Positions 1 to 44,514 of a stretch of 44,514 nt of DNA are shown here, in pieces. The DNA is taken from UHGV virus genome UHGV-1355725. One strand, 5' to 3'. The position numbers and the translations under genes are program-made. The notes under the pieces were generated by a model. That model searched no databases. It saw only the letters and a list, made by a program, of their open reading frames with translations, and was not told the DNA's origin. Numbering within the stretch: position 1 is the first letter of the stretch; the number at the start of each line of letters is the position of its first letter. The DNA comes from a virus.

Positions 1-654
1 TTTGCGAATAGTTTTGTTTTTCTGGTATGAGGTTCCTATGAAGCCGGTTAAGAAATTATCTCCCCCTTCTAACGTAGCGAAGGATGGGAGGATAAAAGAA
101 TCGGCACTGGATACGGAGTCAATAACTTTTGCGGAGCCTAAAGCCAGATTAGCCGAAATAGAACTCGCGGTAGCCGATAACCTCAGGGTGTCTAGCGACT
201 CCTGAACGTTTAAACCCGAAGTAGTGTTGATAATCGACGCGCCTTTGTTTACGTCAGAACTAGCCAAGTCCGCGCGTAAATATGGGTCAGTCCGCGGTTT
301 CCAGTAAGCATTACCCACGGGGTTAAAGGATGCGGGGACGACAACAGGAAGATTACCTGCGTATGAGTACCAAGTCTGACTAACAGGGTCGTAAACAACT
401 TTGTCACGGTCATTAACAGTTAACGTTCCGCCAGTGGAGAAGTCCCAAGACACCGGAGAAAAACCTGCGTCACGCAACACGGCGGGTAGCGTCTTTTGAG
501 TCTGTCCGGTAACCGGGTTAGTTGCGTAATCAATATCAGCACCCCCAGCAATCCCACCAGATTTACCGGTGATGACCTCAGCTTCGAAAATCTGGTGTTT
601 CTTGGCGGTCTGTAAATCCGCCAGGCTTAAAACGTCACCGCATCCGCTTGACAT
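1..654 (-). CDS. tailspike/tail fibre, N-terminal part (3' end cut by window start)
   Basis: ATG at 654 (minus); open to position 1 with a complete codon at 3..1; translation MSSGCGDVLSLADLQTAKKHQIF... Same codon phase as the ORF open to the right window edge (43366..44514). Confidence 0.55.
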   Translation of the reverse strand, partial: MSSGCGDVLSLADLQTAKKHQIFEAEVITGKSGGIAGGADIDYATNPVTGQTQKTLPAVLRDAGFSPVSWDFSTGGTLTVNDRDKVVYDPVSQTWYSYAGNLPVVVPASFNPVGNAYWKPRTDPYLRADLASSDVNKGASIINTTSGLNVQESLDTLRLSATASSISANLALGSAKVIDSVSSADSFILPSFATLEGGDNFLTGFIGTSYQKNKTIRK

Positions 655-666
655 ATAGAGTCCTCT

Positions 667-3162
667 TTAATTAAAGCCATTGCTGAATCCGTCGGAGAAA
701 CCGCTGCCGTATGGCGCGACGCCGTCGTATTTGTAGAAATCCGCCTCATAATTAATCCCGGTAATCTTAACTGTTCTGTCATCCCCGGGGTCAACTGTAG
801 AAACAAGAATCATCTGAGCATTATGCCTTGCTTCGTTGCCAAATGAAAACTCAGTTTTTAGGGCGCTATTCCCTGTGTAAATTGCCTCCTGCGGCGCGGA
901 TAGCATAATCACTTCACGGTCATGACCCCCTGGAACAACAGCAACACTCTGGACACCGCCGTCGCGCTTCTTAAGGATAAGAGAGTGGTCATCACCAGGA
1001 GTGAATGTGACAGGCTGCGATAAAGTCAGGGCAAGACCATTAACAGCAACAACATAGCCGTCTTGGGGTGCAATACGTGAACCTTTAACTACACTTATTG
1101 CCCGTCCTGGAAGCACAAAAACACCTTCTTCTGTTGCCGTGAAAGACACAGTTACTTTTTTCAACAAGTTCTTTTGATACCGTCGGTACGCGGCCCAATA
1201 TGCCTGTCGATAGTTACGGATACCTTTAGAGTCATACGTTTCGGTATTAATTCCTCCTTCGGCCGGGATGCTAATAGTCTCTTTTACGTTCGTATCCGGG
1301 TCGATATAAGAGAACTTAAGACTATCGTATACCTGAGCGTCGTTAAATGTCCTGGTCCACTTCTCGGATGCCGTTGTTTTGCTACGGTGGGTGAATACCA
1401 TCTCCGGCCCCATGCGAGGGCGCTCGAAATCCAGTAATATGTCCTGCCCTTTACGATACGGCGTACAGAAAATAGCGTCGGCTATGGTGCTGATTATGTC
1501 CTGCATAGTCGTTTTGTAGTCATCGAACGTGTAGCAGAATTGCCCTGCCTCCGCGTTCCCAAAATAACCTTCAATCTCTGCCTGCGTAGCCAGCAACTTA
1601 TCCATGTTAGCTGTGGTGAGATTGAGATTACCTACTACCGGGTCGCGGGCGAGACGGATTAATGACTGAACGGCCTGGGTATTAGGCGTCATTACAGTGT
1701 CGAACACACCGTTACCGAGGTATTTGTAGACCATCTCCGTAGCGACCATTCGCAGTTGTGGTTGTTTAATCTCCGCCGCCCGCGGCGTCTGCTTACGCGC
1801 GGAGTGTACGGTAGTACGATTGCCGTAATGCGGCGTAGTGTCGCGAACCTGCCCGTAAAGGTTGATGTAGGAAACCTCGTCTACCACTGTACCGCCAAAG
1901 TCAAAATCAAAGTTACTAACCCTGCGACAGCGCACCCTAACCCTGGATTCAATTGGAAGGTCAGCGTACACAGTGGCACCCGTGTAATCGCTAGTACGAC
2001 CTGAAATAGTTCCCTGTTTATTGTATACAGGACCATAAGGAACTCCGTCATCTCCTATTAATTGGTACTGAACTTCAACGGTTACAGAGGTCCCCTGTTT
2101 ATTGCCGTCGTCTTTATACATGCCATTTGCCGCGGCGAAGTTTGCCACGACGCGCCCAACCTTTATTCTGTTAAGAGAGACCCAATCTGTTAGGCTAGCG
2201 TCATATGTGCCGGTAGGCCCTATGGTCGCGGCTTTATCCTGCGTTACATAGCCTTCACGCACTCCTCCCCCCTGATCTGGTAGAGTCTGCCACTCAGATA
2301 GTTTTGGGGAAGCATTTACCGTTATCTGGAATTCGTCCACACTTAATACGGAGTATACCCCGTCTAAATTACCACCGCCTTCCGGCCGTATCCATGTAAA
2401 TGTAGCTTGGTCTCCCGGGGCAATGTAGGTATTGAATGCCGAGTCTCCCGTTGGGTCGGTTATTGTCCCTGCGGTCCCGACAAGACGCGCGCGGGCCGAG
2501 CTGCCCACGTTGTTAGCGAGGTCATTTGGTGCTTTTAAAACAGCTCCGTCTACTTCATTGGACGCTATAGTTATGAATAACCCCTGGTTTATGGGGTCGC
2601 CGACCAACAACTGCGGGGCATTCGTGTTGTTGGGTGAAGTGAAAGGCGCGTACACAGCAACGGAGGTCCCGGTAATCTCCTGTACTTTAGTGTCCCCGTC
2701 GGTAATATCTTCTGCTTTAATATCAAGGTAACCGCGACCAGCATCATAGTATCCGTACTCAATAACACGACCGGCGGTATTAAATACCTTATACGTGGTC
2801 ATGAGGTCATTAGGGATAGTCTGGACCCTGCCGCAAATATCATACGACCGTTCATACGGACGCGATTTATTATTTCGGTCTGTCAGGCTGTTGTTGGGTG
2901 ACTCCGCTTGCTGGTTAGCAAGACTTGTTTTTGGTGTTTTCTGTGACGGTGAAATCAGCTTAGTAACAAACTTAAGTACACCTAACGGGTCGAGCAGTTT
3001 ACCCAGAAAACCGCCGCCACCCCCGGCACCCTCAATGATGTGGAATACATCGTCTTCTTTCAGCGCTTCGAAGTTTTCTGTAACTTCTGTATCTTCGCCG
3101 ATTTCACCTCGATAGATGCGAACGGGTACGCCGTCCGGGATGTTAGTGACGACGTATTCCAT
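667..3162 (-). CDS. large distal tail protein (tail tip / central fibre, J-like)
   Basis: 831-aa ORF from ATG at 3162 (MEYVVTNIPDG...); last large gene of the tail module before the tailspike; Gly-rich segment GAGGGGGF. Function is positional inference. Confidence 0.45.
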   Translation of the reverse strand: MEYVVTNIPDGVPVRIYRGEIGEDTEVTENFEALKEDDVFHIIEGAGGGGGFLGKLLDPLGVLKFVTKLISPSQKTPKTSLANQQAESPNNSLTDRNNKSRPYERSYDICGRVQTIPNDLMTTYKVFNTAGRVIEYGYYDAGRGYLDIKAEDITDGDTKVQEITGTSVAVYAPFTSPNNTNAPQLLVGDPINQGLFITIASNEVDGAVLKAPNDLANNVGSSARARLVGTAGTITDPTGDSAFNTYIAPGDQATFTWIRPEGGGNLDGVYSVLSVDEFQITVNASPKLSEWQTLPDQGGGVREGYVTQDKAATIGPTGTYDASLTDWVSLNRIKVGRVVANFAAANGMYKDDGNKQGTSVTVEVQYQLIGDDGVPYGPVYNKQGTISGRTSDYTGATVYADLPIESRVRVRCRRVSNFDFDFGGTVVDEVSYINLYGQVRDTTPHYGNRTTVHSARKQTPRAAEIKQPQLRMVATEMVYKYLGNGVFDTVMTPNTQAVQSLIRLARDPVVGNLNLTTANMDKLLATQAEIEGYFGNAEAGQFCYTFDDYKTTMQDIISTIADAIFCTPYRKGQDILLDFERPRMGPEMVFTHRSKTTASEKWTRTFNDAQVYDSLKFSYIDPDTNVKETISIPAEGGINTETYDSKGIRNYRQAYWAAYRRYQKNLLKKVTVSFTATEEGVFVLPGRAISVVKGSRIAPQDGYVVAVNGLALTLSQPVTFTPGDDHSLILKKRDGGVQSVAVVPGGHDREVIMLSAPQEAIYTGNSALKTEFSFGNEARHNAQMILVSTVDPGDDRTVKITGINYEADFYKYDGVAPYGSGFSDGFSNGFN

Positions 3163-3224
3163 AGGACTACTCGTGTGACGTTTACGGTCGAAGGTTCCGT
3201 CTTCGTTACGGGTGTAATGTAGTA

Positions 3225-3590
3225 TTAGCGCCAAAATTCTATCTCCGCATAAGTGTCTCGCAAGTCTTCCAGACGGTCTAATCTGACCTGACGGCTTGCG
3301 AGTTCGCAATGACTAACCATTCCGTCATAATATACGCCAGCGTGCCAGATTACACGGTTTCTGTGCCGCGCTGCCATCAGAACGGCATCGAAGTTTTGCG
3401 GAGTTTCAACACGTACAAGGCCTTTAGTGTCTTTATGGCCTTCTTCAAAGGCCGCATTAATCTGTGTTGGTGAGGCAACATTAAACTCCGGCGTGTCCAA
3501 ACCGGCGTCTGCGCGAACATTGCGGACATGGTGCCAGCAATTATGGCGGCGAAAGTCGTAAGGCAGACCCGTGTAGGTGTTAATTTTCAT
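3225..3590 (-). CDS. minor tail / tail assembly protein
   Basis: 121-aa ORF in the tail-tip cluster; Cys/His-containing motif RHNCWHH; overlaps neighbours by 4 nt (operon coupling). Confidence 0.35.
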   Translation of the reverse strand: MKINTYTGLPYDFRRHNCWHHVRNVRADAGLDTPEFNVASPTQINAAFEEGHKDTKGLVRVETPQNFDAVLMAARHRNRVIWHAGVYYDGMVSHCELASRQVRLDRLEDLRDTYAEIEFWR

Positions 3591-4102
3591 GTTGATAAAA
3601 TCCCACGCAATAGGGGTATTACTAAAGGCGTCATAAGTTCGCCTGTCGCCCTCTGATTGAGCATTGGTGCGCCGACGTCCGCCGTGAATATACCTTTTTC
3701 CTGGTTAATTGACTGTAACTCGTACACAACAGGCCCATCAGCAGGATAAGACAAATCAGTACTAACAAAACGGCGGAATATGAATTTAGGTAGCACGGTA
3801 TTATCGGGCGGTATCCTGTCCATCTCATCGTCTAACTGGTTACCAATGTCAGGCAATGCGAACGACGCCCGCTGGTCCATGTCGTTATTGTTGGCGGCCC
3901 CTTTAGCCTCCATAGGTGTAGCCTCAAACGTTACGACTTCTCCTGTCTCTAGCGTTGCCGTCAGGTCGGAAGTCCCTCGCACAAGATAGTACGTCTTCGA
4001 CAGCAACGGGTGGCTGATTTGCAACGTGATGTAGTCCATCTCGCCGTCTGGGTTTGAGGCCAGCTTACGGCGGTAGGCTGCTTCTACTGATTCCCGACTC
4101 AT
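3587..4102 (-). CDS. minor tail protein
   Basis: 171-aa ORF in the tail-tip cluster downstream of the tape measure gene. Confidence 0.35.
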   Translation of the reverse strand: MSRESVEAAYRRKLASNPDGEMDYITLQISHPLLSKTYYLVRGTSDLTATLETGEVVTFEATPMEAKGAANNNDMDQRASFALPDIGNQLDDEMDRIPPDNTVLPKFIFRRFVSTDLSYPADGPVVYELQSINQEKGIFTADVGAPMLNQRATGELMTPLVIPLLRGILST

Positions 4103-4105
4103 AAG

Positions 4106-5500
4106 TTAACCGTCCACATTAAAATCAATACGAGTGATATATTTACTACCCCACGCCGAATCCGCTTGGGGTATGGAGGCGTAACCGTCAACAGACGGAA
4201 CGTTTACCACAGTGCCGTCGGAATAGGTAATGTCGATGCTTGTTGCGCCGTTCATTGTTACTTTTGCTGATGCCGTCGTTCGGGTTACTGGCGACGCCTC
4301 AGTTACTACCGGCGACGTAGACAGGCCCAAGGAGTCACTTTGCGGTGTGCAAACGAGAACTCCGTTGGCCCCATCACCAGCAAATGTGGTTAAGTTTGAA
4401 TCGTTATGGACCCAAATCTGCATAGTAATGGCGCTGTATCCCCCTGCCGGGGCTGTTACTATTTCTGAGAAACGGAACCAACCACCCCCAAGATTTTCTA
4501 TAGAAGAGTTGGCGCTGCCGCCGATAATAACTCCGCTAAGCAGGTTTACGGTAACATCCGCTACAAATACCGCGTTATTGGCGATTCGTATACGGATATT
4601 GCGATACCCGTCCGCCTTAGCTATAACACTGAATGTACATACTCCCCCTTCAAGAATCTCAAACACCGGAGACTGTCCGACTAAGTGAGTGCCGTTATCT
4701 GTCGTTGGGGTTAGTTTAAAACAACCATTAACCAGCATTCCGGTTTGCGGTGATGGGGTTATTGACATGCGTGTAGTGGCCCACGCCACGTCCGCCAGAT
4801 TAGTGTTATGTAGTATGACGTTCTTAGATGTATATTCCGGTGGTACACGACCCGCAGCAACCCCATCAATAAACGTAAGGGGCCATTCATTTACGGCAGA
4901 CTGCACAAGACCGCCGTTTCGGTTGATGTAGTAAACCTGCGGCCCATCGTAAACAATGCGGCTATCCAGCGTGGACGCCAAAAGGTTAATCGGCGGGTGT
5001 CCTGCAGGCCCTTCATCGCTCCAGATGCGCGGGAACGTCGTCTCGTAGTTCGCATATATTTTCAGGAAACTACCCAAACCGTCTCCGTAACAACCGAACA
5101 AATCGGGAAGATTCTTGGTAAGACAAGTGTCTTCCTGAATTGCTGTGCGCTCTGCGGTAGCGGTGAACGTAATTACCCAGTTCTTGCCGTCGTCGGTGCT
5201 GTCGCTAATGTCAGACGTAATAAGCACCTGGTGGTCTTCGATACCTAACCCGGTGTCGTGCGGCATGATAAAAGACGATGCGCCGCCGTCTATGTTATTC
5301 AGGAAGCTATAGAAAGCCTGACGGCCTAGCGACGATACGACCAAGGTAACGCTAATTGGCACCGGTTCAAAGTATGTATCACGCCCCTGGCGTGGCACGC
5401 CGCCCTGAACTTCTGTACGCCAGATATTACTCCCTCGCATTTGGGAGTACCCCTTCGACACTATAGGCCGAAGGGACATAGGGAATCTCAAAGAAGACAT
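4106..5500 (-). CDS. minor/distal tail protein
   Basis: 464-aa ORF, ATG at 5500, immediately downstream of the tape measure gene (stop 5504). Confidence 0.4.
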   Translation of the reverse strand: MSSLRFPMSLRPIVSKGYSQMRGSNIWRTEVQGGVPRQGRDTYFEPVPISVTLVVSSLGRQAFYSFLNNIDGGASSFIMPHDTGLGIEDHQVLITSDISDSTDDGKNWVITFTATAERTAIQEDTCLTKNLPDLFGCYGDGLGSFLKIYANYETTFPRIWSDEGPAGHPPINLLASTLDSRIVYDGPQVYYINRNGGLVQSAVNEWPLTFIDGVAAGRVPPEYTSKNVILHNTNLADVAWATTRMSITPSPQTGMLVNGCFKLTPTTDNGTHLVGQSPVFEILEGGVCTFSVIAKADGYRNIRIRIANNAVFVADVTVNLLSGVIIGGSANSSIENLGGGWFRFSEIVTAPAGGYSAITMQIWVHNDSNLTTFAGDGANGVLVCTPQSDSLGLSTSPVVTEASPVTRTTASAKVTMNGATSIDITYSDGTVVNVPSVDGYASIPQADSAWGSKYITRIDFNVDG

Positions 5501-5503
5501 AGT

Positions 5504-7774
5504 TTAGTACCCCGGCTGGTTTCGTGTAGCTCGGCGTGACTTGGAGATTGCGCTGTTGCTGTCCTGCAACGCCGCCGATACTGTTTCGCTGATGATAACA
5601 CGTAACCGCCCTTCGTCGTCACGTTCTGTTACGGCGGAATCAACACGTCCGGTGGTGTTGTTAACAATTGTCACGCTGTCACCGCCTGACTTGTTGCCGT
5701 TCTCCCCCATAATCTGGCGCATCTGTTCGGCGGTACGGACGCGTGACGCCCCCGCTGGCATAATAACTTCAGGCTTGTTACGTTCCGCGATGGTAGATAG
5801 CTGGCCAGCTGCCAAGTTACCGCCCTGCTCACGCGCTGAGCGAATCTTTCCTATGTTCGCGAGACCTGCTGCTACGGCTGCTGCCGCTGCCACAGGGCCG
5901 AGTACCCAACCAACAATAGGAATCGCGGACGCGGATTTATAAGCCTCGATGGCAGAGGTGTATGTGGCGATGGTGGCCTGGGCGATAGCAAACGCTTTGT
6001 ACGCGGAGGATGCTTCTCCAAGCGAAGATTTAATATTGTCCGCCATCATACCGAAGGCGTTACCTGTAGCATTGGCACGCTTCAAAGCATACTGGTCATT
6101 TATGGCGTTAACCGCAGCCTGGTACTGTTCCTCGTTAATAAGATTCTGTTCACGGTATCGGTCAGCAACGTCCAGTTTTTGTTGTTCCTGAATTTCCAGA
6201 AGCTCAAGCTCAGTAGCGTTCTGGCCCATAATCTGAGCCATGAAGTCGTCACCTTTCTGCTGTTTTTCTTGGGCTTCTTTCTGGCGTTTATCCAGTTCAT
6301 CTTGTCGTTTTTGCCCTGCTTCGAGGACAATAGCCGTTTTTGCTTGCTCATATTCTTTCAGTGACAGCGCGCCCTGGCTGTAGAACTCTTTTGCCTTAGC
6401 CAGTTTCTGCTGTTCCTGCGCGTCAATAGCCTTTAACTCGTCGTTGTTCTGGCGGGCCAAAGTGTCGAGGTAATCTTGCGCCTGATTCCGCAATTGTTCC
6501 GCTTTCTTGGCGGCGGCTTTTGCCGCTTTATCGTCAGCGTTTCCGGTGCCGCCAGTTCCACCCTTTTTATTAACAAGGCTGGCTAAGTCAATTTCTTGCT
6601 TCTTGCGCTCGTCGTACTGCTTGCGCTGTTCCTCAATTTCTTTCTTACGCTGCTTAGACCTGTCTGTAATGGCCCGCGATTCAGCCTCTGCACGTTTTAT
6701 ACTGGCGGCGTATGCGGCGTCGGCCTCTGCGGTCAGGTTTTTAAAGGTGAGCGCTGCCGTTTTGCTCGGGTCAAACACGTCGGCAAGGGTCTGGCCTAAC
6801 GCTACTGCGTAATCGTCAATGCGCTGGAACCACGCAATAACCTCGTGGAATGTCTGCTGGATGTCAGGCAACCACTCACGTATGGCATCAGGTATAGCCC
6901 CCAGCGAATCTGACATATCCGCGGATTTGTCCTCGGTGTCGTATGCTAGGTCGTTCAAGGCATCGGAAATAAACTTGAACGACTCGTTGAACAGCGTCGC
7001 CCAGTCCTGGAGTGTGGCGGCTATCTCATTAGATGCGATGGCGTCGGTAAGCGCCGTTACAGCGTCTTCCGCCATCGCTGCTTGCTCACCCACGGCGTCA
7101 CCAAAACCGGATTGAGCTACCGCAAGAACAAGACCATCGAAGGAGTCGGCGAGGCTCGACAACTGACCATCTAAGGTCTTAGAGCGCGTCTCCATCGCCC
7201 CGGCGAAATCAGTGTTACCGATGTTTAACAGGTATTTCTGAATCTCTTCGGAGTTCTTTTTAACGGTGGTGGTAACCCCTCGGAACGTAAACGAAACTGT
7301 ATCCGCCTGTTGCGAAGACTTGATGCCAAACTCTTTCAGTCGTTCAAACTCAAATGTACTGGCGTCGGCAACTGCCTCAATCATCTGATTAAGGTCTTTA
7401 CCCATAGCCGCCGCGGTGTTGCCGTAGGAGATTAACGCCTCTTTGCTGGGGTTCAGGCCGAGGGCTACAAGTTTAGTGAAGCCCTCGACCGCCTGATTGA
7501 GACCGTACGGAGTTTCTTTTGCGAACTGTTGCAGTACGCTGAAAGCCTTAGCCGCGTTCTCTGCGCTTCCGGTCATTGTGATGAGGCCGGAATTCAGCTT
7601 ATCGAAGTTGCGCTGAGAGTCCACCAGCGCGCTGAACACCTGCTTAGCGGTTTCCAGACTGACAACGGCAGCGGCAGCAGCCCCCGCCGCCTTAGTAAGC
7701 CCGTTCAGTTGGGATGTGGTTTTATCGACGCCGGTCGATGATACTCGTACTATCAAGCTAGCGGTATCAGCCAT
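5504..7774 (-). CDS. tail tape measure protein
   Basis: About 756 aa from ATG at 7774 (MADTASLIV...); Ala/Gln/Lys/Glu-rich coiled-coil stretch (EIEEQRKQYDERKKQ...); directly downstream of the G/GT chaperone pair. Confidence 0.8.
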   Translation of the reverse strand: MADTASLIVRVSSTGVDKTTSQLNGLTKAAGAAAAAVVSLETAKQVFSALVDSQRNFDKLNSGLITMTGSAENAAKAFSVLQQFAKETPYGLNQAVEGFTKLVALGLNPSKEALISYGNTAAAMGKDLNQMIEAVADASTFEFERLKEFGIKSSQQADTVSFTFRGVTTTVKKNSEEIQKYLLNIGNTDFAGAMETRSKTLDGQLSSLADSFDGLVLAVAQSGFGDAVGEQAAMAEDAVTALTDAIASNEIAATLQDWATLFNESFKFISDALNDLAYDTEDKSADMSDSLGAIPDAIREWLPDIQQTFHEVIAWFQRIDDYAVALGQTLADVFDPSKTAALTFKNLTAEADAAYAASIKRAEAESRAITDRSKQRKKEIEEQRKQYDERKKQEIDLASLVNKKGGTGGTGNADDKAAKAAAKKAEQLRNQAQDYLDTLARQNNDELKAIDAQEQQKLAKAKEFYSQGALSLKEYEQAKTAIVLEAGQKRQDELDKRQKEAQEKQQKGDDFMAQIMGQNATELELLEIQEQQKLDVADRYREQNLINEEQYQAAVNAINDQYALKRANATGNAFGMMADNIKSSLGEASSAYKAFAIAQATIATYTSAIEAYKSASAIPIVGWVLGPVAAAAAVAAGLANIGKIRSAREQGGNLAAGQLSTIAERNKPEVIMPAGASRVRTAEQMRQIMGENGNKSGGDSVTIVNNTTGRVDSAVTERDDEGRLRVIISETVSAALQDSNSAISKSRRATRNQPGY

Positions 7775-8548
7775 GATTTCTACCTTCAAAGATTGCTTCT
7801 AAGCCCATGATAACGTCTATCTCGAACAGGCTAAGCTGTTTTTGCGTAACATCGAGATAGGCTTTCAGGTCTTGCCACGTAACGGATTCTCTTGCAAACA
7901 ATACTACAGCGTCCTCGCGCACGTGTCGCGTAAACTTAATGTCACAGTACGTCTCAAAGGTGGATATAAAAAGGGGCGGGCATTCGGGCCCACCCCGTCG
8001 CGCTGCACGTTTTTTCTTATCGATTACACCCATCGCGATAAGCGCCTGTTCGTGTCCGTCGGCTATAGAATCAAACTCTCTGATTTTATGCTTATCCACA
8101 AACTCGTAGGTGGCGAACCTGTACAGCGCGTCTACTTTTCCTGTAATGCTTTGCGCTCGGCGTTATGGAACGCAGCTACCTGTGTACCCAATGCCTTGAA
8201 CTGATCCAGCAATTTGCTAAATGCTTCTTTAGAGAAAGGCTCATCAAAGCTCCAGCCGTTTACGACTTCTGCCGCGAGTTGTCGGTTGAGGTCTTCCGCC
8301 AGTTCGTTAATAGCCAGGTTATATTCAGTATAGTCGCCGGATTCTTTGGCGGCTTTTTCCAGTTCTTCGAAACGCGCCAACCCGCGACGGTACGCAATAA
8401 TGAAAGCACGCCCCGCTTTAACGGCGACATCCGCATCGGGACTTACAACGTTAAGCCATTCACCGGAGTCTTCGCCGTTTGGCAGCAGAATGGGCATCTT
8501 CTTGCCTACCAGTGCTTTCTCTTCGAAATAAAAATCAGAAAGTTTCAT
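7767..8548 (-). CDS. tail assembly chaperone GT fusion (predicted -1 frameshift product)
   Basis: The -1 frame relative to G opens at 8162 and runs to 7767, overlapping the tape measure start; G ends ...CAG GAA AAG TAG with the A-rich run GGAAAAG (8135-8141) as candidate slip site. Confidence 0.5.
8132..8548 (-). CDS. tail assembly chaperone (G-like)
   Basis: 138-aa acidic ORF, ATG 8548 with RBS AAAGGA; sits immediately upstream of the tape measure gene; the -1 frame is open across its last codons. Confidence 0.6.
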   Translation of the reverse strand: MKLSDFYFEEKALVGKKMPILLPNGEDSGEWLNVVSPDADVAVKAGRAFIIAYRRGLARFEELEKAAKESGDYTEYNLAINELAEDLNRQLAAEVVNGWSFDEPFSKEAFSKLLDQFKALGTQVAAFHNAERKALQEK

Positions 8549-8655
8549 TCTTTAATCCTTTGGTTAAGAGGTTACAGGTTAAGGTTAATGCGCCAGACGG
8601 GAACCACCCGCTTTTCGTGTGCGACACTAGGCGCAAACTTATTCTAGCACACTAC

Positions 8656-8687
8656 TTGCGCACCCCAATATAATAGGGTACTATTCA
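8656..8687 (+). promoter_or_regulatory. class-1 promoter with embedded inverted-repeat operator
   Basis: TTGCGC (8656-8661), 17-bp spacer, TACTAT (8679-8684); inverted repeat AATAG-GGTA-CTATT at 8672-8685; followed by RBS AAGGAG and ATG 8715. Confidence 0.5.
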
Positions 8688-8714
8688 CTCACACCGACAA
8701 TGAAGGAGTTTAAA

Positions 8715-8906
8715 ATGTCCAGTTTACCAGTTTCCTTAATTCTGTTTGCGCTACTAGCCTATTTTGCGCCTTTCCTGGTTGCGTATTTCCGCGACCATAA
8801 AGCGAAGTTAGCGATATTCATGGCCAACCTGTTTCTGGGCTGGATTCTGTTGCCGTGGGTATTTATTTTAATCTGGGCTTGTAACTCGAATGTCAAAGAG
8901 AAGTGA
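8715..8906 (+). CDS. small membrane protein, superinfection-immunity-like
   Basis: 63 aa, two hydrophobic segments; motif YFAPFLVAYFRDHKAKLAIFMANLFLGW...ILIWA resembles the small superinfection-immunity membrane protein family; encoded opposite to the surrounding tail genes. Confidence 0.5.
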   Translation: MSSLPVSLILFALLAYFAPFLVAYFRDHKAKLAIFMANLFLGWILLPWVFILIWACNSNVKEK

Positions 8907-8944
8907 GCTAGTATAGGACAAATCCTAAACACGAGGAAGTAAGC

Positions 8945-10084
8945 ATGGCCCAGAAGAAAATAACCGACGAACAGTTACAGGAAGAATTGAACGCCGGGAT
9001 GAAGAATGTAGACATCGCCCGTAAATACGGCATCTCAGACCGCGTTATTCGTATCCGTAAAGCAAAACTAGCTAAGAAAGGCGTAGGTCATGGGCGTGAC
9101 GTTAGTCACCTTGTGCCAGATGGCTACAAGATTAAGGGCACGTCGTCACTTGTGGACGAGTTCGGCAACACTAAGTTGCAATGGGTTAAGACCGACACCG
9201 ACGCCGAACGTCAGGTTGAATTGATGAAAGCCGTAGTTGAAGGCATGAAGTCAGAGATTACGCCGGTTGCGCCTGTTAAAGCGACTCGCGCCAAACGCAA
9301 CGATAAACTACTCAATCTTTACACGGTATCTGATTTTCATCTCGGTATGCTGGCATGGGCCGACGAGAGCGGCGACGACTGGGATATGAAGATTGCGGAA
9401 GACCTGTTCTCCCGTTGGTTTGATGCTGCATTTCAGAAAGCGCCTGATGCGGGAACAGGAGTTATTAACCTGCTTGGAGACTTCGCGCACTTCGATAGTC
9501 TTGATGCCGTTACCCCTGAGTCGCGTCATGTGTTAGACGCCGATACTCGCTATCAGAAACTAGTTCGCTACATGATTCGTATGGTGCGTCGTGTTGTTGA
9601 TATGGCGCTTGTTAAACATCACACAGTCAAACTCTTAATAGTTCAAGGTAACCACGACCCTGTAGGCTCTGTATGGCTCGCCGAAATGTTCTGTACATTG
9701 TACGATAACGAACCTCGCGTATTTGTGGACACCTCCCCCGACGTATACAAGATGGTCCAGCACGGGAAAACTACGCTATTCATGCATCACGGACACCGTG
9801 CGAGATTCGACGCCATAGAGTCAGTAATGATTTCTAAATTCCGTAAGGCTTTTGGAGAAAGCACATACAGCTACGCTCATGTAGGGCATCTACATCATCA
9901 GAAATTAGTAGAAAGCCGCAATATGGTAGTCGAACAACACCGAACCCTGGCCGCGAAAGATGCTTACGCATCGCGAGGGGGCTGGATGTCCGGTCGTAGT
10001 GCTAACGTGATAACTTATAGCGCCGAATATGGGGAGGTGGCGCGCCTCACAATATCACCTGAAATGATAGGAGGTATAAATTGA
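8945..10084 (+). CDS. HTH domain fused to calcineurin-like metallophosphoesterase
   Basis: 379 aa; N-terminal HTH-like segment (VDIARKYGISDRVIRIRKAK); C-terminal metallophosphoesterase motifs DFHLG, GDFAHFD, GNHD, HHGH, GHLHH; RBS GAGGAAG before ATG 8945. Confidence 0.6.
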   Translation: MAQKKITDEQLQEELNAGMKNVDIARKYGISDRVIRIRKAKLAKKGVGHGRDVSHLVPDGYKIKGTSSLVDEFGNTKLQWVKTDTDAERQVELMKAVVEGMKSEITPVAPVKATRAKRNDKLLNLYTVSDFHLGMLAWADESGDDWDMKIAEDLFSRWFDAAFQKAPDAGTGVINLLGDFAHFDSLDAVTPESRHVLDADTRYQKLVRYMIRMVRRVVDMALVKHHTVKLLIVQGNHDPVGSVWLAEMFCTLYDNEPRVFVDTSPDVYKMVQHGKTTLFMHHGHRARFDAIESVMISKFRKAFGESTYSYAHVGHLHHQKLVESRNMVVEQHRTLAAKDAYASRGGWMSGRSANVITYSAEYGEVARLTISPEMIGGIN

Positions 10085-10554
10085 CATGGAATGACGTTTA
10101 CGAATACGAAAACGGGAATCTTTACGCTAAGAGCAGCGTAAACCCTAAGTACCCGAAAGGACGTAAAGTAGGGTACGTTGACCACCGCGGATATGTAAGA
10201 ACTAAACTAGGATCAAAAATGACATTCGCCCACAGAATTATATGGGAAATGTTTAACGGAGCTATACCAGAAGGCAAGGAGATTGACCATATAAACGGTG
10301 TGAAAAGCGATAACCGTATAGAGAATCTTCGACTGTGCGACCGGCACATAAACTGCAAAAATGCAGCAAAGCGCAGGGATAACTCGTCTGGTGTTACCGG
10401 GGTTAGTAAAACATACAACGGTAAATGGGTCGTTCAAATTCAATATAACGGGAATAGAATAGCCAAGCGTTTCGACCAAAAAGAAGACGCCGTAAGATAT
10501 GCAGAATGTTTTTACAAAGAAAAGAAAGACTTTACTGAGAGGCACGGAAAATGA
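10081..10554 (+). CDS. HNH homing endonuclease (HNH plus AP2-like DNA-binding domain)
   Basis: Motifs HRIIWEMFNG...IDHINGVKSDNRIENLRL (HNH) and GVTGVSKTYNGKWVVQIQYNG...F (AP2-like); TTG start overlapping the upstream stop (TTGA), RBS AGGAGG. Confidence 0.8.
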   Translation: MTWNDVYEYENGNLYAKSSVNPKYPKGRKVGYVDHRGYVRTKLGSKMTFAHRIIWEMFNGAIPEGKEIDHINGVKSDNRIENLRLCDRHINCKNAAKRRDNSSGVTGVSKTYNGKWVVQIQYNGNRIAKRFDQKEDAVRYAECFYKEKKDFTERHGK

Positions 10555-10781
10555 CTTCAAAATACAACCGCACAATGACAAATACTCACGGCAGCACTAT
10601 GACTGTAGACGTTTACGATGTGCTGCGCGCCTTCGACATCCGCGACCCGGCGTTGCAGCACGCATTAAAGAAACTTTTGTGTATGGGCTTGCGTGGGCAC
10701 AAAGACACCGGAACCGACTTAGCAGAAGCAATTGAAAGTCTGGAAAAGTTACGGGAGTATAGAAGCAATATCGACGAATAA
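10551..10781 (+). CDS. hypothetical protein
   Basis: 76-aa ORF, ATG overlaps the HNH stop (ATGA); same insertion operon. Confidence 0.45.
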   Translation: MTSKYNRTMTNTHGSTMTVDVYDVLRAFDIRDPALQHALKKLLCMGLRGHKDTGTDLAEAIESLEKLREYRSNIDE

Positions 10782-10795
10782 CTACGAGGTATTTT

Positions 10796-10918
10796 ATGAA
10801 ACTAATTATTAACTTCTTTAAAGCCTTAACAGGTAACGATTTTGAGATTGACGGAGGTTGGCTAGTGTATGACCCTAATTTTGATACTTGGTTGTGGCAT
10901 AAAGAGAAACCTCGATGA
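10796..10918 (+). CDS. small hypothetical protein
   Basis: 40-aa ORF with RBS ACGAGG, last ORF before the terminator. Confidence 0.25.
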   Translation: MKLIINFFKALTGNDFEIDGGWLVYDPNFDTWLWHKEKPR

Positions 10919-10920
10919 GA

Positions 10921-10948
10921 AAAAGGCCCCGAAAGGGGCCTTAGTTTT
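10921..10948. terminator. bidirectional rho-independent terminator
   Basis: Hairpin AGGCCCC-gaa-GGGGCCT (10924-10941) flanked by A-run on one side and T-run on the other; lies between convergent genes (plus insertion operon, minus major tail gene). Confidence 0.6.
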
Positions 10949-12116
10949 ATGCGTAGGTGATACGCTGGATAACAATAGACGACTGGTACTGATTGCCGGT
11001 AGCCTGGCCTTCAATGGACTGAGTGATTGACTCAGGCCCGCCAATCTCTGGTGTAACCGCCGTAAGTTCCGCACGTTTCAGGCTGAAAGACATAGCCCCA
11101 TTTACCCCCGCCAGAATAGAGTTAATCTCTACCTGCTGCTCGTTGATAAACTTCTGAATCATCGCCATGTCGTACAGCTTGCCGGAGATGGAGAATGTGT
11201 TAGCTGCGCGGCCTCGCTCCACGAACGCGACGCTACTGTTGCCTAGTTCGAACTGCGCGGAAGCGCCATTGTCGTTTGTGATAGTGAGAGTGTCGCAGCG
11301 CAACGGCGTAGAACCGTCGAATACCGAAACGTCAACAGAAGAGAACGGCTCATCGGTGAACGTCACCTGCGAGAAATCAGAACCGGCTGGCGGCGCGGTA
11401 AGAATCTCCTGACTCAAGCCGATGAACGGGAAACTACCTGTCACCATCGCATTAACAGCCTGCTCGATGGTGAAACCTGATATTTCCACGCCTTTGGTCA
11501 ACATGTACGCGTCCTGGTTACCGCACTGGCCTTTGAACCATGTCAGGATGGAGAAAGTCTTACATGCGTTACCCGTTTCCAGTTTGTCGCCAGTTTTTCC
11601 ATCGGTCTCAATAGGGCCTTCGGCGGTCAGGGTGTGTTGAATACCCGCACCCGTAACCACAGTAGCAGTTACTGAGGTAACGATGAACGGCTTAGAGTTA
11701 TCGCCGGTTAAAGCGTCAAAATACAGAAGGTCCCCGACCTCTACACCGTCAGTAATGAAACTGCCAGTGTCGCGGGTGAAAGTTTTTGCTACCGGGTCTA
11801 CTGTAATACCGACAGCGGATAAGGTTACCCCATCCTGCCATGTGGATGTCATCGCACCAGCAAGGAAATCATCCTGGCTACGGGAGCTAAGCTCGATAGC
11901 GTACTCCCCGCTAACCTGCTTGTTACCGGTGCGGATGGACGTAGTTTCACGGCTGCCGTCCAGCTCGTTGGAAGTCAGTGCATCGCGGGTTACCGCAGGA
12001 ACGCCGCCAGTGTTGCGCAACGGCGACCATACCGGGTTACTTGGTGTTACACCCGGGGTCACTTCCGCCACATAGAATTGCGCGGTATTCGCGCCCTTAA
12101 AAGGAGTTGTAGCCAT
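10947..12116 (-). CDS. major tail protein
   Basis: About 389 aa from ATG 12116 with RBS AAGAGG; last large structural gene before the chaperone/tape-measure block; followed by a terminator. Confidence 0.5.
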   Translation of the reverse strand: MATTPFKGANTAQFYVAEVTPGVTPSNPVWSPLRNTGGVPAVTRDALTSNELDGSRETTSIRTGNKQVSGEYAIELSSRSQDDFLAGAMTSTWQDGVTLSAVGITVDPVAKTFTRDTGSFITDGVEVGDLLYFDALTGDNSKPFIVTSVTATVVTGAGIQHTLTAEGPIETDGKTGDKLETGNACKTFSILTWFKGQCGNQDAYMLTKGVEISGFTIEQAVNAMVTGSFPFIGLSQEILTAPPAGSDFSQVTFTDEPFSSVDVSVFDGSTPLRCDTLTITNDNGASAQFELGNSSVAFVERGRAANTFSISGKLYDMAMIQKFINEQQVEINSILAGVNGAMSFSLKRAELTAVTPEIGGPESITQSIEGQATGNQYQSSIVIQRITYA

Positions 12117-12118
12117 AT

Positions 12119-12535
12119 TCACAGCCTCTTGGTGAATGCAATAAAGTTAATTGACAATGGTCGTTTGGCCCATCCGTTTTCTACAATCAGCGGCCCCAGG
12201 CTTACCGATTGAACCTCGGCGCAGATGTCGTTACGTGAAAATGACTTACCTGCTTTAAACGCCGTGTTAAGTAAGTCTGCCATTTTATTGATTGGCGCGC
12301 TACCTTTCACCGATGCGTAGTTAATGTCAACCTGATAGACACCTGAACGTTGTTCCGTGAAGAACAAGTCCGCCTGTTCCGTATCTGCCAGCAACATGTA
12401 ACTTGCCAGATACGGCGTATCAGTTGACGTCGGTGCGTCGATGTTTTCGAGCGCGACCTTGATGCCATTGGCGGCTCCGAAAGCTACCAGCGGCACGTCA
12501 AACGCTTTGGTTAAGTCCTCAAAGTAGCCCATCAT
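12119..12535 (-). CDS. tail terminator / tail completion protein
   Basis: 138-aa ORF immediately upstream of the major tail gene; call is positional. Confidence 0.35.
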   Translation of the reverse strand: MMGYFEDLTKAFDVPLVAFGAANGIKVALENIDAPTSTDTPYLASYMLLADTEQADLFFTEQRSGVYQVDINYASVKGSAPINKMADLLNTAFKAGKSFSRNDICAEVQSVSLGPLIVENGWAKRPLSINFIAFTKRL

Positions 12536-12927
12536 TTCACCTTGTTGGCTTCTTCATTAATGAGTTGCTGGAAGCGAGACACGTTAGTCCTGACAACCCC
12601 GGCGGGGGCCTGTTGTGACCAGCCATACTCCAGCCGTTGGGCATACGGCAGATTATTTGTCAGCGTGAACTCGCGCCAGTCTGTAGCTTTAAGCACGAAA
12701 CTTGTAGCGTTTCCGGTTGCCGTATTTCCTGATTTATCCGTAGCGTCTGTAATTCCGGAAGCGGGAGTACCGCCAGACGCCATCCAGTTCATACGAAAGC
12801 GACCAGTATCTACCGGACTCGCCTTTATGATAGCGGAAAACAGTTTGATAGACACCTGACGCATCACCTTCTCAGGATTCTTCTTCGCCTTTTCTACGAA
12901 CTTAGAGACATCAAGCGCGAAACTCAT
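12532..12927 (-). CDS. HK97 gp10-like neck/tail component
   Basis: 131 aa with motif PVDTGRFRMNW typical of the HK97 gp10 family. Confidence 0.5.
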   Translation of the reverse strand: MSFALDVSKFVEKAKKNPEKVMRQVSIKLFSAIIKASPVDTGRFRMNWMASGGTPASGITDATDKSGNTATGNATSFVLKATDWREFTLTNNLPYAQRLEYGWSQQAPAGVVRTNVSRFQQLINEEANKVK

Positions 12928-13283
12928 TTTCTCACCTGAATAAAGTAAGCCACGACATCATCGTTAACCATCTTCTTCTCGATGGATACGACAGACCATT
13001 GCTCGCCGCCGAATTGTACCTTGTCTTCCATCTTCGGAACGACACTGCAATCCGCTTTAACAATCATGTCACCCGCCTGAATCGTCGTACCGTTTACCAG
13101 TCCCGCGTTTACCGGAACCGGAACGGCCTTCAACGGCAGCACTTCATCCGCAGACCAGACGTACTCACCGAGAACTTCATCCCACACTTTCGAGCCAGCA
13201 CGAACCAGAGATACCGTGCTACCGAATTTGGTTAGAAGGCGTGTACAAACGCCCTGCATACGTTTACTGAAAGCGGTGCTCAT
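12924..13283 (-). CDS. head-tail adaptor protein
   Basis: ATG 13283 overlaps the upstream stop (TAATG), RBS GGAGG; position in the head-tail joining cluster. Confidence 0.3.
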   Translation of the reverse strand: MSTAFSKRMQGVCTRLLTKFGSTVSLVRAGSKVWDEVLGEYVWSADEVLPLKAVPVPVNAGLVNGTTIQAGDMIVKADCSVVPKMEDKVQFGGEQWSVVSIEKKMVNDDVVAYFIQVRK

Positions 13284-13897
13284 TACGCGGCCTCCAGTCT
13301 CGAGATAACCAGTAACGCTGACGGCGCTGTACCCCATGCTGTTACAGTAGCCGCTTGCGGGTATACGCCACCAAAGTTGCTCCCGGCACTATCCCGCATA
13401 ATCTGCACGGAAAACGTCTGTCCGGCGGTTGGATTAATAACGACGCGAGACTCAATCGGGATCGTTACGTCGGCGCTTACCAGTTTCGTGGCGGCGGGCG
13501 AGCCATACTGAGCACCGTTAAGGAGAATGCGTGATAAAAGGATTGATGTCCCACTAGCACCAGTGCGCCCGGCCTGTAACTTGATGCGAACGGCATAGTT
13601 TCCGGGAGTGTTGAACGTAACCAGCCCCGCAGCATTAATCATTACCGGGTCAGATGCACTTCCCGGAGCGGAGCCGAAAGTTAACTGCAGTGCCGTATCT
13701 ACTGCGGAAGGCGCTTGTATTACGGTAGACGCGGCACGGAGAACTTCAACCTCTTTAACACCAGGAGTGGCGTAAATAGGTGAGTCCGCCATCTGTGTCA
13801 TTACTTCGCGTAGCTTCGCAGGGGTAATAAGCCCGGTGGTGTTATCGGGGAGGTTCGCTCCGATAAGGGTAAACATCTCTGTTTTAGTCTTCGCCAT
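13283..13897 (-). CDS. structural protein of unknown function
   Basis: 204-aa ORF, ATG 13897, in the head-tail joining cluster. Confidence 0.4.
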   Translation of the reverse strand: MAKTKTEMFTLIGANLPDNTTGLITPAKLREVMTQMADSPIYATPGVKEVEVLRAASTVIQAPSAVDTALQLTFGSAPGSASDPVMINAAGLVTFNTPGNYAVRIKLQAGRTGASGTSILLSRILLNGAQYGSPAATKLVSADVTIPIESRVVINPTAGQTFSVQIMRDSAGSNFGGVYPQAATVTAWGTAPSALLVISRLEAA

Positions 13898-13899
13898 TT

Positions 13900-14412
13900 T
13901 TAACCCCGGTACACGTTAAATGAGAAGCCATTGTTAAGACCGCCACACAGTAACGGGCGTAAGGCATCATCCGCAGCGGTAATCGCGGTTGTAGCGCCAC
14001 TGTTGCCGTTGTTGAAGTAGGTCACTGTTACTGCGCCCTCTACACGCTCAGTCTGTACGGAGCGGCCGTCCGAGTTAGCCCGCACCTCAGTACCCGCGCC
14101 ATACGTAACCGCAGCGATTACCTGCGCAAGAATAACCTGTTTCGGGATGACATTGTTAGCCACAGGGAAGCCATTCAACGTTACCCCCGTGCGCGGGTAT
14201 GCAAGATATTGTTCGGCGGATACGCGGCGTCCGCACATCTGCGATTCTGCGAGCCCAACATAAGTAGCGCCGTTGCGCAAGGCTACTTCCGCCGCTGTGT
14301 CATCTTCCGGTAACTCCAGACCATAATTAGCCGCTAACGCGCTGGCGTCAGCCAGACTAATATAACTGTCAGCGCCAGGTACTATTGACCCATCTTCCAC
14401 GATTAGCGGCAT
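13900..14412 (-). CDS. head-tail connector protein (gp6-like)
   Basis: 170-aa ORF; N-terminal YISLADASALAANYG... resembles head-tail connector proteins; position after the capsid/decoration genes. Confidence 0.4.
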   Translation of the reverse strand: MPLIVEDGSIVPGADSYISLADASALAANYGLELPEDDTAAEVALRNGATYVGLAESQMCGRRVSAEQYLAYPRTGVTLNGFPVANNVIPKQVILAQVIAAVTYGAGTEVRANSDGRSVQTERVEGAVTVTYFNNGNSGATTAITAADDALRPLLCGGLNNGFSFNVYRG

Positions 14413-14415
14413 AAA

Positions 14416-14595
14416 TTATTCCTCTGACTTACGGCGACGACGCTTAGCACCACCGCCGTTGTTGTGCGCTTCTTCGTTGTCCGGTTGGGTTGCAACCAGT
14501 TCATCCGCTTCTACGACACCGCGAACGGGCATCACCTGACCATCAACAACATCAACGTGAGTGTACTTTTCACGGATTACATAATTATCTGCCAT
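14416..14595 (-). CDS. small basic protein
   Basis: 59-aa ORF absent from the ORF track; ATG 14595 with RBS AAGGAAAGG; C-terminal GGGAKRRRRK. Confidence 0.3.
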   Translation of the reverse strand: MADNYVIREKYTHVDVVDGQVMPVRGVVEADELVATQPDNEEAHNNGGGAKRRRRKSEE

Positions 14596-14631
14596 GACCT
14601 TTCCTTATTACGGCCCCGAAGGGCCGTTGTA

Positions 14632-14976
14632 TTAAGACACAGTTGCTACAGTGCTGCTGGAGATAATATTACCATACACATCGTGAACAACCACTTTATA
14701 CGTGCCGGAATCGGTAGATGCGACAGTGGTGGCTTTGGTGTACGTAGCCGCTGTAGCGCCTGGGATGGCGTTGTTGTTCTTGTACCACTGATAAGAATAT
14801 GGCTCCAGACCGCCAGTTACTGCGACGGTAAGAGTCAATGCGGTGGGTGCACTAACAGTGGTGGTAGCATCAAGTGCGGTAGAGAAGGACGCAGGAGAAA
14901 TAGTCGCCATGTCAATCTTAGCACCTACGGTGTCTGCAGAGACGCCAGTGATGCGTCGTTTCAATACGTCTGCCAT
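14632..14976 (-). CDS. Ig-like domain protein (candidate head decoration)
   Basis: 114 aa; Ig-like signature YSYQWYKNNNAIPGATAATYTK...DSGTYKVVVHDVYGN; immediately downstream of the major capsid gene, RBS GAGGA. Confidence 0.5.
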   Translation of the reverse strand: MADVLKRRITGVSADTVGAKIDMATISPASFSTALDATTTVSAPTALTLTVAVTGGLEPYSYQWYKNNNAIPGATAATYTKATTVASTDSGTYKVVVHDVYGNIISSSTVATVS

Positions 14977-14994
14977 TGAGGAATCCTCTTAGTA

Positions 14995-15022
14995 AATGAA
15001 AAGAGGGACCGAAGTCCCTCTC
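14995..15022 (-). terminator. rho-independent terminator/attenuator after the capsid gene
   Basis: Hairpin GAGGGAC-ttcg-GTCCCTC followed on the minus strand by TTTTCATTT; lies between the capsid stop (15038) and the next gene. Confidence 0.5.
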
Positions 15023-15037
15023 GATTATAGCTTAACC

Positions 15038-16087
15038 TTAAGACCCGACACCAGTTACCAGGAAGGCAATCGGTACGTGCTTACGTTCAACAACACGGTT
15101 CCAGTTGGAGGCGTTCGCCAGGTCCTGCCAGGAAGCGGAGCGCGGGGTAGTCTCGGTGCCGTTGCCGGTGATTACTGCGCTGGTGAAGCTGTAGCCCAGT
15201 GGGTGCAGCAACCAGGTCTTACGGGTCCACAGGGTTTCGACGCCACCACCGTTACCACGAGACTCTTCGCGCTCATAGGCCAGCGGGTTGGACGGAGAAC
15301 CTTCACCATAACCGATAGCGCCGTTGCCGAAGATGATGGAGATGAACTTACGGCTCGGGCCAGTACCAACTACGGTCATGCTGTCGTCAACGATCACGCG
15401 GTAGCCCTGGTAGGTGGCAAACAGGGTGTCGTTGTCAGCGTTCTTGATGAAGTCAATAAGCTGCTGCTTACGGGCCTGCGCGTATACGAAGCTGTGCATA
15501 GCGATAGCGCCCAGCACTTCACCGCCGTTGCCCATCAGCGCATCACCCATAGTCTGGGTAGCGTCGATGAACGCGCCTGCGTCGAAGCCCAGAGTAGATG
15601 ACACGTCGATTACCATGTCGTTCTGCTCGTGGTATGCGTCGGTAGCGGCCACGTTGTCATTATACAGGCCAAGCGCAGTAGCAATCAGACGGCGTTGCGC
15701 CTGGCGCTGCCAGAAGTTATCCAGGCGAGAAGCCACAGATTGCAGCGGGTTCTGGCTGGTCAGTTCAACGGTCAGGTCAGCCTGGCCAAAACCTTCGTTC
15801 AGGTAAGCTACGCGCGCCATCATCTCACCGGTCTGGACATTACGCGGGGTAGCGATGTCCTGGTATACGTCGTTCGAGTAGTTTGGCTCGATAGATGTAT
15901 CAATCGCTTTCCAGAAAGGAATATTAGCGATGTTGGACGGGCCGCGGGCAATCTCGGCAGCGTATGGGGTCGGGGTCAGAATACCGGACTGGAAGAACGC
16001 GGTTTTTTCTACCGGGTCCTCGGTCATATAAGACGCCAGGACCGGGATGTTGCCAGTTACGATATCGCCGATAGTGGTAATTGCCAT
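15038..16087 (-). CDS. major capsid protein
   Basis: 349 aa, ATG 16087 with RBS GAGGAA; follows the scaffold gene and is followed by a terminator hairpin; classic head-module position. Confidence 0.7.
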   Translation of the reverse strand: MAITTIGDIVTGNIPVLASYMTEDPVEKTAFFQSGILTPTPYAAEIARGPSNIANIPFWKAIDTSIEPNYSNDVYQDIATPRNVQTGEMMARVAYLNEGFGQADLTVELTSQNPLQSVASRLDNFWQRQAQRRLIATALGLYNDNVAATDAYHEQNDMVIDVSSTLGFDAGAFIDATQTMGDALMGNGGEVLGAIAMHSFVYAQARKQQLIDFIKNADNDTLFATYQGYRVIVDDSMTVVGTGPSRKFISIIFGNGAIGYGEGSPSNPLAYEREESRGNGGGVETLWTRKTWLLHPLGYSFTSAVITGNGTETTPRSASWQDLANASNWNRVVERKHVPIAFLVTGVGS

Positions 16088-16089
16088 TA

Positions 16090-16791
16090 TTATTTCCTCA
16101 GGGCTTTAAGTTGCCGTTCAAATTCGGCAGGGTTCGATTTATACAGGGCTAAACGCTCTGCTTCACTCATGTCTTTAAACGCTGGTGCGGCCCCGCCGCC
16201 TTTGCTACCGGAAGCCCCGCCGCCGGAAGCTGCATTTGCTTTAATCAAATGCGAAAACGCTTTGTGTTCACGCAGATATTTACGGAACTGTTCCGGGTCA
16301 GTCGTGATTACGTTTCCGTCTGCGCCAACAAACTTAGTAACCACATCGTCACCTTCGAACTCAGTCTTAACGAACGGCGCAAGGATGTCCACTGCTTCCG
16401 GGGTAATAAAGTCACCTGCGAAAGAGCCTAACACCGCTTTACGTTCGCTGCCGAGGATGCGCTCCGCCATTCTGGAGATGCGACCGTCTTTCTCGGCTAA
16501 CACCGGGTCATACTGGCTACGAATCGTCTTTTCGAACTCGTCCATCTTACCTGCGGCTTTTAACGCCTCCTGGTGTGCGCGCTGCCGTTCTTCTTCGGCC
16601 TCTTTTGCTTTGCGAGCGGCTTCTTTCTTCTCCGCCAGCAATGCTTCCTGATTGGCCTTAAGCCCGGCAACTTCTTTCTCAATCAGCGCCTGAACTTCTT
16701 CAGCGGTGAACATTTTCGGCGCATCACCACCACCGGCTTTATCTTCTGCCCCAGCTTCTTCCTGGAACGGATAACGTAAAAAACGATTCAT
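16090..16791 (-). CDS. scaffolding protein
   Basis: Ala/Glu/Lys-rich helical ORF (EKKEAARKAKEAEEERQRAHQEALKAAGK) directly upstream of the capsid gene; start at 16791 is uncertain. Confidence 0.55.
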   Translation of the reverse strand: MNRFLRYPFQEEAGAEDKAGGGDAPKMFTAEEVQALIEKEVAGLKANQEALLAEKKEAARKAKEAEEERQRAHQEALKAAGKMDEFEKTIRSQYDPVLAEKDGRISRMAERILGSERKAVLGSFAGDFITPEAVDILAPFVKTEFEGDDVVTKFVGADGNVITTDPEQFRKYLREHKAFSHLIKANAASGGGASGSKGGGAAPAFKDMSEAERLALYKSNPAEFERQLKALRK

Positions 16792-16873
16792 AGTCAGTAT
16801 GTCCCCTGGACGTTGGAATCCGGGCCACCCGGATTTACATGTCAAGAATAAATTATTCCAACATGCAAGGCAA

Positions 16874-17137
16874 CTATTCCAGAATATTCCTCACGTAATC
16901 CTGCAACATGAACACTTTCAGTCTCAGTTGCCGTACACATTCAGCGTTCTGAACGTCGATAGCTAAATCCTCATCCGCGTTGCTACTTGGCGGGGCCAGT
17001 TTGCACGGCGGCTGCATCATCGTCATATCCGGGGATGGAATTGGCGTTGGCGACTGCGCTGGACTTGAGCTGCACGCGCTCAGGGTCAAAAGTGCACACG
17101 CTGCGACCAGGCGTTTTAATGTACTTAACGACTTCAC
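16874..17137 (-). CDS. o-spanin (Rz1-like outer-membrane lipoprotein)
   Basis: GTG start with RBS AGAGGTGA; signal peptide with lipobox LSAC; Pro-rich mature part (CSSSPAQSPTPIPSP...); begins inside the i-spanin gene in another frame and extends past it. Confidence 0.55.
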   Translation of the reverse strand: MKSLSTLKRLVAACALLTLSACSSSPAQSPTPIPSPDMTMMQPPCKLAPPSSNADEDLAIDVQNAECVRQLRLKVFMLQDYVRNILE

Positions 17138-17369
17138 GGGTAATCACCTCTGATTTCGTCTTGCCTTCGTTGTCAGCGGCGGCGGCCTTCGATTCATCCT
17201 GCTGCTGCCGTTGTGTTTTCTTCGCTAACTCAGCCTGTGCTTTCTGCTGTTGCTGCGAAACGAGATTCGCCCGGCCTTCGTTCCAGCCGCTGCGATACTG
17301 GTAGACGCCGTGTGCGTAAGCCAGGATGATGAAACATGCCGCCGCTACGACAGTTGCTTTAAGATTCAT
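16983..17369 (-). CDS. i-spanin (Rz-like)
   Basis: 128 aa; N-terminal TM anchor (MNLKATVVAAACFIILAY), Gln/Ala-rich coiled coil; RBS AAGGAG; overlapping lipoprotein gene in alternative frame. Confidence 0.55.
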   Translation of the reverse strand: MNLKATVVAAACFIILAYAHGVYQYRSGWNEGRANLVSQQQQKAQAELAKKTQRQQQDESKAAAADNEGKTKSEVITREVVKYIKTPGRSVCTFDPERVQLKSSAVANANSIPGYDDDAAAVQTGPAK

Positions 17370-17620
17370 GTTTCTCCTTTCTCGATAAGTAAAGCCCCGC
17401 CATAAAGCGGGGCGCTAGTCCTTATCATTTAAACATAGAAACGGCGTAATCTCAGTAAACCCGTTACTTTTTACACAAGCAATAGAGTATGGCCCTTCCG
17501 AACGCGTCAGCGTAACTACACTCAGGACTTACGTCCCGCTCCGTTACCTGCCCGCGCCGCGGTCGCTTGTTCATGCTTCACAAGCTCAGGTGGAGCTTAG
17601 CATATTTTCAGTGAAAAGTC

Positions 17621-17636
17621 AACTATTCGAATAGTT
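17621..17636. repeat. 16-bp perfect palindrome AACTATTCGAATAGTT
   Basis: Exact self-complementary 16-mer in the non-coding region upstream of the spanin genes; contains CTATT/AATAG half-sites in inverted order relative to the operator motif. Confidence 0.9.
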
Positions 17637-17688
17637 TATTCCAACATTTACAATTCATAAGAATAACTGGAATAGGTAAATAAATAGT

Positions 17689-17720
17689 TTGCAGACACCA
17701 ATATAATAGGGTACTATTCA
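17689..17720 (+). promoter_or_regulatory. class-1 promoter with embedded inverted-repeat operator
   Basis: TTGCAG (17689-17694), 17-bp spacer, TACTAT (17712-17717); inverted repeat AATAG-GGTA-CTATT 17705-17718; RBS AGGAGG and ATG 17745 follow. Confidence 0.5.
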
Positions 17721-17744
17721 GTTAACTTAAACAGGAGGCGATAT

Positions 17745-17975
17745 ATGGGTACATACACACATTCTATAAACTGGAAAGGCAGACGTGGTTTGGCGGTTCT
17801 CGAAGGGGGTGTTTCAGGCCCCCACGCGTTTGGGTGGTGGCTAGTGCCATCGTATTCAAACAAACATGGCGGGCAGGACTACGACTGGAATAACGCCGTT
17901 CCTACTAGATTCAAAACAAAGAAAGCCGCGTTGGATGCACGTAAAGAGTTAAGAAAAGGAGGATTATTTTTATAG
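17745..17975 (+). CDS. hypothetical protein (single-gene insertion)
   Basis: 76-aa ORF with own promoter and terminator, on the opposite strand to the flanking late genes. Confidence 0.5.
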   Translation: MGTYTHSINWKGRRGLAVLEGGVSGPHAFGWWLVPSYSNKHGGQDYDWNNAVPTRFKTKKAALDARKELRKGGLFL

Positions 17976-17980
17976 TAAAA

Positions 17981-18008
17981 CTAAGGCCCCATTATGGGGC
18001 CTTTTATC
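17981..18008. terminator. bidirectional rho-independent terminator
   Basis: Hairpin AGGCCCC-attat-GGGGCCT (17984-18002) followed by TTTT; lies between convergent stops. Confidence 0.6.
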
Positions 18009-18468
18009 ATTCTGGCTTAGTGACCTTCGCCGCTTTGCTTACCACCTCTACACCATCGGCATCGGTAACTTTAACGAAGTATTCACCCGCCGCGTTAACC
18101 GTCAGAGACAAAGCCTCTTCCGGGGCGTTGACTACTTCCTTACCGTCTTTGTACCAGGTCAGCACATATGGCGCTTTGCCCGCCTTAACTTCAACAGTGA
18201 TAGTTGCGCTGCCGTCTGCTGGTTCGACGTCTTTCGGTTGCACCGAGAAGTACACGTCACCCGCGTCCGCCAGATACGGAATCTCATAAAGCATACCCGC
18301 CGCCGGGAGCGCAATACCGGTTTTATCCGCAAACGGCATATCGTCTACCGGTGTACCTAGTACACTTTCATCTTCGATAAATACCACATTCTCGCTAGAG
18401 CCAGACACGCGGGCGTACTGGACTACGCGACGAGAAGGTACATCAGTTACTTTGAAAAAGCCCATCAT
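18007..18468 (-). CDS. Ig-like domain structural protein
   Basis: 153 aa; C-terminal Ig-like segment (ATITVEVKAGKAPYVLTWYKDGKEV...GEYFVKVTDADG); coupled to the head morphogenesis gene. Confidence 0.45.
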   Translation of the reverse strand: MMGFFKVTDVPSRRVVQYARVSGSSENVVFIEDESVLGTPVDDMPFADKTGIALPAAGMLYEIPYLADAGDVYFSVQPKDVEPADGSATITVEVKAGKAPYVLTWYKDGKEVVNAPEEALSLTVNAAGEYFVKVTDADGVEVVSKAAKVTKPE

Positions 18469-20405
18469 TATTCCCCTTTCAGATAATCAGCAACACGTCT
18501 ATCGAGTTCCGCCATCTGCTTAAGCGTGAGCGGATTCCCGAAACCATCTACAGATATTACGCGAAACTCTTCCGGCGATATACCGCTGTTGCGGAAAATC
18601 TTACCCCGCACCGGGCCTAACGCCTGGTCCTGAAACCATGCAGGTTGTTGTTTAAGGAACTCGTAATAAGTGGTGTCCGCACTTACCTGAGTTCCGCCAT
18701 CTGCACCCTTAGCCGCGCGTTTTGCGCCTTTATCCAGGAAGTCGAACTCTGAACTGATTACAGGTGCCGTGGTACTTCGGCAGCCAAAATGGGCTGGGGG
18801 CATTGGCCCTTTACCAATCTCCCACGTCATTCCGTCTCTGGCCCTGCAATTCTTGACTATCGCACTACCTGCTGTATAATATCCTTGACTACTAGAGAGG
18901 GTATAAACATGGCACGTTCTAAACTCGACGCTTATGCGGATGATATTTGTTCTTTGTACCGAGATGGCACTCCCGCCAGCATCATAGCCAAGAATTACGG
19001 CGTCACTACCACCACGGTAACAACATTTCTCAAGAAGCTCGGACTCATGCATGATCGACCCCGTGGTTGGGTTTCTAACGACACCATTTTGAATCAAAAA
19101 AGGGCTATAGAATTGTTCGAGTCCGGCGTCCCGCCTATTGAGTGCATAAGAAGGACCCAAGTCAGCAAAACAGTTTTCTATTCTATGGTCAAAACACTTG
19201 GCCTCGCTAAGCGCGGGCACACTCACAGGACATTCACCCCGGAGGAGAAAATCGCCAGAGCTATCGTCCGACAGCAAAGCGGCGCTATGAATAAGACTGA
19301 AACCATCGCTTTTGAATTGTTTAATTCCGCTGGCGTGGACGTAGTTCCGCAGTTTGCAATCGGCCCGTACAATGTCGATTTTGCCATTGAGTCCCACTCC
19401 ATCGCCATAGAAATCTGTTGCCGCGGGACTCGTGCTTACCATTTTCCTGATGGGGAAATCAGCGAGCGTATTAAAAATATAATCCGCTCTGGCTGGCATG
19501 TTTATGTTCTTCACTGTTTCGAGCACAGTCACTTTGTCAACAGTGGTATACAAGACATGCTTAGTTGGATCGAGTTCATCAAGCGGAGTCCATCCGTATT
19601 GCGTGAGTACAGGGTGTTTCGGGGTGCCACTGAACTTCTCGCCGTTGGAAAGTTCGATGGTAAAGATTTTTCCTGAATAGAGTCCGCGCATTACCGCGTC
19701 CATCCCCGCGATGGGCGCTAATTCTGTTTCAGCCGTGAAACACGTTGTACTGGTACGGCTGTCCAATGTTGATACCCACTCATATTTCTCGATGATGTCG
19801 TCGTTCTGGCGGTACGTCTCGTTACGTGCTTCATTGGACACGTGAGACAGCGCGGTGCGGATTACAGTAGCCGCGTTACGTTCAGAGATGTCAGCCAGTC
19901 CGCCAGCGCCTACAACACTTTTAACAATCTGCCGCGTAGTTTGGCCTTGTACGAAGCCCATCTTAACGCCAGTTACCAGGCGCGCGACTTCTGTTTCACC
20001 CCAACCTGACATCAGCTTGGTGAAGTCAACAGGCTTGTCGCTCAGTGAGAGCGGCTGAAACTCGGCGGCGGCCCACACCTGTTCTGCGGTAGGTGTAACA
20101 AATTCCGCGTTAACGTTGGCGGTCAGTGTCTTTACGTTCCACTCAGCCTCATACTTCGCCAATTCCTTAAGGTCTTCTGTCAGCTTTGTTTGCCAGTCAC
20201 CTGTAAGCCAGGTTAGCGCTTCTTCAAGGTTGAGTAACAGTTTATTCAGTCGCGCAGTGCTCCGCCCGTCGTCGCCGAATAACAGCACCTGCCGTTTGAT
20301 TTCGTCCCGCATTTCCTGAATGAACGGTGCAAGGTCTTTCACTTCTCCGGAAGCGGTTCGTTGCAGCCATATCTGGTGGCTGATTAAGGATGTAAGTAAG
20401 CTCAT
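18468..20405 (-). CDS. head morphogenesis protein (SPP1 gp7 / Mu F-like) interrupted by an intein
   Basis: ATG 20405 with RBS AGGAGG; F-like motifs WVSTLDSRTSTT (before the intein) and GKGPMPPAHFGCRS (after); 298-aa insertion with intein signatures between them; located just after the portal gene. Confidence 0.7.
   Translation of the reverse strand: MSLLTSLISHQIWLQRTASGEVKDLAPFIQEMRDEIKRQVLLFGDDGRSTARLNKLLLNLEEALTWLTGDWQTKLTEDLKELAKYEAEWNVKTLTANVNAEFVTPTAEQVWAAAEFQPLSLSDKPVDFTKLMSGWGETEVARLVTGVKMGFVQGQTTRQIVKSVVGAGGLADISERNAATVIRTALSHVSNEARNETYRQNDDIIEKYEWVSTLDSRTSTTCFTAETELAPIAGMDAVMRGLYSGKIFTIELSNGEKFSGTPKHPVLTQYGWTPLDELDPTKHVLYTTVDKVTVLETVKNINMPARADYIFNTLADFPIRKMVSTSPAATDFYGDGVGLNGKIDIVRADCKLRNYVHASGIKQFKSDGFSLIHSAALLSDDSSGDFLLRGECPVSVPALSEAKCFDHRIENCFADLGPSYALNRRDAGLEQFYSPFLIQNGVVRNPTTGSIMHESELLEKCCYRGGSDAVILGYDAGGSAISVQRTNIIRISVEFRTCHVYTLSSSQGYYTAGSAIVKNCRARDGMTWEIGKGPMPPAHFGCRSTTAPVISSEFDFLDKGAKRAAKGADGGTQVSADTTYYEFLKQQPAWFQDQALGPVRGKIFRNSGISPEEFRVISVDGFGNPLTLKQMAELDRRVADYLKGE
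18853..18880 (+). promoter_or_regulatory. near-consensus sigma70-type promoter inside the intein, antisense to the head morphogenesis gene
   Basis: TTGACT (18853-18858), 16-bp spacer, TATAAT (18875-18880); RBS GAGAGGG and ATG 18909 follow. Confidence 0.5.
18909..19676 (+). CDS. nested antisense gene: HTH domains plus DUF559/Vsr-like (PD-(D/E)xK-type) endonuclease domain, candidate homing endonuclease
   Basis: 255 aa from ATG 18909; two HTH-like segments (IIAKNYGVTTTTVTTFLKKLGL; IECIRRTQVSKTVFYSMVKTLGL); C-terminal YNVDFAIESHSIAIEI...RSGWHVYVL resembling Vsr/DUF559 endonucleases; lies entirely within the intein on the opposite strand. Confidence 0.55.
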   Translation: MARSKLDAYADDICSLYRDGTPASIIAKNYGVTTTTVTTFLKKLGLMHDRPRGWVSNDTILNQKRAIELFESGVPPIECIRRTQVSKTVFYSMVKTLGLAKRGHTHRTFTPEEKIARAIVRQQSGAMNKTETIAFELFNSAGVDVVPQFAIGPYNVDFAIESHSIAIEICCRGTRAYHFPDGEISERIKNIIRSGWHVYVLHCFEHSHFVNSGIQDMLSWIEFIKRSPSVLREYRVFRGATELLAVGKFDGKDFS

Positions 20406-20448
20406 AGGCCCTCCTGTAGTATCGACAGTGTAACGCATAAAAATAATA

Positions 20449-20481
20449 TTTGCAGACACCAATATAATAGGGTACTATTCA
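20449..20481 (+). promoter_or_regulatory. class-1 promoter with embedded inverted-repeat operator
   Basis: TTGCAG (20449-20454), 17-bp spacer, TACTAT (20473-20478); inverted repeat AATAG-GGTA-CTATT 20466-20479; 40-nt block identical to the copy at 17689. Confidence 0.5.
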
Positions 20482-20506
20482 GTTAACTTAAACAGGGGGG
20501 TTAAAA

Positions 20507-20791
20507 ATGACACACAAATTTAAAGGTACAGACGGCGCATGGGTTAATCACGGAACAGCTATCTGGGCGGGGGACGTTTATGTGGCCGAGGTAATGAGTA
20601 TGCGGGAAAAGGACTCCGTAAAATTAGCTAACGCAAAACTTATCACCTCGGCACCCGAGTTACTTGAAGCACTTCGCCAGCTTCGCGATTACGTCGAGGA
20701 TGTTTGTGCAGTATCTTCTGATGATTGCCATGAAGACCATCCATTAAATCGGGCCAACAGAGCAATCAAGAAAGCATTAGGAAAGAAATAA
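20507..20791 (+). CDS. hypothetical protein (single-gene insertion)
   Basis: 94-aa ORF between the head morphogenesis and portal genes on the opposite strand; own promoter and terminator. Confidence 0.5.
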   Translation: MTHKFKGTDGAWVNHGTAIWAGDVYVAEVMSMREKDSVKLANAKLITSAPELLEALRQLRDYVEDVCAVSSDDCHEDHPLNRANRAIKKALGKK

Positions 20792-20794
20792 AAA

Positions 20795-20820
20795 TAAGGC
20801 CCCATAACGGGGCCTTTTTC
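20795..20820. terminator. bidirectional rho-independent terminator
   Basis: Hairpin AAGGCCCC-ataac-GGGGCCTT followed by TTTTTC; between convergent stops (20791 plus, 20822 minus). Confidence 0.6.
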
Positions 20821-20821
20821 T

Positions 20822-22297
20822 CTACTCCGATTGTTGTTGCTGCGCCGACTGCGGAATCTCCCCCGCTACCTGAGTACCCGCACCTAACGGCAGCGGCGCG
20901 TCCTCGATAGCATTCTGAATGTCCTCGTCTGTCCAGTCGGTTACGCCCGCCTTGCGCAACGCTGCGTAGTACGCAGTCGCTGGCAGCAAACCGGCGTTAA
21001 TATCGGCCATCCACTGAGCACGGTCCTGAGCGGTCATCGGTTGCAGGAAGAACTCCATGTTCAGTTTGAATTCAATCTCTGTGCCTTCACGCAACCCTAG
21101 CATTGCAGCTACCCAGCGCAGCGCATCGGTATACGCCATGCTTACGTTACGTGCGATTGTCGCCATAACAGACGTATCAGCACCGCGTTGCAGGCGGGCT
21201 GATTCGGCGGTGATTTGCTGCGTAGGGGTGATAAGCTGCGCACCAATCTGGATGGCCTGATTTTCTTTATCCAGCATGTTCTGCTTAGCGAGGTTGTTCT
21301 CCCCCGCCTGAACCAAGAACGCATTGCCGCCGTGACCGATGTTATGACCTGAGCGCGACCCCATACGCACGCCGTGAGGGTTGGCTTCTGCCCACTGTTC
21401 CATGCTCATGTTTTCACCGGGGGCGATGAACAGAGTGGGCTGGCCTACAACGAAGCTGGACTCCTCATTGTCTGCGCTGTTACGGAAATGCCCGATATTA
21501 AGCTCAGCTAACGGTAGCAAAGGCGCGTCATCGATGGTTGCGTCGTTGTTGCTTGCTCCGATGAACGTGAACGGGATTTTGCCGCGCAACTGTTCGCCAA
21601 GTTCCGGGAATATTTCGATTACTTCATCCTGGGCGCCACCTTCTGCGTCGAAGCGGTAAATGCGCTGGCGGTAGCGGCCATCAATCAGGTCGAGAACGCG
21701 GTATTGCTCCCCGAACTTTGTTTCGAACTCAGCGCCTGATTCAGAGTACTCCCATACTTCTCGCAACACGACCATCGTCACGCGGTTAACCGAACCGATG
21801 CGGGTCAGTCGCCAGTTGATGATGTTCTCTGCGGTGTAGAATGCGATGGCCGGGTTTAATAGCCCCGCGTTCTGTTCGGCTGCCGTTGCCGCAGCTGTCT
21901 CCGGGGCGTCCACCAGCAACCCGCCACGACCTACCGAGTCAATCTCCATTAGTGTATCCTGCGCGTGTTGCCACAGTCCGACACCGGAACCGTCGGCGTT
22001 ACGTAACAGGTACTCAAGCTCAGGCGGAATAATCTGCTCGGGGTCTTTGCGCATAACCGACCCCACCATCCCCGCCAGGGTACGTTTAGTGAAGTTGTAG
22101 CAGATAGCGCCGTTCTCATATTCTTCCTGGCGCTGGGCCGCGTAGGTGGGGTCAGGTTCGTTCTTACCGACGTTGCGAAGATAGCGGATAAGGTCGCCTT
22201 CCAGTGCGTGGCGCACCTTCTGCCATTTATCGAAGTGATGCAGCCATTCCCGGTGTTTTGTCTTAACACCCTGATTCTGACCGTTCATAGTTAACAT
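20822..22297 (-). CDS. portal protein
   Basis: 491-aa ORF, ATG 22297 with RBS AAGAGGA, directly downstream of the terminase large subunit; function positional. Confidence 0.65.
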   Translation of the reverse strand: MLTMNGQNQGVKTKHREWLHHFDKWQKVRHALEGDLIRYLRNVGKNEPDPTYAAQRQEEYENGAICYNFTKRTLAGMVGSVMRKDPEQIIPPELEYLLRNADGSGVGLWQHAQDTLMEIDSVGRGGLLVDAPETAAATAAEQNAGLLNPAIAFYTAENIINWRLTRIGSVNRVTMVVLREVWEYSESGAEFETKFGEQYRVLDLIDGRYRQRIYRFDAEGGAQDEVIEIFPELGEQLRGKIPFTFIGASNNDATIDDAPLLPLAELNIGHFRNSADNEESSFVVGQPTLFIAPGENMSMEQWAEANPHGVRMGSRSGHNIGHGGNAFLVQAGENNLAKQNMLDKENQAIQIGAQLITPTQQITAESARLQRGADTSVMATIARNVSMAYTDALRWVAAMLGLREGTEIEFKLNMEFFLQPMTAQDRAQWMADINAGLLPATAYYAALRKAGVTDWTDEDIQNAIEDAPLPLGAGTQVAGEIPQSAQQQQSE

Positions 22298-22309
22298 TGA
22301 ATAATCCTC

Positions 22310-23560
22310 TTAAAGTGCGAAAGTCACCGGGATGTTGATTACTGGTTTAACCACCGGCATCTCATAAACTACAGGATAGCCGAGAGCATCTGCCATATGG
22401 TCAATGATGCCGTCTTTAGCTGGCTCTCCGTTATCGTCATATGCCTGCTGCTCCAGCGTCTTGGCTATCTCAGGGCATAAGTGGTCGTTAACCCACAGCT
22501 TACCTTTTTCCAGCGCGGCATTCACGGCTAAAACGCGGTCTTTAACCGGTGGGTTGGCGGATTTAGCGCGAACATCGAAACCCGCCTGCTGTAGTAAGGC
22601 GATATCAGAGATTGACGCTGAGTTTGTCTTGCGGTTCTTGCCGCTGGCATCCGGGTAAACGACGATGCGGTGGCCTTGCAACTTCCACTTCTCAGTAATT
22701 ACACGCACGGTGTCCGGCGTATCAAACAGACCTTTCAGTTCTGCAACCGCATGCCAGCCGTCTTTACGTTGCACATACACGGCGCTGGCGTTCTTCGTAA
22801 CGTTGAAGTCCTGCCCGATGTACAGCGTGTCGCCAGGTTGAATTGTCTCTTTGCTGCGGTGCTTACGGCGGTCGTAGGCGTAATACACGCTGCCGGAGGT
22901 AAGGTTGACGAACTCACCGTTCAGATAAGCATTAATCAGTTGCGCCGGATAAGTCTCGGTTAGTGAGCTGATGTAGTCCGGAGGCAGGAATCGCGCGTTC
23001 TCATGTGTGGAAGCCTGCACCATTGAGTAACTTGGAGTTGGATTCTCTTTAAACTTGGCGTAGACGAACTTGAACCCTTCCGGCGTCGTGGTAACAGAGA
23101 TGTGGTTAGTTACACCAGGAATAACCAGACGCATACGGGCCACAATTTTGTTCCACGCCAGCTCGGCTTTCTCGCGGCTCAATACGTCCAGCTCATCCAC
23201 GACCGCTGCGGCGATTTTGAAGCCCACAATCGAGCCTGGGTTATCCATTGAACGGCAGATAACAGTTCCGAGCACTGTCTTACCGCGAGTTACAACGACT
23301 TCTTTGTCGCCAGATTTAACCAGCACATCGAGTCCGAGCAGGTTAGCCGCTTCCTCGAATGTCGGGTAGAAGATGTCGCGTATGGCCGGGTATGTCGGGC
23401 CGAAGTAGCCCAGGCGCGTACCGGGGTGCTTTAGCATAAACGTAAGCAGGTCGAGACAGCCAACAAATGTCTTGCCGCTGCCGAAGCCGCCGACATAGGC
23501 CTTGTATTTATTATCGCAGTTCAGGAACAACGCCTGTGGTGCAGATAGCTGAATACTCAT
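22310..23560 (-). CDS. terL: terminase large subunit
   Basis: Walker A GGFGSGKT, Walker B VVDELD, C-terminal nuclease-like region; RBS GGAGGA; 416 aa. Confidence 0.85.
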   Translation of the reverse strand: MSIQLSAPQALFLNCDNKYKAYVGGFGSGKTFVGCLDLLTFMLKHPGTRLGYFGPTYPAIRDIFYPTFEEAANLLGLDVLVKSGDKEVVVTRGKTVLGTVICRSMDNPGSIVGFKIAAAVVDELDVLSREKAELAWNKIVARMRLVIPGVTNHISVTTTPEGFKFVYAKFKENPTPSYSMVQASTHENARFLPPDYISSLTETYPAQLINAYLNGEFVNLTSGSVYYAYDRRKHRSKETIQPGDTLYIGQDFNVTKNASAVYVQRKDGWHAVAELKGLFDTPDTVRVITEKWKLQGHRIVVYPDASGKNRKTNSASISDIALLQQAGFDVRAKSANPPVKDRVLAVNAALEKGKLWVNDHLCPEIAKTLEQQAYDDNGEPAKDGIIDHMADALGYPVVYEMPVVKPVINIPVTFAL

Positions 23561-24102
23561 TCCTCCACCTCGCCCATGTTAGTTGTTACAATTTTACCTA
23601 CAGGCTCTGCAACACTGAAAATAATCTCGGTTGGTGCTGTTTCTTCGGCGGATTCAACTGGTTTCTCTTTGCCGAGGCCCAGCTTAGCGGCAGCGAATCT
23701 GGCCGAGATTCCGATAGCCCCGTTTTCTAAGAAGTAAGCCTCTTCAAGCGCTTTCGCGGTTTCATAGGCTTCCGCAAATGCAGGAATCTCGCGCAGCCAC
23801 AGATTAATAATTGGGATAGTTACCCCTATGTGTAGTGCGAATCGGACAAGAGATGGCGGTTTGTCCTGCATAAGAGCGCGTTTTTCACCTTTCGGCGTAA
23901 GCTCGAATTCCCATGACGTGCGGTCGAAGAACTCGATTAACGCGTCGCAATAGTCCGGGTCCCACAATGCGGCGGAATTACGGGATGATTGATAAAGGCT
24001 CTGTTTGCCGCGCGGTCGTTTACGGCGACGGTTTGCGCTAACAGCTTCTTCATGTGCAGCTTGCACCACCTCTGGTGATGGCTGCTTGAGTTTCAGCTTC
24101 AT
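23557..24102 (-). CDS. putative terminase small subunit
   Basis: 181-aa ORF from ATG 24102 (RBS AGGGGA), overlapping the terL start by 4 nt; assignment positional. Confidence 0.45.
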   Translation of the reverse strand: MKLKLKQPSPEVVQAAHEEAVSANRRRKRPRGKQSLYQSSRNSAALWDPDYCDALIEFFDRTSWEFELTPKGEKRALMQDKPPSLVRFALHIGVTIPIINLWLREIPAFAEAYETAKALEEAYFLENGAIGISARFAAAKLGLGKEKPVESAEETAPTEIIFSVAEPVGKIVTTNMGEVEE

Positions 24103-24195
24103 AGAATCCCCTTGCATATGCGTCTGACCATCAGAGCGCACCAGACGCGCCCTACGCGTCTAAATGGATTATATAAGGGGATTGGGCGGGATGTA

Positions 24196-24219
24196 CAGAA
24201 AAGCCCTCTACGGAGGGCT
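24196..24219 (-). terminator. rho-independent terminator upstream of the packaging genes
   Basis: Hairpin GCCCTC-cgta-GAGGGC followed on the minus strand by TTTTCTGT. Confidence 0.4.
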
Positions 24220-24321
24220 TGTATCAGTTGTATAGACCGTATCGTGAGGCTCTTTTACCATCGCCGCCGTAATGGTCGTTAGCTACGGCTATAGTCCAGG
24301 CGTTGGGTATGATTAGTAGTC

Positions 24322-24504
24322 TCATTTGAAGAACCACAAAAGGATGCCTGCGATACCTGAGATATACAGCCCGCCAACAATCATCCATAATTGAAGCCTA
24401 GGCAGTTGCTTCACTACGGGCCAACTTGATATAAGCGCCCATGCGAACGCCATAATAAATACATTATATCCAAAACGCCTAAGAAACTCTAAAACCTCAA
24501 TCAT
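24322..24504 (-). CDS. small membrane protein
   Basis: 60 aa with two hydrophobic segments. Confidence 0.4.
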   Translation of the reverse strand: MIEVLEFLRRFGYNVFIMAFAWALISSWPVVKQLPRLQLWMIVGGLYISGIAGILLWFFK

Positions 24505-24761
24505 TCCCTACTCTCCCCTTTAGCAATGCGTTGCTCTGTTTTAGTGATACCACGGCGTGTGAATAACACCGGGCTTGTCTTAACGTGCGTCATGAGACGA
24601 TTGTTATAAATTACATGGCGCTCGCAATCAACGTCTTTGCTGTACTTCGCAATGGTCATTTCGTTGATGCCTGTTTGTCTGCACGTCTCCGCCATCGTGC
24701 CAAATTCTTTAATCAGGTTCGGAATGCTGGTAATCATCCTAAGAAATTCCTCGTTGTCCAC
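24501..24761 (-). CDS. hypothetical protein with HTH-like segment
   Basis: 86-aa ORF; segment TMAETCRQTGINEMTIAKYS resembles an HTH; candidate regulator, inference only. Confidence 0.35.
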   Translation of the reverse strand: MDNEEFLRMITSIPNLIKEFGTMAETCRQTGINEMTIAKYSKDVDCERHVIYNNRLMTHVKTSPVLFTRRGITKTEQRIAKGESRE

Positions 24762-24908
24762 ATCGCATTCGGATATTTATTATCGCGGTCCTGCACTACG
24801 GCAATCATGTTACCGCGTTGCACGAGGCAGAAGTGCCGTTGTTGCTCGCCGTTGTAGCGACGCCATATTGCTTCTTCGATTGCTGAGTCGATGTCACTGA
24901 ACATACTC

Positions 24909-25091
24909 TCACCCCACTATCTCATCACCAAGCCACGCCGTTTCTCGTATATCATCGACAACACAAGCGGCGTGCTCACGGCTAATTGCAAAAATGTAGA
25001 AGCTGAACTTCTTCCCATCGGCGTAGATGTGGTTAACCGAGTAAGGTTTCCACAGGACGCCTTCTATAGCTACTGGCTCAGGCGCTTTCAT
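24909..25091 (-). CDS. hypothetical protein
   Basis: 60-aa ORF in the minus-strand small-gene block. Confidence 0.3.
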   Translation of the reverse strand: MKAPEPVAIEGVLWKPYSVNHIYADGKKFSFYIFAISREHAACVVDDIRETAWLGDEIVG

Positions 25092-25222
25092 TCTTCATGC
25101 GCTCAAGCAACAACTTAAACGCCTCCAGTTGAAACTCACCGTTAATCGACAGTTGCCCGCCTAACGTCTGTTTCTCCGACTCGAGTACCAGAATACGCTG
25201 CTCAAGTGATGCGATTGTGATT

Positions 25223-25411
25223 TTAGGCATTGGTGTCACCCTTGTTCAGGTTGAAGCGGTTAATCAGTTCACGGCGGCGTTCCATAAGGACGTCTACTAA
25301 TTGCGCGTGGTGTTTAATCCTGGCATCGAGGACCGCTAATTCTCTTAATGCCTCGTTTGTTTTGCCGTTAACGGCCTCTACCATCATCTTTTCGTATTCA
25401 CGGTCAGTCAT
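25223..25411 (-). CDS. hypothetical protein
   Basis: 62-aa ORF, helical/charged. Confidence 0.4.
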   Translation of the reverse strand: MTDREYEKMMVEAVNGKTNEALRELAVLDARIKHHAQLVDVLMERRRELINRFNLNKGDTNA

Positions 25412-25572
25412 TCTTTACGCTCTCCCCACATGCGATTGAGGTACTTGTTCTTGTCCGGCCCCGGGAAACTGTTACGTTTCATCAGCTCCTCGCGTGTTGG
25501 GAACGGGGTGTTACTGACTTTACGGCCTACTCGTAATGGTTGGCTTACTTGACCTTGTTCGCTCATTTCTTA

Positions 25573-25776
25573 TCACCTGTAATATGTTGCTTCTAATGAT
25601 TCTAGTACCGGCGCGCTGTACCCGTGGTCGCATTCGCAATCCCAAGAGTCATCGGAGCAGTTATAAGCTTTAAGTTGCCCGTACTCCCATTTAAGAGTTG
25701 CCGAATATGGAGCATCTCCTACAAACCACACCGCTACAAATTGTCCTTCTGACGGCATTTCATAACTAACCTTCAT
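25573..25776 (-). CDS. hypothetical Cys-containing protein
   Basis: 67-aa ORF, ATG 25776 with RBS GGAGAG; CxC motif CSDDSWDCECDH. Confidence 0.4.
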   Translation of the reverse strand: MKVSYEMPSEGQFVAVWFVGDAPYSATLKWEYGQLKAYNCSDDSWDCECDHGYSAPVLESLEATYYR

Positions 25777-25955
25777 TTCTTCTCTCCTGCATAAGCTGCT
25801 TTAAGTGTCTGCATAGCGGCGAACCAGAACGCGTCCGCCGGGATATTGCTGCTCAGGTTACTAACGGCAATGCGTGCCATCAGTTGTGCGTCTTTGAATG
25901 CTTCGATGTCTGTGATTTTCATCTTCTCTACTCCGTTCTCGTTGTCGATGGAGTA

Positions 25956-25984
25956 AATATAGTAGGGTCATAGATAATAGTCAA
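25956..25984 (-). promoter_or_regulatory. sigma70-type promoter (minus strand)
   Basis: On the minus strand TTGACT, 17-bp spacer, TATATT; the spacer carries a degenerate copy of the class-1 core (TAGGGTCATAG). Confidence 0.35.
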
Positions 25985-26003
25985 CTAGTCATTACCGAAA
26001 ATA

Positions 26004-26038
26004 GATAAAAAAAAATCCCGGCTGGGTCAGGGCCGGGA
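26004..26038 (-). terminator. rho-independent terminator after the lysis cassette
   Basis: Hairpin CCCGGC-cctgaccca-GCCGGG followed on the minus strand by a run of nine T. Confidence 0.6.
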
Positions 26039-26192
26039 TAAAACGGGAGAGCAGAGGGATGGAGCAGGAGGTGATTTAAGTATCGTCGGATTAATCTTGG
26101 GTGTCAACCTTTACGGAGAGCGTCAATCACACCCCAAATCACGCCAGCTATCGCACCAGCTCCAATAGCCAGGAAAATGAAGTCAAACTCTG

Positions 26193-26678
26193 TCATTTAA
26201 CAGCCCTCCCGATAGCCTCAGCCTCTTGCCACGGTTTACCGTCGAACAGCGCCAGACGACCAGCTGTACGGCGACGCAGGCCTAGTAATGGTTTACCGTT
26301 CTGGTTAATGAACAGCGCCAGCTTAGCCCGCAGTGTCGCGGTATCACCCGAACGCAGCGCCTTACCCGTGCCAGTAGTAGCTGCAATCACGCCAGCACCT
26401 GCGTTATAGACCAGGTCGCACACTGCGTCGAACTGGGCCTGCGTCAGTGAATGGTGTGCTGCTGCATCAACCGCGGCTACGGCTTTAGCCATATCACGAT
26501 TCAGTAACAGGAGGCCTTGTCCCGGTGTGATGGTCTTACCCGGGGTTACGTCCGGCCCATAGTGACCGTAGCCGATAGTCAGGTACTTCTCATTCGGCGT
26601 AGCACGATATGCAGTACCACGGAATCCCTCGAACGCTGCGGTAAAATGCAAGCCATTATCTGAAATGTTTCGAGACAC
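26193..26678 (-). CDS. endolysin, GH24 (T4-lysozyme-like) family
   Basis: Motif FEGFRGTAYRATPNEKYLTIGYGH characteristic of phage lysozyme; GTG start with RBS GGAGGA; overlaps the upstream holin-like gene. Confidence 0.8.
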   Translation of the reverse strand: MSRNISDNGLHFTAAFEGFRGTAYRATPNEKYLTIGYGHYGPDVTPGKTITPGQGLLLLNRDMAKAVAAVDAAAHHSLTQAQFDAVCDLVYNAGAGVIAATTGTGKALRSGDTATLRAKLALFINQNGKPLLGLRRRTAGRLALFDGKPWQEAEAIGRAVK

Positions 26679-26928
26679 GCTTATGTCCTCCGTACGACAG
26701 CCACGCCTGGCGAATCTGGCGCAGCGCAACTAATGTTATTAATGTTTCAGGCAGCGTAGGCGACATGCTGCCTTGTAACAGGTGGATACATCCGGCGGCG
26801 CAGACAATAGCAGTCAGGATATAGAGCACCCGACCAAATAGCCCGTCGTCCACGCGTTCATTATACACGTTGAACAGGGACGAAGCGCCCATTGCCAGCA
26901 TTACGACAAACCAGAATAACTCATTCAT
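26656..26928 (-). CDS. holin/antiholin-like membrane protein
   Basis: 90 aa from ATG 26928 (RBS GAGGAGG); two hydrophobic segments; positioned between holin and endolysin. Confidence 0.45.
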   Translation of the reverse strand: MNELFWFVVMLAMGASSLFNVYNERVDDGLFGRVLYILTAIVCAAGCIHLLQGSMSPTLPETLITLVALRQIRQAWLSYGGHKRVSKHFR

Positions 26929-27229
26929 CCGGGCCTCCTCGACGTGCGATGTATTCTCCGGCGACGATGCCAGAAAGGCGGGAATAGATAGGCATCCAGA
27001 GAATAGCGATGATGAAGCCCAGGCCGGCGATTTCACGATCACCTGTGATGCCGAACCACTGAGCCGCGAGAGGTGCGCCAAATACGGCGCAGGTGAAGCC
27101 TGTCGCAATAAAGCAGAACCCATCGACAGGGCCGGAAATGGTGGTCTTATGTTGCCTTAGTCCGATTACCCCGCCGGCTAGTGCGGCAGCGAGAAGCCAG
27201 CCTGTCACTGTTTCAGTAAATTTATCCAA
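26921..27229 (-). CDS. holin
   Basis: 102 aa with multiple TM segments (WLLAAALAGGVIGL; GFCFIATGFTCAVFGAPLAA; GLGFIIAILWMPIY); first gene of the lysis cassette. Confidence 0.5.
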   Translation of the reverse strand: MDKFTETVTGWLLAAALAGGVIGLRQHKTTISGPVDGFCFIATGFTCAVFGAPLAAQWFGITGDREIAGLGFIIAILWMPIYSRLSGIVAGEYIARRGGPDE

Positions 27230-27304
27230 GATGAATCCTCCAGGTGCGTATTAAGTATGCAGTAACTGGAGGATAGCACGGTTAGGAATTATCTTAATAA
27301 CGGT

Positions 27305-27607
27305 TTATTTATGGCGCCAAATGTACTGTCGTCTCTGTGGTTTCGTCGGAATATCTTCATACCCCAGCGATTTCCAGTAATTAAATAGCCGATTAGCAAT
27401 AGCCGCGCGTTCCTGCGTTTTAAACTCTCCGAGATTCACGGCCTTCCCGTTCTGGAATCCACATGCGCGGACAGCTTTGCGTCTGGCCTGAATCTCAGGG
27501 TACAGCGCGTTACGGCGGCGCTTGTATATTCTGGTGTTCGCTCTTGGTGACAGCGGCGCAAGGCCGCTTCGTTTCAGGATGTCAGTTGCGAGGCTCATGT
27601 TCCACAA
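27305..27607 (-). CDS. hypothetical basic protein
   Basis: 100-aa ORF, Arg/Lys-rich. Confidence 0.35.
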   Translation of the reverse strand: MWNMSLATDILKRSGLAPLSPRANTRIYKRRRNALYPEIQARRKAVRACGFQNGKAVNLGEFKTQERAAIANRLFNYWKSLGYEDIPTKPQRRQYIWRHK

Positions 27608-27791
27608 TCTCCGCGAGTTTAAGTATTAACGGGCACTTAAACCCTTCTCCAGGGTAGCGTCGGTTTATGTCCGCGAGTAATGCGATAACGGCGGCCTCAA
27701 GTTTTGCGTAATCTTCATACCCCACCCAATCACCCGCGTCATGGGGTCCTATTAAACCGCCTTGTAATTCATATCTCTGTACCATAATCAT
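27582..27791 (-). CDS. hypothetical protein
   Basis: 69-aa ORF in the early block. Confidence 0.35.
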   Translation of the reverse strand: MIMVQRYELQGGLIGPHDAGDWVGYEDYAKLEAAVIALLADINRRYPGEGFKCPLILKLAEIVEHEPRN

Positions 27792-28018
27792 TTCTCCTGT
27801 TTACCAAGTCGCTTAGGTGAGCAGATAGCACGTACCTCTGAATCGTTGGGCTTGTCGCCCTGAAACAGGAAGTGCGCGTTCTCTGCGGCGCGTGCCGCGG
27901 ACTGGCACGCCTCCATCGAGTAAAACGTTTCTGATGCCGCCAGGTGCATCTGGCCTGCGGACAATACCCAGATAAAAAGGATGCTGGTCATAAGTTTACC
28001 AGCCCGCATTTGGCGCAA
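27788..28018 (-). CDS. small secreted protein
   Basis: N-terminal signal-peptide-like segment MTSILFIWVLSAGQMHLAASE. Confidence 0.35.
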   Translation of the reverse strand: MRQMRAGKLMTSILFIWVLSAGQMHLAASETFYSMEACQSAARAAENAHFLFQGDKPNDSEVRAICSPKRLGKQEK

Positions 28019-28440
28019 CGCCTACCGTTGGGGTAATAATATTCCCAATCGTGCTCGCACTCGCTGGATTTAGTCACGCCGCAATTAACACATACGGCAG
28101 GAGCCTTACCATTAACGAATTGCCAGTTATGGTAGCATTCCCGCGCGTCTTCCTTACGGCAACCGGATTGCTCCTGTTCGCGTATAAGTTTGTACGCCTC
28201 TACGTCACCGGTAGCGGTAGCCAACGCCATATGCAACTCCTTAACTTGCCATGTCAGGTGCGATATGTGCTCAGATTTCTTAATGTTGTCTTTCTGCAAC
28301 TCCTTAATCTGCGCCGAAGCGTCACGTAACTGATTCTTAAGTGACTGCACCTCATGCGCCAGGTCTTCACACTGGTTGTTATTTACCTGCTGCCGTAACT
28401 GGTCAATCAGGTATTCGAATACTTCGTTTTTGTTACTCAT
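27988..28440 (-). CDS. coiled-coil protein with C-terminal zinc ribbon
   Basis: 150 aa; Gln/Leu-rich helix then CxxC...CxxC (CVNCG...CAKCG). Confidence 0.45.
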   Translation of the reverse strand: MSNKNEVFEYLIDQLRQQVNNNQCEDLAHEVQSLKNQLRDASAQIKELQKDNIKKSEHISHLTWQVKELHMALATATGDVEAYKLIREQEQSGCRKEDARECYHNWQFVNGKAPAVCVNCGVTKSSECEHDWEYYYPNGRRCAKCGLVNL

Positions 28441-28597
28441 TTTTCTGCCTCTCCCGGTCTCTTTTTAGCATTTCATTGGCTTCCGCCAGTGCCTCTTTCC
28501 AGGTATCGAACTGGCGTCCGTTGCACACCCACGGAGCCCCCTTATAATTTCCTCTGCGTCGTAGGTACCCGTACGATACCGCTTCTTTAAACGTCAT
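28433..28597 (-). CDS. hypothetical protein
   Basis: ATG start MTFKEAVSYGYLRRR...; overlaps neighbours. Confidence 0.35.
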   Translation of the reverse strand: MTFKEAVSYGYLRRRGNYKGAPWVCNGRQFDTWKEALAEANEMLKRDRERQKNE

Positions 28598-28751
28598 CTT
28601 CACCCCTTTTCTCATCAACCCCGACTAGCAGCGATTTAGTGCCGCCGTCGCACACCGAAGTGCTACCCATTATTTCGTAAGCGTCTACCAGTTCGCCTAA
28701 TGTCCAGCTACCATACCAGCCCATCTTCTGTCTCTCCTCTCGTTTGTGTAA

Positions 28752-28784
28752 ATGAATAGTATCCTATTATATCTTAGCGTGCAA
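28752..28784 (-). promoter_or_regulatory. class-1 promoter with embedded inverted-repeat operator (minus strand)
   Basis: Minus strand TTGCAC (rc of 28779-28784), 17-bp spacer, TACTAT (rc of 28756-28761); inverted repeat AATAG-TATC-CTATT 28755-28768. Confidence 0.5.
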
Positions 28785-29087
28785 GTAAATTTTATTGGTG
28801 TTTTAAAGATAGTCGTTCACCGCGAATCCAGTAGTACCTCGGGCGTCGCGCCCACTGACGCCAGCGCATAACACGGTACTTGTTGCCGTCTGACGCAACA
28901 ACAAGCCCAAATCGCTTTTCCCCGTTCCTACTGGTCCAGGTTACGATGTCATTCAGTTTCATTGTTGCGTCCCCTGCAATAGTCGCTTCGATTGTTGCGT
29001 TTGGTGAAATAGAATAAAAATGAGAAAAATGATACGCTGCTGTGTAGCAGCGTAAGTCACAAAGCCAAATAGTAACCTATTGACCTG

Positions 29088-29288
29088 TTACATCGGTTTC
29101 GGCGGTTTAGGTACTTTCCTCCAGTGTGTTATATCCTCGTTATCTATGTTGGAGTTGAATTCATCCCAACTATCCCACTCATCCGAATCATCGTCGAACC
29201 ATTTAATCTCAACCTCTTCCCCATCAGTCACAAGTACATGAGAGAAAGGAGTGGGCATCTGCTCACTGCACTTAATCCACTTACTCAT
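29088..29288 (-). CDS. DUF551-like phage protein
   Basis: 66 aa; MSKWIKCSEQMPTP...W...WRKVPKPPKP pattern typical of DUF551. Confidence 0.5.
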   Translation of the reverse strand: MSKWIKCSEQMPTPFSHVLVTDGEEVEIKWFDDDSDEWDSWDEFNSNIDNEDITHWRKVPKPPKPM

Positions 29289-29438
29289 ATCTCACCTCGT
29301 ATTCATCGCAGTTCGCACACCAGCTTTCCACGCCCGCCACGCGAGACGCGTCTTAACGTTCATGTACTCTTTCTTTGAACCTTTGTTAACCGGCAGACCT
29401 TCGACGACGGCCCACCGTTCAAATGCTTCTCTCATAAC

Positions 29439-29630
29439 TTAGTCCTCATCATCTTCTAAGTCAGGGTACACTATGAAATCGCCAAGCCTTTGCAACTCCG
29501 CACCAGCCATAAAATAACCAAGTGCTTCGGCTCTTTCGGAATCTGTTTTAAACTCAGACAGAGGATATCTTTCGTAGAACTTGTTAATTAGTAACGCTTG
29601 GTCAAACTTAGTCGCATCATAATTATTCAT
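29439..29630 (-). CDS. hypothetical acidic protein
   Basis: 63-aa ORF ending DLEDDED. Confidence 0.35.
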   Translation of the reverse strand: MNNYDATKFDQALLINKFYERYPLSEFKTDSERAEALGYFMAGAELQRLGDFIVYPDLEDDED

Positions 29631-29633
29631 AAC

Positions 29634-29825
29634 TTAGCCCTCCAGAATTACATATTCACGTCTACGCACGTACAGTTCCTCACCACAATGTTCGACTGTG
29701 CATCCGTAATCGTTACTGGACGTAGCCTCGAACTCATACCCAACGGATACCCCAAAGTAACGCAGTGGGTGGTCGCCATAACCAGGCGGAAGAACATAAT
29801 CGACATCAGTTATACGAATTTTCAT
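29634..29825 (-). CDS. hypothetical protein
   Basis: 63-aa ORF. Confidence 0.35.
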   Translation of the reverse strand: MKIRITDVDYVLPPGYGDHPLRYFGVSVGYEFEATSSNDYGCTVEHCGEELYVRRREYVILEG

Positions 29826-30028
29826 TCACGGCAACCTCCCTCAGAGTCGTCGGCACGAGCGTCATGATTCGGTGCCGTTCGTAGTGCACGTAAAACTTTT
29901 AGCAATAGCTCGCATGTCCCGGAAGAAATAGTTGGGCCATCTAATAAAACAACCTCGTATCTGTTTACCTGGAAGTGCACCTTCTCCAGTCTATGGTGTT
30001 TCAGTTCTTCAAATAATTCTTCCATCAT
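29822..30028 (-). CDS. hypothetical protein
   Basis: 68-aa ORF overlapping its neighbours by 4 nt. Confidence 0.35.
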   Translation of the reverse strand: MMEELFEELKHHRLEKVHFQVNRYEVVLLDGPTISSGTCELLLKVLRALRTAPNHDARADDSEGGCRE

Positions 30029-30210
30029 TTCGCCCCTTTGAATTTAAAATTGTTGCCGATGAGTTCTATGTCTTTCGCGTACAGGAAACCGTAGTGGATT
30101 CCATTTTTCACCTTAACGAGGTCGTACATTTCTAAGTACCACTCTACGAAGTAAAAATCCCTCGTTCCTTTAACTTTAACCAACTGACCTTTCTTAAACA
30201 TAACCCTCAC
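30025..30210 (-). CDS. hypothetical protein (first gene after promoter)
   Basis: 61-aa ORF directly downstream of the class-1 promoter at 30232-30264. Confidence 0.35.
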   Translation of the reverse strand: MRVMFKKGQLVKVKGTRDFYFVEWYLEMYDLVKVKNGIHYGFLYAKDIELIGNNFKFKGAK

Positions 30211-30231
30211 TCCTCTGTCTCGTTTCGATAA

Positions 30232-30264
30232 GTGAATAGTAACCTATTATGTTGGGGTGTGCAA
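30232..30264 (-). promoter_or_regulatory. class-1 promoter with embedded inverted-repeat operator (minus strand)
   Basis: Minus strand TTGCAC (rc of 30259-30264), 17-bp spacer, TACTAT (rc of 30236-30241); inverted repeat AATAG-TAAC-CTATT 30235-30248. Confidence 0.5.
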
Positions 30265-30306
30265 GAGAATAGTTACGTTGCCGTTGTGATTCTTTCGTTT
30301 CTTAAA

Positions 30307-30362
30307 AGAGTACGCAACGCAGTGGGTGGGCGTCAGCCCACCCCAGCGGAGTGAAGTACTCT
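30307..30362. repeat. nested inverted repeat / structured element in the early intergenic region
   Basis: Outer arms AGAGTAC (30307-30313) and GTACTCT (30356-30362) enclose the hairpin GGGTGGGC-gtca-GCCCACCC (30324-30343). Confidence 0.6.
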
Positions 30363-30639
30363 CTACCTTGCCCACGGCAACTATAGAAACTTTTAATTAT
30401 CAGGTACTTAAGAGATATGCCGCCGGTGTGAATAGAGCTTGCCCAGGGCAACCGGAGATACTAAGGAAGGAAAGTTACGATAATTCATTTGTTCAGTAAT
30501 CTGCCGCTTAACACTTCGCTTGCGCTGGTGCGCCGCTGCGTTTCAAGCGGGTATTACAAGGTGAACAGGAATCAAAGTAACTAAGATATATAAGCACCTT
30601 AAACGAAGATTTTCATAATGTCAATAGGTACGATTATGT

Positions 30640-30668
30640 TTGATTTCCCATTATTCGCAATGTATACT
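30640..30668 (+). promoter_or_regulatory. sigma70-type promoter for the rightward early operon
   Basis: TTGATT (30640-30645), 17-bp spacer, TATACT (30663-30668); ATG 30701 follows. Confidence 0.45.
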
Positions 30669-30700
30669 CAGTTTCGTTAACTGATAATGAGGGTTTGAGA

Positions 30701-30853
30701 ATGGTTACTTTGACAGAAGAGCGGTTGAAAGAGTTGCTGGTAGAAGCGTGGTTTAACGGACATAACGAGCGCAGATACTGCCCCAATAAATACGGCACAG
30801 CTACAGCGTTTGCGCGGGAAACAATTAAGGAGATTAAAGATGACACAGAATGA
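30701..30853 (+). CDS. small hypothetical protein
   Basis: 50-aa ORF with RBS GAGGG; first ORF of the rightward operon. Confidence 0.35.
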   Translation: MVTLTEERLKELLVEAWFNGHNERRYCPNKYGTATAFARETIKEIKDDTE

Positions 30854-31010
30854 AGTAGCTGAGCGTATCGGGGTTACTCGCCGCACGCTGAATAACTGGT
30901 TAAAGAGTGGGAAGTTCCCGGATTGTTGTATTCGCATTATGGGCCGTCGGCAGCCAGGTACGTTTGACCCGGAGAAAGTGGAAGCGTGGATTAAGGAGAA
31001 TGTAAAATGA
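30840..31010 (+). CDS. small HTH DNA-binding protein
   Basis: 56 aa, MTQNEVAERIGVTRRTLNNWLKSGKFP HTH-like. Confidence 0.45.
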   Translation: MTQNEVAERIGVTRRTLNNWLKSGKFPDCCIRIMGRRQPGTFDPEKVEAWIKENVK

Positions 31011-31240
31011 CCGAGTTCCAGTCACGTGTATTTACGGCAGTCGTTTCGTTAACACGTAAAAAAGGTTCGTGCAGCGTTATTGACTTGCGCCGTAGTTATT
31101 TTAAGTACTATAGTTCCGCCATTATTGAAGGGTCGTTGAAGGTGCTGGTTAAATCTGGTGTCGTGAAAAACACTGGCGGGAAATATAGCGCAGTTGCCGA
31201 AGTTCGCGGAATGGCAGCCACTTTAGAAGACCTGGAATAA
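31007..31240 (+). CDS. hypothetical protein
   Basis: 77-aa ORF. Confidence 0.4.
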   Translation: MTEFQSRVFTAVVSLTRKKGSCSVIDLRRSYFKYYSSAIIEGSLKVLVKSGVVKNTGGKYSAVAEVRGMAATLEDLE

Positions 31241-31297
31241 AAGAAAGCCCCGACGTTAGAGCGCCGAGGCTAAATTACTTGCCGAAGGAAACACAAC

Positions 31298-33565
31298 ATG
31301 TCCGATGTAATTTTATCCTACTCGTGGTCACGTCGCAACGCGCGGGCAGAGAAAAAGGATATAAACGTCAGAACTACACACACAGCAACACTGGACGACC
31401 TGAAAGAGTTAATTCAGCCGCTAGATGCCGTTCGCGACGTGGTTAACCCTAAGACCGCGCCTGGCTATATCACCGCCGCGTGTGACTCTACGCACAGCAC
31501 CGTAAAAGACCCGGAAACCGGCGACTTTAAGCAAGCGCGTAAAGGCTTCTTCTATCGCTGCGATGCGTCTGTAAGCAAATCGTCGCTGGCGTACCTGGAC
31601 TTCGACAGCGCAACGCCGGAAGAGTATCAGGAAGCAGTGCGCCTGGTTAAGCGCAGCCGCCCGGCCATGTGTCTCTATACCACGGCATCGCATACCGACG
31701 AGTCCCCTCGCTTTCGCGTCGTCATGCCGCTTGCCCGTCCTGTTGAGGGTGGTGACATCATCCGTGTTCGTCATGGGATGCTGGAGCACTTCTTCAAAGG
31801 CATGGGCGCGGACCGTAGCGGGTTCACTCTGTCACAGCCAATGTACCTGCCGCCAGTTGGCTCTCAGGTTATCTGGTCGCGCCGCAACGACCTGATTGAC
31901 CCGGATGAGTTACTGGAAGGTATACCAGCCATTGACGTTAGCAGCGCATCGGATTACCAGATACCGGAAGAACTGCGCACCGCGTTTACGGATGCGTTTG
32001 AAGCACTGGCGTTTGAGTACGGCGGTATCATGACGCCACGCGGCCTTAAGATGCCAGCTACACCGGAACATGCAGAGAACTACAGCGACCCGACGCCGCG
32101 ACCGGACGACTTCCTGCTGTGTTTCCCGCGTGAGGGATATGAAGCGCCTAACGTAACCATGATTCACGACACCGACATTACGGCAACCGAAGGCATGTCA
32201 CCGAAGGAGGTGTGGAAGTATGCGTGCGACGCGACCGGGCTGCCGTTCAGTGAAGTCGCTGAGGCAATCGGCTGGGGCGCGCGTGAATCTGTTTCATGCA
32301 GCCTGGACGACCTGGAAGACGAGGATGACTCAGAGGAGGACGAGTTACCAGAACCGGTAAAGGCTGATTTCGTCGTCGAAGGGTACATGCCGTCCGATTG
32401 CATCTGGGATATTGTCGGGGAATCTGGCACGTACAAGTCGTTCTATACGCTGGGGATGATGTACCTCAGCGCCGCCGGATACCGGTTTGCCGGGGCGGAT
32501 ACCCAGCGTTGCCACCACTTCTATATCGACGGTGAGGGTGGCGCAGCCACACGTACACGTATTGACGCGCTCGCGGCTAAATACGGCGCAGAGGGTAAAG
32601 ATTATGTACACGTCATCGACATGGGAGAAGTCGGCAAACTTAAAAATCTGATTAAGTTAATGCGCGAAACCGCCGGCGACGAGCCAATTGGTATGGTCGC
32701 GTTCGACACCCTTAACCAGACCCTGGCACTGACGATTGATAAGTTCGACGAGAACAGTTCATCGACGGCAATCGGTATGGGTAAAATCATCGCCATCCTG
32801 AAAGAAGTACGCGACGCAACTAAAGCCGCGGTTGGCGTTGTCCACCATACGCCGAAGGGCGGGAAGAAAGCCCGTGGCAGCGGGGCACTGTATGCAGGTG
32901 TCGACGTGGAACTGACAATCGAACGCGCTACCGACCGCCAGATAAACGTATACCACTCTAAATTTAAGCACGGACCTCAACAGAAGACGGTTGGCATGGT
33001 GCTGGAGTCGGTACAGTTCCGTGAAGCCCCTCCGCCGAAAGAATACCGTGCGGTTGAGTTCATTGGTGACACAGAGGAATACGGCACCATCGTAAACCTC
33101 GACCTGCCGGAACCGCACAAGGCGCTTGTGTTGATGCCGTGGGGCTTCGAGCCGTTCAAAACTGACGAGGAGAAAGAGAGGGAAGAAGGGCTGACGAAAG
33201 AAGGTAAAGAAAACGTACGTAAAACCGTAGAGAATGCCGTCAATAGTTCAGAAGCCACGATACTGGCTGCGTTTGAACTGGCGGAAGGAACCTACAACGG
33301 CAACGAAGGTATCACGGCAGCAGCGGCAAATAAGCTAGCGCAGTCGGACCCCAACTCAAAGGCGTTTAACTCCAAAGAAGCCATAGAGCGTGGGAAGATT
33401 AAGAAAATGGTTGAGGCCGGGTATCTTGTACCTGGAACAGATGAAAACAATCAGATAATCCCGGGCCGTTACAGACTGAACACCCGAATAACGGATAACA
33501 AGATTCCGAAGACAATATACGAACAGAATGAAATGTTGACCGTGACAGAGGAGGATTTGGAATGA
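31298..33565 (+). CDS. primase-helicase-type replication protein (N-terminal primase-like region, C-terminal RecA-like ATPase)
   Basis: 755 aa; RBS GAAGGA; Walker A GESGTYKSF and Walker B-like MVAFDT in the C-terminal half. Confidence 0.6.
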   Translation: MSDVILSYSWSRRNARAEKKDINVRTTHTATLDDLKELIQPLDAVRDVVNPKTAPGYITAACDSTHSTVKDPETGDFKQARKGFFYRCDASVSKSSLAYLDFDSATPEEYQEAVRLVKRSRPAMCLYTTASHTDESPRFRVVMPLARPVEGGDIIRVRHGMLEHFFKGMGADRSGFTLSQPMYLPPVGSQVIWSRRNDLIDPDELLEGIPAIDVSSASDYQIPEELRTAFTDAFEALAFEYGGIMTPRGLKMPATPEHAENYSDPTPRPDDFLLCFPREGYEAPNVTMIHDTDITATEGMSPKEVWKYACDATGLPFSEVAEAIGWGARESVSCSLDDLEDEDDSEEDELPEPVKADFVVEGYMPSDCIWDIVGESGTYKSFYTLGMMYLSAAGYRFAGADTQRCHHFYIDGEGGAATRTRIDALAAKYGAEGKDYVHVIDMGEVGKLKNLIKLMRETAGDEPIGMVAFDTLNQTLALTIDKFDENSSSTAIGMGKIIAILKEVRDATKAAVGVVHHTPKGGKKARGSGALYAGVDVELTIERATDRQINVYHSKFKHGPQQKTVGMVLESVQFREAPPPKEYRAVEFIGDTEEYGTIVNLDLPEPHKALVLMPWGFEPFKTDEEKEREEGLTKEGKENVRKTVENAVNSSEATILAAFELAEGTYNGNEGITAAAANKLAQSDPNSKAFNSKEAIERGKIKKMVEAGYLVPGTDENNQIIPGRYRLNTRITDNKIPKTIYEQNEMLTVTEEDLE

Positions 33566-33704
33566 ACGCCGAACAGTTAATTGCAGAGTTGAAGCAGTGC
33601 GAACAGGATAACGACGGCCAATTTATTGTTTCTGAGGATTTAATCTGCGGTCTTGTTTCGTTTCTTGAAAATCTGCCGAAGGTGATAGTAGAGGGGTAAA
33701 AAGA

Positions 33705-33723
33705 AAGGGGCGTTAAGCCCCTT
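33705..33723. terminator. hairpin terminator between convergent genes
   Basis: GGGGC-gttaa-GCCCC with T-run on the minus strand; overlaps the stop codon of the XRE gene. Confidence 0.4.
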
Positions 33724-33928
33724 CACCGAACGCCAGCCACTTGGCGTCTACTTGCAGCACTTTAGCCAGTTTAAACAGCGTAGCCGGGCGGACGTCCTGA
33801 GTTACACCGAGTGCCAGCTGGTTAATCGCGCCCTGGGAAACGCCGGTCAGCACCGCCAGACGGCGCTGAGAGAGGCCGAGTTCTTTACGGCGTTGTTCTA
33901 CGCGGATGCCTAGTTCAGATGGTTGCAT
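33713..33928 (-). CDS. XRE-family (Cro/C1-type) HTH transcriptional regulator
   Basis: 71 aa; LGLSQRRLAVLTGVSQGAINQLALG HTH; RBS AAGGAG; divergent from the rightward operon with operator-bearing promoters in the intergenic region. Confidence 0.8.
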   Translation of the reverse strand: MQPSELGIRVEQRRKELGLSQRRLAVLTGVSQGAINQLALGVTQDVRPATLFKLAKVLQVDAKWLAFGEGA

Positions 33929-33956
33929 GTCAATTACTCCTTAGTCAGTTGATATG

Positions 33957-33990
33957 TGAATAGTACCATATTAATTATTTTAGAAAAGCC
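33957..33990 (-). promoter_or_regulatory. class-1-like promoter/operator for the regulator gene
   Basis: Minus strand TACTAT (rc of 33960-33965) with imperfect repeat AATAG-TACC-ATATT (33959-33972); weak -35 (CTTTTC). Confidence 0.4.
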
Positions 33991-33992
33991 CA

Positions 33993-34022
33993 TTGACAAC
34001 ATGAATAGTTAGCTATTATAGT
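33993..34022 (+). promoter_or_regulatory. class-2 promoter with embedded inverted-repeat operator
   Basis: TTGACA (33993-33998), 18-bp spacer, TATAGT (34017-34022); inverted repeat AATAG-TTAG-CTATT 34004-34017. Confidence 0.55.
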
Positions 34023-34054
34023 TAGCCCATACCAAACGAGAGGAGAGAAACAAA

Positions 34055-34516
34055 ATGTTAGAGAAATTCTTAGTATTACTGGAACGTTTCGTAGTTGCGC
34101 ATGAACTGATTGCCGCGAATAGTGCGAAACAAGTTGTCGTTGCTGAAACCGCAACAATCGAGCCTACTGTTGCAGCAAAAGAAATCCCGGTCGAAGGTGA
34201 AGACATCGTTGACACTAAACCAGCAGAAGAAGAGAAGCCGAAACGCAAGCCGCGTAAAGCTAAAGTAGAGGAACCGACGCCAGAGCCGGAAGAAGAGAAA
34301 GAAGAGGTCGATTATAAGTCTCTGCGTGACCAGATTCAGGCTATTGACGATGCGATTAACGAAGGTCCTAGCGATGCCGCGTGCGATGATTCCGATGAAC
34401 TGCTGGAAGAGTTCACCGGCAAGAAGATGAAGATTGCTGCGATTAAAGACGAAGACCTGGCTGAGTACCTGGAACGCCTGACAGCAATCAAGAACAAGTA
34501 TTTCGAAGAAGAATAA
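34055..34516 (+). CDS. acidic hypothetical protein
   Basis: 153 aa, Glu/Asp/Pro/Lys-rich, low complexity; RBS GAGAGGAG; first gene after the class-2 promoter. Confidence 0.5.
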   Translation: MLEKFLVLLERFVVAHELIAANSAKQVVVAETATIEPTVAAKEIPVEGEDIVDTKPAEEEKPKRKPRKAKVEEPTPEPEEEKEEVDYKSLRDQIQAIDDAINEGPSDAACDDSDELLEEFTGKKMKIAAIKDEDLAEYLERLTAIKNKYFEEE

Positions 34517-34558
34517 CCATCTGGCGGCCTTCGGGCCGCTTTAACTGAGGGCAAAGAA

Positions 34559-34768
34559 ATGAAAATAAGACTACTGAACGACGGGGGATTTGCGGAGCTG
34601 TCGAGTATTAATTTTCCGGTAGAAGTTAATGCGGACGATTGGCTCGGTATGGGCTTCGATGTTAGAGAGACAGAGTTTGACAAATTTGGGCTAAAGCTAA
34701 GGTCTGAGTGTGATGACGATATGTTCTATTTTAGCTTGGCTAATGGTGAGTGTGAGGTTGTGGAATGA
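34559..34768 (+). CDS. hypothetical protein
   Basis: 69-aa ORF. Confidence 0.4.
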   Translation: MKIRLLNDGGFAELSSINFPVEVNADDWLGMGFDVRETEFDKFGLKLRSECDDDMFYFSLANGECEVVE

Positions 34769-35037
34769 TTTACCAACTCTACCGCGCTGTAGACAGGCGG
34801 GATAACACGGAGGCGCTATGGCTGTTGCGTGCGCCGTCCGGTGCGCACCAGATGGAGGAGATGGCGTACTTAGGCAAAGCGCCACGGCCTAAAGATATAG
34901 GCCGTCATGTTTCGCAGATTAAGCGCACGACTTTCGCCAAGCCCGACTTTTATGTCTTCGAGTCTATGTATGGGTGGGCCATGCACTGCGATCATAAGAC
35001 CAGGCATTTAATTGACCAGTGGGAGAACGGGGTATGA
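34765..35037 (+). CDS. hypothetical protein
   Basis: 90-aa ORF overlapping its neighbours. Confidence 0.4.
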   Translation: MIYQLYRAVDRRDNTEALWLLRAPSGAHQMEEMAYLGKAPRPKDIGRHVSQIKRTTFAKPDFYVFESMYGWAMHCDHKTRHLIDQWENGV

Positions 35038-35291
35038 ATTGGATTAGCGTAAACGAAGAATTACCAGAGTCAAAAGATGATTCTGTTTTAGTTTGCTCAG
35101 TAGATGGCAGTAAATATGACGATAACGGATTCCCGGAAGGTGGAGTTGATTTTGTACATATACAGGACTATTTCGACGACATTACTGCTTGGTTGGATGA
35201 AAACGGAAATCAGTTATATACGAAACGGTATGTAGAGATGGGTATAACGCACTGGATGTATTTACCGGAACTACCAGAGGACGTTAAATAA
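35034..35291 (+). CDS. DUF551-like phage protein
   Basis: MNWISVNEELPES...W...YLPELPE pattern; ATG overlaps the upstream stop. Confidence 0.45.
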   Translation: MNWISVNEELPESKDDSVLVCSVDGSKYDDNGFPEGGVDFVHIQDYFDDITAWLDENGNQLYTKRYVEMGITHWMYLPELPEDVK

Positions 35292-36541
35292 TGATTCTTA
35301 AAGAACGTGGTGGCAACAACGATGTACACGCCTTACTGTCGCCGTCTGGCGCTAAAAAGTGGCTAAGCTGTGCGGCGTCACTGGCCTGTGAAAAAGATAT
35401 TCCTAACACGTCCGGTAAAGCTGCGGTATTGGGCACCGCTATGCACACCATAGCGGAGATGCACCTTAACCAGTACATAAAAGGTACTGCGTTACCGTTA
35501 GAGCGTGAAGTCGGTGCTTACGTGCTGGACGAGGGTAAAGGCCAGATTAAGGCGCTAATTAGCCCGATGAAAGGCGCGGTACTGATTACGGCTGACATGA
35601 TTGAGCAGGTGCGCAAGTACACCGACTACTGCAAAGCTGTTATCGATGTAGCGACTTACGCCAAACTCGAGATGCGTGTCAATCTTACTGAGGTATTGCA
35701 TCCAGGGTATGAGGGCGTTGAGACGTTCGGAACCGCTGACCTTGTTGCAGTTCAGGAACTGGCTAACACCGACGAACACATGCTCATTATTGGCGACCTG
35801 AAAACAGGACGACATCGTGTCGAAGCGAAAGAAAACAAACAGCTTATGCTATACGCTCTCGGTGTTTATCGCCGCCTCAAGAGACGCTATAACATCACCC
35901 TTGTTCGTCTGGTTATCTTCCAGCCGTACGCCGAGGGCGCGTCGGAGTGGGACATCTCGGTTGAAGGTCTGGAGCTGTTCGCTAAGTTCGCACAGAAACG
36001 TGCACTGTTAGCGCTTGATGCCTATTCCCGCGGCAAGAAGAACCTGAAAGCGTCTGACTTCAAGCCGTCTGTCGATGGTTGTCAGTGGTGCCGGTTCTCT
36101 GAACAATGCACCGCGCGTACAAAAACCGTTAACTCTGTACTGGCGGAAGAACTGGAGGACGACTTTGCACTGGAACTTACGCCAGAGCAACTCGTAGCTG
36201 AGTATGAGAAGTTGCCGTTGCTGCTCCAGCATATCGACAAGGTCGAGAAAGCTATGGCGGCCGCGTTGCATTCCGGTAAGAAAGTTCCGGGGTACAAGTT
36301 GGTTGAAGGCCGTCCTGGTAATCGTGCGTGGAAAGACGCCGATGCGATTGAAGTGTCACACGGCGACATTCTGAAAAAAGAGGTATTGATGTCCCCTACG
36401 GAGGCAGCAAAAGTTCTTTCGGCGGATGAGATGGCAGCGCTTGAGCCGTTTATTACCCGTAAGCCAGGAGCGCCATGTGTCGCAACGGCGGACGACAAAC
36501 GGCCTGAGTGGCATAAGGTTAGCGAAGAAGATTTAGAATAA
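35291..36541 (+). CDS. PD-(D/E)xK exonuclease, Cas4/RecB-like with Fe-S cysteines
   Basis: 416 aa; motifs GTADLVAV, IIGDLKTG, QLMLYALG; cysteine cluster CAASLAC ... CQWCRFSEQC. Confidence 0.7.
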   Translation: MILKERGGNNDVHALLSPSGAKKWLSCAASLACEKDIPNTSGKAAVLGTAMHTIAEMHLNQYIKGTALPLEREVGAYVLDEGKGQIKALISPMKGAVLITADMIEQVRKYTDYCKAVIDVATYAKLEMRVNLTEVLHPGYEGVETFGTADLVAVQELANTDEHMLIIGDLKTGRHRVEAKENKQLMLYALGVYRRLKRRYNITLVRLVIFQPYAEGASEWDISVEGLELFAKFAQKRALLALDAYSRGKKNLKASDFKPSVDGCQWCRFSEQCTARTKTVNSVLAEELEDDFALELTPEQLVAEYEKLPLLLQHIDKVEKAMAAALHSGKKVPGYKLVEGRPGNRAWKDADAIEVSHGDILKKEVLMSPTEAAKVLSADEMAALEPFITRKPGAPCVATADDKRPEWHKVSEEDLE

Positions 36542-36545
36542 AGTG

Positions 36546-36574
36546 TTGACACCTGAATAGTTAGCTATTATAGT
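36546..36574 (+). promoter_or_regulatory. class-2 promoter with embedded inverted-repeat operator
   Basis: TTGACA (36546-36551), 17-bp spacer, TATAGT (36569-36574); inverted repeat AATAG-TTAG-CTATT 36556-36569, identical core to the copy at 34004. Confidence 0.55.
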
Positions 36575-36628
36575 TCTAATCACTGGCCGGGCAGCTTCCC
36601 GGAGTAAACTGAAAAGCGAGAAACTAAG

Positions 36629-37255
36629 ATGGGTATTAAACTGAATCTGCGTAAAGTAAACACTGCATGGGTTAACGTATTCGAACGCGAAAAAGACCGT
36701 GAAAACGATGATGGCTCAATCACTAAAGGCCAGTACAGCGCGACTATCATCCTGCCGTCTGACCATGCTCAAATCGACGCGCTCTACGATACCGTTTACG
36801 CTGTAGTTGAAGAAGCGTTGGGCGCAGCCGCCGCCGAGAAGTGGATGAAGTCCAACTACGGCGAAGGTAAGCACATGGATAAATGCGCTATTAAAGACAT
36901 CGCCGAACGCGACAATCCTTTTGAAGACTTCCCGGAAGGCTTTTACTTCAAAGCGAAGGCACAGAAACAGCCACTGATTGTAACCTCTAAAAAAGGTGAG
37001 ACTCAGGTAGAGCAGGACTTCAACGTAGACGGAGAACAGATTGAAGGTGAACAGGTTTACAGTGGCTGCGTCGCTAACGTAAGCGTCGAAATCTGGTTCA
37101 GCCAGAAATATAAAGTTCTCGGTGTTAACCTGCTGGCGATTAAATACGTTGGTGAGGGTAAAGCGTTCGGTGGTTCTAAAGTCGCTGCAAGTGTCAATGA
37201 CCTGGAAGACGACGAAGAAGATGAAGCACCGCGCCGCGAACGTCGCCGCCGTTAA
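36629..37255 (+). CDS. ssDNA-binding protein (T7 gp2.5-like)
   Basis: 208 aa; overall resemblance to gp2.5-type SSB with acidic C-terminal region DLEDDEEDE; sits between exonuclease and polymerase. Confidence 0.5.
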   Translation: MGIKLNLRKVNTAWVNVFEREKDRENDDGSITKGQYSATIILPSDHAQIDALYDTVYAVVEEALGAAAAEKWMKSNYGEGKHMDKCAIKDIAERDNPFEDFPEGFYFKAKAQKQPLIVTSKKGETQVEQDFNVDGEQIEGEQVYSGCVANVSVEIWFSQKYKVLGVNLLAIKYVGEGKAFGGSKVAASVNDLEDDEEDEAPRRERRRR

Positions 37256-37272
37256 TATCTGAATCAATTTAA

Positions 37273-37298
37273 CTAAGGCCCTTCATTGGGCCTTTTTA
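37273..37298 (+). terminator. rho-independent terminator
   Basis: Hairpin AAGGCCC-ttcatt-GGGCCTT followed by TTTT. Confidence 0.5.
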
Positions 37299-37466
37299 CT
37301 AAGGGTCGAAAATCATGTTTTTCTGTAAGCACGTATACCGATATATGAAACCGCTTCCGTGGTACGCGGATGAGTACCGCGCCGGGTACAGGCATGTGTG
37401 GATTTGCCGTGATTGTATGAAAATAAGACTCAGCGAAACGAAGGCAATGGATTTAAGGAAAAAGAA

Positions 37467-40400
37467 ATGAGCTACTTATACCTGGACTTTGAAACATTCT
37501 CCGAAGCCGATTTAAAGAAAGTCGGCTCCTACGCTTACGCCGAACACCCGTCAACCGAAGTTCTTATCTGTACATACGCTTTTGACGACGAGCCTGTACA
37601 GGTATGGGACTGCACAGACGGCAGCGACATGCCTGGGGATTTGCACCGCGCACTACGCCGTCTGGTGAAACCAAACAGCCGCATTAAGATGGTGTGGCAT
37701 AACGGCTCAATGTTCGATCGCCTCATCATGAAACACTGCTGGGGCTTTGATATTCCGGTAAGTAACACCATTGATACGATGATTTGGGCGTTTCGTCACG
37801 CGCTGCCGGGTTCACTTGACGCATTGTGTGAAGTGCTGGGCGTGTCCGCAGATAACGCGAAAGACAAACGTGGCAAGGCGCTGATTCAGCGTTTCTCTAA
37901 ACCTACACCGAAGAACTACAAAATCCGCCGCTACACCGCCGAAACACACCCGGACGAGTGGGCGCTGTTCATCAAGTACGCCGTGAGTGACATCACTGCG
38001 ATGCGCGAAGTATTCCATAAGCTGCCTCGTTGGGGTAACTCAGAGTTTGAAGACCGTGTACTGGAACTGGACCAGTTAATTAACGACCGCGGGTTTAAGG
38101 TTGACGTCGCACTGGCGGAAGCCGCGATCGAAGCCGTGGAGAAGCACAAGACACAGTTACAGGAAGAAGCCCAACGCAAATACGGCGGCTCGCTTACTGG
38201 TAAAGACTTCCTCCCTATTCTGCGTGAACTCGCCCCAGCGCACCGCATCCACAATGCGCAGAAGTCTACGCTGAATGACCTGCTGGCAGACGACGATTTA
38301 CCGGACGACGCCCGCGCGATTATAGAAATGCGCCTCGGGGCCGCGTCCACCGCGTCAACGAAATATAACCCATTGCTATTAGGCCGCTCATCGGACGACC
38401 GTCGCCGCGGTTGTTTACAGTACGGCGGGGCAAAACGTACCCTGCGATGGGCGGGTAAAGGCTTCCAGCCGCAGAACCTGGCGCGCGGTTACTATCACGA
38501 TGATGAACTGGATAAAGGCATTTCTGCGCTACTTAAGGGCCGTGCGCATCGCCGTTTTGATGTAGCCAAGCTAACGGCATCGACGGTGCGTAGCTGCATC
38601 ATACCGGAAGCCGGATATAAGTTTGTCGTCGCCGATTACTCTAACGTTGAAGGCCGCGGGCTTGCGTGGCTGGCGGGCGAAGAAACCGCGCTTGATACGT
38701 TCCGCGCCGGACTGGATATTTACTGTGTAACCGCAGGTAAGATGTTCGGCATGGACCCCGACGATATTAAGAAAGAACGTAAAGACTTGCGCCAGATTGG
38801 TAAAGCGTGCCTTCACCGTCATACCCTAGTTTTGACCGATGGCGGATTTAAGGATATTATGGCGGTTACATCAACAGATAAAGTATGGAGCGGTGAAAAA
38901 TGGGTGAATACAAAAGGCGCGCACCTTATGGGGTGGAAACCGGTAATAAATGTGGACGGGGTGCTAATGACCGAAGACCACAAAATCTTGGCGCATTCCT
39001 GGAAGCAGGCAAAGCAACTCGCTTCAAACAGATATATGATGGGCCTCGCCCTGGAGAGAGGTATGGACGCCTGGTTATCCTGCGCGAGTTACCAAAACGA
39101 CAAGGCCAAAGACAACTACTCGTCCAATGTGATTGCGGAGAGATGCCGTGGCGGGTCTATTACGACAATGTCAGAGCGGGTAAAACCACTCAATGCAACC
39201 GCTGCGCCCTTGAAGCAACAAAAAAATATCGTAAACAGTATTTCTGCTACGAAGACGCAATGCCGGATGATGCGCACAGAACAAGATTACTCAACCGGCT
39301 GTCCGCGGCGATCACGCGAACAACAAGCCCCAGGAATAAGGGTTATAAAAACTATGGTGCCAGGGGCATCACGGTATTCGACCAGTGGAGGACTGATAAA
39401 AGGTCGTTTCTTGGATATGTTCAAACTCTGGAAGGCTGGGACGACCCAAACCTCGAAATGGATAGAATCGACACAGACGGTAACTACGAACCTGGAAACA
39501 TTCGGTTTGTCAGCCGTTCTGAAAACTGCCGAAACAGACGGCAAATACCCGAGCTTCAACGAAAGTATGATGCAGCCGTTGCCCGCATTGCTGAACTTGA
39601 ACGGGAAATTAGCCTATTGCGAGCCGGTGTACGACCTGATTGATGTGGAAGACGGCAACCGTTTTCTTATAGCCTCAGACTCTGGCTTTCTTGTGGCGCA
39701 TAACTGCGAGCTTGGCCTCGGCTATGAGGGGGGTGTCGGTGCTTTCGTTACGTTTGCTAAAAACTTAGGTCTTGACCTTATCGAGATGGCAAAAACAATG
39801 GACGGTACTTTCCCGGGCCACATATGGGCAGCTACCGCACGCGGTTATGAGTGGGCGCGTATCCAGGAAGCAAAGCGACCGCCGCAGCCCGGCGAAAAGG
39901 ACGACCGACCGTCGTATATTTTGGACAAGAAAGTGTGGCGCACATGCGACGCGATCAAGCGTATGTGGCGCGAGTCACACCCGGAAACAGTAGCGTTCTG
40001 GCGCGACCTTAAAGACGGAATTTTAGCCGCTGTGCGTAATCCAGGTCGTGAATTTTGGGCGGGGGCACACTTGCGCAGGAATGGGGAAAGGGCAATCCGC
40101 ATATGGCGTACTGTAGAATTTGATTCATCCGGTAGGAAGGTTCCTGGTTGGTGGTTATGCATGGAGTTGCCGTCAGGCCGCATCCTCTCGTATCCGGGAA
40201 TCGGCGTTAGTGTGACAAAGGAAACAGACGAAGACGGACGGGTAAACACGAATGTGCGAATCAAGTATCAGGGGGAAAACCAGTTAACCCGCCAATGGAC
40301 CACCCTGTACACACACGGCGGCAAGGCCTGCGAAAACATTGTTCAGGCGCTGTGCCGCGATTTACTTGCCTATGCGATGATTAACGTTGAGGGTGGTGGG

Positions 40401-40565
40401 TATCCCATCGTGCTTTCTGTACACGATGAATTGGTATGCGAAACTCCAGATACGCAGGAATACAACGTGGCTGAACTGGAAAAATTAATGTGCGCGTTGC
40501 CGGAATGGGCAGAAGGCTTCCCTCTTGTAGCGGAAGGTGCGGAGATGAAGCGTTATGCTAAGTAA
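37467..40565 (+). CDS. family A DNA polymerase with 3'-5' exonuclease domain, interrupted by an intein
   Basis: Exo motif YLDFETFS, motif A VVADYSNVEGRGLAWL, motif C VLSVHDELV; ATG 37467 with RBS AAGGAA; a 299-aa insertion splits motif B (RQIGKA / CELGLGYEGG). Confidence 0.85.
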   Translation: MSYLYLDFETFSEADLKKVGSYAYAEHPSTEVLICTYAFDDEPVQVWDCTDGSDMPGDLHRALRRLVKPNSRIKMVWHNGSMFDRLIMKHCWGFDIPVSNTIDTMIWAFRHALPGSLDALCEVLGVSADNAKDKRGKALIQRFSKPTPKNYKIRRYTAETHPDEWALFIKYAVSDITAMREVFHKLPRWGNSEFEDRVLELDQLINDRGFKVDVALAEAAIEAVEKHKTQLQEEAQRKYGGSLTGKDFLPILRELAPAHRIHNAQKSTLNDLLADDDLPDDARAIIEMRLGAASTASTKYNPLLLGRSSDDRRRGCLQYGGAKRTLRWAGKGFQPQNLARGYYHDDELDKGISALLKGRAHRRFDVAKLTASTVRSCIIPEAGYKFVVADYSNVEGRGLAWLAGEETALDTFRAGLDIYCVTAGKMFGMDPDDIKKERKDLRQIGKACLHRHTLVLTDGGFKDIMAVTSTDKVWSGEKWVNTKGAHLMGWKPVINVDGVLMTEDHKILAHSWKQAKQLASNRYMMGLALERGMDAWLSCASYQNDKAKDNYSSNVIAERCRGGSITTMSERVKPLNATAAPLKQQKNIVNSISATKTQCRMMRTEQDYSTGCPRRSREQQAPGIRVIKTMVPGASRYSTSGGLIKGRFLDMFKLWKAGTTQTSKWIESTQTVTTNLETFGLSAVLKTAETDGKYPSFNESMMQPLPALLNLNGKLAYCEPVYDLIDVEDGNRFLIASDSGFLVAHNCELGLGYEGGVGAFVTFAKNLGLDLIEMAKTMDGTFPGHIWAATARGYEWARIQEAKRPPQPGEKDDRPSYILDKKVWRTCDAIKRMWRESHPETVAFWRDLKDGILAAVRNPGREFWAGAHLRRNGERAIRIWRTVEFDSSGRKVPGWWLCMELPSGRILSYPGIGVSVTKETDEDGRVNTNVRIKYQGENQLTRQWTTLYTHGGKACENIVQALCRDLLAYAMINVEGGGYPIVLSVHDELVCETPDTQEYNVAELEKLMCALPEWAEGFPLVAEGAEMKRYAK
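38808..39704 (+). mobile_element. intein in the DNA polymerase
   Basis: Begins CLHRHTLVLTDGG, block-B-like GVLMTEDHKILAHSW, ends VYDLIDVEDGNRFLIASDSGFLVAHN followed by extein Cys; the central part of the host frame is open but compositionally non-protein-like. Confidence 0.65.
38900..39643 (+). CDS. HNH-family endonuclease encoded in an alternative frame inside the polymerase intein
   Basis: Codon phase offset by one nucleotide from the polymerase; motifs RYGRLVILREL, CDCGEMPWRVYYDNVRAGKTTQCNRC, YKNYGARGITV, IDTDGNYEPGNIRFVSRSENCRNR; ATG 38900 preceded by GGAG/GGTGA; exact start uncertain. Confidence 0.6.
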   Translation: MGEYKRRAPYGVETGNKCGRGANDRRPQNLGAFLEAGKATRFKQIYDGPRPGERYGRLVILRELPKRQGQRQLLVQCDCGEMPWRVYYDNVRAGKTTQCNRCALEATKKYRKQYFCYEDAMPDDAHRTRLLNRLSAAITRTTSPRNKGYKNYGARGITVFDQWRTDKRSFLGYVQTLEGWDDPNLEMDRIDTDGNYEPGNIRFVSRSENCRNRRQIPELQRKYDAAVARIAELEREISLLRAGVRPD

Positions 40566-40917
40566 ACTGATTATCGCGGTACTGGCGGGATTCGCCGCCG
40601 GGGTCTACTGTCACGAAGGCCAATACGGCATGATTGTCGCCGTATTAGGTATGTTCATCGCAATTTATCTGTGGGTGATGGAATGAAAATTTACTGGTTC
40701 TACGAAGAAGACTGCCGAATCTGTCCGCGCTGTGGTATTGAACATACGAAACGTGAGGGGTGCGTGTTATGACAATGTTTGCATTTTGGACGATAGTAAC
40801 CATGCTCGCACTGTTACTCGGCGCGGGAATAGCCGCGATGTTCTGTTATGGCCTGTTCTTTAAGTTTGTCGGTGTTGCCGTTCTAGGAGGGGCTTTCCTT
40901 ACTTGGGTTCTGCGTTC

Positions 40918-41202
40918 ATGACCCCGGAAGGCAAAATACAGAAATACGCAAAAGAGCGATTCGAGGCCCTTGGGGGCCTCGTACGCAAATTGTCGTACGA
41001 AAATAGAGCAGGAGCGCCCGACCTGCTGGTAATTCTCCCCCGCGGCATCGTCTGGTTCGTCGAGGTTAAGAAAGACGAAAATACGAAGCCTGACCCGCAC
41101 CAGCTACGGGAACACGAGCGGATGCGTAAACGTGGTGCGAATGTTTTTGTCGTTGGTTCGTTTAAACAGGTTGACGACCTAATAGCGAGCTATTATAGTT
41201 AA
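40918..41202 (+). CDS. VRR-NUC domain nuclease
   Basis: Motif GAPDLLVILPRGIVWFVEVKKDEN...QLREHE typical of VRR-NUC. Confidence 0.6.
   Translation: MTPEGKIQKYAKERFEALGGLVRKLSYENRAGAPDLLVILPRGIVWFVEVKKDENTKPDPHQLREHERMRKRGANVFVVGSFKQVDDLIASYYS
41171..41199 (+). promoter_or_regulatory. class-2 promoter with embedded inverted-repeat operator
   Basis: TTGACG (41171-41176), 17-bp spacer, TATAGT (41194-41199); inverted repeat AATAG-CGAG-CTATT 41181-41194; lies within the 3' end of the VRR-NUC gene. Confidence 0.5.
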
Positions 41203-41232
41203 TCACACACCAACAATATAAGGAATTGAGAA

Positions 41233-41391
41233 ATGAAACCAGCGAAGTATGCCGAAAAAGTTTTCGCCTTTGTGGGCGGTGACATGAAAAAGTTTATGGA
41301 TGTTCTTATAAAAGAAATGGGTAAGCCGTTCCACGTCGCAGAACGTCAATATTATGCCTGCAAGGCCAACACATACAATAGATACGCTTAA
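41233..41391 (+). CDS. small hypothetical protein
   Basis: 52-aa ORF directly downstream of the class-2 promoter. Confidence 0.3.
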   Translation: MKPAKYAEKVFAFVGGDMKKFMDVLIKEMGKPFHVAERQYYACKANTYNRYA

Positions 41392-41408
41392 CTATAGGGA
41401 ATTGAAGA

Positions 41409-41600
41409 ATGAAACACGAATATGACCGCAAACCAGCACGTGACATTGTACCGGGCGACATGATTTTCAACGTTAGGACCCGCCGCCCTGTTGCCGTTGA
41501 TACGGTGTTCGTCGAGTCGAACGGTAAACTGGTTATCGAAGACGTAACAGGAAACGTTACCGCGTTTGGGCGGAAGGAACTGGTACTGGTGGCGAAATGA
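41409..41600 (+). CDS. hypothetical protein
   Basis: 63-aa ORF; stop overlaps the helicase ATG. Confidence 0.4.
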   Translation: MKHEYDRKPARDIVPGDMIFNVRTRRPVAVDTVFVESNGKLVIEDVTGNVTAFGRKELVLVAK

Positions 41601-43021
41601 GTAAGTTTCAGAGGCGCGAATACCAGAAGCTCATGACTTCGTTCATGTTGCAACATCCGCGCTGTAATATTTGGGCTTCGATGGGCAGCGGCAAGTCGGG
41701 GTCAACGTTGTGGGTCCTCAACCGACTGTTCCGTAATGGGCAACTTAATGACGACGACCGAGTGTTAATTCTGGCCCCTTTACGTGTTGCGTCAGGTACG
41801 TGGCCAGCGGAACAGGCACGTTGGAACTTCCCATGCCTGAATGTCGTCGATGCGACAGGTTCAGAGAAGCGCCGCATCGCGGCGCTGGAGTCAGACGCTA
41901 ATGTGGTGTGCACCAACTACGAAGTTATCGAGTGGCTCATTGACTACTACGGCAAAGACGACTGGCCTTTCACGGTTATCGTTGCCGATGAAAGCACGAA
42001 GCTGAAATCATTCCGCAGCCGTTCGGGCGGAAGCAAAAGGGCGAAGGCACTTAGTAAAGTGGCGTTCGGTAAGGTTAAGCGTTTCATCAACCTGACCGGT
42101 ACGCCGTCGCCGAACGGACTAAAAGACTTATGGGGGCAGAACTGGTTTATCGACGCTGGCGAGCGCCTGGGGTCGTCGTACACGGCATTCACAGACCGCT
42201 GGTTTAACTCTGTGCAGAAAGGTAAGTCGGCGATGGCACGGGAGTACCACGCCCGCCCTGGTGCGGATAATGAAATTCACCAGAAGATGAAGGACATTAG
42301 TCTCACGATTGACGCCGCCGAGTGGTTCGGATGTGAAGCGCCGATTATTGTACCGGTTGAAATCGACCTGCCGAAGAAAGCGCGTCAGGTGTACATTGAT
42401 ATGGAGGAGAAGTTATTCGCTGAACTGGAAAGCGGGGAAGTTGAAGCGGCTAACGCGGCGGCGAAGACGTCGAAGTGTTTGCAGATTGCTTCCGGTGCCG
42501 TGTATGTATCGGGGCCAGACGGCGAAGCAACCAAAGACTGGGAGAAAGTGCATGACACGAAGCTGGACGCGATCGAGTCGATTGTGGAGGAGTTGCAGGG
42601 TGCGCCGTTGCTTGTGGCTTATCAGTTCAAGCACGAACTGGAGCGCATCCTTAAGCGATTCCCGCAGGCACAGGCGTTTGCCAAAGGCGCTAAGGGTAAT
42701 AAGCAGATGGAAGCGTGGAACCGCGGGGAAATCGATATTTTATGCGTGCATCCAGCGTCAGCCGGTCACGGCCTCAATTTACAGGACGGCGGGCATCATC
42801 TGGCATTCATCTCGCAAGGCTGGAACCTTGAGCACTATTTGCAGGTTGTCGAGCGTATAGGTCCGGTCCGCCAGAAACAGGCAGGCCACGAGCGCCCGGT
42901 GTTCCTCTACCACATCGTGGCTAAAGACACGCTGGACGAGGTTGTTGCCGCGCGTACGGACGAGAAGAAATCGGTGCAGGAAGAATTGCTTAATTATATG
43001 AAGAGACGAGGTAAGAAATGA
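41597..43021 (+). CDS. SNF2/DEAD-like superfamily 2 helicase
   Basis: 474 aa; motif I GSGKSGSTL, motif II VIVADESTKLK, C-terminal helicase motifs HPASAGHGLNLQ and QVVERIGPVRQ. Confidence 0.8.
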   Translation: MSKFQRREYQKLMTSFMLQHPRCNIWASMGSGKSGSTLWVLNRLFRNGQLNDDDRVLILAPLRVASGTWPAEQARWNFPCLNVVDATGSEKRRIAALESDANVVCTNYEVIEWLIDYYGKDDWPFTVIVADESTKLKSFRSRSGGSKRAKALSKVAFGKVKRFINLTGTPSPNGLKDLWGQNWFIDAGERLGSSYTAFTDRWFNSVQKGKSAMAREYHARPGADNEIHQKMKDISLTIDAAEWFGCEAPIIVPVEIDLPKKARQVYIDMEEKLFAELESGEVEAANAAAKTSKCLQIASGAVYVSGPDGEATKDWEKVHDTKLDAIESIVEELQGAPLLVAYQFKHELERILKRFPQAQAFAKGAKGNKQMEAWNRGEIDILCVHPASAGHGLNLQDGGHHLAFISQGWNLEHYLQVVERIGPVRQKQAGHERPVFLYHIVAKDTLDEVVAARTDEKKSVQEELLNYMKRRGKK

Positions 43022-43203
43022 AACTTAATGTTGGCGATGAAATATACAGCGTACATTCATTCAATATTTTCACCATAGAGTACATATCAAGAGACGGCAA
43101 CAGCTTTGTTTTGGTAAGCTCGGACGGTAAATACGAAAAATCACGGTGCTACACGCTGCCAGATATAAAGCGCAGTTTCAAGAAAAGCGAAGGTAAGAAA
43201 TGA
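43018..43203 (+). CDS. hypothetical protein
   Basis: 61-aa ORF overlapping the helicase stop. Confidence 0.4.
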   Translation: MKLNVGDEIYSVHSFNIFTIEYISRDGNSFVLVSSDGKYEKSRCYTLPDIKRSFKKSEGKK

Positions 43204-43337
43204 ACATCATAGCCCCGATTCCAGCATTGCAAAAACGTATCAAGGAACTCGAAGAAGAGGTTCTGCGACTACGGCAACAGAGAGACGCCGCTAATGCGCA
43301 ACTGGCATTTGTACTGGAGAAGTTATCAGAAGAGTAG
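43200..43337 (+). CDS. small coiled-coil protein
   Basis: 45-aa ORF (LQKRIKELEEEVLRLRQQRD). Confidence 0.3.
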   Translation: MNIIAPIPALQKRIKELEEEVLRLRQQRDAANAQLAFVLEKLSEE

Positions 43338-43339
43338 AG

Positions 43340-43368
43340 AAAAGGCCCCGTTTGGGGCCTTAGTTTTA
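43340..43368. terminator. bidirectional rho-independent terminator
   Basis: Hairpin AGGCCCC-gttt-GGGGCCT with flanking A/T runs; between the plus replication module and the minus tailspike gene. Confidence 0.6.
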
Positions 43369-44514
43369 CCAGCCAGTTATATTAACCGAGAAGGCAGTAT
43401 CCGTTGCTGTTTGGCTTGGGTTAAGGAATAATACCGTTAGTGTTGTTGTGTTGAAAACGCTCACCTGCGCAAACCCAAATGAGGATAAATGTTGGATTGA
43501 ATAACCCGCGGCTACTTCACTGGTGAAGTTAATAGTGTAAGAGCCGGTACTATTTTTAGTTACACTGTTAACGCCAAACCCGGAACTAACAGCGCCTGCG
43601 GCAGTAATGACAGCGGACACAATAGGCCTGAAATGTTGTACTGGAGTTACAACCCCAGCCGCGGTTACTTTGTAGGTGTACGTGATACCGCGCCGATGGT
43701 GGTATGTTACCGTAGAGCCAATGGCGGCTGCGGAAGCGATAACAATAGGCATTGCATTACCGTTTGAACCGAAACGCCCACCATTTATAGTGATATGAGA
43801 ATTAGCCCCATAAAGGTATATATCTCCGTTATACGTAATTCCTGGTATAACCTCGAACGAGTTTAGGGTTACCTGATTATTGCTGCCGAATGATATTAGC
43901 GCAGGTCCCTGGTCAGCTACCGGAAAACACGTGAAAGCGTTGACCACTATATTATGATTGTTATCTTTAAAAGCCAGAGCCGTTCCGGAATTAGCCGTGG
44001 TGGTGTTGGCCCCCTCACATCCGCAAGCGTCCAGCACAATCCCTTCGCAAGCGTCGAATGAGTAAGCAGTGTTAGTTGTATGGTCTGATGTACAACTAAT
44101 AAGCGTGGAATACTTCATACCTGTAAGGTCAAATGCGCCCGTTCTTGTAGTATCGGCAGAAGCCAACCCACATCCTGTTAGGACAACAGACGTACCGTTA
44201 TCAAGGCGAATCTTTCCGTTGTTGGAGAATACTCTGGAGATACGGCTTTGCCAGATATCTTTAGCCCATATCGCATAGGTACAGTTGATGAAATCTACAT
44301 TATCAATGTCAACTACGCCGCCTTGTAATACGAAAAAACCGGCCTGATTAGGGTTTGTATCGGAGTTACCCTCGACAGTAATATGCTTTAATGCAGATTT
44401 TTGGGGGAATACCTCGCCACTAGGCCATGCAGGGTCTTGATATACAACCGCATCCACAGTTTGACTCCCAGCGTTGGGGTCTTGGTTTGTTAGCGTAACA
44501 GTTGTATTACTTGA
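43366..44514 (-). CDS. tailspike/tail fibre, C-terminal receptor-binding part (5' end cut by window end)
   Basis: Frame open to the window edge; Asn/Thr/Gly-rich repeats suggestive of a beta-helix (NGTSVVLTGCG, HNIVVNAFTCF, ITYNGDIYLYGANSHITINGG); stop at 43366. Confidence 0.55.
   Translation of the reverse strand, partial: SSNTTVTLTNQDPNAGSQTVDAVVYQDPAWPSGEVFPQKSALKHITVEGNSDTNPNQAGFFVLQGGVVDIDNVDFINCTYAIWAKDIWQSRISRVFSNNGKIRLDNGTSVVLTGCGLASADTTRTGAFDLTGMKYSTLISCTSDHTTNTAYSFDACEGIVLDACGCEGANTTTANSGTALAFKDNNHNIVVNAFTCFPVADQGPALISFGSNNQVTLNSFEVIPGITYNGDIYLYGANSHITINGGRFGSNGNAMPIVIASAAAIGSTVTYHHRRGITYTYKVTAAGVVTPVQHFRPIVSAVITAAGAVSSGFGVNSVTKNSTGSYTINFTSEVAAGYSIQHLSSFGFAQVSVFNTTTLTVLFLNPSQTATDTAFSVNITGW

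Follow-up and report, generated by a model that had tools for sequence, protein, structure and literature searches.

The window, the whole 44,514-nt stretch of DNA analysed here, is judged by its sequence to be that of a Kagunavirus-like siphophage with its late genes on the minus strand. The first-pass annotation had singled out two sites in it, an upper one before the spanin genes and a lower one before the scaffold gene, as possible binding sites for a late-gene activator or for the operator-binding regulator in a different geometry. Both do lie in late-gene control regions, the upper site within 375 bp of non-coding DNA that precedes the i-spanin gene and the lower site 60-90 bp upstream of the scaffold ATG. 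The genes and features around them are as follows.

16791, minus strand: ATG of the scaffold gene
16874..17137, minus strand: o-spanin (Rz1-like) ORF, out of frame with Rz and partly embedded in it
16983..17369, minus strand: i-spanin (Rz-like) gene, with a weak DUF2514 match
17689..17975, plus strand: divergent cassette consisting of a promoter, an operator and a 76-aa ORF
17983..18003, unstranded: two-way terminator for the plus-strand cassette and for the upstream minus-strand head genes

The presumed start codon of the o-spanin ORF is the GTG at 17137, from which translation yields a signal peptide that ends in a lipobox-like LSAC; in the annotations of relatives, the o-spanin consists of the last 47-48 codons only. 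The promoter of the divergent cassette, TTGCAG-17-TACTAT, is at 17689-17717 and its operator, TAATAGGGTACTATTC, at 17704-17719. The 76-aa ORF (17745-17975, plus strand) had no Pfam match, and in relatives the slot is occupied by other genes or is absent.

The words reported for the two sites were all found where they had been placed: the palindrome AACTATTCGAATAGTT at 17621-17636, the half-sites of which are indeed operator half-sites in swapped order (CTATTC then GAATAG), the 12-mer TTATTCCAACAT at 17636-17647 and again at 16853-16864, and the 9-mer CAACTATTC at 17620-17628 and again at 16871-16879. Repeats between the sites extend beyond these exact words, with 17/19 (direct repeat D2) and 12/13 matches, which is more than chance would give, and the order of the shared blocks differs between the two sites. 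Positions with a minus sign below are relative to the predicted start of the promoter named.

17621..17636, unstranded: perfect 16-bp palindrome, -51 to -34 of promoter P_A, its last two T (minus strand) being the first two -35 bases
17629..17647, unstranded: 19-mer GAATAGTTTATTCCAACAT, consisting of GAATA-N3-TATTC (17629-17641) and the 12-mer (17636-17647), -62 to -42 of P_A
16846..16864, unstranded: second copy of the 19-mer, GAATAAATTATTCCAACAT, repeat D2 of 17629-17647
16871..16879, minus strand: 9-mer GAATAGTTG, with its twin at 17620-17628

Taken singly, the palindrome and the 12-mer are at chance level: 0.78 perfect palindromes of at least 16 bp are expected per window, 56% of dinucleotide shuffles contain one, and for exact 12-mer repeats no more than 1 kb apart the expectation is ~3 per window, where 13 such places exist. 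Exact GAATA-N3-TATTC occurs at just two sites in the window, which are the two flagged ones, and GGAATA-N3-TATTC is retained in the Jerseyvirus type as GGAATACTTTATTC. A second palindrome, GTATTCGAATAC at 28411-28422, is coding sequence (E-V-F-E-Y) and probably arose by chance.

Both flagged sites are probably the control regions of predicted host-type sigma-70 promoters that would restart late transcription past a terminator. The words that they share would then be promoter parts together with GAATA repeats, and the palindrome would be the place where an operator-like site abuts GAATA-N3-TATTC. The promoters at the two sites, P_A and P_B, are both sub-consensus and were missed by a simple promoter scan, P_B scoring 8/12 to the consensus, which is under the threshold of that scan. 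A third late-strand promoter, P_L, was found elsewhere in the window.

17594..17622, minus strand: predicted promoter P_A of the spanin genes, -35 TTGACT (17622..17617), 17-bp spacer, TGc (17602..17600), -10 TAAGCT (17599..17594); predicted transcription start near 17587
16845..16873, minus strand: predicted promoter P_B of the scaffold and capsid genes, -35 TTGCCT (16873..16868), 17-bp spacer, -10 TATTCT (16850..16845); predicted transcription start near 16838
25956..25990, minus strand: promoter P_L, GACTAG-TTGACT-17-TATATT, just past a strong terminator

P_A (TTGACT-17-TGcTAAGCT) is like the extended -10 (TGn) sigma-70 promoters of E. coli and phages in its -35 (5/6 match to TTGACA), its 17-bp spacer, its invariant TG and its weak -10 TAAGCT, and we infer promoter activity with a predicted start. 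The TG was found in all 42 distinct copies, followed by C, A, G or T. The spacer, conserved in length and variable in sequence across lineages, is 17 bp in both the Kagunavirus and the Jerseyvirus types despite unrelated spacer sequences; the Jerseyvirus-type promoter reads TAGACT-17-TGtTACGCT, with TAGACT or TTGACT as its -35, and outside these elements the P_A regions of the two types resemble each other only loosely. Identity across the entire intergenic region is 94-98% within the Kagunavirus type, and hence no motif is singled out by conservation there. The P_A sequence corresponds to HP1, a computationally predicted host promoter of phage fBC-Eco01 (PMC9825357, Table S2).

The hexamers and spacing of P_B are kept wherever a P_B-like promoter can be read, namely in the Kagunavirus and Jerseyvirus types, in St162-like phages and in loci L050, L057 and L058, with scaffold identity down to 56%. 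In the last three loci, TTGCAT-17-TATTCT (L050 and L057) or TTGCAT-17-TATATT (L058) stands in the same place with unrelated spacers. Sigma-54 and sigma-E readings of P_B were rejected, as the spacing appeared wrong by eye. The sequence TAGTTG(A/C)CT is common to P_A, P_B and P_L (P_L copy at 25984), and there is a 10/12 operator-like match across the P_L -35. The place of P_L is taken by TAATAGTTGACTAGTA in SE2 and by TAATAGTTGCAT in St162.

On this assignment of the hexamers, the shared 9-mer is GAATAG plus the first three -35 bases (TTG) in both P_A and P_B. At the lower site it is made up of the last codon and stop of the o-spanin (GAA TAG, 16879..16874) and the TTG of the P_B -35. Relative to the scaffold ATG, GAATAGTTG stands at -88 to -90 in almost every one of the 58 relatives' loci, and this position is kept also in loci that have no spanin gene upstream. 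The 12-mer is at -62..-51 in P_A and within the -35/-10 spacer in P_B, where the second 19-mer fills the spacer (minus strand) and overlaps the TATTC of the -10 TATTCT. In the Kagunavirus, Jerseyvirus and St162-like lineages TGGAATAATTTATTCT is conserved, with the six bases directly upstream varying. P_A would drive a structured leader of ~215 nt and the two spanin genes, and the transcript driven by P_B would have a hairpin at its 5' end and carry the scaffold and major capsid genes.

The persistence of GGAATAGTTGCC upstream of P_B even without an adjoining spanin block also speaks against the flagged sites being module-junction sequences, marking where the block of P_A, leader and Rz/Rz1 recombines in and out. 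In favour of such junctions, St162-like phages have no such block next to P_B, the conserved block starts exactly at TATTCCAG whether a moron promoter or a terminator lies upstream, and a perfect 9-bp inverted repeat (pair I6; CTATTCCAG at 16874-16882 and CTGGAATAG at 17667-17675) brackets it. However, ~1.8 inverted pairs of 9 bp are estimated to be expected per 1-kb region, and no recombinase or duplicated target site was evident, which makes this origin of the sites very unlikely.

It is extremely unlikely that a host regulator such as RcsB uses the flagged sites. The plus-strand sequence CCAGAATATTCCTC at 16879-16892, centred near -47 of P_B, matches the RcsAB box consensus TaAGaatatTCcta (PMC4325325) at 11/14 positions, but ~3-4 matches of such quality are expected per genome by estimate, i.e. 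it is at chance level. It has 4/5 of the most conserved bases, the first one being wrong, falls in the coding end of the o-spanin, and is absent from St162-like phages that keep P_B. Scans with the IHF, CRP, ArgR and Fis consensus sequences gave nothing on either flagged site; their single match, at 17679, was an IHF-like sequence with one mismatch, located in the interval that separates P_A from the divergent plus-strand promoter.

The phage carries a family of promoter-associated inverted repeats, to which the sequences of both flagged sites are related, as had been proposed. AATAG-N4-CTATT is present in nine exact copies in the genome against ~1 expected, and all but one of these (at 29068) are on a recognisable promoter. 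Matches to GAATAG-N4-CTATTC at 11/12 or better number eight in the window, where 0.04 would be expected. One of the eight is at P_A; the other seven are on early or moron promoters.

17613..17628, minus strand: operator-like site GAATAG-TTGA-CTTTTC, centred on the P_A -35 and including one half of the palindrome

This site covers the P_A -35, whereas other members of the family cover the -10 or the spacer, and it is absent from both the Jerseyvirus type and L016. It also shows that a different geometry is not needed for one palindrome half, which together with its downstream bases forms a normal site (11/12). The palindrome itself falls outside the family, as its half-site order is swapped and its spacing is 0; half-sites set back to back in this way would be unusable by a rigid dimer that spans N4. 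It would instead be the junction of the normal-geometry operator copy over the P_A -35 and the GAATA-N3-TATTC just upstream.

A dedicated site for a symmetric dimer, whether a late activator or a repressor, with the lower site as a weaker second site for the same protein, is an unlikely explanation of the palindrome. Of 31 distinct Kagunavirus-type copies, 26 have a perfect dyad; it is located at -51..-34 of P_A, where activators typically bind, and its half-sites match a promoter-enriched motif (ACTATTC, 14 occurrences against 5.2 expected). However, palindromes of this kind are expected at 0.78 per window, and the lower site has one half-site only and no palindrome. The homologous Jerseyvirus region has CTTTATTCAAAAAGTA, which is without symmetry while the surrounding promoter is kept, and the most divergent Kagunavirus-type copy, L016, has AACTATTCTAATGGTT, in which one half is lost. 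Substitutions, which are unsymmetrical in the four variant loci L016, L020, L022 and L044, are single and never mirrored, and conservation of the palindrome is no better than that of neighbouring bases. Given its absence from the Jerseyvirus region, the 16-bp symmetry is probably incidental. The palindrome itself is not special; it does not appear to behave as a functional unit, its perfect symmetry probably being a lineage-specific by-product. By inspection, there was no acceptable hexamer pair for a plus-strand promoter that would use it.

Binding of a regulator at the flagged sites is plausible. Candidate binders of the operator family are the 71-aa XRE protein encoded at 33713..33928 (HTH_3 match, E 5.6e-13), an HTH_17 protein at 30840-31010 and a NinH-like protein at 24501..24761. 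The XRE gene lies between two operators in a divergent promoter pair, and operators become fewer as XRE identity drops, from Bas74 (93%) to SE2 (49%) to St162 (38%), which has no operators. We infer both the binding and its direction: the operator over the P_A -35, when occupied, would repress P_A, and the most likely occupant would be XRE. A position over a late-promoter -35 is unexpected for a regulator whose presumed role is to turn early genes off.

This arrangement has parallels in Cro/CI repressor-operator systems and in the dispersed-operator control exerted by C1 of phage P1. Here GAATAG-N4-CTATTC likewise overlaps many promoter cores across the genome, a small XRE-family gene is placed between two copies in divergent promoters, and one copy lies over the P_A -35. 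In contrast to those systems, this phage group is regarded as virulent and is without an integrase, and operator binding here is putative.

The operator-bearing promoters (TTGCAC-N17-TACTATTC) belong to the same family as a motif that was identified with PHIRE as a 'phage promoter' in the Kagunavirus fBC-Eco01, tgAATAGTa-ccTATTat-T, in seven copies (PMC9825357). That study ascribes the motif to a phage RNA polymerase, and the P_B motifs, the pentamer arrays described below and the leader RNA are not noted in it. No gene in the relatives' records is annotated as an RNA polymerase, and the 'phage RNA polymerase promoters' are more likely host-type promoters with an operator. Literature searches on Jerseyvirus and Guernseyvirinae promoters yielded in-silico predictions only, and the transcriptome of the relative vB_Eco_K1B4 gives gene-level timing without 5'-end resolution. 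Kagunaviruses and Jerseyviruses are in wide use for therapy and biocontrol, and their gene regulation is essentially undescribed; what is gained here is a testable map of two late promoters, a genome-wide operator family with a likely XRE partner, a pentamer array conserved at both of these promoters and a structured spanin leader. The finding is mostly one of ordinary phage gene control, to which the structured leader RNA is a modest extra.

In a motif comparison with relatives, the motifs shared by the two sites were conserved, and they are clustered far beyond chance. The clusters are best described as arrays of the pentamers GAATA and TATTC.

17624..17674, unstranded: pentamer array A; read on the minus strand, TATTC -85, TATTC -76, GAATA -52, TATTC -44 and GAATA -39 relative to the P_A start
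16846..16889, unstranded: pentamer array B, with pentamers at about -49, -46, -39, -18 and -10 relative to the P_B start

No other GAATA/TATTC cluster in the window is as dense as arrays A and B, which have five pentamers per 60 bp each; in shuffled sequences, 198 of 200 peak at three or fewer per 60 bp. The same two places rank top in Bas74 (5 and 5) and SE2 (5 and 4). The first four pentamers of array A are kept in the Jerseyvirus type and L016 and the fifth, which is the right half of the palindrome, is not, while the three proximal pentamers of array B are found also in St162. A DNA-binding protein controlling when or how strongly the late genes are expressed would make its contacts at the five pentamers of each promoter. 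As the pentamer spacings are 8 and 5 at P_A and 3 and 7 at P_B, with N4 rather than N3 at P_A of L016, no single binding geometry emerges.

These conservation data can also be set against the possibility that there are no regulator sites at all, and that the shared words simply reflect the kinship of two AT-rich promoters, P_A and P_B, whether by common ancestry, by partial duplication or by gene conversion between them, and are conserved along with the promoters and the leader. The differing block order and the chance level of the single features agree with this, as does the restriction of the exact 12-mer match to the Kagunavirus type, the Jerseyvirus type having ATTCAGGAATAC at P_A and AGTAAGTGGAATAA at P_B, a pattern that fits local homogenisation. 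Nevertheless, the pentamers are conserved across lineages in positions where sigma-70 promoters normally vary, namely the P_B spacer bases TGGAATAATT and -85 to -44 of P_A, and in each of three genomes the arrays head the genome-wide ranking of clusters. An absence of regulator sites is accordingly considered improbable.

Phage regulators that act at or near a late-promoter -35 include p4 of phi29, C/Mor of Mu and CII of lambda. The weak late promoters described here, with motifs repeated from ~-85 to -35, bear a putative and purely functional resemblance to their targets. Also in keeping with those systems, the same motif family is found on early promoters as well, where a bound protein would block RNA polymerase; a difference is that the motif arrangement here is not the same at P_A and P_B. 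It is doubtful, though conceivable, that the arrays are sites of a so-far unrecognised Guernseyvirinae late regulator, for which the NinH-like protein would be a candidate, activating the weak spanin and head promoters in parallel with a leader that gates spanin translation by masking the ribosome-binding site, so that the last lysis step would be timed in two layers. The NinH-like protein, a small Fis-like DNA-binding protein, is encoded downstream of the first late promoter and is present in Bas74, SE2 and St162. These three, which represent all three lineages examined, all keep the P_B array.

The predicted transcripts of both promoters, which we continue to regard as host-type, have structured 5' regions.

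17370..17587, minus strand: structured leader RNA of ~215 nt, from P_A to the i-spanin start codon, with seven helices (RNAalifold)
17394..17413, minus strand: helix 7 of the leader, a GC-rich hairpin that lies ~25 nt before the i-spanin ATG and is terminator-like in this phage
16817..16835, minus strand: 5' hairpin of the P_B transcript, followed by a small hairpin GUCC-AGG-GGAC that holds the ribosome-binding site

The leader fold is supported by 98.3% of its cells being paired, as compared with 35-52% when partners were slid, by ten pairs with compensatory changes, as compared with 0-4 when partners were slid, and by an MFE z-score of -2.96. Covariance-model scans of 16500-18300 and 17350-17660 against Rfam 15 gave nothing near the gathering score, and a covariance model of the leader had no match in 15 distant loci or in St162, where the long leader is a different one.

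The 5' end of the leader pairs with bases just upstream of, and partly in, the spanin ribosome-binding site. The non-consensus GCT of the P_A -10 is conserved, possibly because the first helix of the transcript starts nearby. The stem of helix 7 covaries (CG/GC/UA), and the tail past it has five U in eight positions in this phage and ~3 in 8 in the Jerseyvirus type. Since pairing links the bases past this hairpin to the leader's 5' end, the functional RNA would read through helix 7. An independent small RNA ending at 17413..17394 is less likely than a leader, in view of the poor U-tract in the Jerseyvirus type and the covarying pairing beyond the hairpin.

Some mRNA leaders mask the ribosome-binding site, and 5' stem-loops such as the ompA 5' hairpin stabilise mRNA. 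The P_A leader is like the former in that pairing of its 5' end involves part of the spanin ribosome-binding site and the bases beside it, which on structural grounds may lower access to the site. The P_B transcript is like the latter in that it would start 3-5 nt before a covarying hairpin; the two-hairpin fold is the same in four lineages with different stem bases (AUCCGGG, CACCGGG, GCCGGG and GACGGG).

The leader also allows an annotation to be corrected. A 'hypothetical protein' of 36-37 aa has been called inside it in relatives, corresponding here to a 36-aa ORF at 17574..17464. This ORF was rejected as coding, as it is interrupted by single-base indels in L010, L016, L020, L026 and L044 and is without an ATG in L016 and the Jerseyvirus type.

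The 3 kb around the two flagged sites matched 483 phage records, mostly of Kagunavirus and Jerseyvirus (Guernseyvirinae). The late genes (terminase, portal, head morphogenesis protein, Hoc-like protein) lie on the minus strand and, with the gene order taken from annotated relatives, the region is arranged as follows.

18468..18007, minus strand, Hoc-like protein
17983-18003, two-way terminator after the Hoc-like gene
17745-17975, plus strand, small ORF with its own promoter, between the terminator and the non-coding stretch
between this ORF and the i-spanin gene, non-coding stretch of 375 bp
17369..16983, minus strand, i-spanin gene
16874-17137, minus strand, o-spanin ORF overlapping the i-spanin gene and ending at 16874
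16791..16090, minus strand, scaffold gene, with the major capsid gene next

From a GTG at 17137, the o-spanin ORF encodes a signal peptide with a lipobox-like LSAC end. In relatives, just the last 47-48 codons are annotated, without the signal peptide, and these annotations are therefore probably truncated. The head morphogenesis protein (18468-20462, minus strand) has 664 aa versus 347 aa in the relative Bas74 and includes an intein; an inserted intein is also annotated in the close relative fEg-Eco06.

The first-pass annotation, in which all sequence positions were exact, had suggested that a palindrome at an upper site (17621-17647), and AT-rich words shared by it and a lower site (16853-16880), may bind a late-gene activator or, in a different geometry, the regulator of the operator. 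Two control regions of late genes do share conserved motifs, and the best explanation is that these belong to a pair of host-type late promoters with a conserved array of GAATA/TATTC pentamers, P_A ahead of the spanin genes (-35 at 17622..17617) and P_B ahead of the scaffold gene (-35 at 16873..16868). P_A would additionally carry a single copy of the phage operator, the inverted repeat GAATAG-N4-CTATTC. Regulator binding at P_A and P_B, and its direction, are putative.

On the minus strand, P_A reads ...TGTAAATGTTGGAATAAACTATTCGAATAG-TTGACT-tttcactgaaaatatgc-TAAGCT, with a -35 matching at 5/6 positions, a 17-bp spacer, TG one base ahead of the -10, and a -10 of the form TAnnnT. From 58 related loci fetched via the scaffold protein, the region was compared in 31 distinct Kagunavirus-type and 11 Jerseyvirus-type copies. 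Both hexamers, their spacing of 17 bp and the TG were kept in these copies. The two types have wholly different spacer sequences, and TG may be followed by any base (C, A, G or T); this pattern characterises an extended -10 promoter, the class predicted for P_A. The same sequence is the predicted host promoter HP1 of phage fBC-Eco01 (PMC9825357, Table S2).

P_B reads GGAATATTCTGGAATAG-TTGCCT-tgcatgttggaataatt-TATTCT and is followed by a hairpin, a ribosome-binding site and the ATG of the scaffold gene. Relatives down to 56% scaffold identity, with unrelated spacers, have TTGCNT-17-TATTCT (or TATATT) at the same place. Two hairpins are found in the scaffold mRNA leader.

16817-16835, minus strand, hairpin 1; stem bases differ in four lineages, fold kept
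16798-16808, minus strand, hairpin 2; contains the ribosome-binding site

In the 9-mer common to both sites (17620-17628 and 16871-16879), GAATAG is followed by the first three bases of the -35, TTG. Another minus-strand promoter, at 25984 after a strong terminator, has GACTAG-TTGACT, and TAGTTG(A/C)C marks all three promoters. The shared 12-mer (17636-17647 and 16853-16864) differs in register, lying at -62..-51 of P_A versus inside the P_B spacer. The 12-mer has a conserved core, GGAATA, which forms the left arm of an inverted repeat, GAATA-N3-TATTC, with only two exact copies in the window, one per site.

Neither the palindrome nor the 12-mer is remarkable alone. In dinucleotide shuffles, 0.78 perfect palindromes of at least 16 bp are expected per window, with one or more in 56% of shuffles, and exact 12-mer pairs within 1 kb number ~3 versus 13 places in the real window. 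What is remarkable is the extension of the repeats, to 17/19 for the 12-mer (16846-16864 and 17629-17647) and 12/13 for the 9-mer (16867-16879 and 17616-17628), together with the pentamer density. Nowhere else in the whole window are GAATA/TATTC clusters as dense as at these two sites (5 per 60 bp each; maximum at most 3 in 198 of 200 shuffles). In the complete genomes of Bas74 and SE2, the two leading clusters (5 and 5 in Bas74, 5 and 4 in SE2) are at the same two places, the next-best window having 2. Perfect palindromes of at least 12 bp are under-represented in the whole window (6 versus ~12 in shuffles).

The operator alluded to in the first-pass annotation exists: AATAG-N4-CTATT has 9 exact copies versus ~1 expected, and all except that at 29068 lie on a recognisable promoter. 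The palindrome does consist of the operator half-sites in swapped order, CTATTC then GAATAG. It probably does not function as a unit, and this part of the earlier proposal is not supported. The homologous Jerseyvirus-type region, GGAATACTTTATTCAAAAAGTAGACT, retains the promoter as well as GGAATA-N3-TATTC and the upstream TATTCCAGTTATTCC, but not the second half of the palindrome. The same half is lost in the most divergent Kagunavirus-type copy (L016), where the repeat has N4 in place of N3. Substitutions within the palindrome are few and one-sided, and its conservation is no better than that of its surroundings; hence its perfect symmetry is probably incidental. Since 181 phages share the entire intergenic region at 94-98% identity, little can be concluded about single motifs from their conservation within the Kagunavirus type.

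When the whole window was scored, 8 sites matched GAATAG-N4-CTATTC at 11/12 positions or better, versus 0.04 expected. Seven are known promoters, early or moron; the remaining site (17613-17628, minus strand, GAATAG-TTGA-CTTTTC) lies across the P_A -35. One palindrome half would thus belong to an operator copy of normal geometry, and the other with the GAATA-N3-TATTC repeat. At the 25984 promoter, a 10/12 copy is placed as at P_A, and the equivalent SE2 promoter has an 11/12 copy when scored against the Jerseyvirus-type consensus TAATAG-N4-CTATTA.

8671, 17704, 20465, 28754, 30234, 34003 and 36555, operator sites overlapping the -10, spacer or -35 of promoters
25975, 29067, 33958 and 41180, 10/12 operator sites

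This motif family corresponds to the PHIRE 'phage RNAP promoters' of fBC-Eco01 (PMC9825357). The records of the relatives carry no annotated RNA polymerase gene. P_A and P_B with their motifs are a new but fairly ordinary instance of phage promoter plus operator.

A candidate operator-binding protein is the 71-aa XRE-family protein (33713..33928, minus strand; HTH_3, E 5.6e-13). Its gene lies between two operator copies 45 bp apart (33958-34018) on a divergent promoter pair, one copy per promoter, a layout like that of an autoregulated Cro/CI-like switch; the phage group is regarded as strictly virulent. XRE identity falls from 93% (Bas74) to 49% (SE2) and 38% (St162) together with the operators (~10, fewer and altered, and none), giving weak but consistent support for this assignment. 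An operator site over the -35 predicts that the bound protein would repress P_A. The pentamer arrays need to be considered separately, the P_B array being kept in St162, which has no operators. No checked small DNA-binding protein other than the NinH-like one (24501..24761) occurs in all three lineages; it is a lead to the binder of the arrays but does not amount to evidence. Given that spacings differ between P_A and P_B, no binding geometry is proposed for the pentamers.

The most interesting by-product is a structured spanin leader.

17370-17587, minus strand, structured leader RNA of ~215 nt from P_A to the i-spanin ATG, with covariation support

Seven helices are predicted (fold energy z-score -2.96). 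With 36 distinct sequences, pairing reaches 98.3% of cells versus 35-52% with partners slid, and 10 pairs have compensatory changes versus 0-4; the frequent G-U pairs are compatible with the minus strand alone. Bases right before, and partly inside, the ribosome-binding site pair with the 5' end of the leader, and two of these pairs change on both sides between the two lineages. A terminator-like hairpin (17413..17394) is part of the fold and has no U-tract in the Jerseyvirus type. We read the leader as a putative cis-acting part of the spanin mRNA and infer an effect on translation or stability. It was found in Kagunavirus- and Jerseyvirus-type phages only; no Rfam family matched it, and its covariance model had no match in St162-like or more distant loci. 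St162 (25290-25782 of its locus) has a different hairpin-rich leader of ~300 nt upstream of the spanin genes, behind a TGTATAAT promoter. A 36-aa ORF within the leader (17464-17574, minus strand), a hypothetical protein in relatives (e.g. Bas74_0007), is frameshifted or start-less in several copies and is therefore probably not a gene.

Elsewhere, an identical 48-nt promoter-plus-leader cassette occurs twice on the plus strand, at 17688-17735 and 20449-20496, each time ahead of a small plus-strand ORF antisense to the late operon; the two ORFs (17745-17975 and 20507-20791) are unrelated. The first slot is either missing in relatives or carries different cargo (sliding clamp, RusA-like resolvase). 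Metallophosphatase-like and HNH endonuclease genes (8945-10554, plus strand) are inserted antisense in the tail gene block behind an operator-bearing promoter (8650-8686). Between the leftward and rightward early promoters, ~400 bp at 30280-30690 are non-coding and may be an origin or another RNA; the 14-nt word AACGCAGTGGGTGG occurs both at 29759 and at 30316.

Follow-up and report, generated by a model that had tools for sequence, protein, structure and literature searches.

An overlapped Jersey-family spanin gene pair among the head genes of a Kagunavirus genome, apart from the holin-endolysin cassette

Two overlapping open reading frames in the head gene region of the virus genome UHGV-1355725 very probably encode the functional two-component spanin of a Kagunavirus phage, and we put the probability of this reading at about 0.9, with the membrane-fusion function assigned by analogy with lambda. 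The window, by which we mean the whole stretch of 44,514 nucleotides, is a Kagunavirus (Guernseyvirinae) genome with ~93% identity to Escherichia phages fEg-Eco06 and Bas70-76, and its size of 44.5 kb and its gene order are those of a complete Kagunavirus genome. When positions 15000-20500 were compared with GenBank phages by megablast, 486 records were matched, and the top matches, all of them Kagunavirus with 92-93% identity, were fEg-Eco06, KMB36 and the BASEL phages Bas70-76. The spanin genes lie well away from the holin and endolysin genes. Judging from the gene orders of relatives, this split layout is standard for Guernseyvirinae and Dhillonvirus, and it is the usual one in the group of E. 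coli and Salmonella phages to which the window belongs; although real, it is unremarkable and has been on public record before.

Structure and conservation of the spanin genes

Both reading frames were found exactly where the first-pass annotation had placed them (Table 1). That annotation described the product of the larger frame as Rz-like, anchored in the membrane at its N terminus and containing a coiled coil, and the analysis bears this out. The i-spanin gene starts with ATG behind the Shine-Dalgarno sequence AAAGGAG. A single hydrophobic segment is present in its product (residues 5-23, with a Kyte-Doolittle 19-residue maximum of 1.82) and none was detected elsewhere, which together with the helical AlphaFold prediction describes a small type II inner-membrane protein with one N-terminal transmembrane domain. 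Modeled from the single sequence, residues 2-63 form one continuous helix with block-mean pLDDT values of 75-90, while the C-terminal half is of low confidence. The periplasmic part is rich in Q, A, E and K, has Cys92 as its single cysteine, and is predicted to be largely alpha-helical or coiled-coil; for the near-identical i-spanin of phage K1G one segment, 33-66, is listed in Table S1 of the spanin catalogue of Kongari et al. (PMC6139136), which we read as a coiled-coil prediction.

The second frame was described as an overlapping, proline-rich, Rz1-like lipoprotein with the lipobox LSAC in a different frame, and this description also holds. The o-spanin frame is +1 relative to Rz and the two genes share 155 bp. 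Its signal peptide, MKSLSTLKRLVAACALLTLSA, is followed by CSS and ends in the lipobox LTLSA before Cys22, so that a PROSITE-type lipobox rule is matched; Ser rather than Asp at +2 is an outer-membrane sorting signal. The predicted lipoprotein signal is therefore present, and the signal peptide is the same as that of K1G. The mature o-spanin has 66 aa, 9 of them proline, and 2 further cysteines, Cys24 and Cys46, which are kept in relatives along with Cys92 of the i-spanin.

Table 1. Positions of the lysis, head and putative regulatory features in the window
Feature	Position	Strand	Basis
Holin 1	26921..27229	-	phrog_2359 / phrog_2508 holins; TM segments
Holin 2	26656..26928	-	phrog_2359 / phrog_2508 holins; TM segments
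Soluble lysozyme-type endolysin	26193..26678	-	Pfam Phage_lysozyme E 1e-26, endolysin PHROGs; no TM segment
Near-identical copy of the bidirectional terminator-like hairpin	20796-20816	.	sequence comparison
Head-morphogenesis (Mu F-like) gene, with intein	18468..20405	-	
Hoc-like decoration gene	18007..18468	-	
Bidirectional terminator-like hairpin, Hoc-like gene / antisense small ORF	17983..18003	.	terminator scan
Palindrome GGAATAAACTATTC, just upstream of promoter candidate	17629-17642		read from sequence
Sigma-70-like promoter candidate (TTGACT, 17-nt spacer ending TGC, TAAGCT)	17594..17622	-	read from sequence
Conserved structured leader, ~220 nt	17370..17592	-	alignments, RNAalifold, pair counts
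GC hairpin in leader, 25 nt upstream of Rz start	17394-17413	-	terminator-like in scan
i-spanin (Rz-like) gene, 128 aa	16983..17369	-	ORF list, PHROGs, hydropathy, AlphaFold
Shine-Dalgarno GAGGTG of o-spanin, within i-spanin gene	17145..17150	-	read from sequence; conserved in relatives
Dual-coding overlap, 155 bp (i-spanin 3' end / o-spanin 5' end)	16983..17137	-	ORF coordinates
o-spanin (Rz1-like) predicted outer-membrane lipoprotein gene, 87 aa, GTG start	16874..17137	-	ORF list, PHROGs, lipobox rule
Second palindrome copy GGAATAATTTATTC, then TTGACA, between Rz1 stop and scaffold start	16846-16859	-	
Hairpin AATCCGGGTGGCCCGGATT ahead of scaffold RBS	16817-16835	-	Rz1-to-scaffold intergenic elements 16817..16859
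Scaffold	16090..16791	-	phrog_206 E 3e-55; annotation of relatives
Major capsid protein (MCP)	15038..16087	-	annotation of relatives
Terminator-like hairpin after MCP	15001-15022		terminator scan

Database comparisons place both proteins among known spanins. The i-spanin matched the PHROGs family phrog_2536 ('Rz-like spanin') with an E-value of 1.2e-56, and the o-spanin matched two families of the same description, phrog_5672 (9.3e-30) and phrog_1267 (3.1e-20); even the best cross-family matches, to phrog_8821, phrog_1152 and P2_Rz1, were weak. For the two spanins nothing rose above threshold in Pfam (DUF2514, 18.2 bits, cut-off 26) or NCBIfam (P2_Rz1, 15.4 bits, cut-off 27), and a PDB sequence search matched no solved structure, so PHROGs and the Kongari catalogue are the basis of the family assignment. 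The i-spanin is 96% identical to the Bas71 protein, and tblastn found it in 661 phage records, with identities of 90-96% to Kagunavirus and 55-77% to Jerseyvirus and Cornellvirus. Many GenBank records of relatives that are therapeutic candidates annotate just 47 aa of the o-spanin and leave out its signal peptide.

An overlapping frame could in principle be a chance or decaying frame without function, and the same could be asked of the whole pair. Lipobox-bearing reading frames alone are within chance, as the window has 3 of them where shuffled sequences yield 2.0, and the 47-aa database fragments would also fit such a view. However, in all 27 distinct Kagunavirus-type sequences gathered from IMG/VR and GenBank both frames keep their 128 and 87 aa, and the full-length o-spanin frame, with its start, Shine-Dalgarno sequence, lipobox and stop, is intact both there and in five further lineages. 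Codon-position variability among these 27 sequences was highest at Rz position 3 in the part that is Rz only (0.105 vs 0.027 and 0.025), was flattened across the 155-bp overlap (0.049, 0.040, 0.080), and was highest at Rz1 position 3 in the part that is Rz1 only (0.114 vs 0.026 and 0.006). The most variable position thus shifts from Rz position 3 to Rz1 position 3 exactly at the frame change, and third-position variability tracks the Rz1 frame past the Rz stop. Purifying selection acts on both frames. The +1-frame lipobox ORF is kept in six lineages, including Kagunavirus, Jerseyvirus, Klebsiella phage VLCpiS11a, Dhillonvirus Bas84 and Yersinia phage P400, and persists down to ~30% i-spanin identity. 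The 661 records with the i-spanin, the conserved frames and the codon-position shift put the pair as a whole far beyond chance; the idea of a functionless frame, against which the strong PHROG E-values also count and to which we would give almost no credence, is effectively refuted already by the conservation of the frames and the codon-position pattern. The two other lipobox frames in the window are out-of-frame artefacts inside other genes, and for this reason the window-wide lipobox scan left no second lipoprotein or u-spanin candidate, including beside the endolysin.

Position of the pair relative to the lysis cassette

The spanin genes are not part of a contiguous holin-endolysin-spanin cassette. 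The minus-strand order runs from two holins and the endolysin through about ten small ORFs, the small and large terminase genes, portal and head-morphogenesis gene to the Hoc-like gene, an antisense small ORF, the ~220-nt leader, Rz/Rz1, scaffold and MCP. The holin-holin-endolysin cassette is annotated likewise in fEg-Eco06. The first-pass annotation had placed the pair between the scaffold and head-morphogenesis genes, ~9 kb from the holin and endolysin genes; the placement is correct, with the Hoc-like gene, the antisense ORF and the leader also in the gap, and the distance from Rz start to endolysin stop measures 8.8 kb.

Comparison with related genomes found the split layout to be widespread, so it is no peculiarity of the window. 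Spanins occupy the same slot in Kagunavirus (Bas76, fEg-Eco06), Jerseyvirus (sidste, S103, SGPC), Klebsiella phage VLCpiS11a and Dhillonvirus Bas84, where the holins and endolysin are ~6 kb upstream across the genome origin, and also in Cornellvirus VSiP and TS6 as a 'separated' variant. Published gene lists agree with this, with spanins and holin/endolysin genes given as ORF7/8 and ORF66-68 in Golestan (PMC7203180), gp9/10 and gp63-65 in SeF1 (PMC9409062), 030/031 and 016-018 in K1B4 (PMC12645636 supplement), and CDS 80/81 and CDS 13-15 in one published Kagunavirus. In the literature searched, the gene lists carry no comment and no paper was found that discusses the spanin location explicitly, nor were any experiments on Jersey-family spanins found (complementation, processing or spanin-specific transcripts). 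The gene orders indicate that the unlinked arrangement is stable across at least five phage genera. As a known and conserved trait of a described spanin family, the split layout itself adds little. It does mean that lysis genes need not cluster, and annotation pipelines should seek spanins outside the lysis cassette.

The slot itself is a variable region in relatives, where Hoc-like genes, methyltransferases and antisense ORFs are also found. One account of the layout is that the pair is what remains of a full lysis cassette that once opened the late structural operon, rather than an insertion into the head module; holin and endolysin would have been lost from this slot and replaced by the cassette at 26-27 kb. 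In Yersinia phage P400 a Jersey-family pair (30% identity) directly follows an endolysin and a holin-like gene, and this whole cassette follows the portal and head-assembly genes of that phage. In the window the spanins come first after a unit of promoter-like site, leader and hairpin, which resembles the pR'-tR' arrangement of lambda. However, P400 is one genome only, the variability of the slot speaks against this account, and the P400 head-assembly protein lacks BLASTP similarity to that of the window, so the two slots may not be homologous; homology of the P400 site with the slot was dropped for this reason, leaving a positional analogy. We consider loss of a former cassette at this site unlikely.

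The intein of the head-morphogenesis gene carries an antisense gene for a Vsr-like homing endonuclease of 255 aa, of which the nuclease half has pLDDT below 50 in AlphaFold. A non-canonical intein architecture was recently described in actinobacteriophages; with an antisense Vsr-like gene inside the intein of a head protein, it now reaches enterobacterial phages as well. As by-products of this study, the leader described below and the intein could matter more than the location of the spanins.

Leader and proposed transcription unit of the spanins

The lysis function was also proposed by the first-pass annotation to be split between two transcription units. The separation of the genes stands, but two transcription units are something we infer, favored by hairpins and a promoter-like site and qualified by the fact that everything from the holins through MCP is on one strand, where read-through would be possible. 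On the sequence elements present, among them the terminator-like hairpin after MCP, we lean towards the reading that spanins, scaffold and MCP form one unit and the holins and endolysin another. The two near-identical hairpins between the lysis cassette and the spanins have U-runs and are each paired with an antisense ORF, and the one after the Hoc-like gene lies as a boundary between the spanin unit and the head genes upstream of it. A simple promoter scan found no consensus promoter directly upstream of Rz; the promoter candidate ahead of the leader was missed by it because its -10 hexamer matches at only 3/6 positions. Despite diverged flanks, Jerseyvirus keeps this candidate as TAGACT ... 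TGTTACGCT. An operator-like palindrome, GGAATA-N3-TATTC, is conserved beside the promoter-like site and recurs before the scaffold gene, both copies being conserved in Jerseyvirus. In Jerseyvirus the hairpin ahead of the scaffold ribosome-binding site is preserved by compensatory changes, and Klebsiella phage VLCpiS11a has it too. A third copy of the palindrome, at 14408-14422, was rejected as an operator, as it consists of the ribosome-binding site and ATG of the head-tail adaptor gene.

In lambda the pR' transcript covers both S-R-Rz/Rz1 and the head genes, and the region from the holins to MCP could likewise be read as one long late minus-strand transcript, with the hairpins read through or serving as processing or stability sites. 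The co-orientation of all these genes would fit, as would the lack of a consensus promoter directly upstream of Rz in the simple scan and the poor U-tract of the hairpin before Rz, especially in Jerseyvirus. In addition, transcriptomics of K1B4, the sole Kagunavirus time-course, put lysozyme, Mu-F-like and capsid genes in one temporal class. A single transcript would nevertheless have to pass two strong, bidirectional, near-identical hairpins with U-runs; the -35, TGn and -10 elements and the adjacent palindrome are conserved between genera upstream of the leader, and the annotations of close relatives include no antiterminator gene. These points make one continuous transcript improbable in our view, and separate units are the better supported arrangement.

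The leader between the promoter candidate and Rz is conserved in structure. RNAalifold of 30 distinct Kagunavirus and Jerseyvirus leaders gave 37 pairs in 7 helices, with 98.7% of cells paired in the alignment compared with 34-54% when the partners were slid. Nine pairs were changed on both sides compared with 0-3 in the slid controls, including four variants of the GC hairpin, and independent covariation events are few because essentially two clades were sampled. A segment near the 3' end (17381-17389), between the GC hairpin and the Shine-Dalgarno sequence of Rz, can pair either with 17421-17426 (GAUAAG/CUUAUC, in Jerseyvirus UAUACG/CGUAUA) or with the 5' end of the leader (17575-17590), and both alternative pairings are intact in 30 of the 30 sequences. 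Folded as a single sequence, the leader of the window had z = -3.0, while the Jerseyvirus leader had z = -1.1, which is not significant and was obtained from a stretch without the first ~13 nt, the 5' pairing segment. The Cornellvirus leader differs. The leader matched nothing in Rfam, either at gathering thresholds or at E <= 1, and a tRNA scan was negative. A 36-aa ORF at 17464..17574(-), annotated in relatives, was rejected as a gene, as its start is lost in Jerseyvirus through an 11-nt deletion.

It is possible, though we hold it only tentatively from the conserved pairings, that a dedicated, regulated late unit begins with the spanins and that the leader is a new cis-regulatory RNA that sets the level or timing of spanin and capsid expression in Guernseyvirinae. 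An attenuator, a switch masking the ribosome-binding site, or a processing site would be the options in that case. If the GC hairpin were an efficient terminator, transcripts from the proposed promoter would not reach the spanins. No description of late-gene regulation in this phage group was found in the literature searched, and a conserved structured element before the spanin-scaffold-capsid block, if it is one, would give a handle on late-gene control.

Proposed mechanism and comparison with known systems

Two-component spanins such as lambda Rz/Rz1 accumulate late in both membranes and are inactive under intact murein. By this analogy, the N-terminal helix of the i-spanin would anchor it in the inner membrane with the rest of the protein reaching across the periplasm, and the o-spanin would be sorted as a lipoprotein to the outer membrane. 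The C-terminal regions of the two proteins would bind each other, and disulfide-linked complexes would span the periplasm. The holins (26656..27229) would then release the endolysin, the peptidoglycan would be destroyed, and the freed spanin complexes would fuse the inner and outer membranes as the last step of lysis. In the window the pair heads the scaffold and major-capsid block behind its own promoter-like site and structured leader, ~9 kb downstream of the co-oriented cassette. As spanins would be harmless until the wall is gone, late synthesis may be enough and co-regulation with the holin unneeded; in other words, linkage to the holin may be dispensable because spanin action is gated physically and not by the timing of expression. 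Physical gating fits the stable unlinked arrangement across the genera noted above.

Spanins were catalogued in 677 phage genomes by Kongari et al. (2018, BMC Bioinformatics 19:326, PMC6139136), and the largest overlapped family in that study, 'Jersey', has 27 members, among them Jersey, SETP3, K1G, K1H, K1ind1-3, HK578 and EK99P-1. In phage Jersey the overlap is 155 bp, and two conserved o-spanin cysteines were noted (PMC6139136). Table S1 of the same study lists the architecture of the K1G pair as 'ovl' and gives its o-spanin the lipoprotein signal MKSLSTLKRLVAACALLTLSA followed by CSS, with a mature form of 66 aa (PMC6139136). The spanins of the window are near-identical to the 'putative spannin' proteins of K1G, K1H and K1ind, and compared by eye with the K1G and K1H sequences printed in that table they differ at few residues. 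Since the match extends to sequence, signal, mature length and architecture, the pair is in effect already catalogued, and its sequence makes it one more member of the described Jersey overlapped spanin family. It shares with that family the i-spanin of 128 aa, the o-spanin of 87 aa, the length of the overlap, the K1G-identical signal peptide and lipobox, and the conserved o-spanin cysteine pair and lone periplasmic i-spanin cysteine; the differences are a few amino acid substitutions and nothing substantial.

Likeness to lambda Rz/Rz1 is by architecture: in both, a type II inner-membrane protein and a +1-frame outer-membrane lipoprotein are encoded by the same DNA, and the o-spanin is proline-rich with periplasmic cysteines. 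In lambda, however, Rz1 is wholly embedded in Rz whereas the genes of the window are overlapped, and the lambda pair ends a contiguous S-R-Rz/Rz1 cassette whereas the pair of the window is remote from holin and endolysin. The T7 spanin genes 18.5 and 18.7 are located among DNA-packaging and late structural genes, distant from the lysozyme gene 3.5, but they differ from those of the window in their embedded architecture, in having the holin gene 17.5 nearby and in belonging to another family. The textbook precedent for unlinked spanin genes is T4 PseT.3/PseT.2 (Fig. 8 legend in Kongari et al., PMC6139136), which differs from the pair described here in its 'separated' architecture, its sequence family and its location in a non-structural region.

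The leader region upstream of the spanin-scaffold-capsid block

In this genome the i-spanin gene Rz is preceded by a structured leader of about 220 nt that ends at the Rz start. Two conserved elements lie upstream of that leader, a site that resembles a promoter and a palindrome that resembles an operator. Comparison of the Kagunavirus and Jerseyvirus versions showed that the leader helices covary, with 9 pairs changed on both sides. When the predicted pairs were scored over leaders of both genera, 98.7% of cells were paired, compared with 34-54% in slid controls. The segment adjoining the Rz RBS can form two alternative pairings that are mutually exclusive. A search of the Rz leader against Rfam gave no match. 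It may be a regulatory leader acting in cis on the spanin-scaffold-capsid block, or an attenuator of that block.

The palindrome occurs a second time between Rz1, the o-spanin gene, and the scaffold gene, and the hairpin in that region directly precedes the scaffold RBS. Jerseyvirus keeps this hairpin via compensatory changes (ACACCGGG...CUCGGUGU), and the Klebsiella phage VLCpiS11a also has it. The 36-aa ORF within the leader was considered as a gene and rejected; it is probably not a gene because an 11-nt deletion removes its start in Jerseyvirus and it had no hit in PHROG.

Locations of the features described (L001, L002, L005 and L006 are loci in relatives)
Feature	Location	Strand	Remarks
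Promoter-like site, operator-like palindrome and structured leader	window 17370-17642	-	conserved
36-aa ORF	window 17464-17574	-	inside structured leader; "hypothetical protein" in Bas76 and fEg-Eco06
Second palindrome copy GGAATAATTTATTC, then TTGACA; hairpin AAUCCGGGUGGCCCGGAUU	window 16817-16859	-	Rz1-to-scaffold intergenic
o-Spanin homologues of window 16874-17137	L001 4875-5018; L002 12250-12396; L006 4353-4496		
Endolysin, holin-like, i-/o-spanin cassette	L005 3340-4909		Yersinia phage vB_YenS_P400; contiguous
Antisense mini-cassette 1	window 17677-18005	+	cargo 76-aa ORF, no family
Antisense mini-cassette 2	window 20438-20818	+	cargo 94-aa ORF, phrog_1273, unknown function
298-aa intein in Mu-F-like head-morphogenesis gene	window 18849-19742	-	extein junctions ...STT|C and N|CRARDG
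255-aa ORF wholly within intein, opposite strand	window 18909-19676	+	promoter-like sites

Spanin genes in related phages

In many GenBank records the o-spanin is annotated as a 47-48-aa fragment that starts at an internal Met and is without the signal peptide and lipobox, and PHROG 5672 is itself a 47-position profile of the same short kind. The VLCpiS11a record leaves the o-spanin unannotated. A full-length lipoprotein ORF of 82-93 aa is present in each of these phages. The spanin pair of Yersinia phage P400 is a distant member of the Jersey family (i-spanin identity 30%), and its lysis cassette has portal, head-assembly and HNH genes directly before it and thymidylate synthase and other non-structural genes after it. 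This cassette may show the spanin slot seen here in an ancestral form or in an alternative one.

Antisense genes of the head module

The two antisense mini-cassettes have in common a 62-nt leader (90% identity, with an RBS) and a 30-nt bidirectional terminator, and their ORFs are unrelated to each other. At the first site, Bas76 and fEg-Eco06 carry the same leader and terminator with a different ORF between them; this cassette is absent from the Jerseyvirus sidste, and the second is absent from fEg-Eco06. The mini-cassettes resemble moron-type cassettes whose cargo can be exchanged.

The antisense ORF within the intein gave weak matches to HTH_7 (E 2e-4) and to the PD-(D/E)XK family REase_MTES_1575 (E 9e-4), and it is missing from the fEg-Eco06 annotation. 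The same head-morphogenesis gene in sidste contains a different intein at a different insertion site, and the antisense ORF of that intein is homologous to the 255-aa ORF (24% identity, E 2e-9). Minor-capsid inteins of actinobacteriophages were recently described as carrying Vsr-like homing endonucleases in antisense orientation (bioRxiv 10.1101/2025.01.02.630785), and the antisense intein ORF reported here would carry that type of arrangement over to enterobacterial phages.

Follow-up and report, generated by a model that had tools for sequence, protein, structure and literature searches.

Two probable morons in antisense orientation within the late head-gene operon of a Kagunavirus

Gene Order and the Two Slots

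The window, by which is meant the whole 44,514-nucleotide stretch of viral DNA analyzed here, belongs to a Kagunavirus, a K1G/K1H-like siphophage of E. coli. On its minus strand lie the late genes for the i-spanin (16983-17369), a Hoc-like decoration protein (18007-18468), a head-morphogenesis protein like Mu F and SPP1 gp7 (18468-20405), and the portal (20822-22297). The region between the spanin and Hoc-like genes is termed slot A, and that between the head-morphogenesis and portal genes slot B. As a preliminary description of the sequence had claimed, each slot holds one plus-strand ORF, of 76 aa in slot A (17745..17975) and of 94 aa in slot B (20507..20791). Every neighbor is a minus-strand late gene, and both genes are antisense to the head-gene operon. 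The two cassettes do flank the head-morphogenesis gene, as had also been stated, but the unit that they enclose is a two-gene block, head-morphogenesis plus Hoc-like, rather than a single gene. The GC content is 46-47% in the cargo ORFs and 44% in the whole slots, compared with 52-56% in the flanking late genes.

The Promoter/Leader Block

A "class-1" promoter was thought to precede each ORF, its two copies sharing an identical stretch of 40 nt. The identity holds, and its length is 48 nt: plus-strand positions 17688..17735 (slot A) and 20449..20496 (slot B) match at 48 of 48 positions, and 100 shuffles gave no comparable repeat. Each copy stops 9-10 nt short of the ATG; the Shine-Dalgarno sequence begins within it. 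It consists of TTGCAG-17-TACTAT, an internal TATAAT, the inverted repeat AATAG-N4-CTATT, and a leader that extends into the Shine-Dalgarno sequence. A conserved block is in place before each ORF, but a simple sigma-70 scan called no promoter within it, TTGCAG-17-TACTAT agreeing with the consensus at 7 of 12 positions by hexamer count. It is the position and conservation of the block that argue for promoter activity. A minus-strand promoter within the block, which might restart transcription of the head-morphogenesis gene after the terminator, was considered and rejected; the candidate, TTAAGT-16-TATTAT, is weak (8/12) and was not called by the scan.

In slot A, the block is present in 10 of 11 comparison loci, with 1-12 mismatches in nine and as a diverged copy in the distant locus L006; it is absent in EF2-1 alone. 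In slot B, it is identical at all 48 positions in each of the five filled loci examined, whatever the cargo, while synonymous sites of the adjacent gene have diverged (dS 0.25-0.36). This perfect conservation could be due to function alone, rather than to gene conversion. A spacer that is fully conserved, together with the palindrome AATAG-N4-CTATT, points to a candidate protein-binding site. The core of the block corresponds to a repeated motif found by PHIRE in phage fBC-Eco01 (PMC9825357).

The same parts recur elsewhere in the genome, the promoter core at 8665 (plus strand) and 30233 (minus strand) and the terminator type at 10925 and 43344. The third copy of the block (8655..8702, plus strand) would drive a plus-strand island inside the tail genes, which encodes an Imm-type superinfection immunity protein (Imm_superinfect, E 2e-12), a metallophosphoesterase, and an HNH endonuclease (HNH_3), and which is closed against the tail-tube gene by a predicted GGCCCC-type terminator (10920..10942). 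The fourth copy (30218..30265, minus strand) faces a run of small genes in a divergent control region, a placement that follows from colinearity with the Snoke annotation. By the same colinearity, the fourth bidirectional GGCCCC-type hairpin (43344..43359) probably lies where the tail-fiber and replication genes converge. At all four islands, on the plus or the minus strand, the block is correctly placed and oriented. Because it also heads the Imm-type immunity island and the small genes of the control region, we infer that it is an early promoter for host RNA polymerase. A published time course of the Guernseyvirinae phage K1B4 proved too coarse to resolve individual genes. As judged from sequence, the promoter/terminator frame is part of the regulatory repertoire of the phage lineage itself and was not brought in by the cargo genes. 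We discarded the idea that genes moving from one genus to another carry the frame with them, since the 94-aa gene has a different promoter in phages swi2 and Skate and the 76-aa gene lies within an operon in the metagenomic phages L005 and L007.

The Bidirectional Terminators

The GGCCCC-stem terminator reported after each ORF is confirmed by hairpins at 17983..18005 in slot A and 20796..20818 in slot B, both with the sequence AAGGCCCC-N5-GGGGCCTTTT; in a sequence-level terminator scan, each is terminator-like on both strands. The first would be common to the 76-aa gene (plus strand) and the Hoc-like gene (minus strand), and the second to the 94-aa gene (plus strand) and the portal gene (minus strand). 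The stems are GC-rich, 8-9 bp long, and followed by T-runs, with folding energies of -15.4 to -16.3 kcal/mol on either strand and z-scores of -3.1 to -4.1; the slot A hairpin (-15.8 kcal/mol on the plus and -16.3 kcal/mol on the minus strand) has a T-run on both strands. In filled slot B, the hairpin stands in place of the AGCCCC-TTTC-GGGGCT hairpin of the empty site. With such a two-way terminator behind the portal gene, late transcription into the head-morphogenesis gene should also be blocked in phages whose slot B is filled.

Slot Contents in Related Phages

Across 12 related loci, whose flanking proteins are ~90-97% identical, slot A holds eight alternative cargoes or none: the 76-aa gene, a 67-aa gene, a 173-aa clamp-like gene, a 33-aa gene, a pair consisting of a 33-aa gene and a 114-aa lipoprotein gene, a member of the 94-aa family, a 104-aa gene, a 63-aa gene, or nothing, as in EF2-1, where the same neighbors have no cargo between them. 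In these loci, slot B is empty or holds either the 94-aa gene or the 173-aa clamp-like gene. Two of the cargoes occur in either slot. The 94-aa gene occupies slot B in the window and slot A in LM02P1, and the 173-aa gene occupies slot A in Snoke and Schulenburg and slot B in fBC-Eco01 and SHAK7693. Furthermore, in LM02P1 homology jumps from slot A of the window to slot B of the window exactly where the 48-nt block begins and returns where the terminator ends. The claim that these units have the form of a portable expression cassette is therefore upheld, since ORFs unrelated to one another are enclosed, from phage to phage, by the same block and terminator type, and the 94-aa and 173-aa genes are found in either slot. 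The annotation of the cargoes in GenBank is judged to be wrong in places, as with "Efflux RND transporter", and one and the same 173-aa protein is given both as "RusA-like resolvase" and as "DNA polymerase III sliding clamp".

Relative to most relatives, only slot B represents an insertion. The gap between the head-morphogenesis and portal genes is 81-87 nt in K1H, Snoke, fEg-Eco06, Schulenburg, and LM02P1, as opposed to 417-655 nt when filled, and in phage records the junction is filled in 19 cases and empty in 87. Between the two states, the entire intergenic region has been exchanged, with a hairpin kept at the empty site; neither a target-site duplication nor terminal inverted repeats were found when filled and empty slot B junctions were compared. 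Mobility of an integron or transposon type was rejected, there being no recombinase genes, attC-like sites, or target duplications. Each cassette is dispensable, because natural phages lack each of them.

The Cargo Proteins

The preliminary description had allowed that the ORFs might prove unconserved. Instead, both are conserved and under purifying selection (dN/dS 0.08-0.27 overall, 0.08-0.11 for the 76-aa gene and 0.08-0.27 for the 94-aa gene), and their sequences mark them as real genes. Searches of Pfam, PHROGs, NCBIfam, and PADLOC returned nothing informative on the function of either protein, and profile searches against PDB sequences returned nothing for either; in PADLOC, no match was obtained at E up to 1 for the 94-aa protein or, likewise, for the 76-aa protein and the endonuclease-like protein described below.

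The 76-aa protein belongs to a rare family. It has no match in Pfam, PHROG, NCBIfam, or PADLOC and no tblastn match in 50,697 phage records. Ten metagenomic homologues, with 67-95% identity, share the invariant core WWLVPSY.N..GGQD.DWNN, and among 1.84 billion representatives only ~10 small relatives were found; the long repetitive proteins that the query also matched there are regarded as spurious. The AF2 model is unusable (pLDDT 48.9). The gene is found in slot A of the window, L006, and L018. In L005 and L007, it lies inside a replication operon, without the Kagunavirus packaging. In two phages besides the one analyzed here, it is translationally coupled to a DEAD/ResIII helicase gene.

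The 94-aa protein, by comparison, belongs to phrog_1273, a large phage and prophage family (E 1.1e-16, residues 3-93). A single-query search gave 129 homologues and a profile at least 4784, all annotated as hypothetical. All 129 carry a precomputed PF27050.1 tag, so that assignment to PF27050 is by way of the homologues' tags and not by the score of the query. There is no match to a solved structure. The family has a conserved N-terminal motif, FKGTxGPW, a hypervariable middle, and a conserved three-helix C-terminal half; a conserved scaffold around a hypervariable center suggests a fast-evolving binding surface. In Skate and swi2, the gene stands first in an operon whose last gene is beta-clamp-like, and the promoter there is a different one, TTGACG-17-TATAGT; in a lambdoid phage, it follows N in the pL operon.

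We infer that both proteins are non-structural early accessory factors. Given the helicase coupling of the 76-aa gene and the clamp-like operon and N/pL contexts of the 94-aa gene, the best guess we can offer is a role in DNA replication, host takeover, or counter-defense, not in virion assembly.

Interpretation

Genes of this kind, called morons, were reportedly recognized by Juhala, Hendrix, and colleagues in 2000 in lambdoid and other tailed phages. A moron is an extra gene between conserved late genes, with its own promoter and factor-independent terminator and a deviant GC content, and it is dispensable. Classical morons are mostly those of temperate phages, are co-oriented with the late operon, and are expressed from the prophage. 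The present units are likewise extra genes between conserved late genes, lower in GC, absent in close relatives, and dispensable, with a promoter-like element upstream and a factor-independent terminator downstream, both recognized here from sequence. Unlike the classical examples, they are antisense to the operon of a virulent phage, and one standard promoter/leader and terminator is reused for many cargoes. Since each unit has its own block/terminator frame and since different genes fill the same frames in relatives, we take the two units to be ordinary morons in exchangeable slots, that is, self-contained accessory transcription units lying antisense in two intergenic slots of the late head-gene operon, with a probability of roughly 0.8.

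In this model, a unit would begin with a promoter-like block specific to the lineage, in which the leader and Shine-Dalgarno sequence are shared; one small ORF would follow, and then a hairpin with a GC stem and a T-run on each strand, which would stop the cassette transcript as well as the converging late transcript. The 48-nt block and the terminator of ~25-30 nt would double as short homology arms. Recombination within these arms, between co-infecting relatives or between one slot and the other, would replace the ORF exactly and leave the essential neighbors intact; consequently, each slot would be a hypervariable site for accessory genes.

A comparable arrangement has been described in T4-like phages, in which PeSLs, motifs made up of an early promoter and a stem-loop, bound insertions, deletions, and replacements of small ORFans in close relatives; recombination at these motifs has been proposed to shuffle the modules (Arbiol et al. 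2010, PMC2839356; Comeau et al. 2014, PMC4122927). A PeSL is a single compact motif, with the stem-loop in or beside the promoter, and lies between co-directional genes in large hyperplastic regions (PMC2839356; PMC4122927). Here too, replacements are bounded by repeated motifs, with homology switching where the block starts and where the terminator ends, and one frame has held eight cargoes. However, the promoter and stem-loop lie at opposite ends of the gene, and there are only four copies of each. No PeSL-type composite motif was found in the block, which has only the AT-rich, 5-bp inverted repeat AATAG-N4-CTATT. A more far-reaching idea, which we consider rather doubtful, is that the block and GGCCCC terminator are selected exchange adaptors of a genus-wide siphovirus cassette-swapping system, a split-motif analogue of the T4 PeSL. 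If so, Kagunavirus/Guernseyvirinae phages would trade small early genes for host takeover or counter-defense at high frequency, slot B would have arisen de novo by capture of a resident hairpin, and the 94-aa family would be a widespread, uncharacterized class of target-specific early effectors.

Other explanations have been weighed against the moron reading. The cassettes might be static accessory genes, inherited vertically, whose promoters and terminators are alike through a shared need for regulation and have no role in exchange. Since the promoter core and terminator type also serve other genes at two other sites, purifying selection alone could preserve their identity, and the divergence of the 76-aa protein in L006 (74% aa identity) is close to that of its flanking genes (55-87%), as expected for vertical descent of slot A. 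Such stasis is nevertheless improbable, given that two cargo families use either slot in different phages, that the homology switch in LM02P1 coincides with the block and the terminator, and that flanking proteins so nearly identical enclose eight alternative cargoes among 12 loci. It is even harder to accept that the plus-strand units serve to tune the late genes, through antisense RNA or by obstructing transcription, for example by uncoupling portal from head-morphogenesis, with the ORFs incidental. The units do face the late operon head-on, their terminators are bidirectional on paper, and once slot B is filled, a terminator separates the portal gene from the head-morphogenesis gene; yet purifying selection on both ORFs is strong, their homologues lie in sense operons of other phages, the terminators come directly after the stop codons, so that little antisense RNA would reach the neighbors, and slot B is missing altogether in many relatives.

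Least probable of all is that the cassettes are actively mobile selfish elements, inserting themselves in the manner of homing-endonuclease genes, transposons, or integron cassettes. The region is indeed rich in selfish DNA, with the intein and putative antisense endonuclease gene discussed below, a free-standing HNH gene in Schulenburg, and HNH_3 in the 8655 island. However, the cargoes are unrelated small proteins, domains of a nuclease, transposase, or integrase are lacking in both cargoes of the window, a partner integrase or attC-like site was not observed, and filled and empty slot B differ by neither a target-site duplication nor terminal inverted repeats.

As ordinary morons, the two units add a siphovirus example to what is known of morons and PeSL-type shuffling rather than a new principle. 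Kagunavirus phages have been isolated widely with a view to treating infections with K1 and uropathogenic E. coli, and the slots are where phages that are otherwise ~90-95% identical differ; thus, they may help to explain differences in host range or defense sensitivity between near-identical isolates. In addition, the reusable frame of block, ORF, and terminator marks natural, tolerated sites for the insertion of payload genes in phage engineering.

A Putative Antisense Endonuclease Gene within an Intein

A third plus-strand gene, absent from the preliminary description, lies inside an intein of the head-morphogenesis gene. The intein (18849..19742, minus strand; 298 aa; CFTAETEL...TPKHPVL...AIVKN|C) is inserted in frame at a conserved extein residue and has the hallmarks of Hint splicing, Cys1, TPKH in block B, a terminal Asn, and a Cys at +1; Pfam Intein_splicing matches it at E 4e-4, under its cut-off. 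The rejoined extein, ...SRTSTT|CRARDGMTW..., has the same form as intein-less alleles, and relatives are found both with and without the intein.

Within the intein, the antisense unit (18853..19676, plus strand) consists of a predicted promoter, TTGACT-16-TATAAT (18853-18880), which agrees with the consensus at 11 of 12 positions, and a 255-aa ORF (18909-19676). The product matches HTH_7 (E 1.6e-4) and REase_MTES_1575 (E 6.8e-4; 20.1 bits against 38.2), both under the Pfam cut-offs; a sequence search yielded no solved-structure match, and an antisense ORF in Snoke is homologous (E 3e-11). It is thus a putative homing endonuclease, with an HTH and a Vsr/PD-(D/E)xK-like domain. Its codons are aligned with those of the intein, and in this antisense arrangement none of 34 Leu and Ser codons is TTA, CTA, or TCA (P ~0.006).

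Inteins with an antisense homing endonuclease (Gorbalenya 1998; Gosselin, Arsenault and Gogarten, bioRxiv 10.1101/2025.01.02.630785) and the related fractured genes (Dassa et al. 2009, PMC2677866) were described earlier, for actinobacteriophages and, in split-intein form, in marine metagenomes. As in the contiguous examples, the minor-capsid intein here contains in its middle, as reverse complement, a free-standing gene for a putative Vsr-like endonuclease that has control signals of its own. Unlike those, the present case is in an enterobacterial Kagunavirus, and two different inteins, at two Cys sites of one gene, carry homologous genes for the putative endonuclease.

The Two Plus-Strand Genes

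About 200 records of Guernseyvirinae phages, mostly Escherichia Kagunavirus and their Salmonella relatives, match the 3.7-kb region, and even the top matches reach only 93% identity over 84% of the query, while the majority span just 56-69%. The late-gene order was taken from the annotated relatives fEg-Eco06, Snoke, K1H, vB_Eco_K-02, EF2-1, SHAK7693, Schulenburg, and fBC-Eco01. On the minus strand, it runs from terminase through portal (20822-22297), the head-morphogenesis gene (18468-20405; Mu F/SPP1 gp7-like), a Hoc-like decoration gene (18007-18468), and a small ORF with the spanins (16874-17369) to scaffold and major capsid. SHAK7693 is filed as Autographiviridae/Kayfunavirus, yet it is colinear with Kagunavirus; annotation problems were seen in records PQ571290.1, OR594180.1, MK931441.1 (Snoke), and OM272052.1.

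Both plus-strand ORFs of the preliminary description are present in the window: 17745..17975 (76 aa), in the gap between i-spanin and Hoc-like genes (slot A), and 20507..20791 (94 aa), in the gap between head-morphogenesis and portal genes (slot B). Lack of conservation had been named as one outcome that would speak against them; instead, homologues exist for both, with dN/dS of 0.08-0.11 for the 76-aa gene and 0.08-0.27 for the 94-aa gene, and both ORFs are genes. Their GC content is 46-47% vs 52-56% for the neighbours.

The 76-aa product has no match in any family library (Pfam, PHROG, NCBIfam, PADLOC) or, by tblastn, across 50,697 phage genomes; its ten metagenomic homologues are 67-95% identical and share 34 invariant columns. 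Its predicted structure model was unusable. The 94-aa product is a member of phrog_1273 (E 1e-16), and the tag PF27050.1 is present on all 129 of its 129 homologues. A profile search with this family returned at least 4784 clusters, every one 'hypothetical'; the EF2-1 record labels the gene 'Efflux RND transporter permease subunit'. The 94-aa model (pLDDT 83.7) consists of a beta-hairpin and three helices, has no match among solved structures, and in BFVD matches solely uncharacterised phage proteins. The ends of the family are conserved and its centre is hypervariable, which suggests, as a guess, a fast-evolving binding surface.

A Common Promoter-Like Block and Terminator

The identical block noted earlier upstream of both ORFs is real, but it is 48 nt long rather than 40 (17688-17735 and 20449-20496). 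The two copies have no mismatches, shuffled sequences contain no such repeat, and each ATG lies 9-10 nt beyond the end of the block. The core of this class-1 block, CCAATATAATAGGGTACTATTCA, has four copies in the window, at 8665 (+), 17698 (+), 20459 (+), and 30233 (-). Its reverse complement corresponds to the repeated 'phage promoter' tgAATAGTa-ccTATTat-T found by PHIRE in fBC-Eco01 (PMC9825357). A simple promoter scan of the window did not call the class-1 block; by our own count, its TTGCAG-17-TACTAT matches 7 of 12 consensus positions, and we infer that it is a putative promoter. The spacer is fully conserved and contains a perfect TATAAT together with a palindrome, AATAG-N4-CTATT, that overlaps the presumed -10 (17698-17720, 20459-20481, 8665-8687, 30233-30255). 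This arrangement hints at a putative operator or binding site for a dimeric regulator.

The same block is found beyond the two slots. Its core and a GGCCCC-type terminator also belong to a plus-strand island inside the tail genes (8655-10942), with genes for an Imm-type superinfection immunity protein (E 2e-12), for a metallophosphoesterase, for an HNH_3 endonuclease (E 2.5e-21), and for another 76-aa protein of unknown function; in Snoke, three small hypothetical genes stand in place of the last two. A further copy precedes a series of small genes in the divergent control region. Because of these two positions, we infer that the class-1 block is an early promoter used by the host polymerase and that the cargoes, the ORFs it precedes, are early accessory proteins.

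Each ORF is followed, 5-8 nt past the stop, by the GGCCCC-stem hairpin previously described, AAGGCCCC-N5-GGGGCCTTTT; hairpins of this type lie at 10925, 17985, 20798, and 43344. The folding energy of the two that follow the cargo ORFs is -15.4 to -16.3 kcal/mol whichever strand is taken, and T-runs flank them on each side; they are thus predicted to be two-way terminators, common to the cargo ORFs and the converging Hoc-like and portal genes. A filled slot B places a predicted two-way terminator between the portal and head-morphogenesis genes, and a promoter scan found no convincing minus-strand restart promoter for the head-morphogenesis and Hoc-like genes in the filled slot.

Exchange of Cargo Between Slots

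The slots were bounded by tblastn anchors in 12 loci, and the plus-strand ORFs in each were tabulated. Slot A holds the 76-aa gene in the window, in the Logan contig L006, a distant relative in which promoter and terminator have diverged, and in a third case, L018. fEg-Eco06 has a 67-aa gene there, Snoke and Schulenburg a 173-aa beta-clamp-like gene, and K1H a 33-aa membrane peptide, which in K-02 and fBC-Eco01 is joined by a 114-aa lipoprotein. LM02P1 has a member of the 94-aa family in this slot, LM08P1 a 104-aa gene, SHAK7693 a 63-aa gene, and EF2-1 no cargo. At slot B, five phages are empty (81-87 nt), four have the 94-aa gene, and two have the 173-aa gene. Thus, two cargo families, the 94-aa and the 173-aa, each occur in either slot. 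The labels of the 173-aa protein conflict, 'RusA-like Holliday junction resolvase' in SHAK7693 vs 'DNA polymerase III sliding clamp' in Snoke and fBC-Eco01; PHROGs yields both kinds of label, and Pfam just a weak clamp-domain match (E 0.0056).

In slot A, the class-1 block can be recognised in all of the 11 comparison loci except EF2-1; of these 10 copies, nine have 1-12 mismatches and that of L006 has diverged. In slot B, it is identical at 48 of 48 positions in all five filled loci examined, whatever the cargo, and the synonymous divergence of the adjoining gene is 0.25-0.36. Furthermore, five unrelated cargoes have a common leader up to the Shine-Dalgarno sequence, and consequently little more than the ORF itself is replaced. 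When slot A of LM02P1 is aligned to both slots of the window, its flanks follow slot A, but the stretch that opens with base 1 of the 48-nt block and closes with the final base of the terminator follows slot B. The occurrence of cargo families in either slot and the position of this switch support, within the genus, the earlier reading of a portable cassette.

Slot B is probably a derived insertion, since its empty junction is present in 87 records of the phage collection, spanning Escherichia, Salmonella, and Raoultella phages, vs 19 with the filled junction. Between the two states, the entire intergenic region is replaced, and no target duplication was found at the junction. At the position of the filled-slot GGCCCC terminator, the empty site has a hairpin, AGCCCC-TTTC-GGGGCT, that is kept in K1H (~3512-3549), fEg-Eco06, Snoke, and a further locus (L008); this hairpin may be the homology that seeded slot B. 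Schulenburg carries a further independent insertion, a free-standing HNH endonuclease gene (2855-3424) between the Hoc-like and head-morphogenesis genes.

Judged by sequence, both units would count as morons. Their exchange resembles that of the PeSL-bounded ORFans of T4-like phages, although the single composite motif of a PeSL is not what bounds the window's cassettes. Cassettes of this kind are well known from phage genomes, and the boundaries here are unusually clean.

Cargo Genes in Other Contexts

In swi2 (Swiduovirus; 3001-5268) and Skate (Skatevirus; 2869-4841), the 94-aa homologue lies behind a different, canonical promoter, TTGACG-17-TATAGT. There it opens a short operon adjoining the major capsid gene, and the closing gene is beta-clamp-like, the other kind of Kagunavirus slot B cargo. 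This common operon suggests that the two families are functionally linked. In the lambdoid phage mEp213, a 94-aa homologue directly follows N within the pL operon. Two 48-kb contigs have the 76-aa gene inside a replication operon, where it overlaps a DEAD/ResIII helicase gene at the stop codon of the latter. In an ENA scaffold of 44.6 kb (L019), Guernseyvirinae-like but more distant, the 76-aa gene occupies a different antisense slot together with a 57-aa partner (3501-3901), just after the scaffold gene and before the next minus-strand genes; this scaffold has an additional plus-strand island with an HNH_3 gene ahead of its Hoc-like gene. Taken together, the frame is local to the lineage and the ORFs travel between contexts. 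The company they keep loosely points, as a guess, to DNA replication or host takeover.

An Intein with a Putative Antisense Endonuclease Gene

The head-morphogenesis gene contains a 298-aa intein (19742-18849, minus strand), inserted between ...SRTSTT and C. Opposite it lies a 255-aa ORF (18909-19676) with HTH and Vsr/PD-(D/E)xK-like matches, both weak, downstream of a predicted promoter, TTGACT-16-TATAAT (18853-18880, plus strand), that matches 11 of 12 consensus positions. Of the 298 intein codons, 256 lie opposite the ORF, with the two frames codon-aligned as exact reverse complements. None of the 34 Leu and Ser codons of the ORF is TTA, CTA, or TCA (P ~0.006); only these codons would give stops in the intein frame, and so their avoidance keeps that frame open.

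fEg-Eco06 shares this arrangement, and its antisense ORF is unannotated. In Snoke (MK931441.1; 2854-4713), the head-morphogenesis gene carries a distinct intein, inserted at another Cys that lies 26 codons further downstream (between ...PAHPN and C). The codon-aligned antisense ORF of Snoke (3229-3981) is homologous to that of the window (25% identity, E 3e-11) and likewise uses TTA, CTA, or TCA at none of 33 codons (P ~0.005). The two inteins are thus independent, but their antisense endonuclease-like genes are related. Intein/antisense-gene architecture, minor-capsid exteins included, has recently been described in actinobacteriophages (bioRxiv 10.1101/2025.01.02.630785), and the 'fractured genes' of Dassa et al. 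2009 (PMC2677866) are a related architecture; the Kagunavirus arrangement thus belongs to a known, rare kind.

Follow-up and report, generated by a model that had tools for sequence, protein, structure and literature searches.

For actinobacteriophages, Gosselin, Arsenault and Gogarten have reported non-canonical inteins in which anti-sense VSR-like, anti-sense LAGLIDADG and frame-3 endonuclease VII-like homing endonucleases are encoded within full inteins (bioRxiv 10.1101/2025.01.02.630785). The accessible text of that preprint describes the inteins of SPP1 gp7-type minor capsid proteins as exclusively non-canonical and proposes a model in which a free-standing endonuclease invaded an intein. 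An antisense LAGLIDADG ORF in the Synechocystis DnaX intein is credited, as cited, to Gorbalenya (1998). Other described systems include the "fractured genes" of Dassa et al. (2009), in which a free-standing gene for a Vsr-like endonuclease separates the two halves of a split intein (PMC2677866), the ShiLan insertion of Arsenault et al. (2025), an out-of-frame "hidden" HNH in a phage methylase gene (PMC11855218), and collaborative, or trans, homing in phages, as with T4 mobE and the I-TevIII intron (PMC2790892).

The window (the whole stretch of DNA analysed, 44,514 nucleotides, UHGV-1355725) is the genome of a Kagunavirus (Guernseyvirinae) coliphage, a phage of E. coli. It contains two inteins, one in the head-morphogenesis gene and one in the DNA polymerase A gene, and no third intein was found in the large ORFs scanned, which are a part of all ORFs. 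The span from 18468 to 40565 given in the initial annotation is a mere bracket around these two separate 0.9-kb elements. Both are most likely independent composite mobile elements, each composed of a class-1 intein and a homing endonuclease encoded as a separate gene nested in the intein DNA (Table 1).

Table 1. Positions of the host genes, inteins, nested genes and candidate expression signals in the window.
Feature	Position	Strand	Database match
Head-morphogenesis/minor head protein gene (Phage_Mu_F, SPP1 gp7-like), intein-containing precursor	18468..20405	-	Pfam Phage_Mu_F, E 1e-7
Head intein, 298 aa; Cys1, block B TPKH, C-terminal ...IVKN, +1 Cys (C1...KN/C+1)	18849..19742	-	
Sigma-70-type promoter-like site for antisense gene: TTGACT, 16 nt, TATAAT (11/12 matches)	18853..18880	+	
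Shine-Dalgarno-like AGAGAGGG, 7 nt upstream of ATG 18909	18894..18901	+	
Antisense nested gene, 255 aa; tandem HTH DNA-binding domains and predicted Vsr-like nuclease (I-Bth0305I-like, PD-(D/E)XK)	18909..19676	+	
DNA polymerase A gene (3'-5' exonuclease and polymerase domains), intein-containing precursor	37467..40565	+	Pfam DNA_pol_A, DNA_pol_A_exo1
Polymerase intein, 299 aa; Cys1, block B TEDH, C-terminal ...VAHN, +1 Cys (C1...HN/C+1)	38808..39704	+	
Promoter-like site upstream of HNH gene, in intein block A region: TTGACC, 17 nt, TATTAT (10/12 matches)	38832..38860	+	
Shine-Dalgarno-like GGAGCGGTGA ahead of ATG 38900	38887..38896	+	
Nested gene in +2 frame, 247 codons; HNH-type (beta-beta-alpha-metal) endonuclease-like	38900..39643	+	phrog_374, E 3e-46

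Compared with intein-free alleles, the head intein is an exact 894-nt insertion before a conserved cysteine (DSRTSTI/CRARDG in Golestan, whose intein-free head protein, gp03, has 347 aa), and in relatives the gene is a 1938-nt CDS annotated "minor head protein with inserted intein." Its host-frame translation gave a partial match to Pfam Intein_splicing, and its profile matched the PI-MtuI RecA mini-intein (1e-6) and also the Pho RadA and DnaB inteins. The polymerase intein is likewise an exact insertion before a conserved cysteine relative to the intein-free Golestan allele (RQIGKA/CELGLGY). Relatives have a 3099-nt polymerase CDS, which some records call an "intein-containing DNA polymerase precursor," and the Ent2 record annotates the insertion as an intein. 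The host-frame profile matched the N half of the NEQ068 split intein (8e-4) and PI-MtuI, and host-frame conservation was limited to residues 1-85 and 275-299. The initial annotation held that neither intein has an in-frame endonuclease, which was borne out by searches of Pfam, PHROGs, NCBIfam and PDB profiles: these detected no in-frame endonuclease domain in either intein and matched splicing motifs or known inteins, with the sole exception of phrog_93 (named "endonuclease"; E 7e-190), which we tentatively take to be the family formed by the polymerase/intein ORFs of these phages themselves.

The initial annotation also placed one endonuclease antisense and the other out of frame, and both placements were confirmed. 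The +2-frame protein of the polymerase intein matched PHROG families of HNH endonucleases (phrog_374, with phrog_3377 and phrog_2081 at 1e-21), and 2 of its 285 database homologues are named "HNH endonuclease." A Pfam search of this protein returned no HNH domain, and the canonical first His of HNH is replaced by an invariant Arg (DRID); its putative HNH assignment rests on PHROG family names. The protein is composed of a disordered N-terminal tail, a Cys4 zinc-ribbon/SH3-like domain, a conserved DRID...N...N motif and a C-terminal helix, and its AF2 model had a pLDDT of 74.6 with residues 1-45 disordered. Phage genes commonly harbor HNH and Vsr-like (I-Bth0305I) endonucleases encoded in introns, which favors a reading of the inserts as self-splicing introns with intron-encoded endonucleases, and relative to the polymerase the HNH gene is read in the -1 frame, as would suit an HNH protein joined to the intein by ribosomal frameshifting. 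We consider such explanations extremely improbable, since Rfam, including group I and II introns, gave no family matches even at E values up to 1, and the host frame is stop-free with intein motifs and HINT similarity. Moreover, the HNH frame has a stop 2 codons upstream of the HNH ATG, a slippery heptamer is missing at that point, and the ribosome would have to shift back a second time.

In 11 of 11 phages compared, the +2 ORF was intact, both frames were open and the intein was exactly 897 nt, while the third sense frame contained 24 to 31 stops. Variable sites numbered 102 at position 2 of the polymerase codons, which is position 3 of the HNH codons, versus 27 and 56 at the remaining two codon positions. 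In the center of the intein, dN/dS was 0.06 to 0.12 for the HNH frame versus 1.1 to 1.2 for the polymerase frame, which is stop-free; the pattern flips at intein nt 1-92 and 781-897. In a survey of related genomes, the HNH ORF, with identities ranging from 98% to as low as 41%, again occupied the +2 frame within a PolA homologue at 80 of 80 IMG/VR loci, whose exteins are 23 to 98% identical, and four metagenome contigs had this layout as well. The ORF overlaps the N-terminal splicing region by about 30 codons and block F by about 8 codons.

The codons of the antisense gene are exact reverse complements of head intein codons 24-278. The program-listed ORF spans 18789-19676; the gene actually begins at the conserved ATG 18909. 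Pfam-type searches gave weak HTH_7 and MTES_1575 matches, and PDB profiles matched 2lvs at 4e-6. The AF2 model matched 3r3p (prob 1.0), 1cw0 and 3hrl; with E values as weak as these (Foldseek, about 1e-2; HMM match to 3r3p, 0.098), the nuclease domain is tentatively assigned as Vsr-like. The layout was again kept in distant relatives: homologues at 53, 44 and 26% identity each lay opposite a stop-free head-protein intein, as did those of L108, L109 and phage Snoke at a second site. The ORF was intact in five of five phages with close copies of the head intein, which offer just six variable sites, four of them synonymous in the antisense frame. The pN/pS values were 0.3 to 0.6 for the antisense frame versus 0.7 to 1.2 for the head frame, and both amino acid identity and pN/pS favor the antisense frame throughout, with the exception of the area near block B, which is conserved in both frames.

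Sequencing, assembly or annotation errors could in principle have disguised ordinary in-frame LAGLIDADG or HNH inteins, and the fragmented polymerase of the SS3e record suggests that sequence errors occur. However, the 11 phages sharing the 897-nt intein with both frames open were independently sequenced, coverage of the polymerase intein reaches 80% or more in 163 of the 166 matching GenBank records, and 80 metagenomic viral contigs show the layout again. The head element has an identical layout in five phages and several metagenome contigs, and no sequence "correction" could bring an antisense gene into frame. Judged by these comparative data, the artefact is already refuted, as the initial annotation had anticipated, and we give it virtually no credence.

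Synonymous resampling gave P values of about 0.003 and 0.002 for the stop-free host frames and, conversely, below 1e-4 for the stop-free nested frames. Chance is excluded as the cause of the open overlapping frames. That the host frame is kept open, as initially annotated, is supported as a product of selection, but the wording is too weak. The substitution patterns show the nested genes of both elements to be under purifying selection and the host frame over the center of each overlap to be selected only for staying open, whereas the edges of both overlaps show genuine dual coding, with simultaneous constraint on the two frames. Homologue comparisons further show that the nested architecture has persisted through deep divergence. 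An alternative is that the nested ORFs are relics, with immobile, vertically inherited inteins and frames open by inertia or composition. The six differing sites among close copies of the head intein are too few to measure selection directly, and elsewhere in the window chance alone yields antisense ORFs as long as 187 codons. We nevertheless find this reading very unlikely in view of the low HNH-frame dN/dS, the resampling probability for the nested frames, the ORFs and start codons that are intact down to 41% (HNH) and 25% (antisense) identity, and the near-identical inteins within divergent exteins.

Both inteins are patchily distributed and much more conserved than the flanking host sequence. 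Across the 894 nt of the head intein 6 sites vary, versus about 17% of sites in the flanking exteins of the same five phages, and the polymerase intein is 96% identical to the SETP3 copy versus 83 and 91% for its flanking exteins. For the polymerase intein, dual coding itself raises conservation, and this excess is not pure evidence of recent transfer. The polymerase intein was found in 166 phage records (Jerseyvirus, Kagunavirus and Dhillonvirus), and viral contigs yielded 287 relatives, whereas the head intein was found in only four other GenBank records. Salmonella phage Ent2, a relative, carries a conventional in-frame LAGLIDADG intein in an SNF2 helicase, and the co-occurrence of the two elements in one genome is therefore regarded as coincidental. 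The initial annotation took their recurrence to suggest a shared evolutionary route; given this Ent2 intein, the unrelated nuclease families and the independent distributions, a shared history is not supported by the sequences compared.

The nested genes are each equipped with a start codon, a candidate ribosome-binding site and a promoter-like site of their own, and the 80 loci and the 120 proteins among the matches listed included no in-frame relative. Both observations fit an invasion model, and origin of the composite elements by a free-standing endonuclease gene invading a mini-intein, as put forward in the initial annotation, is plausible. The promoter-like site of the antisense gene is the reverse complement of intein block F/G codons; TTGACT/TATAAT is kept in L018, and L017 has TTGACT/CATAAT. 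Its Shine-Dalgarno-like site is the reverse complement of the "TL" codons in HVYTL and its ATG the complement of the His codon, with GAGGGTATAAACATG conserved in L017 and L018 and GAGGTTGTAAACATG in L020. The promoter-like site of the HNH gene is conserved in Kagunavirus, Jerseyvirus and Dhillonvirus copies, which may simply follow from the conserved VLTDGG codons. ATG 38900 lies within codons for the conserved intein motif GEKW and is kept in 11 of 11 close copies, with an equivalent ATG in L021 to L024. Promoter-like and ribosome-binding sites alike overlap conserved intein codons, and their conservation may be a by-product.

The polymerase element could instead descend from a conventional in-frame HNH intein whose endonuclease passed into the +2 frame by compensating frameshifts and then gained its own start codon. 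The HNH gene is on the same strand and at the usual place of an endonuclease domain, the identical relative frame in 80 of 80 loci points to one ancient event, whatever its nature, and in-frame HNH inteins are known in phages, according to the accessible text of Gosselin et al. (bioRxiv 10.1101/2025.01.02.630785). We consider this origin unlikely: no in-frame relative of the nested HNH was present among the 80 loci or the 120 proteins among the matches listed, the latter at most 268 aa long; the ORF reaches into both splicing regions with its own ribosome-binding site and ATG; and the frameshift route cannot account for the antisense element.

If both are composite elements, the head protein or polymerase would be translated straight across the insert. 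An N-terminal part (about 85 to 100 aa) and a C-terminal part (about 25 to 45 aa) would form the HINT splicing domain, with the 150 to 190 aa between them serving as a stop-free linker unconstrained in sequence, and protein splicing would restore the host protein, as the motifs and the essential nature of the genes suggest. Sequence signals point to nucleases made independently of the host protein. The HNH-type protein would be translated from its own ribosome-binding site and ATG 38900, on the polymerase message or from the internal promoter, and the HTH and Vsr-like protein from an antisense transcript starting at the near-consensus promoter-like site in the intein's last 20 codons. During co-infection, the nuclease would cut the intein-free allele, and repair would copy the intein and nuclease gene into it; the population patterns are consistent with such homing.

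Among the known systems, T4 mobE is similarly a free-standing endonuclease gene that mobilizes a neighboring splicing element masking the insertion site, but it involves RNA introns and adjacent or intron-nested genes, with no protein-level splicing or long dual-coding overlap (PMC2790892). The ShiLan insertion shares the alternative-frame HNH, stop-free host frame and patchy, homing-like distribution and has no detectable splicing domain (PMC11855218), whereas the present elements have clear intein termini and HINT similarity. In "fractured genes," a Vsr-like (EDxHD-type) endonuclease is also a separate gene accompanying an intein and not a domain of it, but the host gene is in two ORFs that splice in trans (PMC2677866); the elements described here instead have an unbroken host ORF that is overlapped by the nuclease gene. 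The Synechocystis DnaX intein, as described, resembles the head intein in having an endonuclease ORF opposite a contiguous intein and differs in nuclease family (LAGLIDADG), host gene and organism. The inteins of Gosselin et al., as described in the accessible text of the preprint, share with ours a nuclease gene embedded in an uninterrupted intein, either antisense or in reading frame 3, an open host frame, hosts including SPP1 gp7-type capsid protein and DNA polymerase, near-identical inteins in divergent exteins and a VSR-like nuclease resembling I-Bth0305I (3R3P). That text contains no analysis of selection at the codon level, and it uses the words "promoter" and "Shine" hardly or not at all. 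By the same account, ours differ in occurring in phages of Enterobacteria (Kagunavirus, Jerseyvirus and Dhillonvirus) and not actinobacteriophages, in a family A polymerase versus Pol III alpha, in an out-of-frame nuclease matching PHROG HNH families versus one that is endonuclease VII-like, and in nested ORFs that run well into the splicing regions. The Kagunavirus elements are therefore new instances of an architecture that was described in 2025 by Gosselin et al. (bioRxiv 10.1101/2025.01.02.630785).

By BLAST against phage genomes, the window falls in Kagunavirus (Guernseyvirinae), among the K1G/Golestan-like coliphages, and the span 18468-40565 was found to hold two distinct elements, each about 0.9 kb long. 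Where Golestan and SHAK7693 have intein-free alleles, the head gene carries an exact in-frame insertion of 894 nt, with the junctions DSRTSTT/CFTAE...AIVKN/CRARDG in the window and DSRTSTI/CRARDG in Golestan (slashes in residue strings mark the junctions). The polymerase gene likewise carries an exact in-frame insertion of 897 nt relative to Golestan, reading RQIGKA/CLHRH...LVAHN/CELGLGY in the window and RQIGKA/CELGLGY in Golestan. The penultimate His of the head intein is replaced by Lys (KN/C), and the head-protein homologue L020 has HN. Each host ORF is contiguous, at 664 codons for the head protein and 1050 codons for the polymerase; the true start of the head gene is likely ATG 20405, yielding a 1938-nt coding sequence as annotated in fEg-Eco06.

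Features of the two intein loci and of other genes discussed in the text
Feature	Coordinates	Strand	Description
Head-morphogenesis ORF	18468-20462	minus	Phage_Mu_F / SPP1 gp7-type
Head intein	18849-19742	minus	Cys1, block B TPKH, terminal Asn, +1 Cys
Antisense ORF	18789-19676	plus	codon-for-codon reverse complement of head intein
Promoter-like site, antisense gene	18853-18880	plus	TTGACT, 16 nt, TATAAT; 11/12 matches
Ribosome-binding-site-like AGAGAGGG	7 nt before ATG 18909	plus	antisense gene
Terminator-like stem-loop	19696-19718	plus	9 pairs, 6 G-C
DNA polymerase A gene	37467-40565	plus	Pfam DNA_pol_A and exonuclease
Polymerase intein	38808-39704	plus	Cys1, block B TEDH, HN/C
Nested HNH-type ORF	38900-39643	plus	+2 frame, wholly within polymerase intein; PHROG HNH families
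Promoter-like site, HNH gene	38832-38860	plus	TTGACC, 17 nt, TATTAT
SNF2 helicase orthologue	41597-43021		474 aa
Phosphoesterase-like gene	8945-10084		
Free-standing HNH_3 endonuclease gene	10081-10554	plus	Pfam E 2.5e-21
Major capsid and scaffold genes	15038-16087, 16090-16845	minus	
340-codon ORF	15629-16651	plus	antisense to major capsid and scaffold genes

In profile searches, the host frame of the head intein matched the PI-MtuI RecA mini-intein (1e-6) and the Pho RadA and DnaB inteins, and that of the polymerase intein matched the N half of the NEQ068 split intein (8e-4) and PI-MtuI (3e-3). The Pfam Intein_splicing model matched the head intein below its cutoff and gave no match in the polymerase intein, an insert that GenBank records such as that of Salmonella phage Ent2 annotate as an intein. 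When divergent copies of the polymerase intein were aligned, host-frame conservation was confined to residues 1-85 and 275-299. With exact insertion, motifs and HINT similarity all present, both inserts are classified from sequence as class 1 HINT-type inteins. Both are predicted to splice, since the host genes are essential, their frames are kept open and the intein-bearing phages are viable isolates.

The initial annotation held that neither intein has an in-frame endonuclease, and this was borne out: the two inteins, searched in the host frame with Pfam, NCBIfam and PDB profiles, showed no endonuclease domain and matched only splicing motifs and known inteins. The sole other host-frame match, among PHROGs, was phrog_93 (E 7e-190), which bears the name "endonuclease" and appears to consist of polymerase/intein ORFs from these very phages. 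The centre of the host frame has a dN/dS of about 1.1 in the polymerase intein and cannot be aligned between distant copies. A canonical bifunctional intein, which would carry its LAGLIDADG or HNH domain in frame, is ruled out, as the host-frame centre holds no recognized endonuclease domain. A fractured gene with a split intein, of the type of Dassa et al. (2009), is ruled out by host ORFs that are contiguous here and in all relatives checked. A group I or II intron with an intron-encoded endonuclease is likewise ruled out: Rfam gave no match in the two intein regions even with E values up to 1 allowed, the whole-window scan was also empty, and the host frame is open with intein motifs.

That one endonuclease is antisense and the other frame-shifted, as had also been claimed, agrees with the ORFs found. 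In the head intein, intein residue j lies opposite antisense residue 279 minus j. Homologue alignment places the true antisense start at a conserved ATG at 18909, giving a product of 255 aa. This protein gave weak Pfam matches to HTH_7 and MTES_1575 (20 bits for the latter, against a 38-bit cutoff), a PDB-profile match to the tandem-HTH protein 2lvs (4e-6) and a whole-domain HMM match to the I-Bth0305I catalytic domain (3r3p; E 0.098). Its AF2 model (pLDDT 73.6) matched 3r3p with a probability of 1.00 and a TM of 0.68, then 3hrl (0.99) and Vsr 1cw0/1vsr (0.98/0.93), at structure-match E values of about 1e-2. E131, D157 and E168 are invariant across four homologues. The best reading of these matches is a predicted protein of tandem HTH domains and a Vsr-like PD-(D/E)XK nuclease.

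Only three database homologues of the antisense protein were found, at 53, 44 and 26% identity, and the opposite strand of all three is stop-free from contig end to contig end and encodes a Mu-F head-protein intein. Apart from intein residues 24-58, around block B, where the two frames are equally conserved, every segment shows higher amino acid identity in the antisense frame than in the head frame. The antisense frame has a pN/pS of 0.3-0.6 and the head frame one of 0.7-1.2, and both converge at about 0.4 around block B. The conserved head-frame motif TDFYGDG reads as a shadow of the opposite-strand nuclease motif AIEICCRG.

The ORF nested in the polymerase intein matches three PHROG HNH endonuclease families (phrog_374, E 3e-46; two others, 1e-21 and 8e-21) and, weakly, PHROG endonuclease VII (7e-5). 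The Pfam HNH domain matched none of 16 members of the family, and hhalign of the nested protein against the window's own HNH_3 protein gave a probability of 1.3%; the predicted HNH assignment is PHROG-based, without Pfam or fold support. An invariant Arg (DRID; D188, R189) occupies the position at which HNH_3 proteins have the catalytic His (DHID), and the motif DDxHRTRLLNRL contains a nearly invariant His (position 126). The family may have an atypical catalytic mechanism. An AF2 model of the protein (pLDDT 74.6) has a disordered N terminus of 45 residues, exactly the overlap with the N-terminal splicing region of the intein. Frameshifting or recoding that would join the HNH ORF to the polymerase is rejected on sequence, because the HNH ATG has a stop two codons before it, no slippery site is present and the ribosome would have to shift back again.

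Codon-level comparison in 11 phages of three genera (82 to 98% nucleotide identity; polymerase intein always 897 nt) showed both the polymerase and HNH frames to be stop-free and 24 to 31 stops in the third frame. Variable sites across the overlap fell 27/102/56 at polymerase codon positions 1/2/3, position 2 being the third position of the HNH frame. By segment, intein nt 1-92 are constrained in the polymerase frame and unconstrained in the HNH frame; nt 93-270 show few changes, with both frames partly constrained; nt 271-780 have a dN/dS of 1.1-1.2 in the polymerase frame and 0.06-0.12 in the HNH frame; and nt 781-897 are again constrained in the polymerase frame and unconstrained in the HNH frame. 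This segment-wise pattern indicates that the HNH gene is a real protein-coding gene and that the polymerase frame across the centre is selected merely to stay open. Chance openness of the frames was evaluated by resampling the synonymous codons of each nuclease gene with the phage's own codon usage. The expected host-frame stops were 4.8 and 5.9 (probability of none, about 0.003 and 0.002), and the converse openness probabilities were <1e-4. Elsewhere in the window, no +2-offset open stretch exceeds 58 codons and no codon-aligned antisense stretch exceeds 187 codons.

The two layouts also hold in relatives, as a survey of frame and strand proposed in the initial annotation confirmed: the head homologues are antisense, and in 80/80 of the best 80 of 287 IMG/VR relatives (98 down to 41% identity) the HNH ORF lies in the same +2 relative frame inside an ORF of 600 to 1280 codons. 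Nearly all 80 host ORFs match both polymerase exteins by BLAST (23 to 98% identity), the junction ...HN/C falls at the same conserved motif in the IMG/VR polymerase loci, and four divergent metagenome contigs show the same layout. These data establish the polymerase architecture as an old, stable family and not a peculiarity of this genome. The HNH ORF has 285 database homologues of 170 to 270 aa. Neither nested gene is among the annotated features at these inteins in the GenBank records inspected; the name "HNH endonuclease" is carried by two of the 285 homologues alone, those of Sodalis phage SO-1 (gp39) and SS3e. Nearly all nested-HNH database proteins lie on contigs about 1 kb long or at the extreme ends of longer contigs (e.g., the polymerase-type loci L021, L022 and L024). 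Gene callers likely pick up the nested ORF only where the polymerase ORF that overlaps it is incomplete, and assemblies may break at intein-present/absent polymorphisms; either cause creates a systematic blind spot for nested genes.

Candidate expression signals precede both nested genes. Those of the antisense gene fall in the reverse complement of the codons of intein blocks F/G, where IVKN holds the -35 element, GYY the -10 element and TL the ribosome-binding site; the ATG is complementary to the His codon of HVYTL. TTGACT/TATAAT and GAGGGTATAAACATG are also present in the 44%-identity homologue. The HNH ATG at 38900 is preceded by GGAG/GGTGA, inside conserved GEKW codons. Both nested genes would be expressed from these signals; conservation of the sites is not independent evidence of function, because they overlap conserved residues. 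The terminator-like stem-loop lies 20 nt past the antisense-gene stop codon and within the N-terminal codons of the intein. Its T-run is weak (TAATTCTGTT), and it may end the antisense transcript.

Among the five phages carrying the head intein, 6 of 894 intein sites are variable, compared with about 17% of flanking extein sites, and the intein is carried by only 4 of about 200 related records. The polymerase intein, present in 166 of 413 related records, is 96% identical to that of SETP3 (flanks, 83% and 91%) and 83% identical to the Dhillonvirus copies (flanks, about 72%). Near-identical inteins in divergent exteins, together with this patchy distribution, suggest that both inteins home by means of their nested nucleases. 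Dual coding adds to the conservation of the polymerase intein and cannot explain the near-identity of the head intein.

Related phages use further sites. A second head-protein site, 20 codons downstream (PPxHxx/C...HN/CR), is occupied in the head-protein loci L020, L108 and L109 and, by a published intein, in coliphage Snoke (L110 4137-4952); it is empty in the window, which reads an uninterrupted PPAHFG-CRSTT (18785-18848 region) and whose own site is TSTT/C. A reading that places all metagenomic antisense-gene homologues at the window's site is wrong. Each of these second-site inteins carries a codon-aligned antisense HTH plus Vsr-like ORF. The antisense genes of the two sites are only about 25% identical to each other, and the GenBank entry of Snoke lists the intein and not the antisense gene. 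L109, a high-GC viral contig, has two inteins in one head-protein ORF. The first (3341-4480 in locus plus-strand coordinates; 380 aa) is at the window's site and has a codon-aligned antisense ORF of 377 codons, in which five CxxC zinc-ribbon repeats precede a DUF559/Vsr-like motif (LDFAF...LALEVDG...GW.VL); by sequence, the nuclease type is unchanged and the DNA-binding module is another one. Since they are found at both insertion sites, antisense Vsr-like genes recur in this head-protein family. In the Jerseyvirus Ent2 (L026 1489-2532), the SNF2 helicase contains a 348-aa intein of the canonical type, its LAGLIDADG domain in frame; the window's orthologue lacks this intein. With this helicase intein, the Guernseyvirinae host at least four intein sites and three endonuclease arrangements.

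The initial annotation had taken the recurrence of such inteins within one genome as a sign of a shared evolutionary route. This did not hold: the nuclease families, distributions and orientations of the two elements are unrelated, which leads us to reject a common origin, and the canonical intein of Ent2 weakens the argument further. Invasion of inteins by free-standing endonuclease genes is a plausible origin. An antisense element cannot arise by frameshift, and no in-frame relatives were seen among the best 80 IMG/VR loci or the nested-HNH homologues listed. Invasion stays a proposal, as the analysis turned up no ancestral mini-intein and no close relative of the nucleases that stands on its own.

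A scan of the large ORFs of the window, including the primase/helicase and SNF2 helicase, revealed no third intein. The free-standing HNH_3 gene sits in the window's lowest-GC kilobase (0.43 versus about 0.50), and shares 4 nt with the end of the phosphoesterase-like gene. Probably a further mobile homing-endonuclease gene, it is, judged by the hhalign comparison, unrelated to the intein HNH. The 340-codon ORF opposite the capsid and scaffold genes is located in the most GC-rich part of the window; it has no family match, was dismissed and is probably a chance open frame.

It is quite possible, if still somewhat doubtful, that these elements are stable "overprinted," co-adapted partnerships that have gone unrecognized in Enterobacteria phages, comprising an ancient PolA HNH family and an antisense Vsr-like gene with intein-embedded signals. 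If so, the +2 HNH genes in PolA inteins would form an ancient family of hundreds of members, in exteins down to about 25% identity, apparently overlooked because the nested ORF is lost in gene calling. The promoter, ribosome-binding site and start codon of the antisense gene would all come from the intein's catalytic C-terminal blocks, read as their reverse complement; separating the partners would be difficult, and host RNA polymerase could transcribe the nuclease in the direction opposite to the late operon. Each pair would then be a co-adapted unit and not a transient state of invasion, with some stretches functional in both frames.

Such inteins could pass for endonuclease-free and immobile, though the evidence points to mobility. 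They provide natural cases in which the splicing module and endonuclease are separate genes sharing DNA, and the frame conserved in 80/80 of the best 80 of 287 relatives shows that this state can be long-lived rather than transitional, which bears on the "splicing first, endonuclease later" model. As overlapping genes, they are clean cases of long overlap (247 and 255 codons) in which the hand-over of constraint from one frame to the other can be measured. Phages of Kagunavirus and Jerseyvirus find use in therapy and biocontrol, and active homing elements in polymerase or head genes could drive recombination among cocktail members. Protein engineers may be interested in how the inteins tolerate 150 to 190 linker residues whose sequence is essentially arbitrary.

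Gosselin, Arsenault and Gogarten (bioRxiv 2025) describe actinobacteriophage inteins with anti-sense VSR-like, anti-sense LAGLIDADG and frame-3 endonuclease VII-like endonucleases, present minor-capsid (SPP1 gp7) inteins as exclusively non-canonical, propose that inteins were invaded by free-standing endonuclease genes and credit Gorbalenya 1998 with an intein that bears an antisense LAGLIDADG ORF. Both inteins of the window are of this type, with an off-frame or antisense nuclease ORF in a contiguous intein and an open host frame. They differ from fractured genes (PMC2677866), in which the host gene is split and the endonuclease genes are Vsr-like, whereas the host ORFs here are contiguous. 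ShiLan (PMC11855218) has an out-of-frame HNH without a splicing domain, and the papers on phages Snoke, KMB36 and UPWr_S mention the head intein and not the antisense gene. The architecture is therefore already known, and what is new is its members in enterobacterial phages and in PolA. To these, the present analysis adds codon-level evidence of selection, a very deeply conserved frame relation and genuine dual-coding edges.

Follow-up and report, generated by a model that had tools for sequence, protein, structure and literature searches.

The window, a viral genome of 44,514 nucleotides (UHGV-1355725), carries on its minus strand a gene for a head morphogenesis precursor of the Mu F / SPP1 gp7 type (18468..20405, minus strand; 645 codons from its ATG, beyond which the mechanical open reading frame extends to a TTG at 20462). 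The product matches the 'head morphogenesis' profile phrog_241 at 1.9e-143 and the Pfam family Phage_Mu_F (PF04233) at 9.1e-08. Within the gene lies an in-frame insertion of 894 bp (18849..19742, minus strand), the 298 codons of which run from Cys1 (TGT, 19740-19742) to Asn298 (AAT, 18849-18851) and are directly followed by the +1 Cys codon (18846-18848, minus strand). The opposite strand of the insertion contains a second gene of 255 codons (18909..19676, plus strand).

The insertion had been predicted to be an intein of 298 amino acids, and its boundaries are borne out exactly by alignment to an intein-less homologue: ...SRTST(T/I) / CFTAETEL...AIVKN / CRARDG, where spaced slashes mark the junctions. 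Intein-less relatives are shorter by exactly 894 bp, and the exteins when joined make up a 347-aa protein that is collinear with intein-less homologues, as seen in the alignment with the fFiEco03 protein. The insertion is missing from about 160 of 164 related phage records (Kagunavirus and Jerseyvirus genomes). In the junction alignment the N-extein codons -2 and -1 (19743..19748, minus strand) read ACA ACG (Thr-Thr) in all five intein-bearing phages, against ACG ATT (Thr-Ile) in the intein-less alleles. A group I intron or other structured RNA was rejected as the carrier of the insertion on the grounds that an Rfam scan of 18300..20600 returned zero matches at E<=1.

Intein anatomy and predicted splicing

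The residues that define a class-1 intein, C1, T40-P-K-H43, N298 and C+1, are all present, and relatives with 19-40% identity retain Cys1, T40xxH43, Asn298 and Cys+1. Block B (TPKHPVLT, residues 40-47; 19602..19625, minus strand) aligns to the Mtu RecA intein PI-MtuI in HMMER with an E of 1.1e-6, and its motif is kept in all homologues. Blocks F/G, HVYTLSSSQGYYTAGSAIVKN (residues 278-298; 18849..18911, minus strand), are modelled at pLDDT 92-96; across the clade they show 81% amino-acid identity, and their third-position divergence is just 14%. The hallmarks named in the original prediction, Cys1, block B and AIVKN followed by Cys+1, are thus all found. The penultimate residue is Lys in place of the usual His, a variation that leaves the defining class-1 residues unaffected. 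In AlphaFold2 (AF2) models the ends of the insertion adopt the HINT fold with pLDDT of 84-97. The central part (residues 136-256; 18975..19337, minus strand), which is antisense to the two helix-turn-helix modules of the nested gene, is modelled as disordered, with pLDDT below 50 for residues 136-142 and 156-256. The AF2 model of the sense frame has no folded endonuclease domain in this part, in agreement with the earlier reading of the sequence.

Profile searches with intein models gave a divided answer. Homology is seen over block B; the scores against PF14890 (21.8 bits, GA 35.8), TIGR01445 (17.8 bits, cut-off 24.5) and TIGR01443 are sub-threshold, as are all Pfam and NCBIfam matches of the window's two proteins. 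The intein of one homologue, L007, clears TIGR01445 at 36.4 bits. In-frame placement, key residues and the modelled HINT fold together point to a class-1 intein that would be competent for splicing. The HINT domain would be assembled from approximately residues 1-70 (possibly to 135) and 257-298, with Cys1, Thr40/His43, Asn298 and Cys+1 as its key residues. A late minus-strand head morphogenesis mRNA would be translated through all 298 intein codons, and the HINT domain would then excise itself, joining ...SRTSTT to CRARDG... and releasing a normal 347-aa Mu-F-like protein.

Proteins of the SPP1 gp7 type are minor constituents of the head, in which a defect might be tolerated. One may imagine that the insertion does not splice: a nuclease gene would have invaded the head gene in antisense, the extra 298 residues would be tolerated or the protein unneeded, and the intein motifs would be relics. 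The penultimate Lys and the sub-threshold scores against the three intein profiles agree with such a history. We consider it very improbable, as the catalytic residues persist among strongly diverged relatives, both ends of the insertion are constrained in the intein frame and fold as HINT, the insertion lies directly before a conserved Cys as class-1 splicing requires, and three viable lytic phage isolates carry it.

The nested nuclease gene and its putative expression signals

The plus-strand gene begins with the ATG at 18909 and ends with a TGA (19674-19676) that is the antisense of intein Ser23 (TCA). It is enclosed in a longer mechanical open reading frame (18789..19676, plus strand). The start at 18909 is supported by the Shine-Dalgarno sequence GAGAGGG (18895..18901, plus strand), read directly from the sequence 7 nt before the ATG, and by homologue L005, which has an in-frame stop 8 codons upstream of the equivalent ATG. 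The alternative ATG at 18789 (295 aa) was rejected because it lies within the extein and precedes the promoter-like site, and because the L005 stop falls between the two ATGs.

The encoded protein consists of two helix-turn-helix (HTH) DNA-binding modules (residues 7-43 and 57-96; 18927..19196, plus strand) and a Vsr-like, PD-(D/E)xK-derived nuclease domain (residues 129-250; 19293..19658, plus strand), which is antisense to intein residues 29-150. A structure model built from an alignment of 4 sequences (pLDDT 73.7) predicts an alpha/beta fold of the Vsr / I-Bth0305I type behind an N-terminal bipartite HTH region. Compared with the catalytic residues of I-Bth0305I (E170, D196, H213, D222), the homologues all share E131, D157 and a further acidic residue, E168. 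The general-base His (Vsr H69 / I-Bth0305I H213) is found in the THN clade (GGGWH) and is unconserved in the window and in homologues L004 and L005; the last acidic residue is Glu186 in the window and Lys in L005. The original prediction of two HTH segments followed by a DUF559/Vsr-like domain thus stands as regards the predicted fold, but not as regards profile membership: searches against PF03852 (Vsr) and PF04480 (DUF559) gave nothing above the curated cut-offs, and MTES_1575 (PF18741) scores 20.1 bits against a GA of 38.2. The nested protein is of Vsr type by its predicted fold, yet lies outside PF03852, PF04480 and PF18741 by their cut-offs.

Upstream of the gene is the predicted sigma-70-type promoter-like site (18853..18880, plus strand), in which TTGACT (18853-18858) and TATAAT (18875-18880) are separated by 16 nt. 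It matches the consensus at 11 of 12 positions, a score reached by 3 sites in the 44.5-kb window against 0.56 expected. Its -35 hexamer coincides with the codons of Val296-Lys297 and its -10 hexamer with those of Tyr288-Tyr289 (TAT TAT), so the block F/G codons appear to double as promoter, ribosome-binding site and start codon of the plus-strand gene. Within the clade the site is kept in L004 (CATAAT) and, with a 12/12 match (TTGACA..TATAAT), in L005 and L011, and GAGGG occurs at equal spacing in all three; this conservation of the promoter is confounded with that of blocks F/G, which are strongly conserved at the amino-acid level. The near-consensus promoter and ribosome-binding site of the original prediction are accordingly present and kept in the clade. 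In the wider family, block G spells its Ile-Ile as ATT-ATA (antisense TATAAT) in 14 of 19 cases against 1.6 expected, and its Ile-Val as ATT-GTA (antisense TACAAT) in 9 of 18 against 0.8, counts that come from phylogenetically non-independent loci. For the site-2 intein of phage Snoke, a standard sigma-70 scan returned no promoter with both hexamers ahead of the nuclease; direct reading reveals an extended -10 (TGcTATAAT) in its block G codons. Twenty nt past the nuclease stop, and still within the intein, a pattern scan located a terminator-like hairpin (19696..19728, plus strand) of 9 pairs, 6 of them G-C, with a T-rich tail, which is a consensus match only.

Homologues of the nuclease at 23-54% identity occur in six other loci, in all of which the plus-strand frame is conserved, the intein frame is open and the codon register is the same. 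The protein family comprises thousands of clusters, and 536 stretches in IMG/VR encode relatives. An antisense open reading frame of 277-1138 codons encloses the nuclease in 79 of 80 IMG/VR loci, usually in the context PPxHPN / CLPGD...THN / CRC, and in the largest clade the nuclease stop is complementary to the codon of intein residue 2. Among cultured phages, the composite element is carried by Snoke, Jerseyviruses and the Gordonia phage Affeca; further exteins that harbour it are UDG, dCMP-deaminase and VG15. In Gordonia phages, tblastn reached the strand complementary to the MuF-like genes with E of 2e-10 to 4e-12; the antisense frame of Affeca matches the family HMM at 1.7e-85 and is in register with an intein. 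A homologue that stands free (L036) and a decayed one of 174 aa lacking the HTH modules (L098) were also found. The outcome of such searches depended on the query: a word-indexed protein search with the window intein as sole query gave just two partial matches, and a profile of four intein frames retrieved 60 intein relatives; for the locus scan an alignment of 55 nucleases was too divergent and a 9-sequence subset effective. These comparisons support the plus-strand frame as a real HTH-HTH-Vsr-like nuclease gene, kept together with the intein in distant relatives.

Two reading frames on the same base pairs

Codons of the nuclease and the intein are exactly in register, plus position 1 being paired with minus position 3. 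The intein block B motif TPKHPVLT is thereby the complement of the nuclease motif REYRVFRG (residues 232-239), and the catalytic-strand motif AIEI of the nuclease is the complement of DFYGDG in the intein frame. The exact register makes the overlap cheap, since each frame must avoid just TTA, CTA and TCA, all of which are synonymously replaceable. Given the phage's Leu/Ser codon usage, 6.6 such codons would be expected in the 255-codon overlap, yet it contains none (P ~7e-4); the gene's other 390 codons contain 12 (Fisher P 0.005). An in-register antisense frame that stays open for 255 codons was found in 0 of 3704 windows of the other genes in the window, the longest being 186. The double open frame exceeds chance.

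The pattern of substitutions differs along the insertion. Among the four divergent members of the window's own clade that enter these comparisons, changes over intein residues 51-275 cluster at intein codon position 1, the third position of the nuclease codons, and conservation is higher in the nuclease frame; over residues 1-50 the intein frame dominates. Identity in the central part across homologues is 0.12-0.33 in the intein frame versus 0.32-0.68 in the nuclease frame. The six polymorphisms among five near-identical copies agree with this strand-specific selection: in the nuclease frame 4 are synonymous and 2 conservative, and in the intein frame 5 are non-synonymous.

These data bear on the possibility that the plus-strand frame is non-coding, a chance 'shadow' cast by the intein codons. 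Antisense frames stay open most easily when they are in register, the frame is unannotated in both annotated intein-bearing GenBank records examined, and its Pfam matches are weak. Against this, its translation yields a confident Vsr-like fold with two HTH modules and belongs to a large protein family; it surpasses the intein frame in conservation along most of its length, its substitutions being of third-position type; the improbable stop-free state recurs in 79 of 80 distant loci; and a free-standing homologue (L036) exists. A chance frame retains hardly any probability, and we regard it as refuted as far as sequence analysis reaches.

The intein and the nuclease may be parts of an obligately two-stranded element in which nearly every base pair is read both ways, as opposed to a splicing domain whose linker houses a gene, a reading we hold to be slightly favoured. 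Under it, canonical HINT strands, block B included, would be co-encoded with conserved elements of the nuclease. If both products are made, the overlaps (255-292 codons) would be among the longest and best-conserved antisense overlaps known from bacteria or phages. Long antisense overlapping genes are a disputed topic in prokaryotic genomics, and the element offers an unusually clean natural case, with predicted folds for both products and strand-specific signatures of selection; maintenance of the overlap is explained by a simple rule, that of shared codon register with three codons avoided. As the register permits knock-outs that are silent in the other product, the contribution of each strand is directly testable.

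Mobility and comparison with known systems

Five phages share the element at 99.4-99.8% identity, whereas the 100 bp next to it are only 85-94% identical, and the flanks of the intein-bearing phages are as similar to one another as they are to those of intein-less phages. The break in identity falls exactly at the intein boundaries in all five diverged genomes. The element has thus spread horizontally in recent time, in a manner that would fit homing.

We propose that the locus is a mobile intein whose homing endonuclease comes from a separate gene on the opposite strand, which we consider probable. The promoter, ribosome-binding site and start in the block F/G codons would drive expression of the 255-aa protein, composed of two HTH modules and the Vsr-like (EDxHD-related) domain. 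In a mixed infection the nuclease would cleave the allele that lacks the intein at, or close to, ...AGT ACG ATT^TGC AGG GCC..., that is, near AGTACGATT^TGCAGG, and recombinational repair would copy the intein and the nuclease gene into the cut allele. On the points open to computation, the original suggestion that homing is supplied in antisense is upheld. A pseudo-palindrome, CGTAC-CA-GTACG, adjoins the insertion site in some intein-less alleles and resembles a candidate target, but it is unconserved among intein-less phages and carries no weight in this proposal.

It is also conceivable, though unlikely, that the plus-strand gene is real but has ceased to be, or never was, the homing enzyme in the window's clade. 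Its product would then be an inactive remnant, a DNA-binding or regulatory protein, or a weapon against co-infecting phages (marker exclusion), and the spread of the element would owe more to general recombination or to another nuclease. The unconserved general-base His, present in the THN clade, the Lys in place of Glu186 in L005, the sub-threshold scores against MTES_1575 and DUF559, and decay elsewhere in the family, as in L098, are all compatible with a loss of activity. The frame is nevertheless intact and under purifying selection in every member of the clade, with E131, D157 and E168 invariant, and an identity break placed exactly at the intein boundaries is a signature of site-specific homing, unlike that of general recombination.

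A nuclease of the homing intein on the opposite strand is not without precedent, and the original impression that the arrangement was undescribed does not hold. Antisense LAGLIDADG genes in inteins, as in Synechocystis DnaX, have been known since 1998 (Gorbalenya 1998; Gogarten et al. 2002; cited in 10.1101/2025.01.02.630785). As cited there, they share with the window an endonuclease on the opposite strand and an intein frame that stays open; they differ in encoding LAGLIDADG enzymes in cellular genomes, where the window has a Vsr-like nuclease with HTH modules in a phage.

The closest counterpart was reported in 2025 from actinophages, where full inteins, among them those of minor capsid proteins, carry a VSR-like gene in antisense (Gosselin, Arsenault & Gogarten, bioRxiv 10.1101/2025.01.02.630785). 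According to the sections of this preprint considered here, these share with the window a contiguous intein with the nuclease frame within it on the opposite strand (18909..19676 in 18849..19742), an unstructured in-frame centre and an antisense product that matches Vsr; the window nuclease is homologous to the actinophage examples (Gordonia phages, Affeca). The window differs in its host, the phage being a coliphage of the genus Kagunavirus, in its insertion site, SRTST / C at the first Cys motif versus HPN / CRC, and in a block G that terminates in Lys-Asn. The window frame spans 255 of the 298 intein codons, blocks B and F among them, whereas the frame of the HPN / CRC clade reaches as far as the codon of intein residue 2. 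Overlap with canonical splicing-domain codons, a promoter in block G and the logic of codon register are absent from those sections. What is new here is thus an antisense-nuclease intein in a coliphage; the layout itself has been reported for actinophages and is widespread. The class, which those sections describe for actinophages only, is extended to the enterobacterial Kagunavirus and Jerseyvirus, well studied and easily manipulated phages in which it becomes open to experimental testing. It is common, as the 536 IMG/VR stretches attest, and systematically missed or mis-annotated because gene callers report one strand of two.

The fractured genes (Dassa et al. 2009, PMC2677866) and I-Bth0305I (Taylor et al. 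2011, PMC3239194) resemble the window in combining a Vsr-derived catalytic domain with an N-terminal DNA-binding region, in a polypeptide that is distinct from the intein and found in association with phage genes. Of the EDxHD motif the window retains a part: E131, D157 and E168 are present, and the His is unconserved in the clade. In the fractured genes the host gene and its split intein are broken, with a free-standing VSR-like (EDxHD) gene between the halves; in the window the intein is contiguous and both products would come from the same base pairs. The intein of phage vKMB36, already noted (PMC11162368), is the same element at 99.6-99.8% identity; there the intein alone was noticed, with neither annotation nor discussion of the plus-strand gene, its promoter or the homing signature.

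The head morphogenesis gene and its intein

The window represents a Kagunavirus-like (Guernseyvirinae) E. coli phage, whose head morphogenesis gene (18468..20405, minus strand) encodes a Mu-F/SPP1-gp7-like protein of 645 aa from the ATG at 20405 (phrog_241, 1.9e-143; PF04233, 9.1e-08). The gene is matched by 164 phage records at 80-95% identity, only four of which (fEg-Eco06, vB-Eco-KMB36, BEU35 and Ec1-ASingh) span it whole; the remaining matches are 894 bp shorter. Protein alignment with an intein-less homologue places the insertion where it had been predicted, at 18849..19742, as 298 extra residues in ...SRTST(T/I)↓CFTAETEL...AIVKN↓CRARDG... (arrows mark the junctions). In two GenBank records the product is named 'minor head protein with inserted intein'; a 900-bp intein is also mentioned in the paper on vKMB36 (PMC11162368). 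The plus-strand nuclease gene is listed in none of the annotated intein-bearing records examined.

The insertion carries the hallmarks of an intein: Cys1, block B (T40-P-K-H43), canonical block F/G (HVYTL...GYYTAGSAIVKN), Asn298 and Cys+1, with Lys in place of the penultimate His as the sole departure. Matches of the window itself to Pfam and NCBIfam intein models stay under the cut-offs; the TIGR01445 cut-off is passed by one homologue, and block B of the Mtu RecA intein gives a match at 1.1e-6 to a profile built from four homologous intein frames. In an AlphaFold2 model from a 61-sequence alignment, pLDDT is 84-97 for residues 1-70, 71-88 for 81-130 and 92-96 for 261-298, and falls below 50 at 136-142 and 156-256, in agreement with the predicted lack of a recognisable endonuclease in the centre. 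The minus frame encodes an intein that has no in-frame endonuclease.

Aligned against the four other phages that carry the intein, the window's element shows 99.4-99.8% identity. The 100 bp flanking it on each side are only 85-94% identical, not above the identity to intein-less phages, and identity breaks exactly at the intein boundaries. Extein codons -2/-1 read ACA ACG in all intein-bearing alleles against ACG ATT in intein-less ones. The break and the shared codons are the trace to be expected from recent homing in which co-conversion tracts were very short.

The second conserved Cys motif of the head protein (18780-18791, minus; His-Phe-Gly-Cys) reads PPAHFGC in the window and PPAHPNC in many relatives. 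Both alleles occur in intein-plus and intein-less Kagunaviruses, HFGC in KMB36, Ec1-ASingh, G AB-2017 and SHAK7693, and HPNC in fEg-Eco06, BEU35, KMB35 and fFiEco03. HPN↓C is the exact site of a second intein of the same class in Snoke and about 20 Jerseyviruses; as pure conjecture, the clustered difference of 4-5 nt could mark a resistant homing site. Separately, a 238-aa predicted protein (gene 414-1130, P0004) on contig CYGL01006417.1 of GCA_001292545.1 begins with a terminase-like segment, which is followed by the C-terminal 105 residues of the window intein (100% identical), 7 extein residues and unrelated sequence; it probably arose through chimeric assembly or recombination.

The antisense nuclease gene and its signals

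The plus-strand ORF inside the intein (18909..19676) encodes a 255-aa protein that Pfam links weakly to HTH_7 (1.6e-4) and to MTES_1575 (6.8e-4), a restriction-endonuclease-like family. As predicted, its AlphaFold2 model (four sequences; mean pLDDT 73.7) shows two three-helix HTH modules and an alpha/beta domain. Its profile matches the bipartite HTH protein 2lvs (3.7e-6) and, weakly, 3r3p, and exhaustive profile search recovers 9564 protein clusters at E<=1e-3, 303 of them at E<=1e-30. Residues E131, D157 and E168 are invariant (I-Bth0305I E170, D196 and the extra acidic residue, respectively). The general-base His, present in most of the family (GGGWH), is not conserved within the window's own clade, and Glu186 (I-Bth0305I D222) is replaced by Lys in one homologue; catalytic activity is therefore graded as plausible. 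The plus frame is a genuine nuclease gene.

The predicted promoter and ribosome-binding site are present. A sigma-70 promoter-like site at 18853-18880 (plus; TTGACT-16-TATAAT) scores 11/12, a level reached by three sites in the window against 0.56 expected. Downstream of it, GAGAGGG stands 7 nt before the nuclease ATG, and a terminator-like hairpin (19696-19718, plus) follows the stop. The -35 hexamer is made by the Val-Lys codons of block G, so that the unusual penultimate Lys supplies the TT of TTGAC; the -10 hexamer is TAT-TAT (Tyr-Tyr). Hexamers and spacing are kept in the window's clade of nuclease homologues (L004, L005 and L011, the last scoring 12/12). In the largest clade of the family, with inteins ending in THN, the Ile-Ile or Ile-Val pair that stands three residues before the intein end is written ATT-ATA in 14/19 and ATT-GTA in 9/18 distinct sequences (antisense TATAAT and TACAAT). 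Codon usage in these ORFs would predict 1.6 and 0.8, and the strong bias holds even in contigs of 55-68% G+C. The sample comprised 57 distinct block-G sequences from 80 IMG/VR loci (L013-L092), and the promoter and codon-bias tests ignore shared ancestry, their P values being indicative only. Snoke and the Jerseyviruses have TGcTATAAT at the block G Ile codon position, and in several other block-G sequences TATAAT arises from His/Tyr-Tyr codons, 17 nt deeper in the intein. The other two 11/12 sites in the window, 33993-34022 (TTGACA-18-TATAGT) and 36546-36574 (TTGACA-17-TATAGT), both plus, are likely to be true phage promoters read by the host polymerase.

Two-way coding and selection on the two strands

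Each nuclease residue j is encoded opposite intein residue 279-j. The HTH modules face the disordered intein linker, and the nuclease domain (residues 131-250) faces intein residues 29-148. Block F is paired with the first nuclease helix. The codons for REYRVFRG are those of block B (TPKHPVLT) read on the other strand, and the catalytic strand AIEI (E168) pairs in this way with intein-frame DFYGDG, a motif nearly invariant across this intein family. To our knowledge DFYGDG is not a motif of ordinary inteins, and it probably arises as a shadow of the nuclease sequence. The residue pairing and both predicted models therefore give a minimum of about 60 codons (intein 29-70 and 261-278) that encode canonical HINT strands one way and confident nuclease elements the other.

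Because plus codon position 1 pairs with minus position 3, it is possible to attribute substitutions to one frame or the other. Over intein residues 126-275, divergence is 0.51-0.68 at intein first positions against 0.24-0.61 at third positions, and amino-acid identity in the nuclease frame (0.32-0.68) is two to three times that in the intein frame (0.12-0.33). The bias extends, less sharply, from residue 51. Over residues 1-50 the intein frame is equally or more conserved. Residues 276-298 are about 80% identical in both frames, with intein third positions differing at only 0.14, which fits extra regulatory constraint. The six variable sites among the five near-identical copies comprise four synonymous and two conservative changes (I133L, I221V) in the nuclease frame and five amino-acid changes in the intein frame. 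TTA, CTA and TCA, the only codons giving an opposite-strand stop, do not occur among the 255 overlap codons, where 6.6 would be expected (P ~7e-4); the head gene's other 390 codons contain 12, including the TCA (Ser23) that forms the nuclease's own stop.

Spread of the composite and comparison with known systems

The layout is identical in every relative with obtainable DNA. The plus-strand ORF is intact, opposite an in-register, stop-free intein, at nuclease identities of 44-54% (L004, L005, L011) and 23-27% (L007, L009, L010). An IMG/VR scan found 536 stretches coding for nuclease relatives. In 79 of the 80 loci fetched the in-register antisense frame is open over the whole match, inside an ORF of 277-1138 codons; in the two remaining antisense frames the mean number of stops is 9 and 16. 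The usual host is a Mu-F-like protein split at PPxHPN↓CLPGD...THN↓CRC; there the nuclease gene ends in a stop codon complementary to the codon for intein residue 2. UDG, dCMP-deaminase and VG15 exteins also harbour this composite, as do the cultured phages Snoke (Kagunavirus), about 20 Jerseyviruses, Aaphi23 and the Gordonia phages Fosterous, Affeca and Vivi2.

Several loci deserve separate mention. Escherichia phage Snoke (MK931441, locus 781-2640) and Salmonella phage vB_StyS-sam carry a 273-aa intein in the same head gene (PPAHPN↓CLLGD...IIAHN↓CRSTT). Encoded antisense to it and in register is an intact nuclease of 249 aa (family HMM, E 1.6e-68), whose stop is the complement of intein Leu2. 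Annotation of this nuclease is lacking in Snoke and covers only part of it, under the name hypothetical protein, in vB_StyS-sam. IMGVR_UViG_3300031576_000021 (L010) has two inteins in one Mu-F-like gene (minus ORF 2800-5799; DDRV↓C...HN↓CPVC and HPN↓C...HN↓CRC), each opposite a nuclease gene (2788-3621 and 3814-4971, plus); the second nuclease is of a different type, with CPxC repeats and DUF559 above the Pfam cut-off (33.4 vs 20.6 bits). The lone exception among the 80 loci, IMGVR_UViG_3300012005_000094, has an intact free-standing 286-aa homologue (plus ORF 2495-3355) beside a Mu-F-like gene with an uninterrupted HPGCRC site; its C-terminal motif is REYHLVW, against the block-B complement REYRVVW. 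This locus is relevant to the question of which state of the nuclease is the older, free-standing or embedded. In a uracil-DNA-glycosylase-family gene (1001-2386; Logan SRR18214642 contig) a related intein faces a 174-aa nuclease remnant without HTH modules, which looks like a decaying copy; copies in dCMP deaminase (L099) and VG15 protein (L100) genes are intact.

The original observation is confirmed and its interpretation supported; judged from sequence, a bicistronic, two-strand homing element is the most likely mechanism, and we hold it with good confidence. The arrangement had been taken to be undescribed, and its novelty was overestimated. The consulted part of the preprint on antisense VSR-like nuclease genes in actinophage inteins (Gosselin, Arsenault & Gogarten, bioRxiv 10.1101/2025.01.02.630785) was not found to cover occurrence in coliphages and Salmonella phages, abundance in viral metagenomes, the codon-register rule or the promoter in block G. 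Dassa et al. 2009 (PMC2677866) described VSR-like genes that stand alone between the two halves of split inteins. Given this literature, and since the window nuclease is homologous to that opposite the MuF genes of Gordonia phages, the element belongs to a known, recently described kind.
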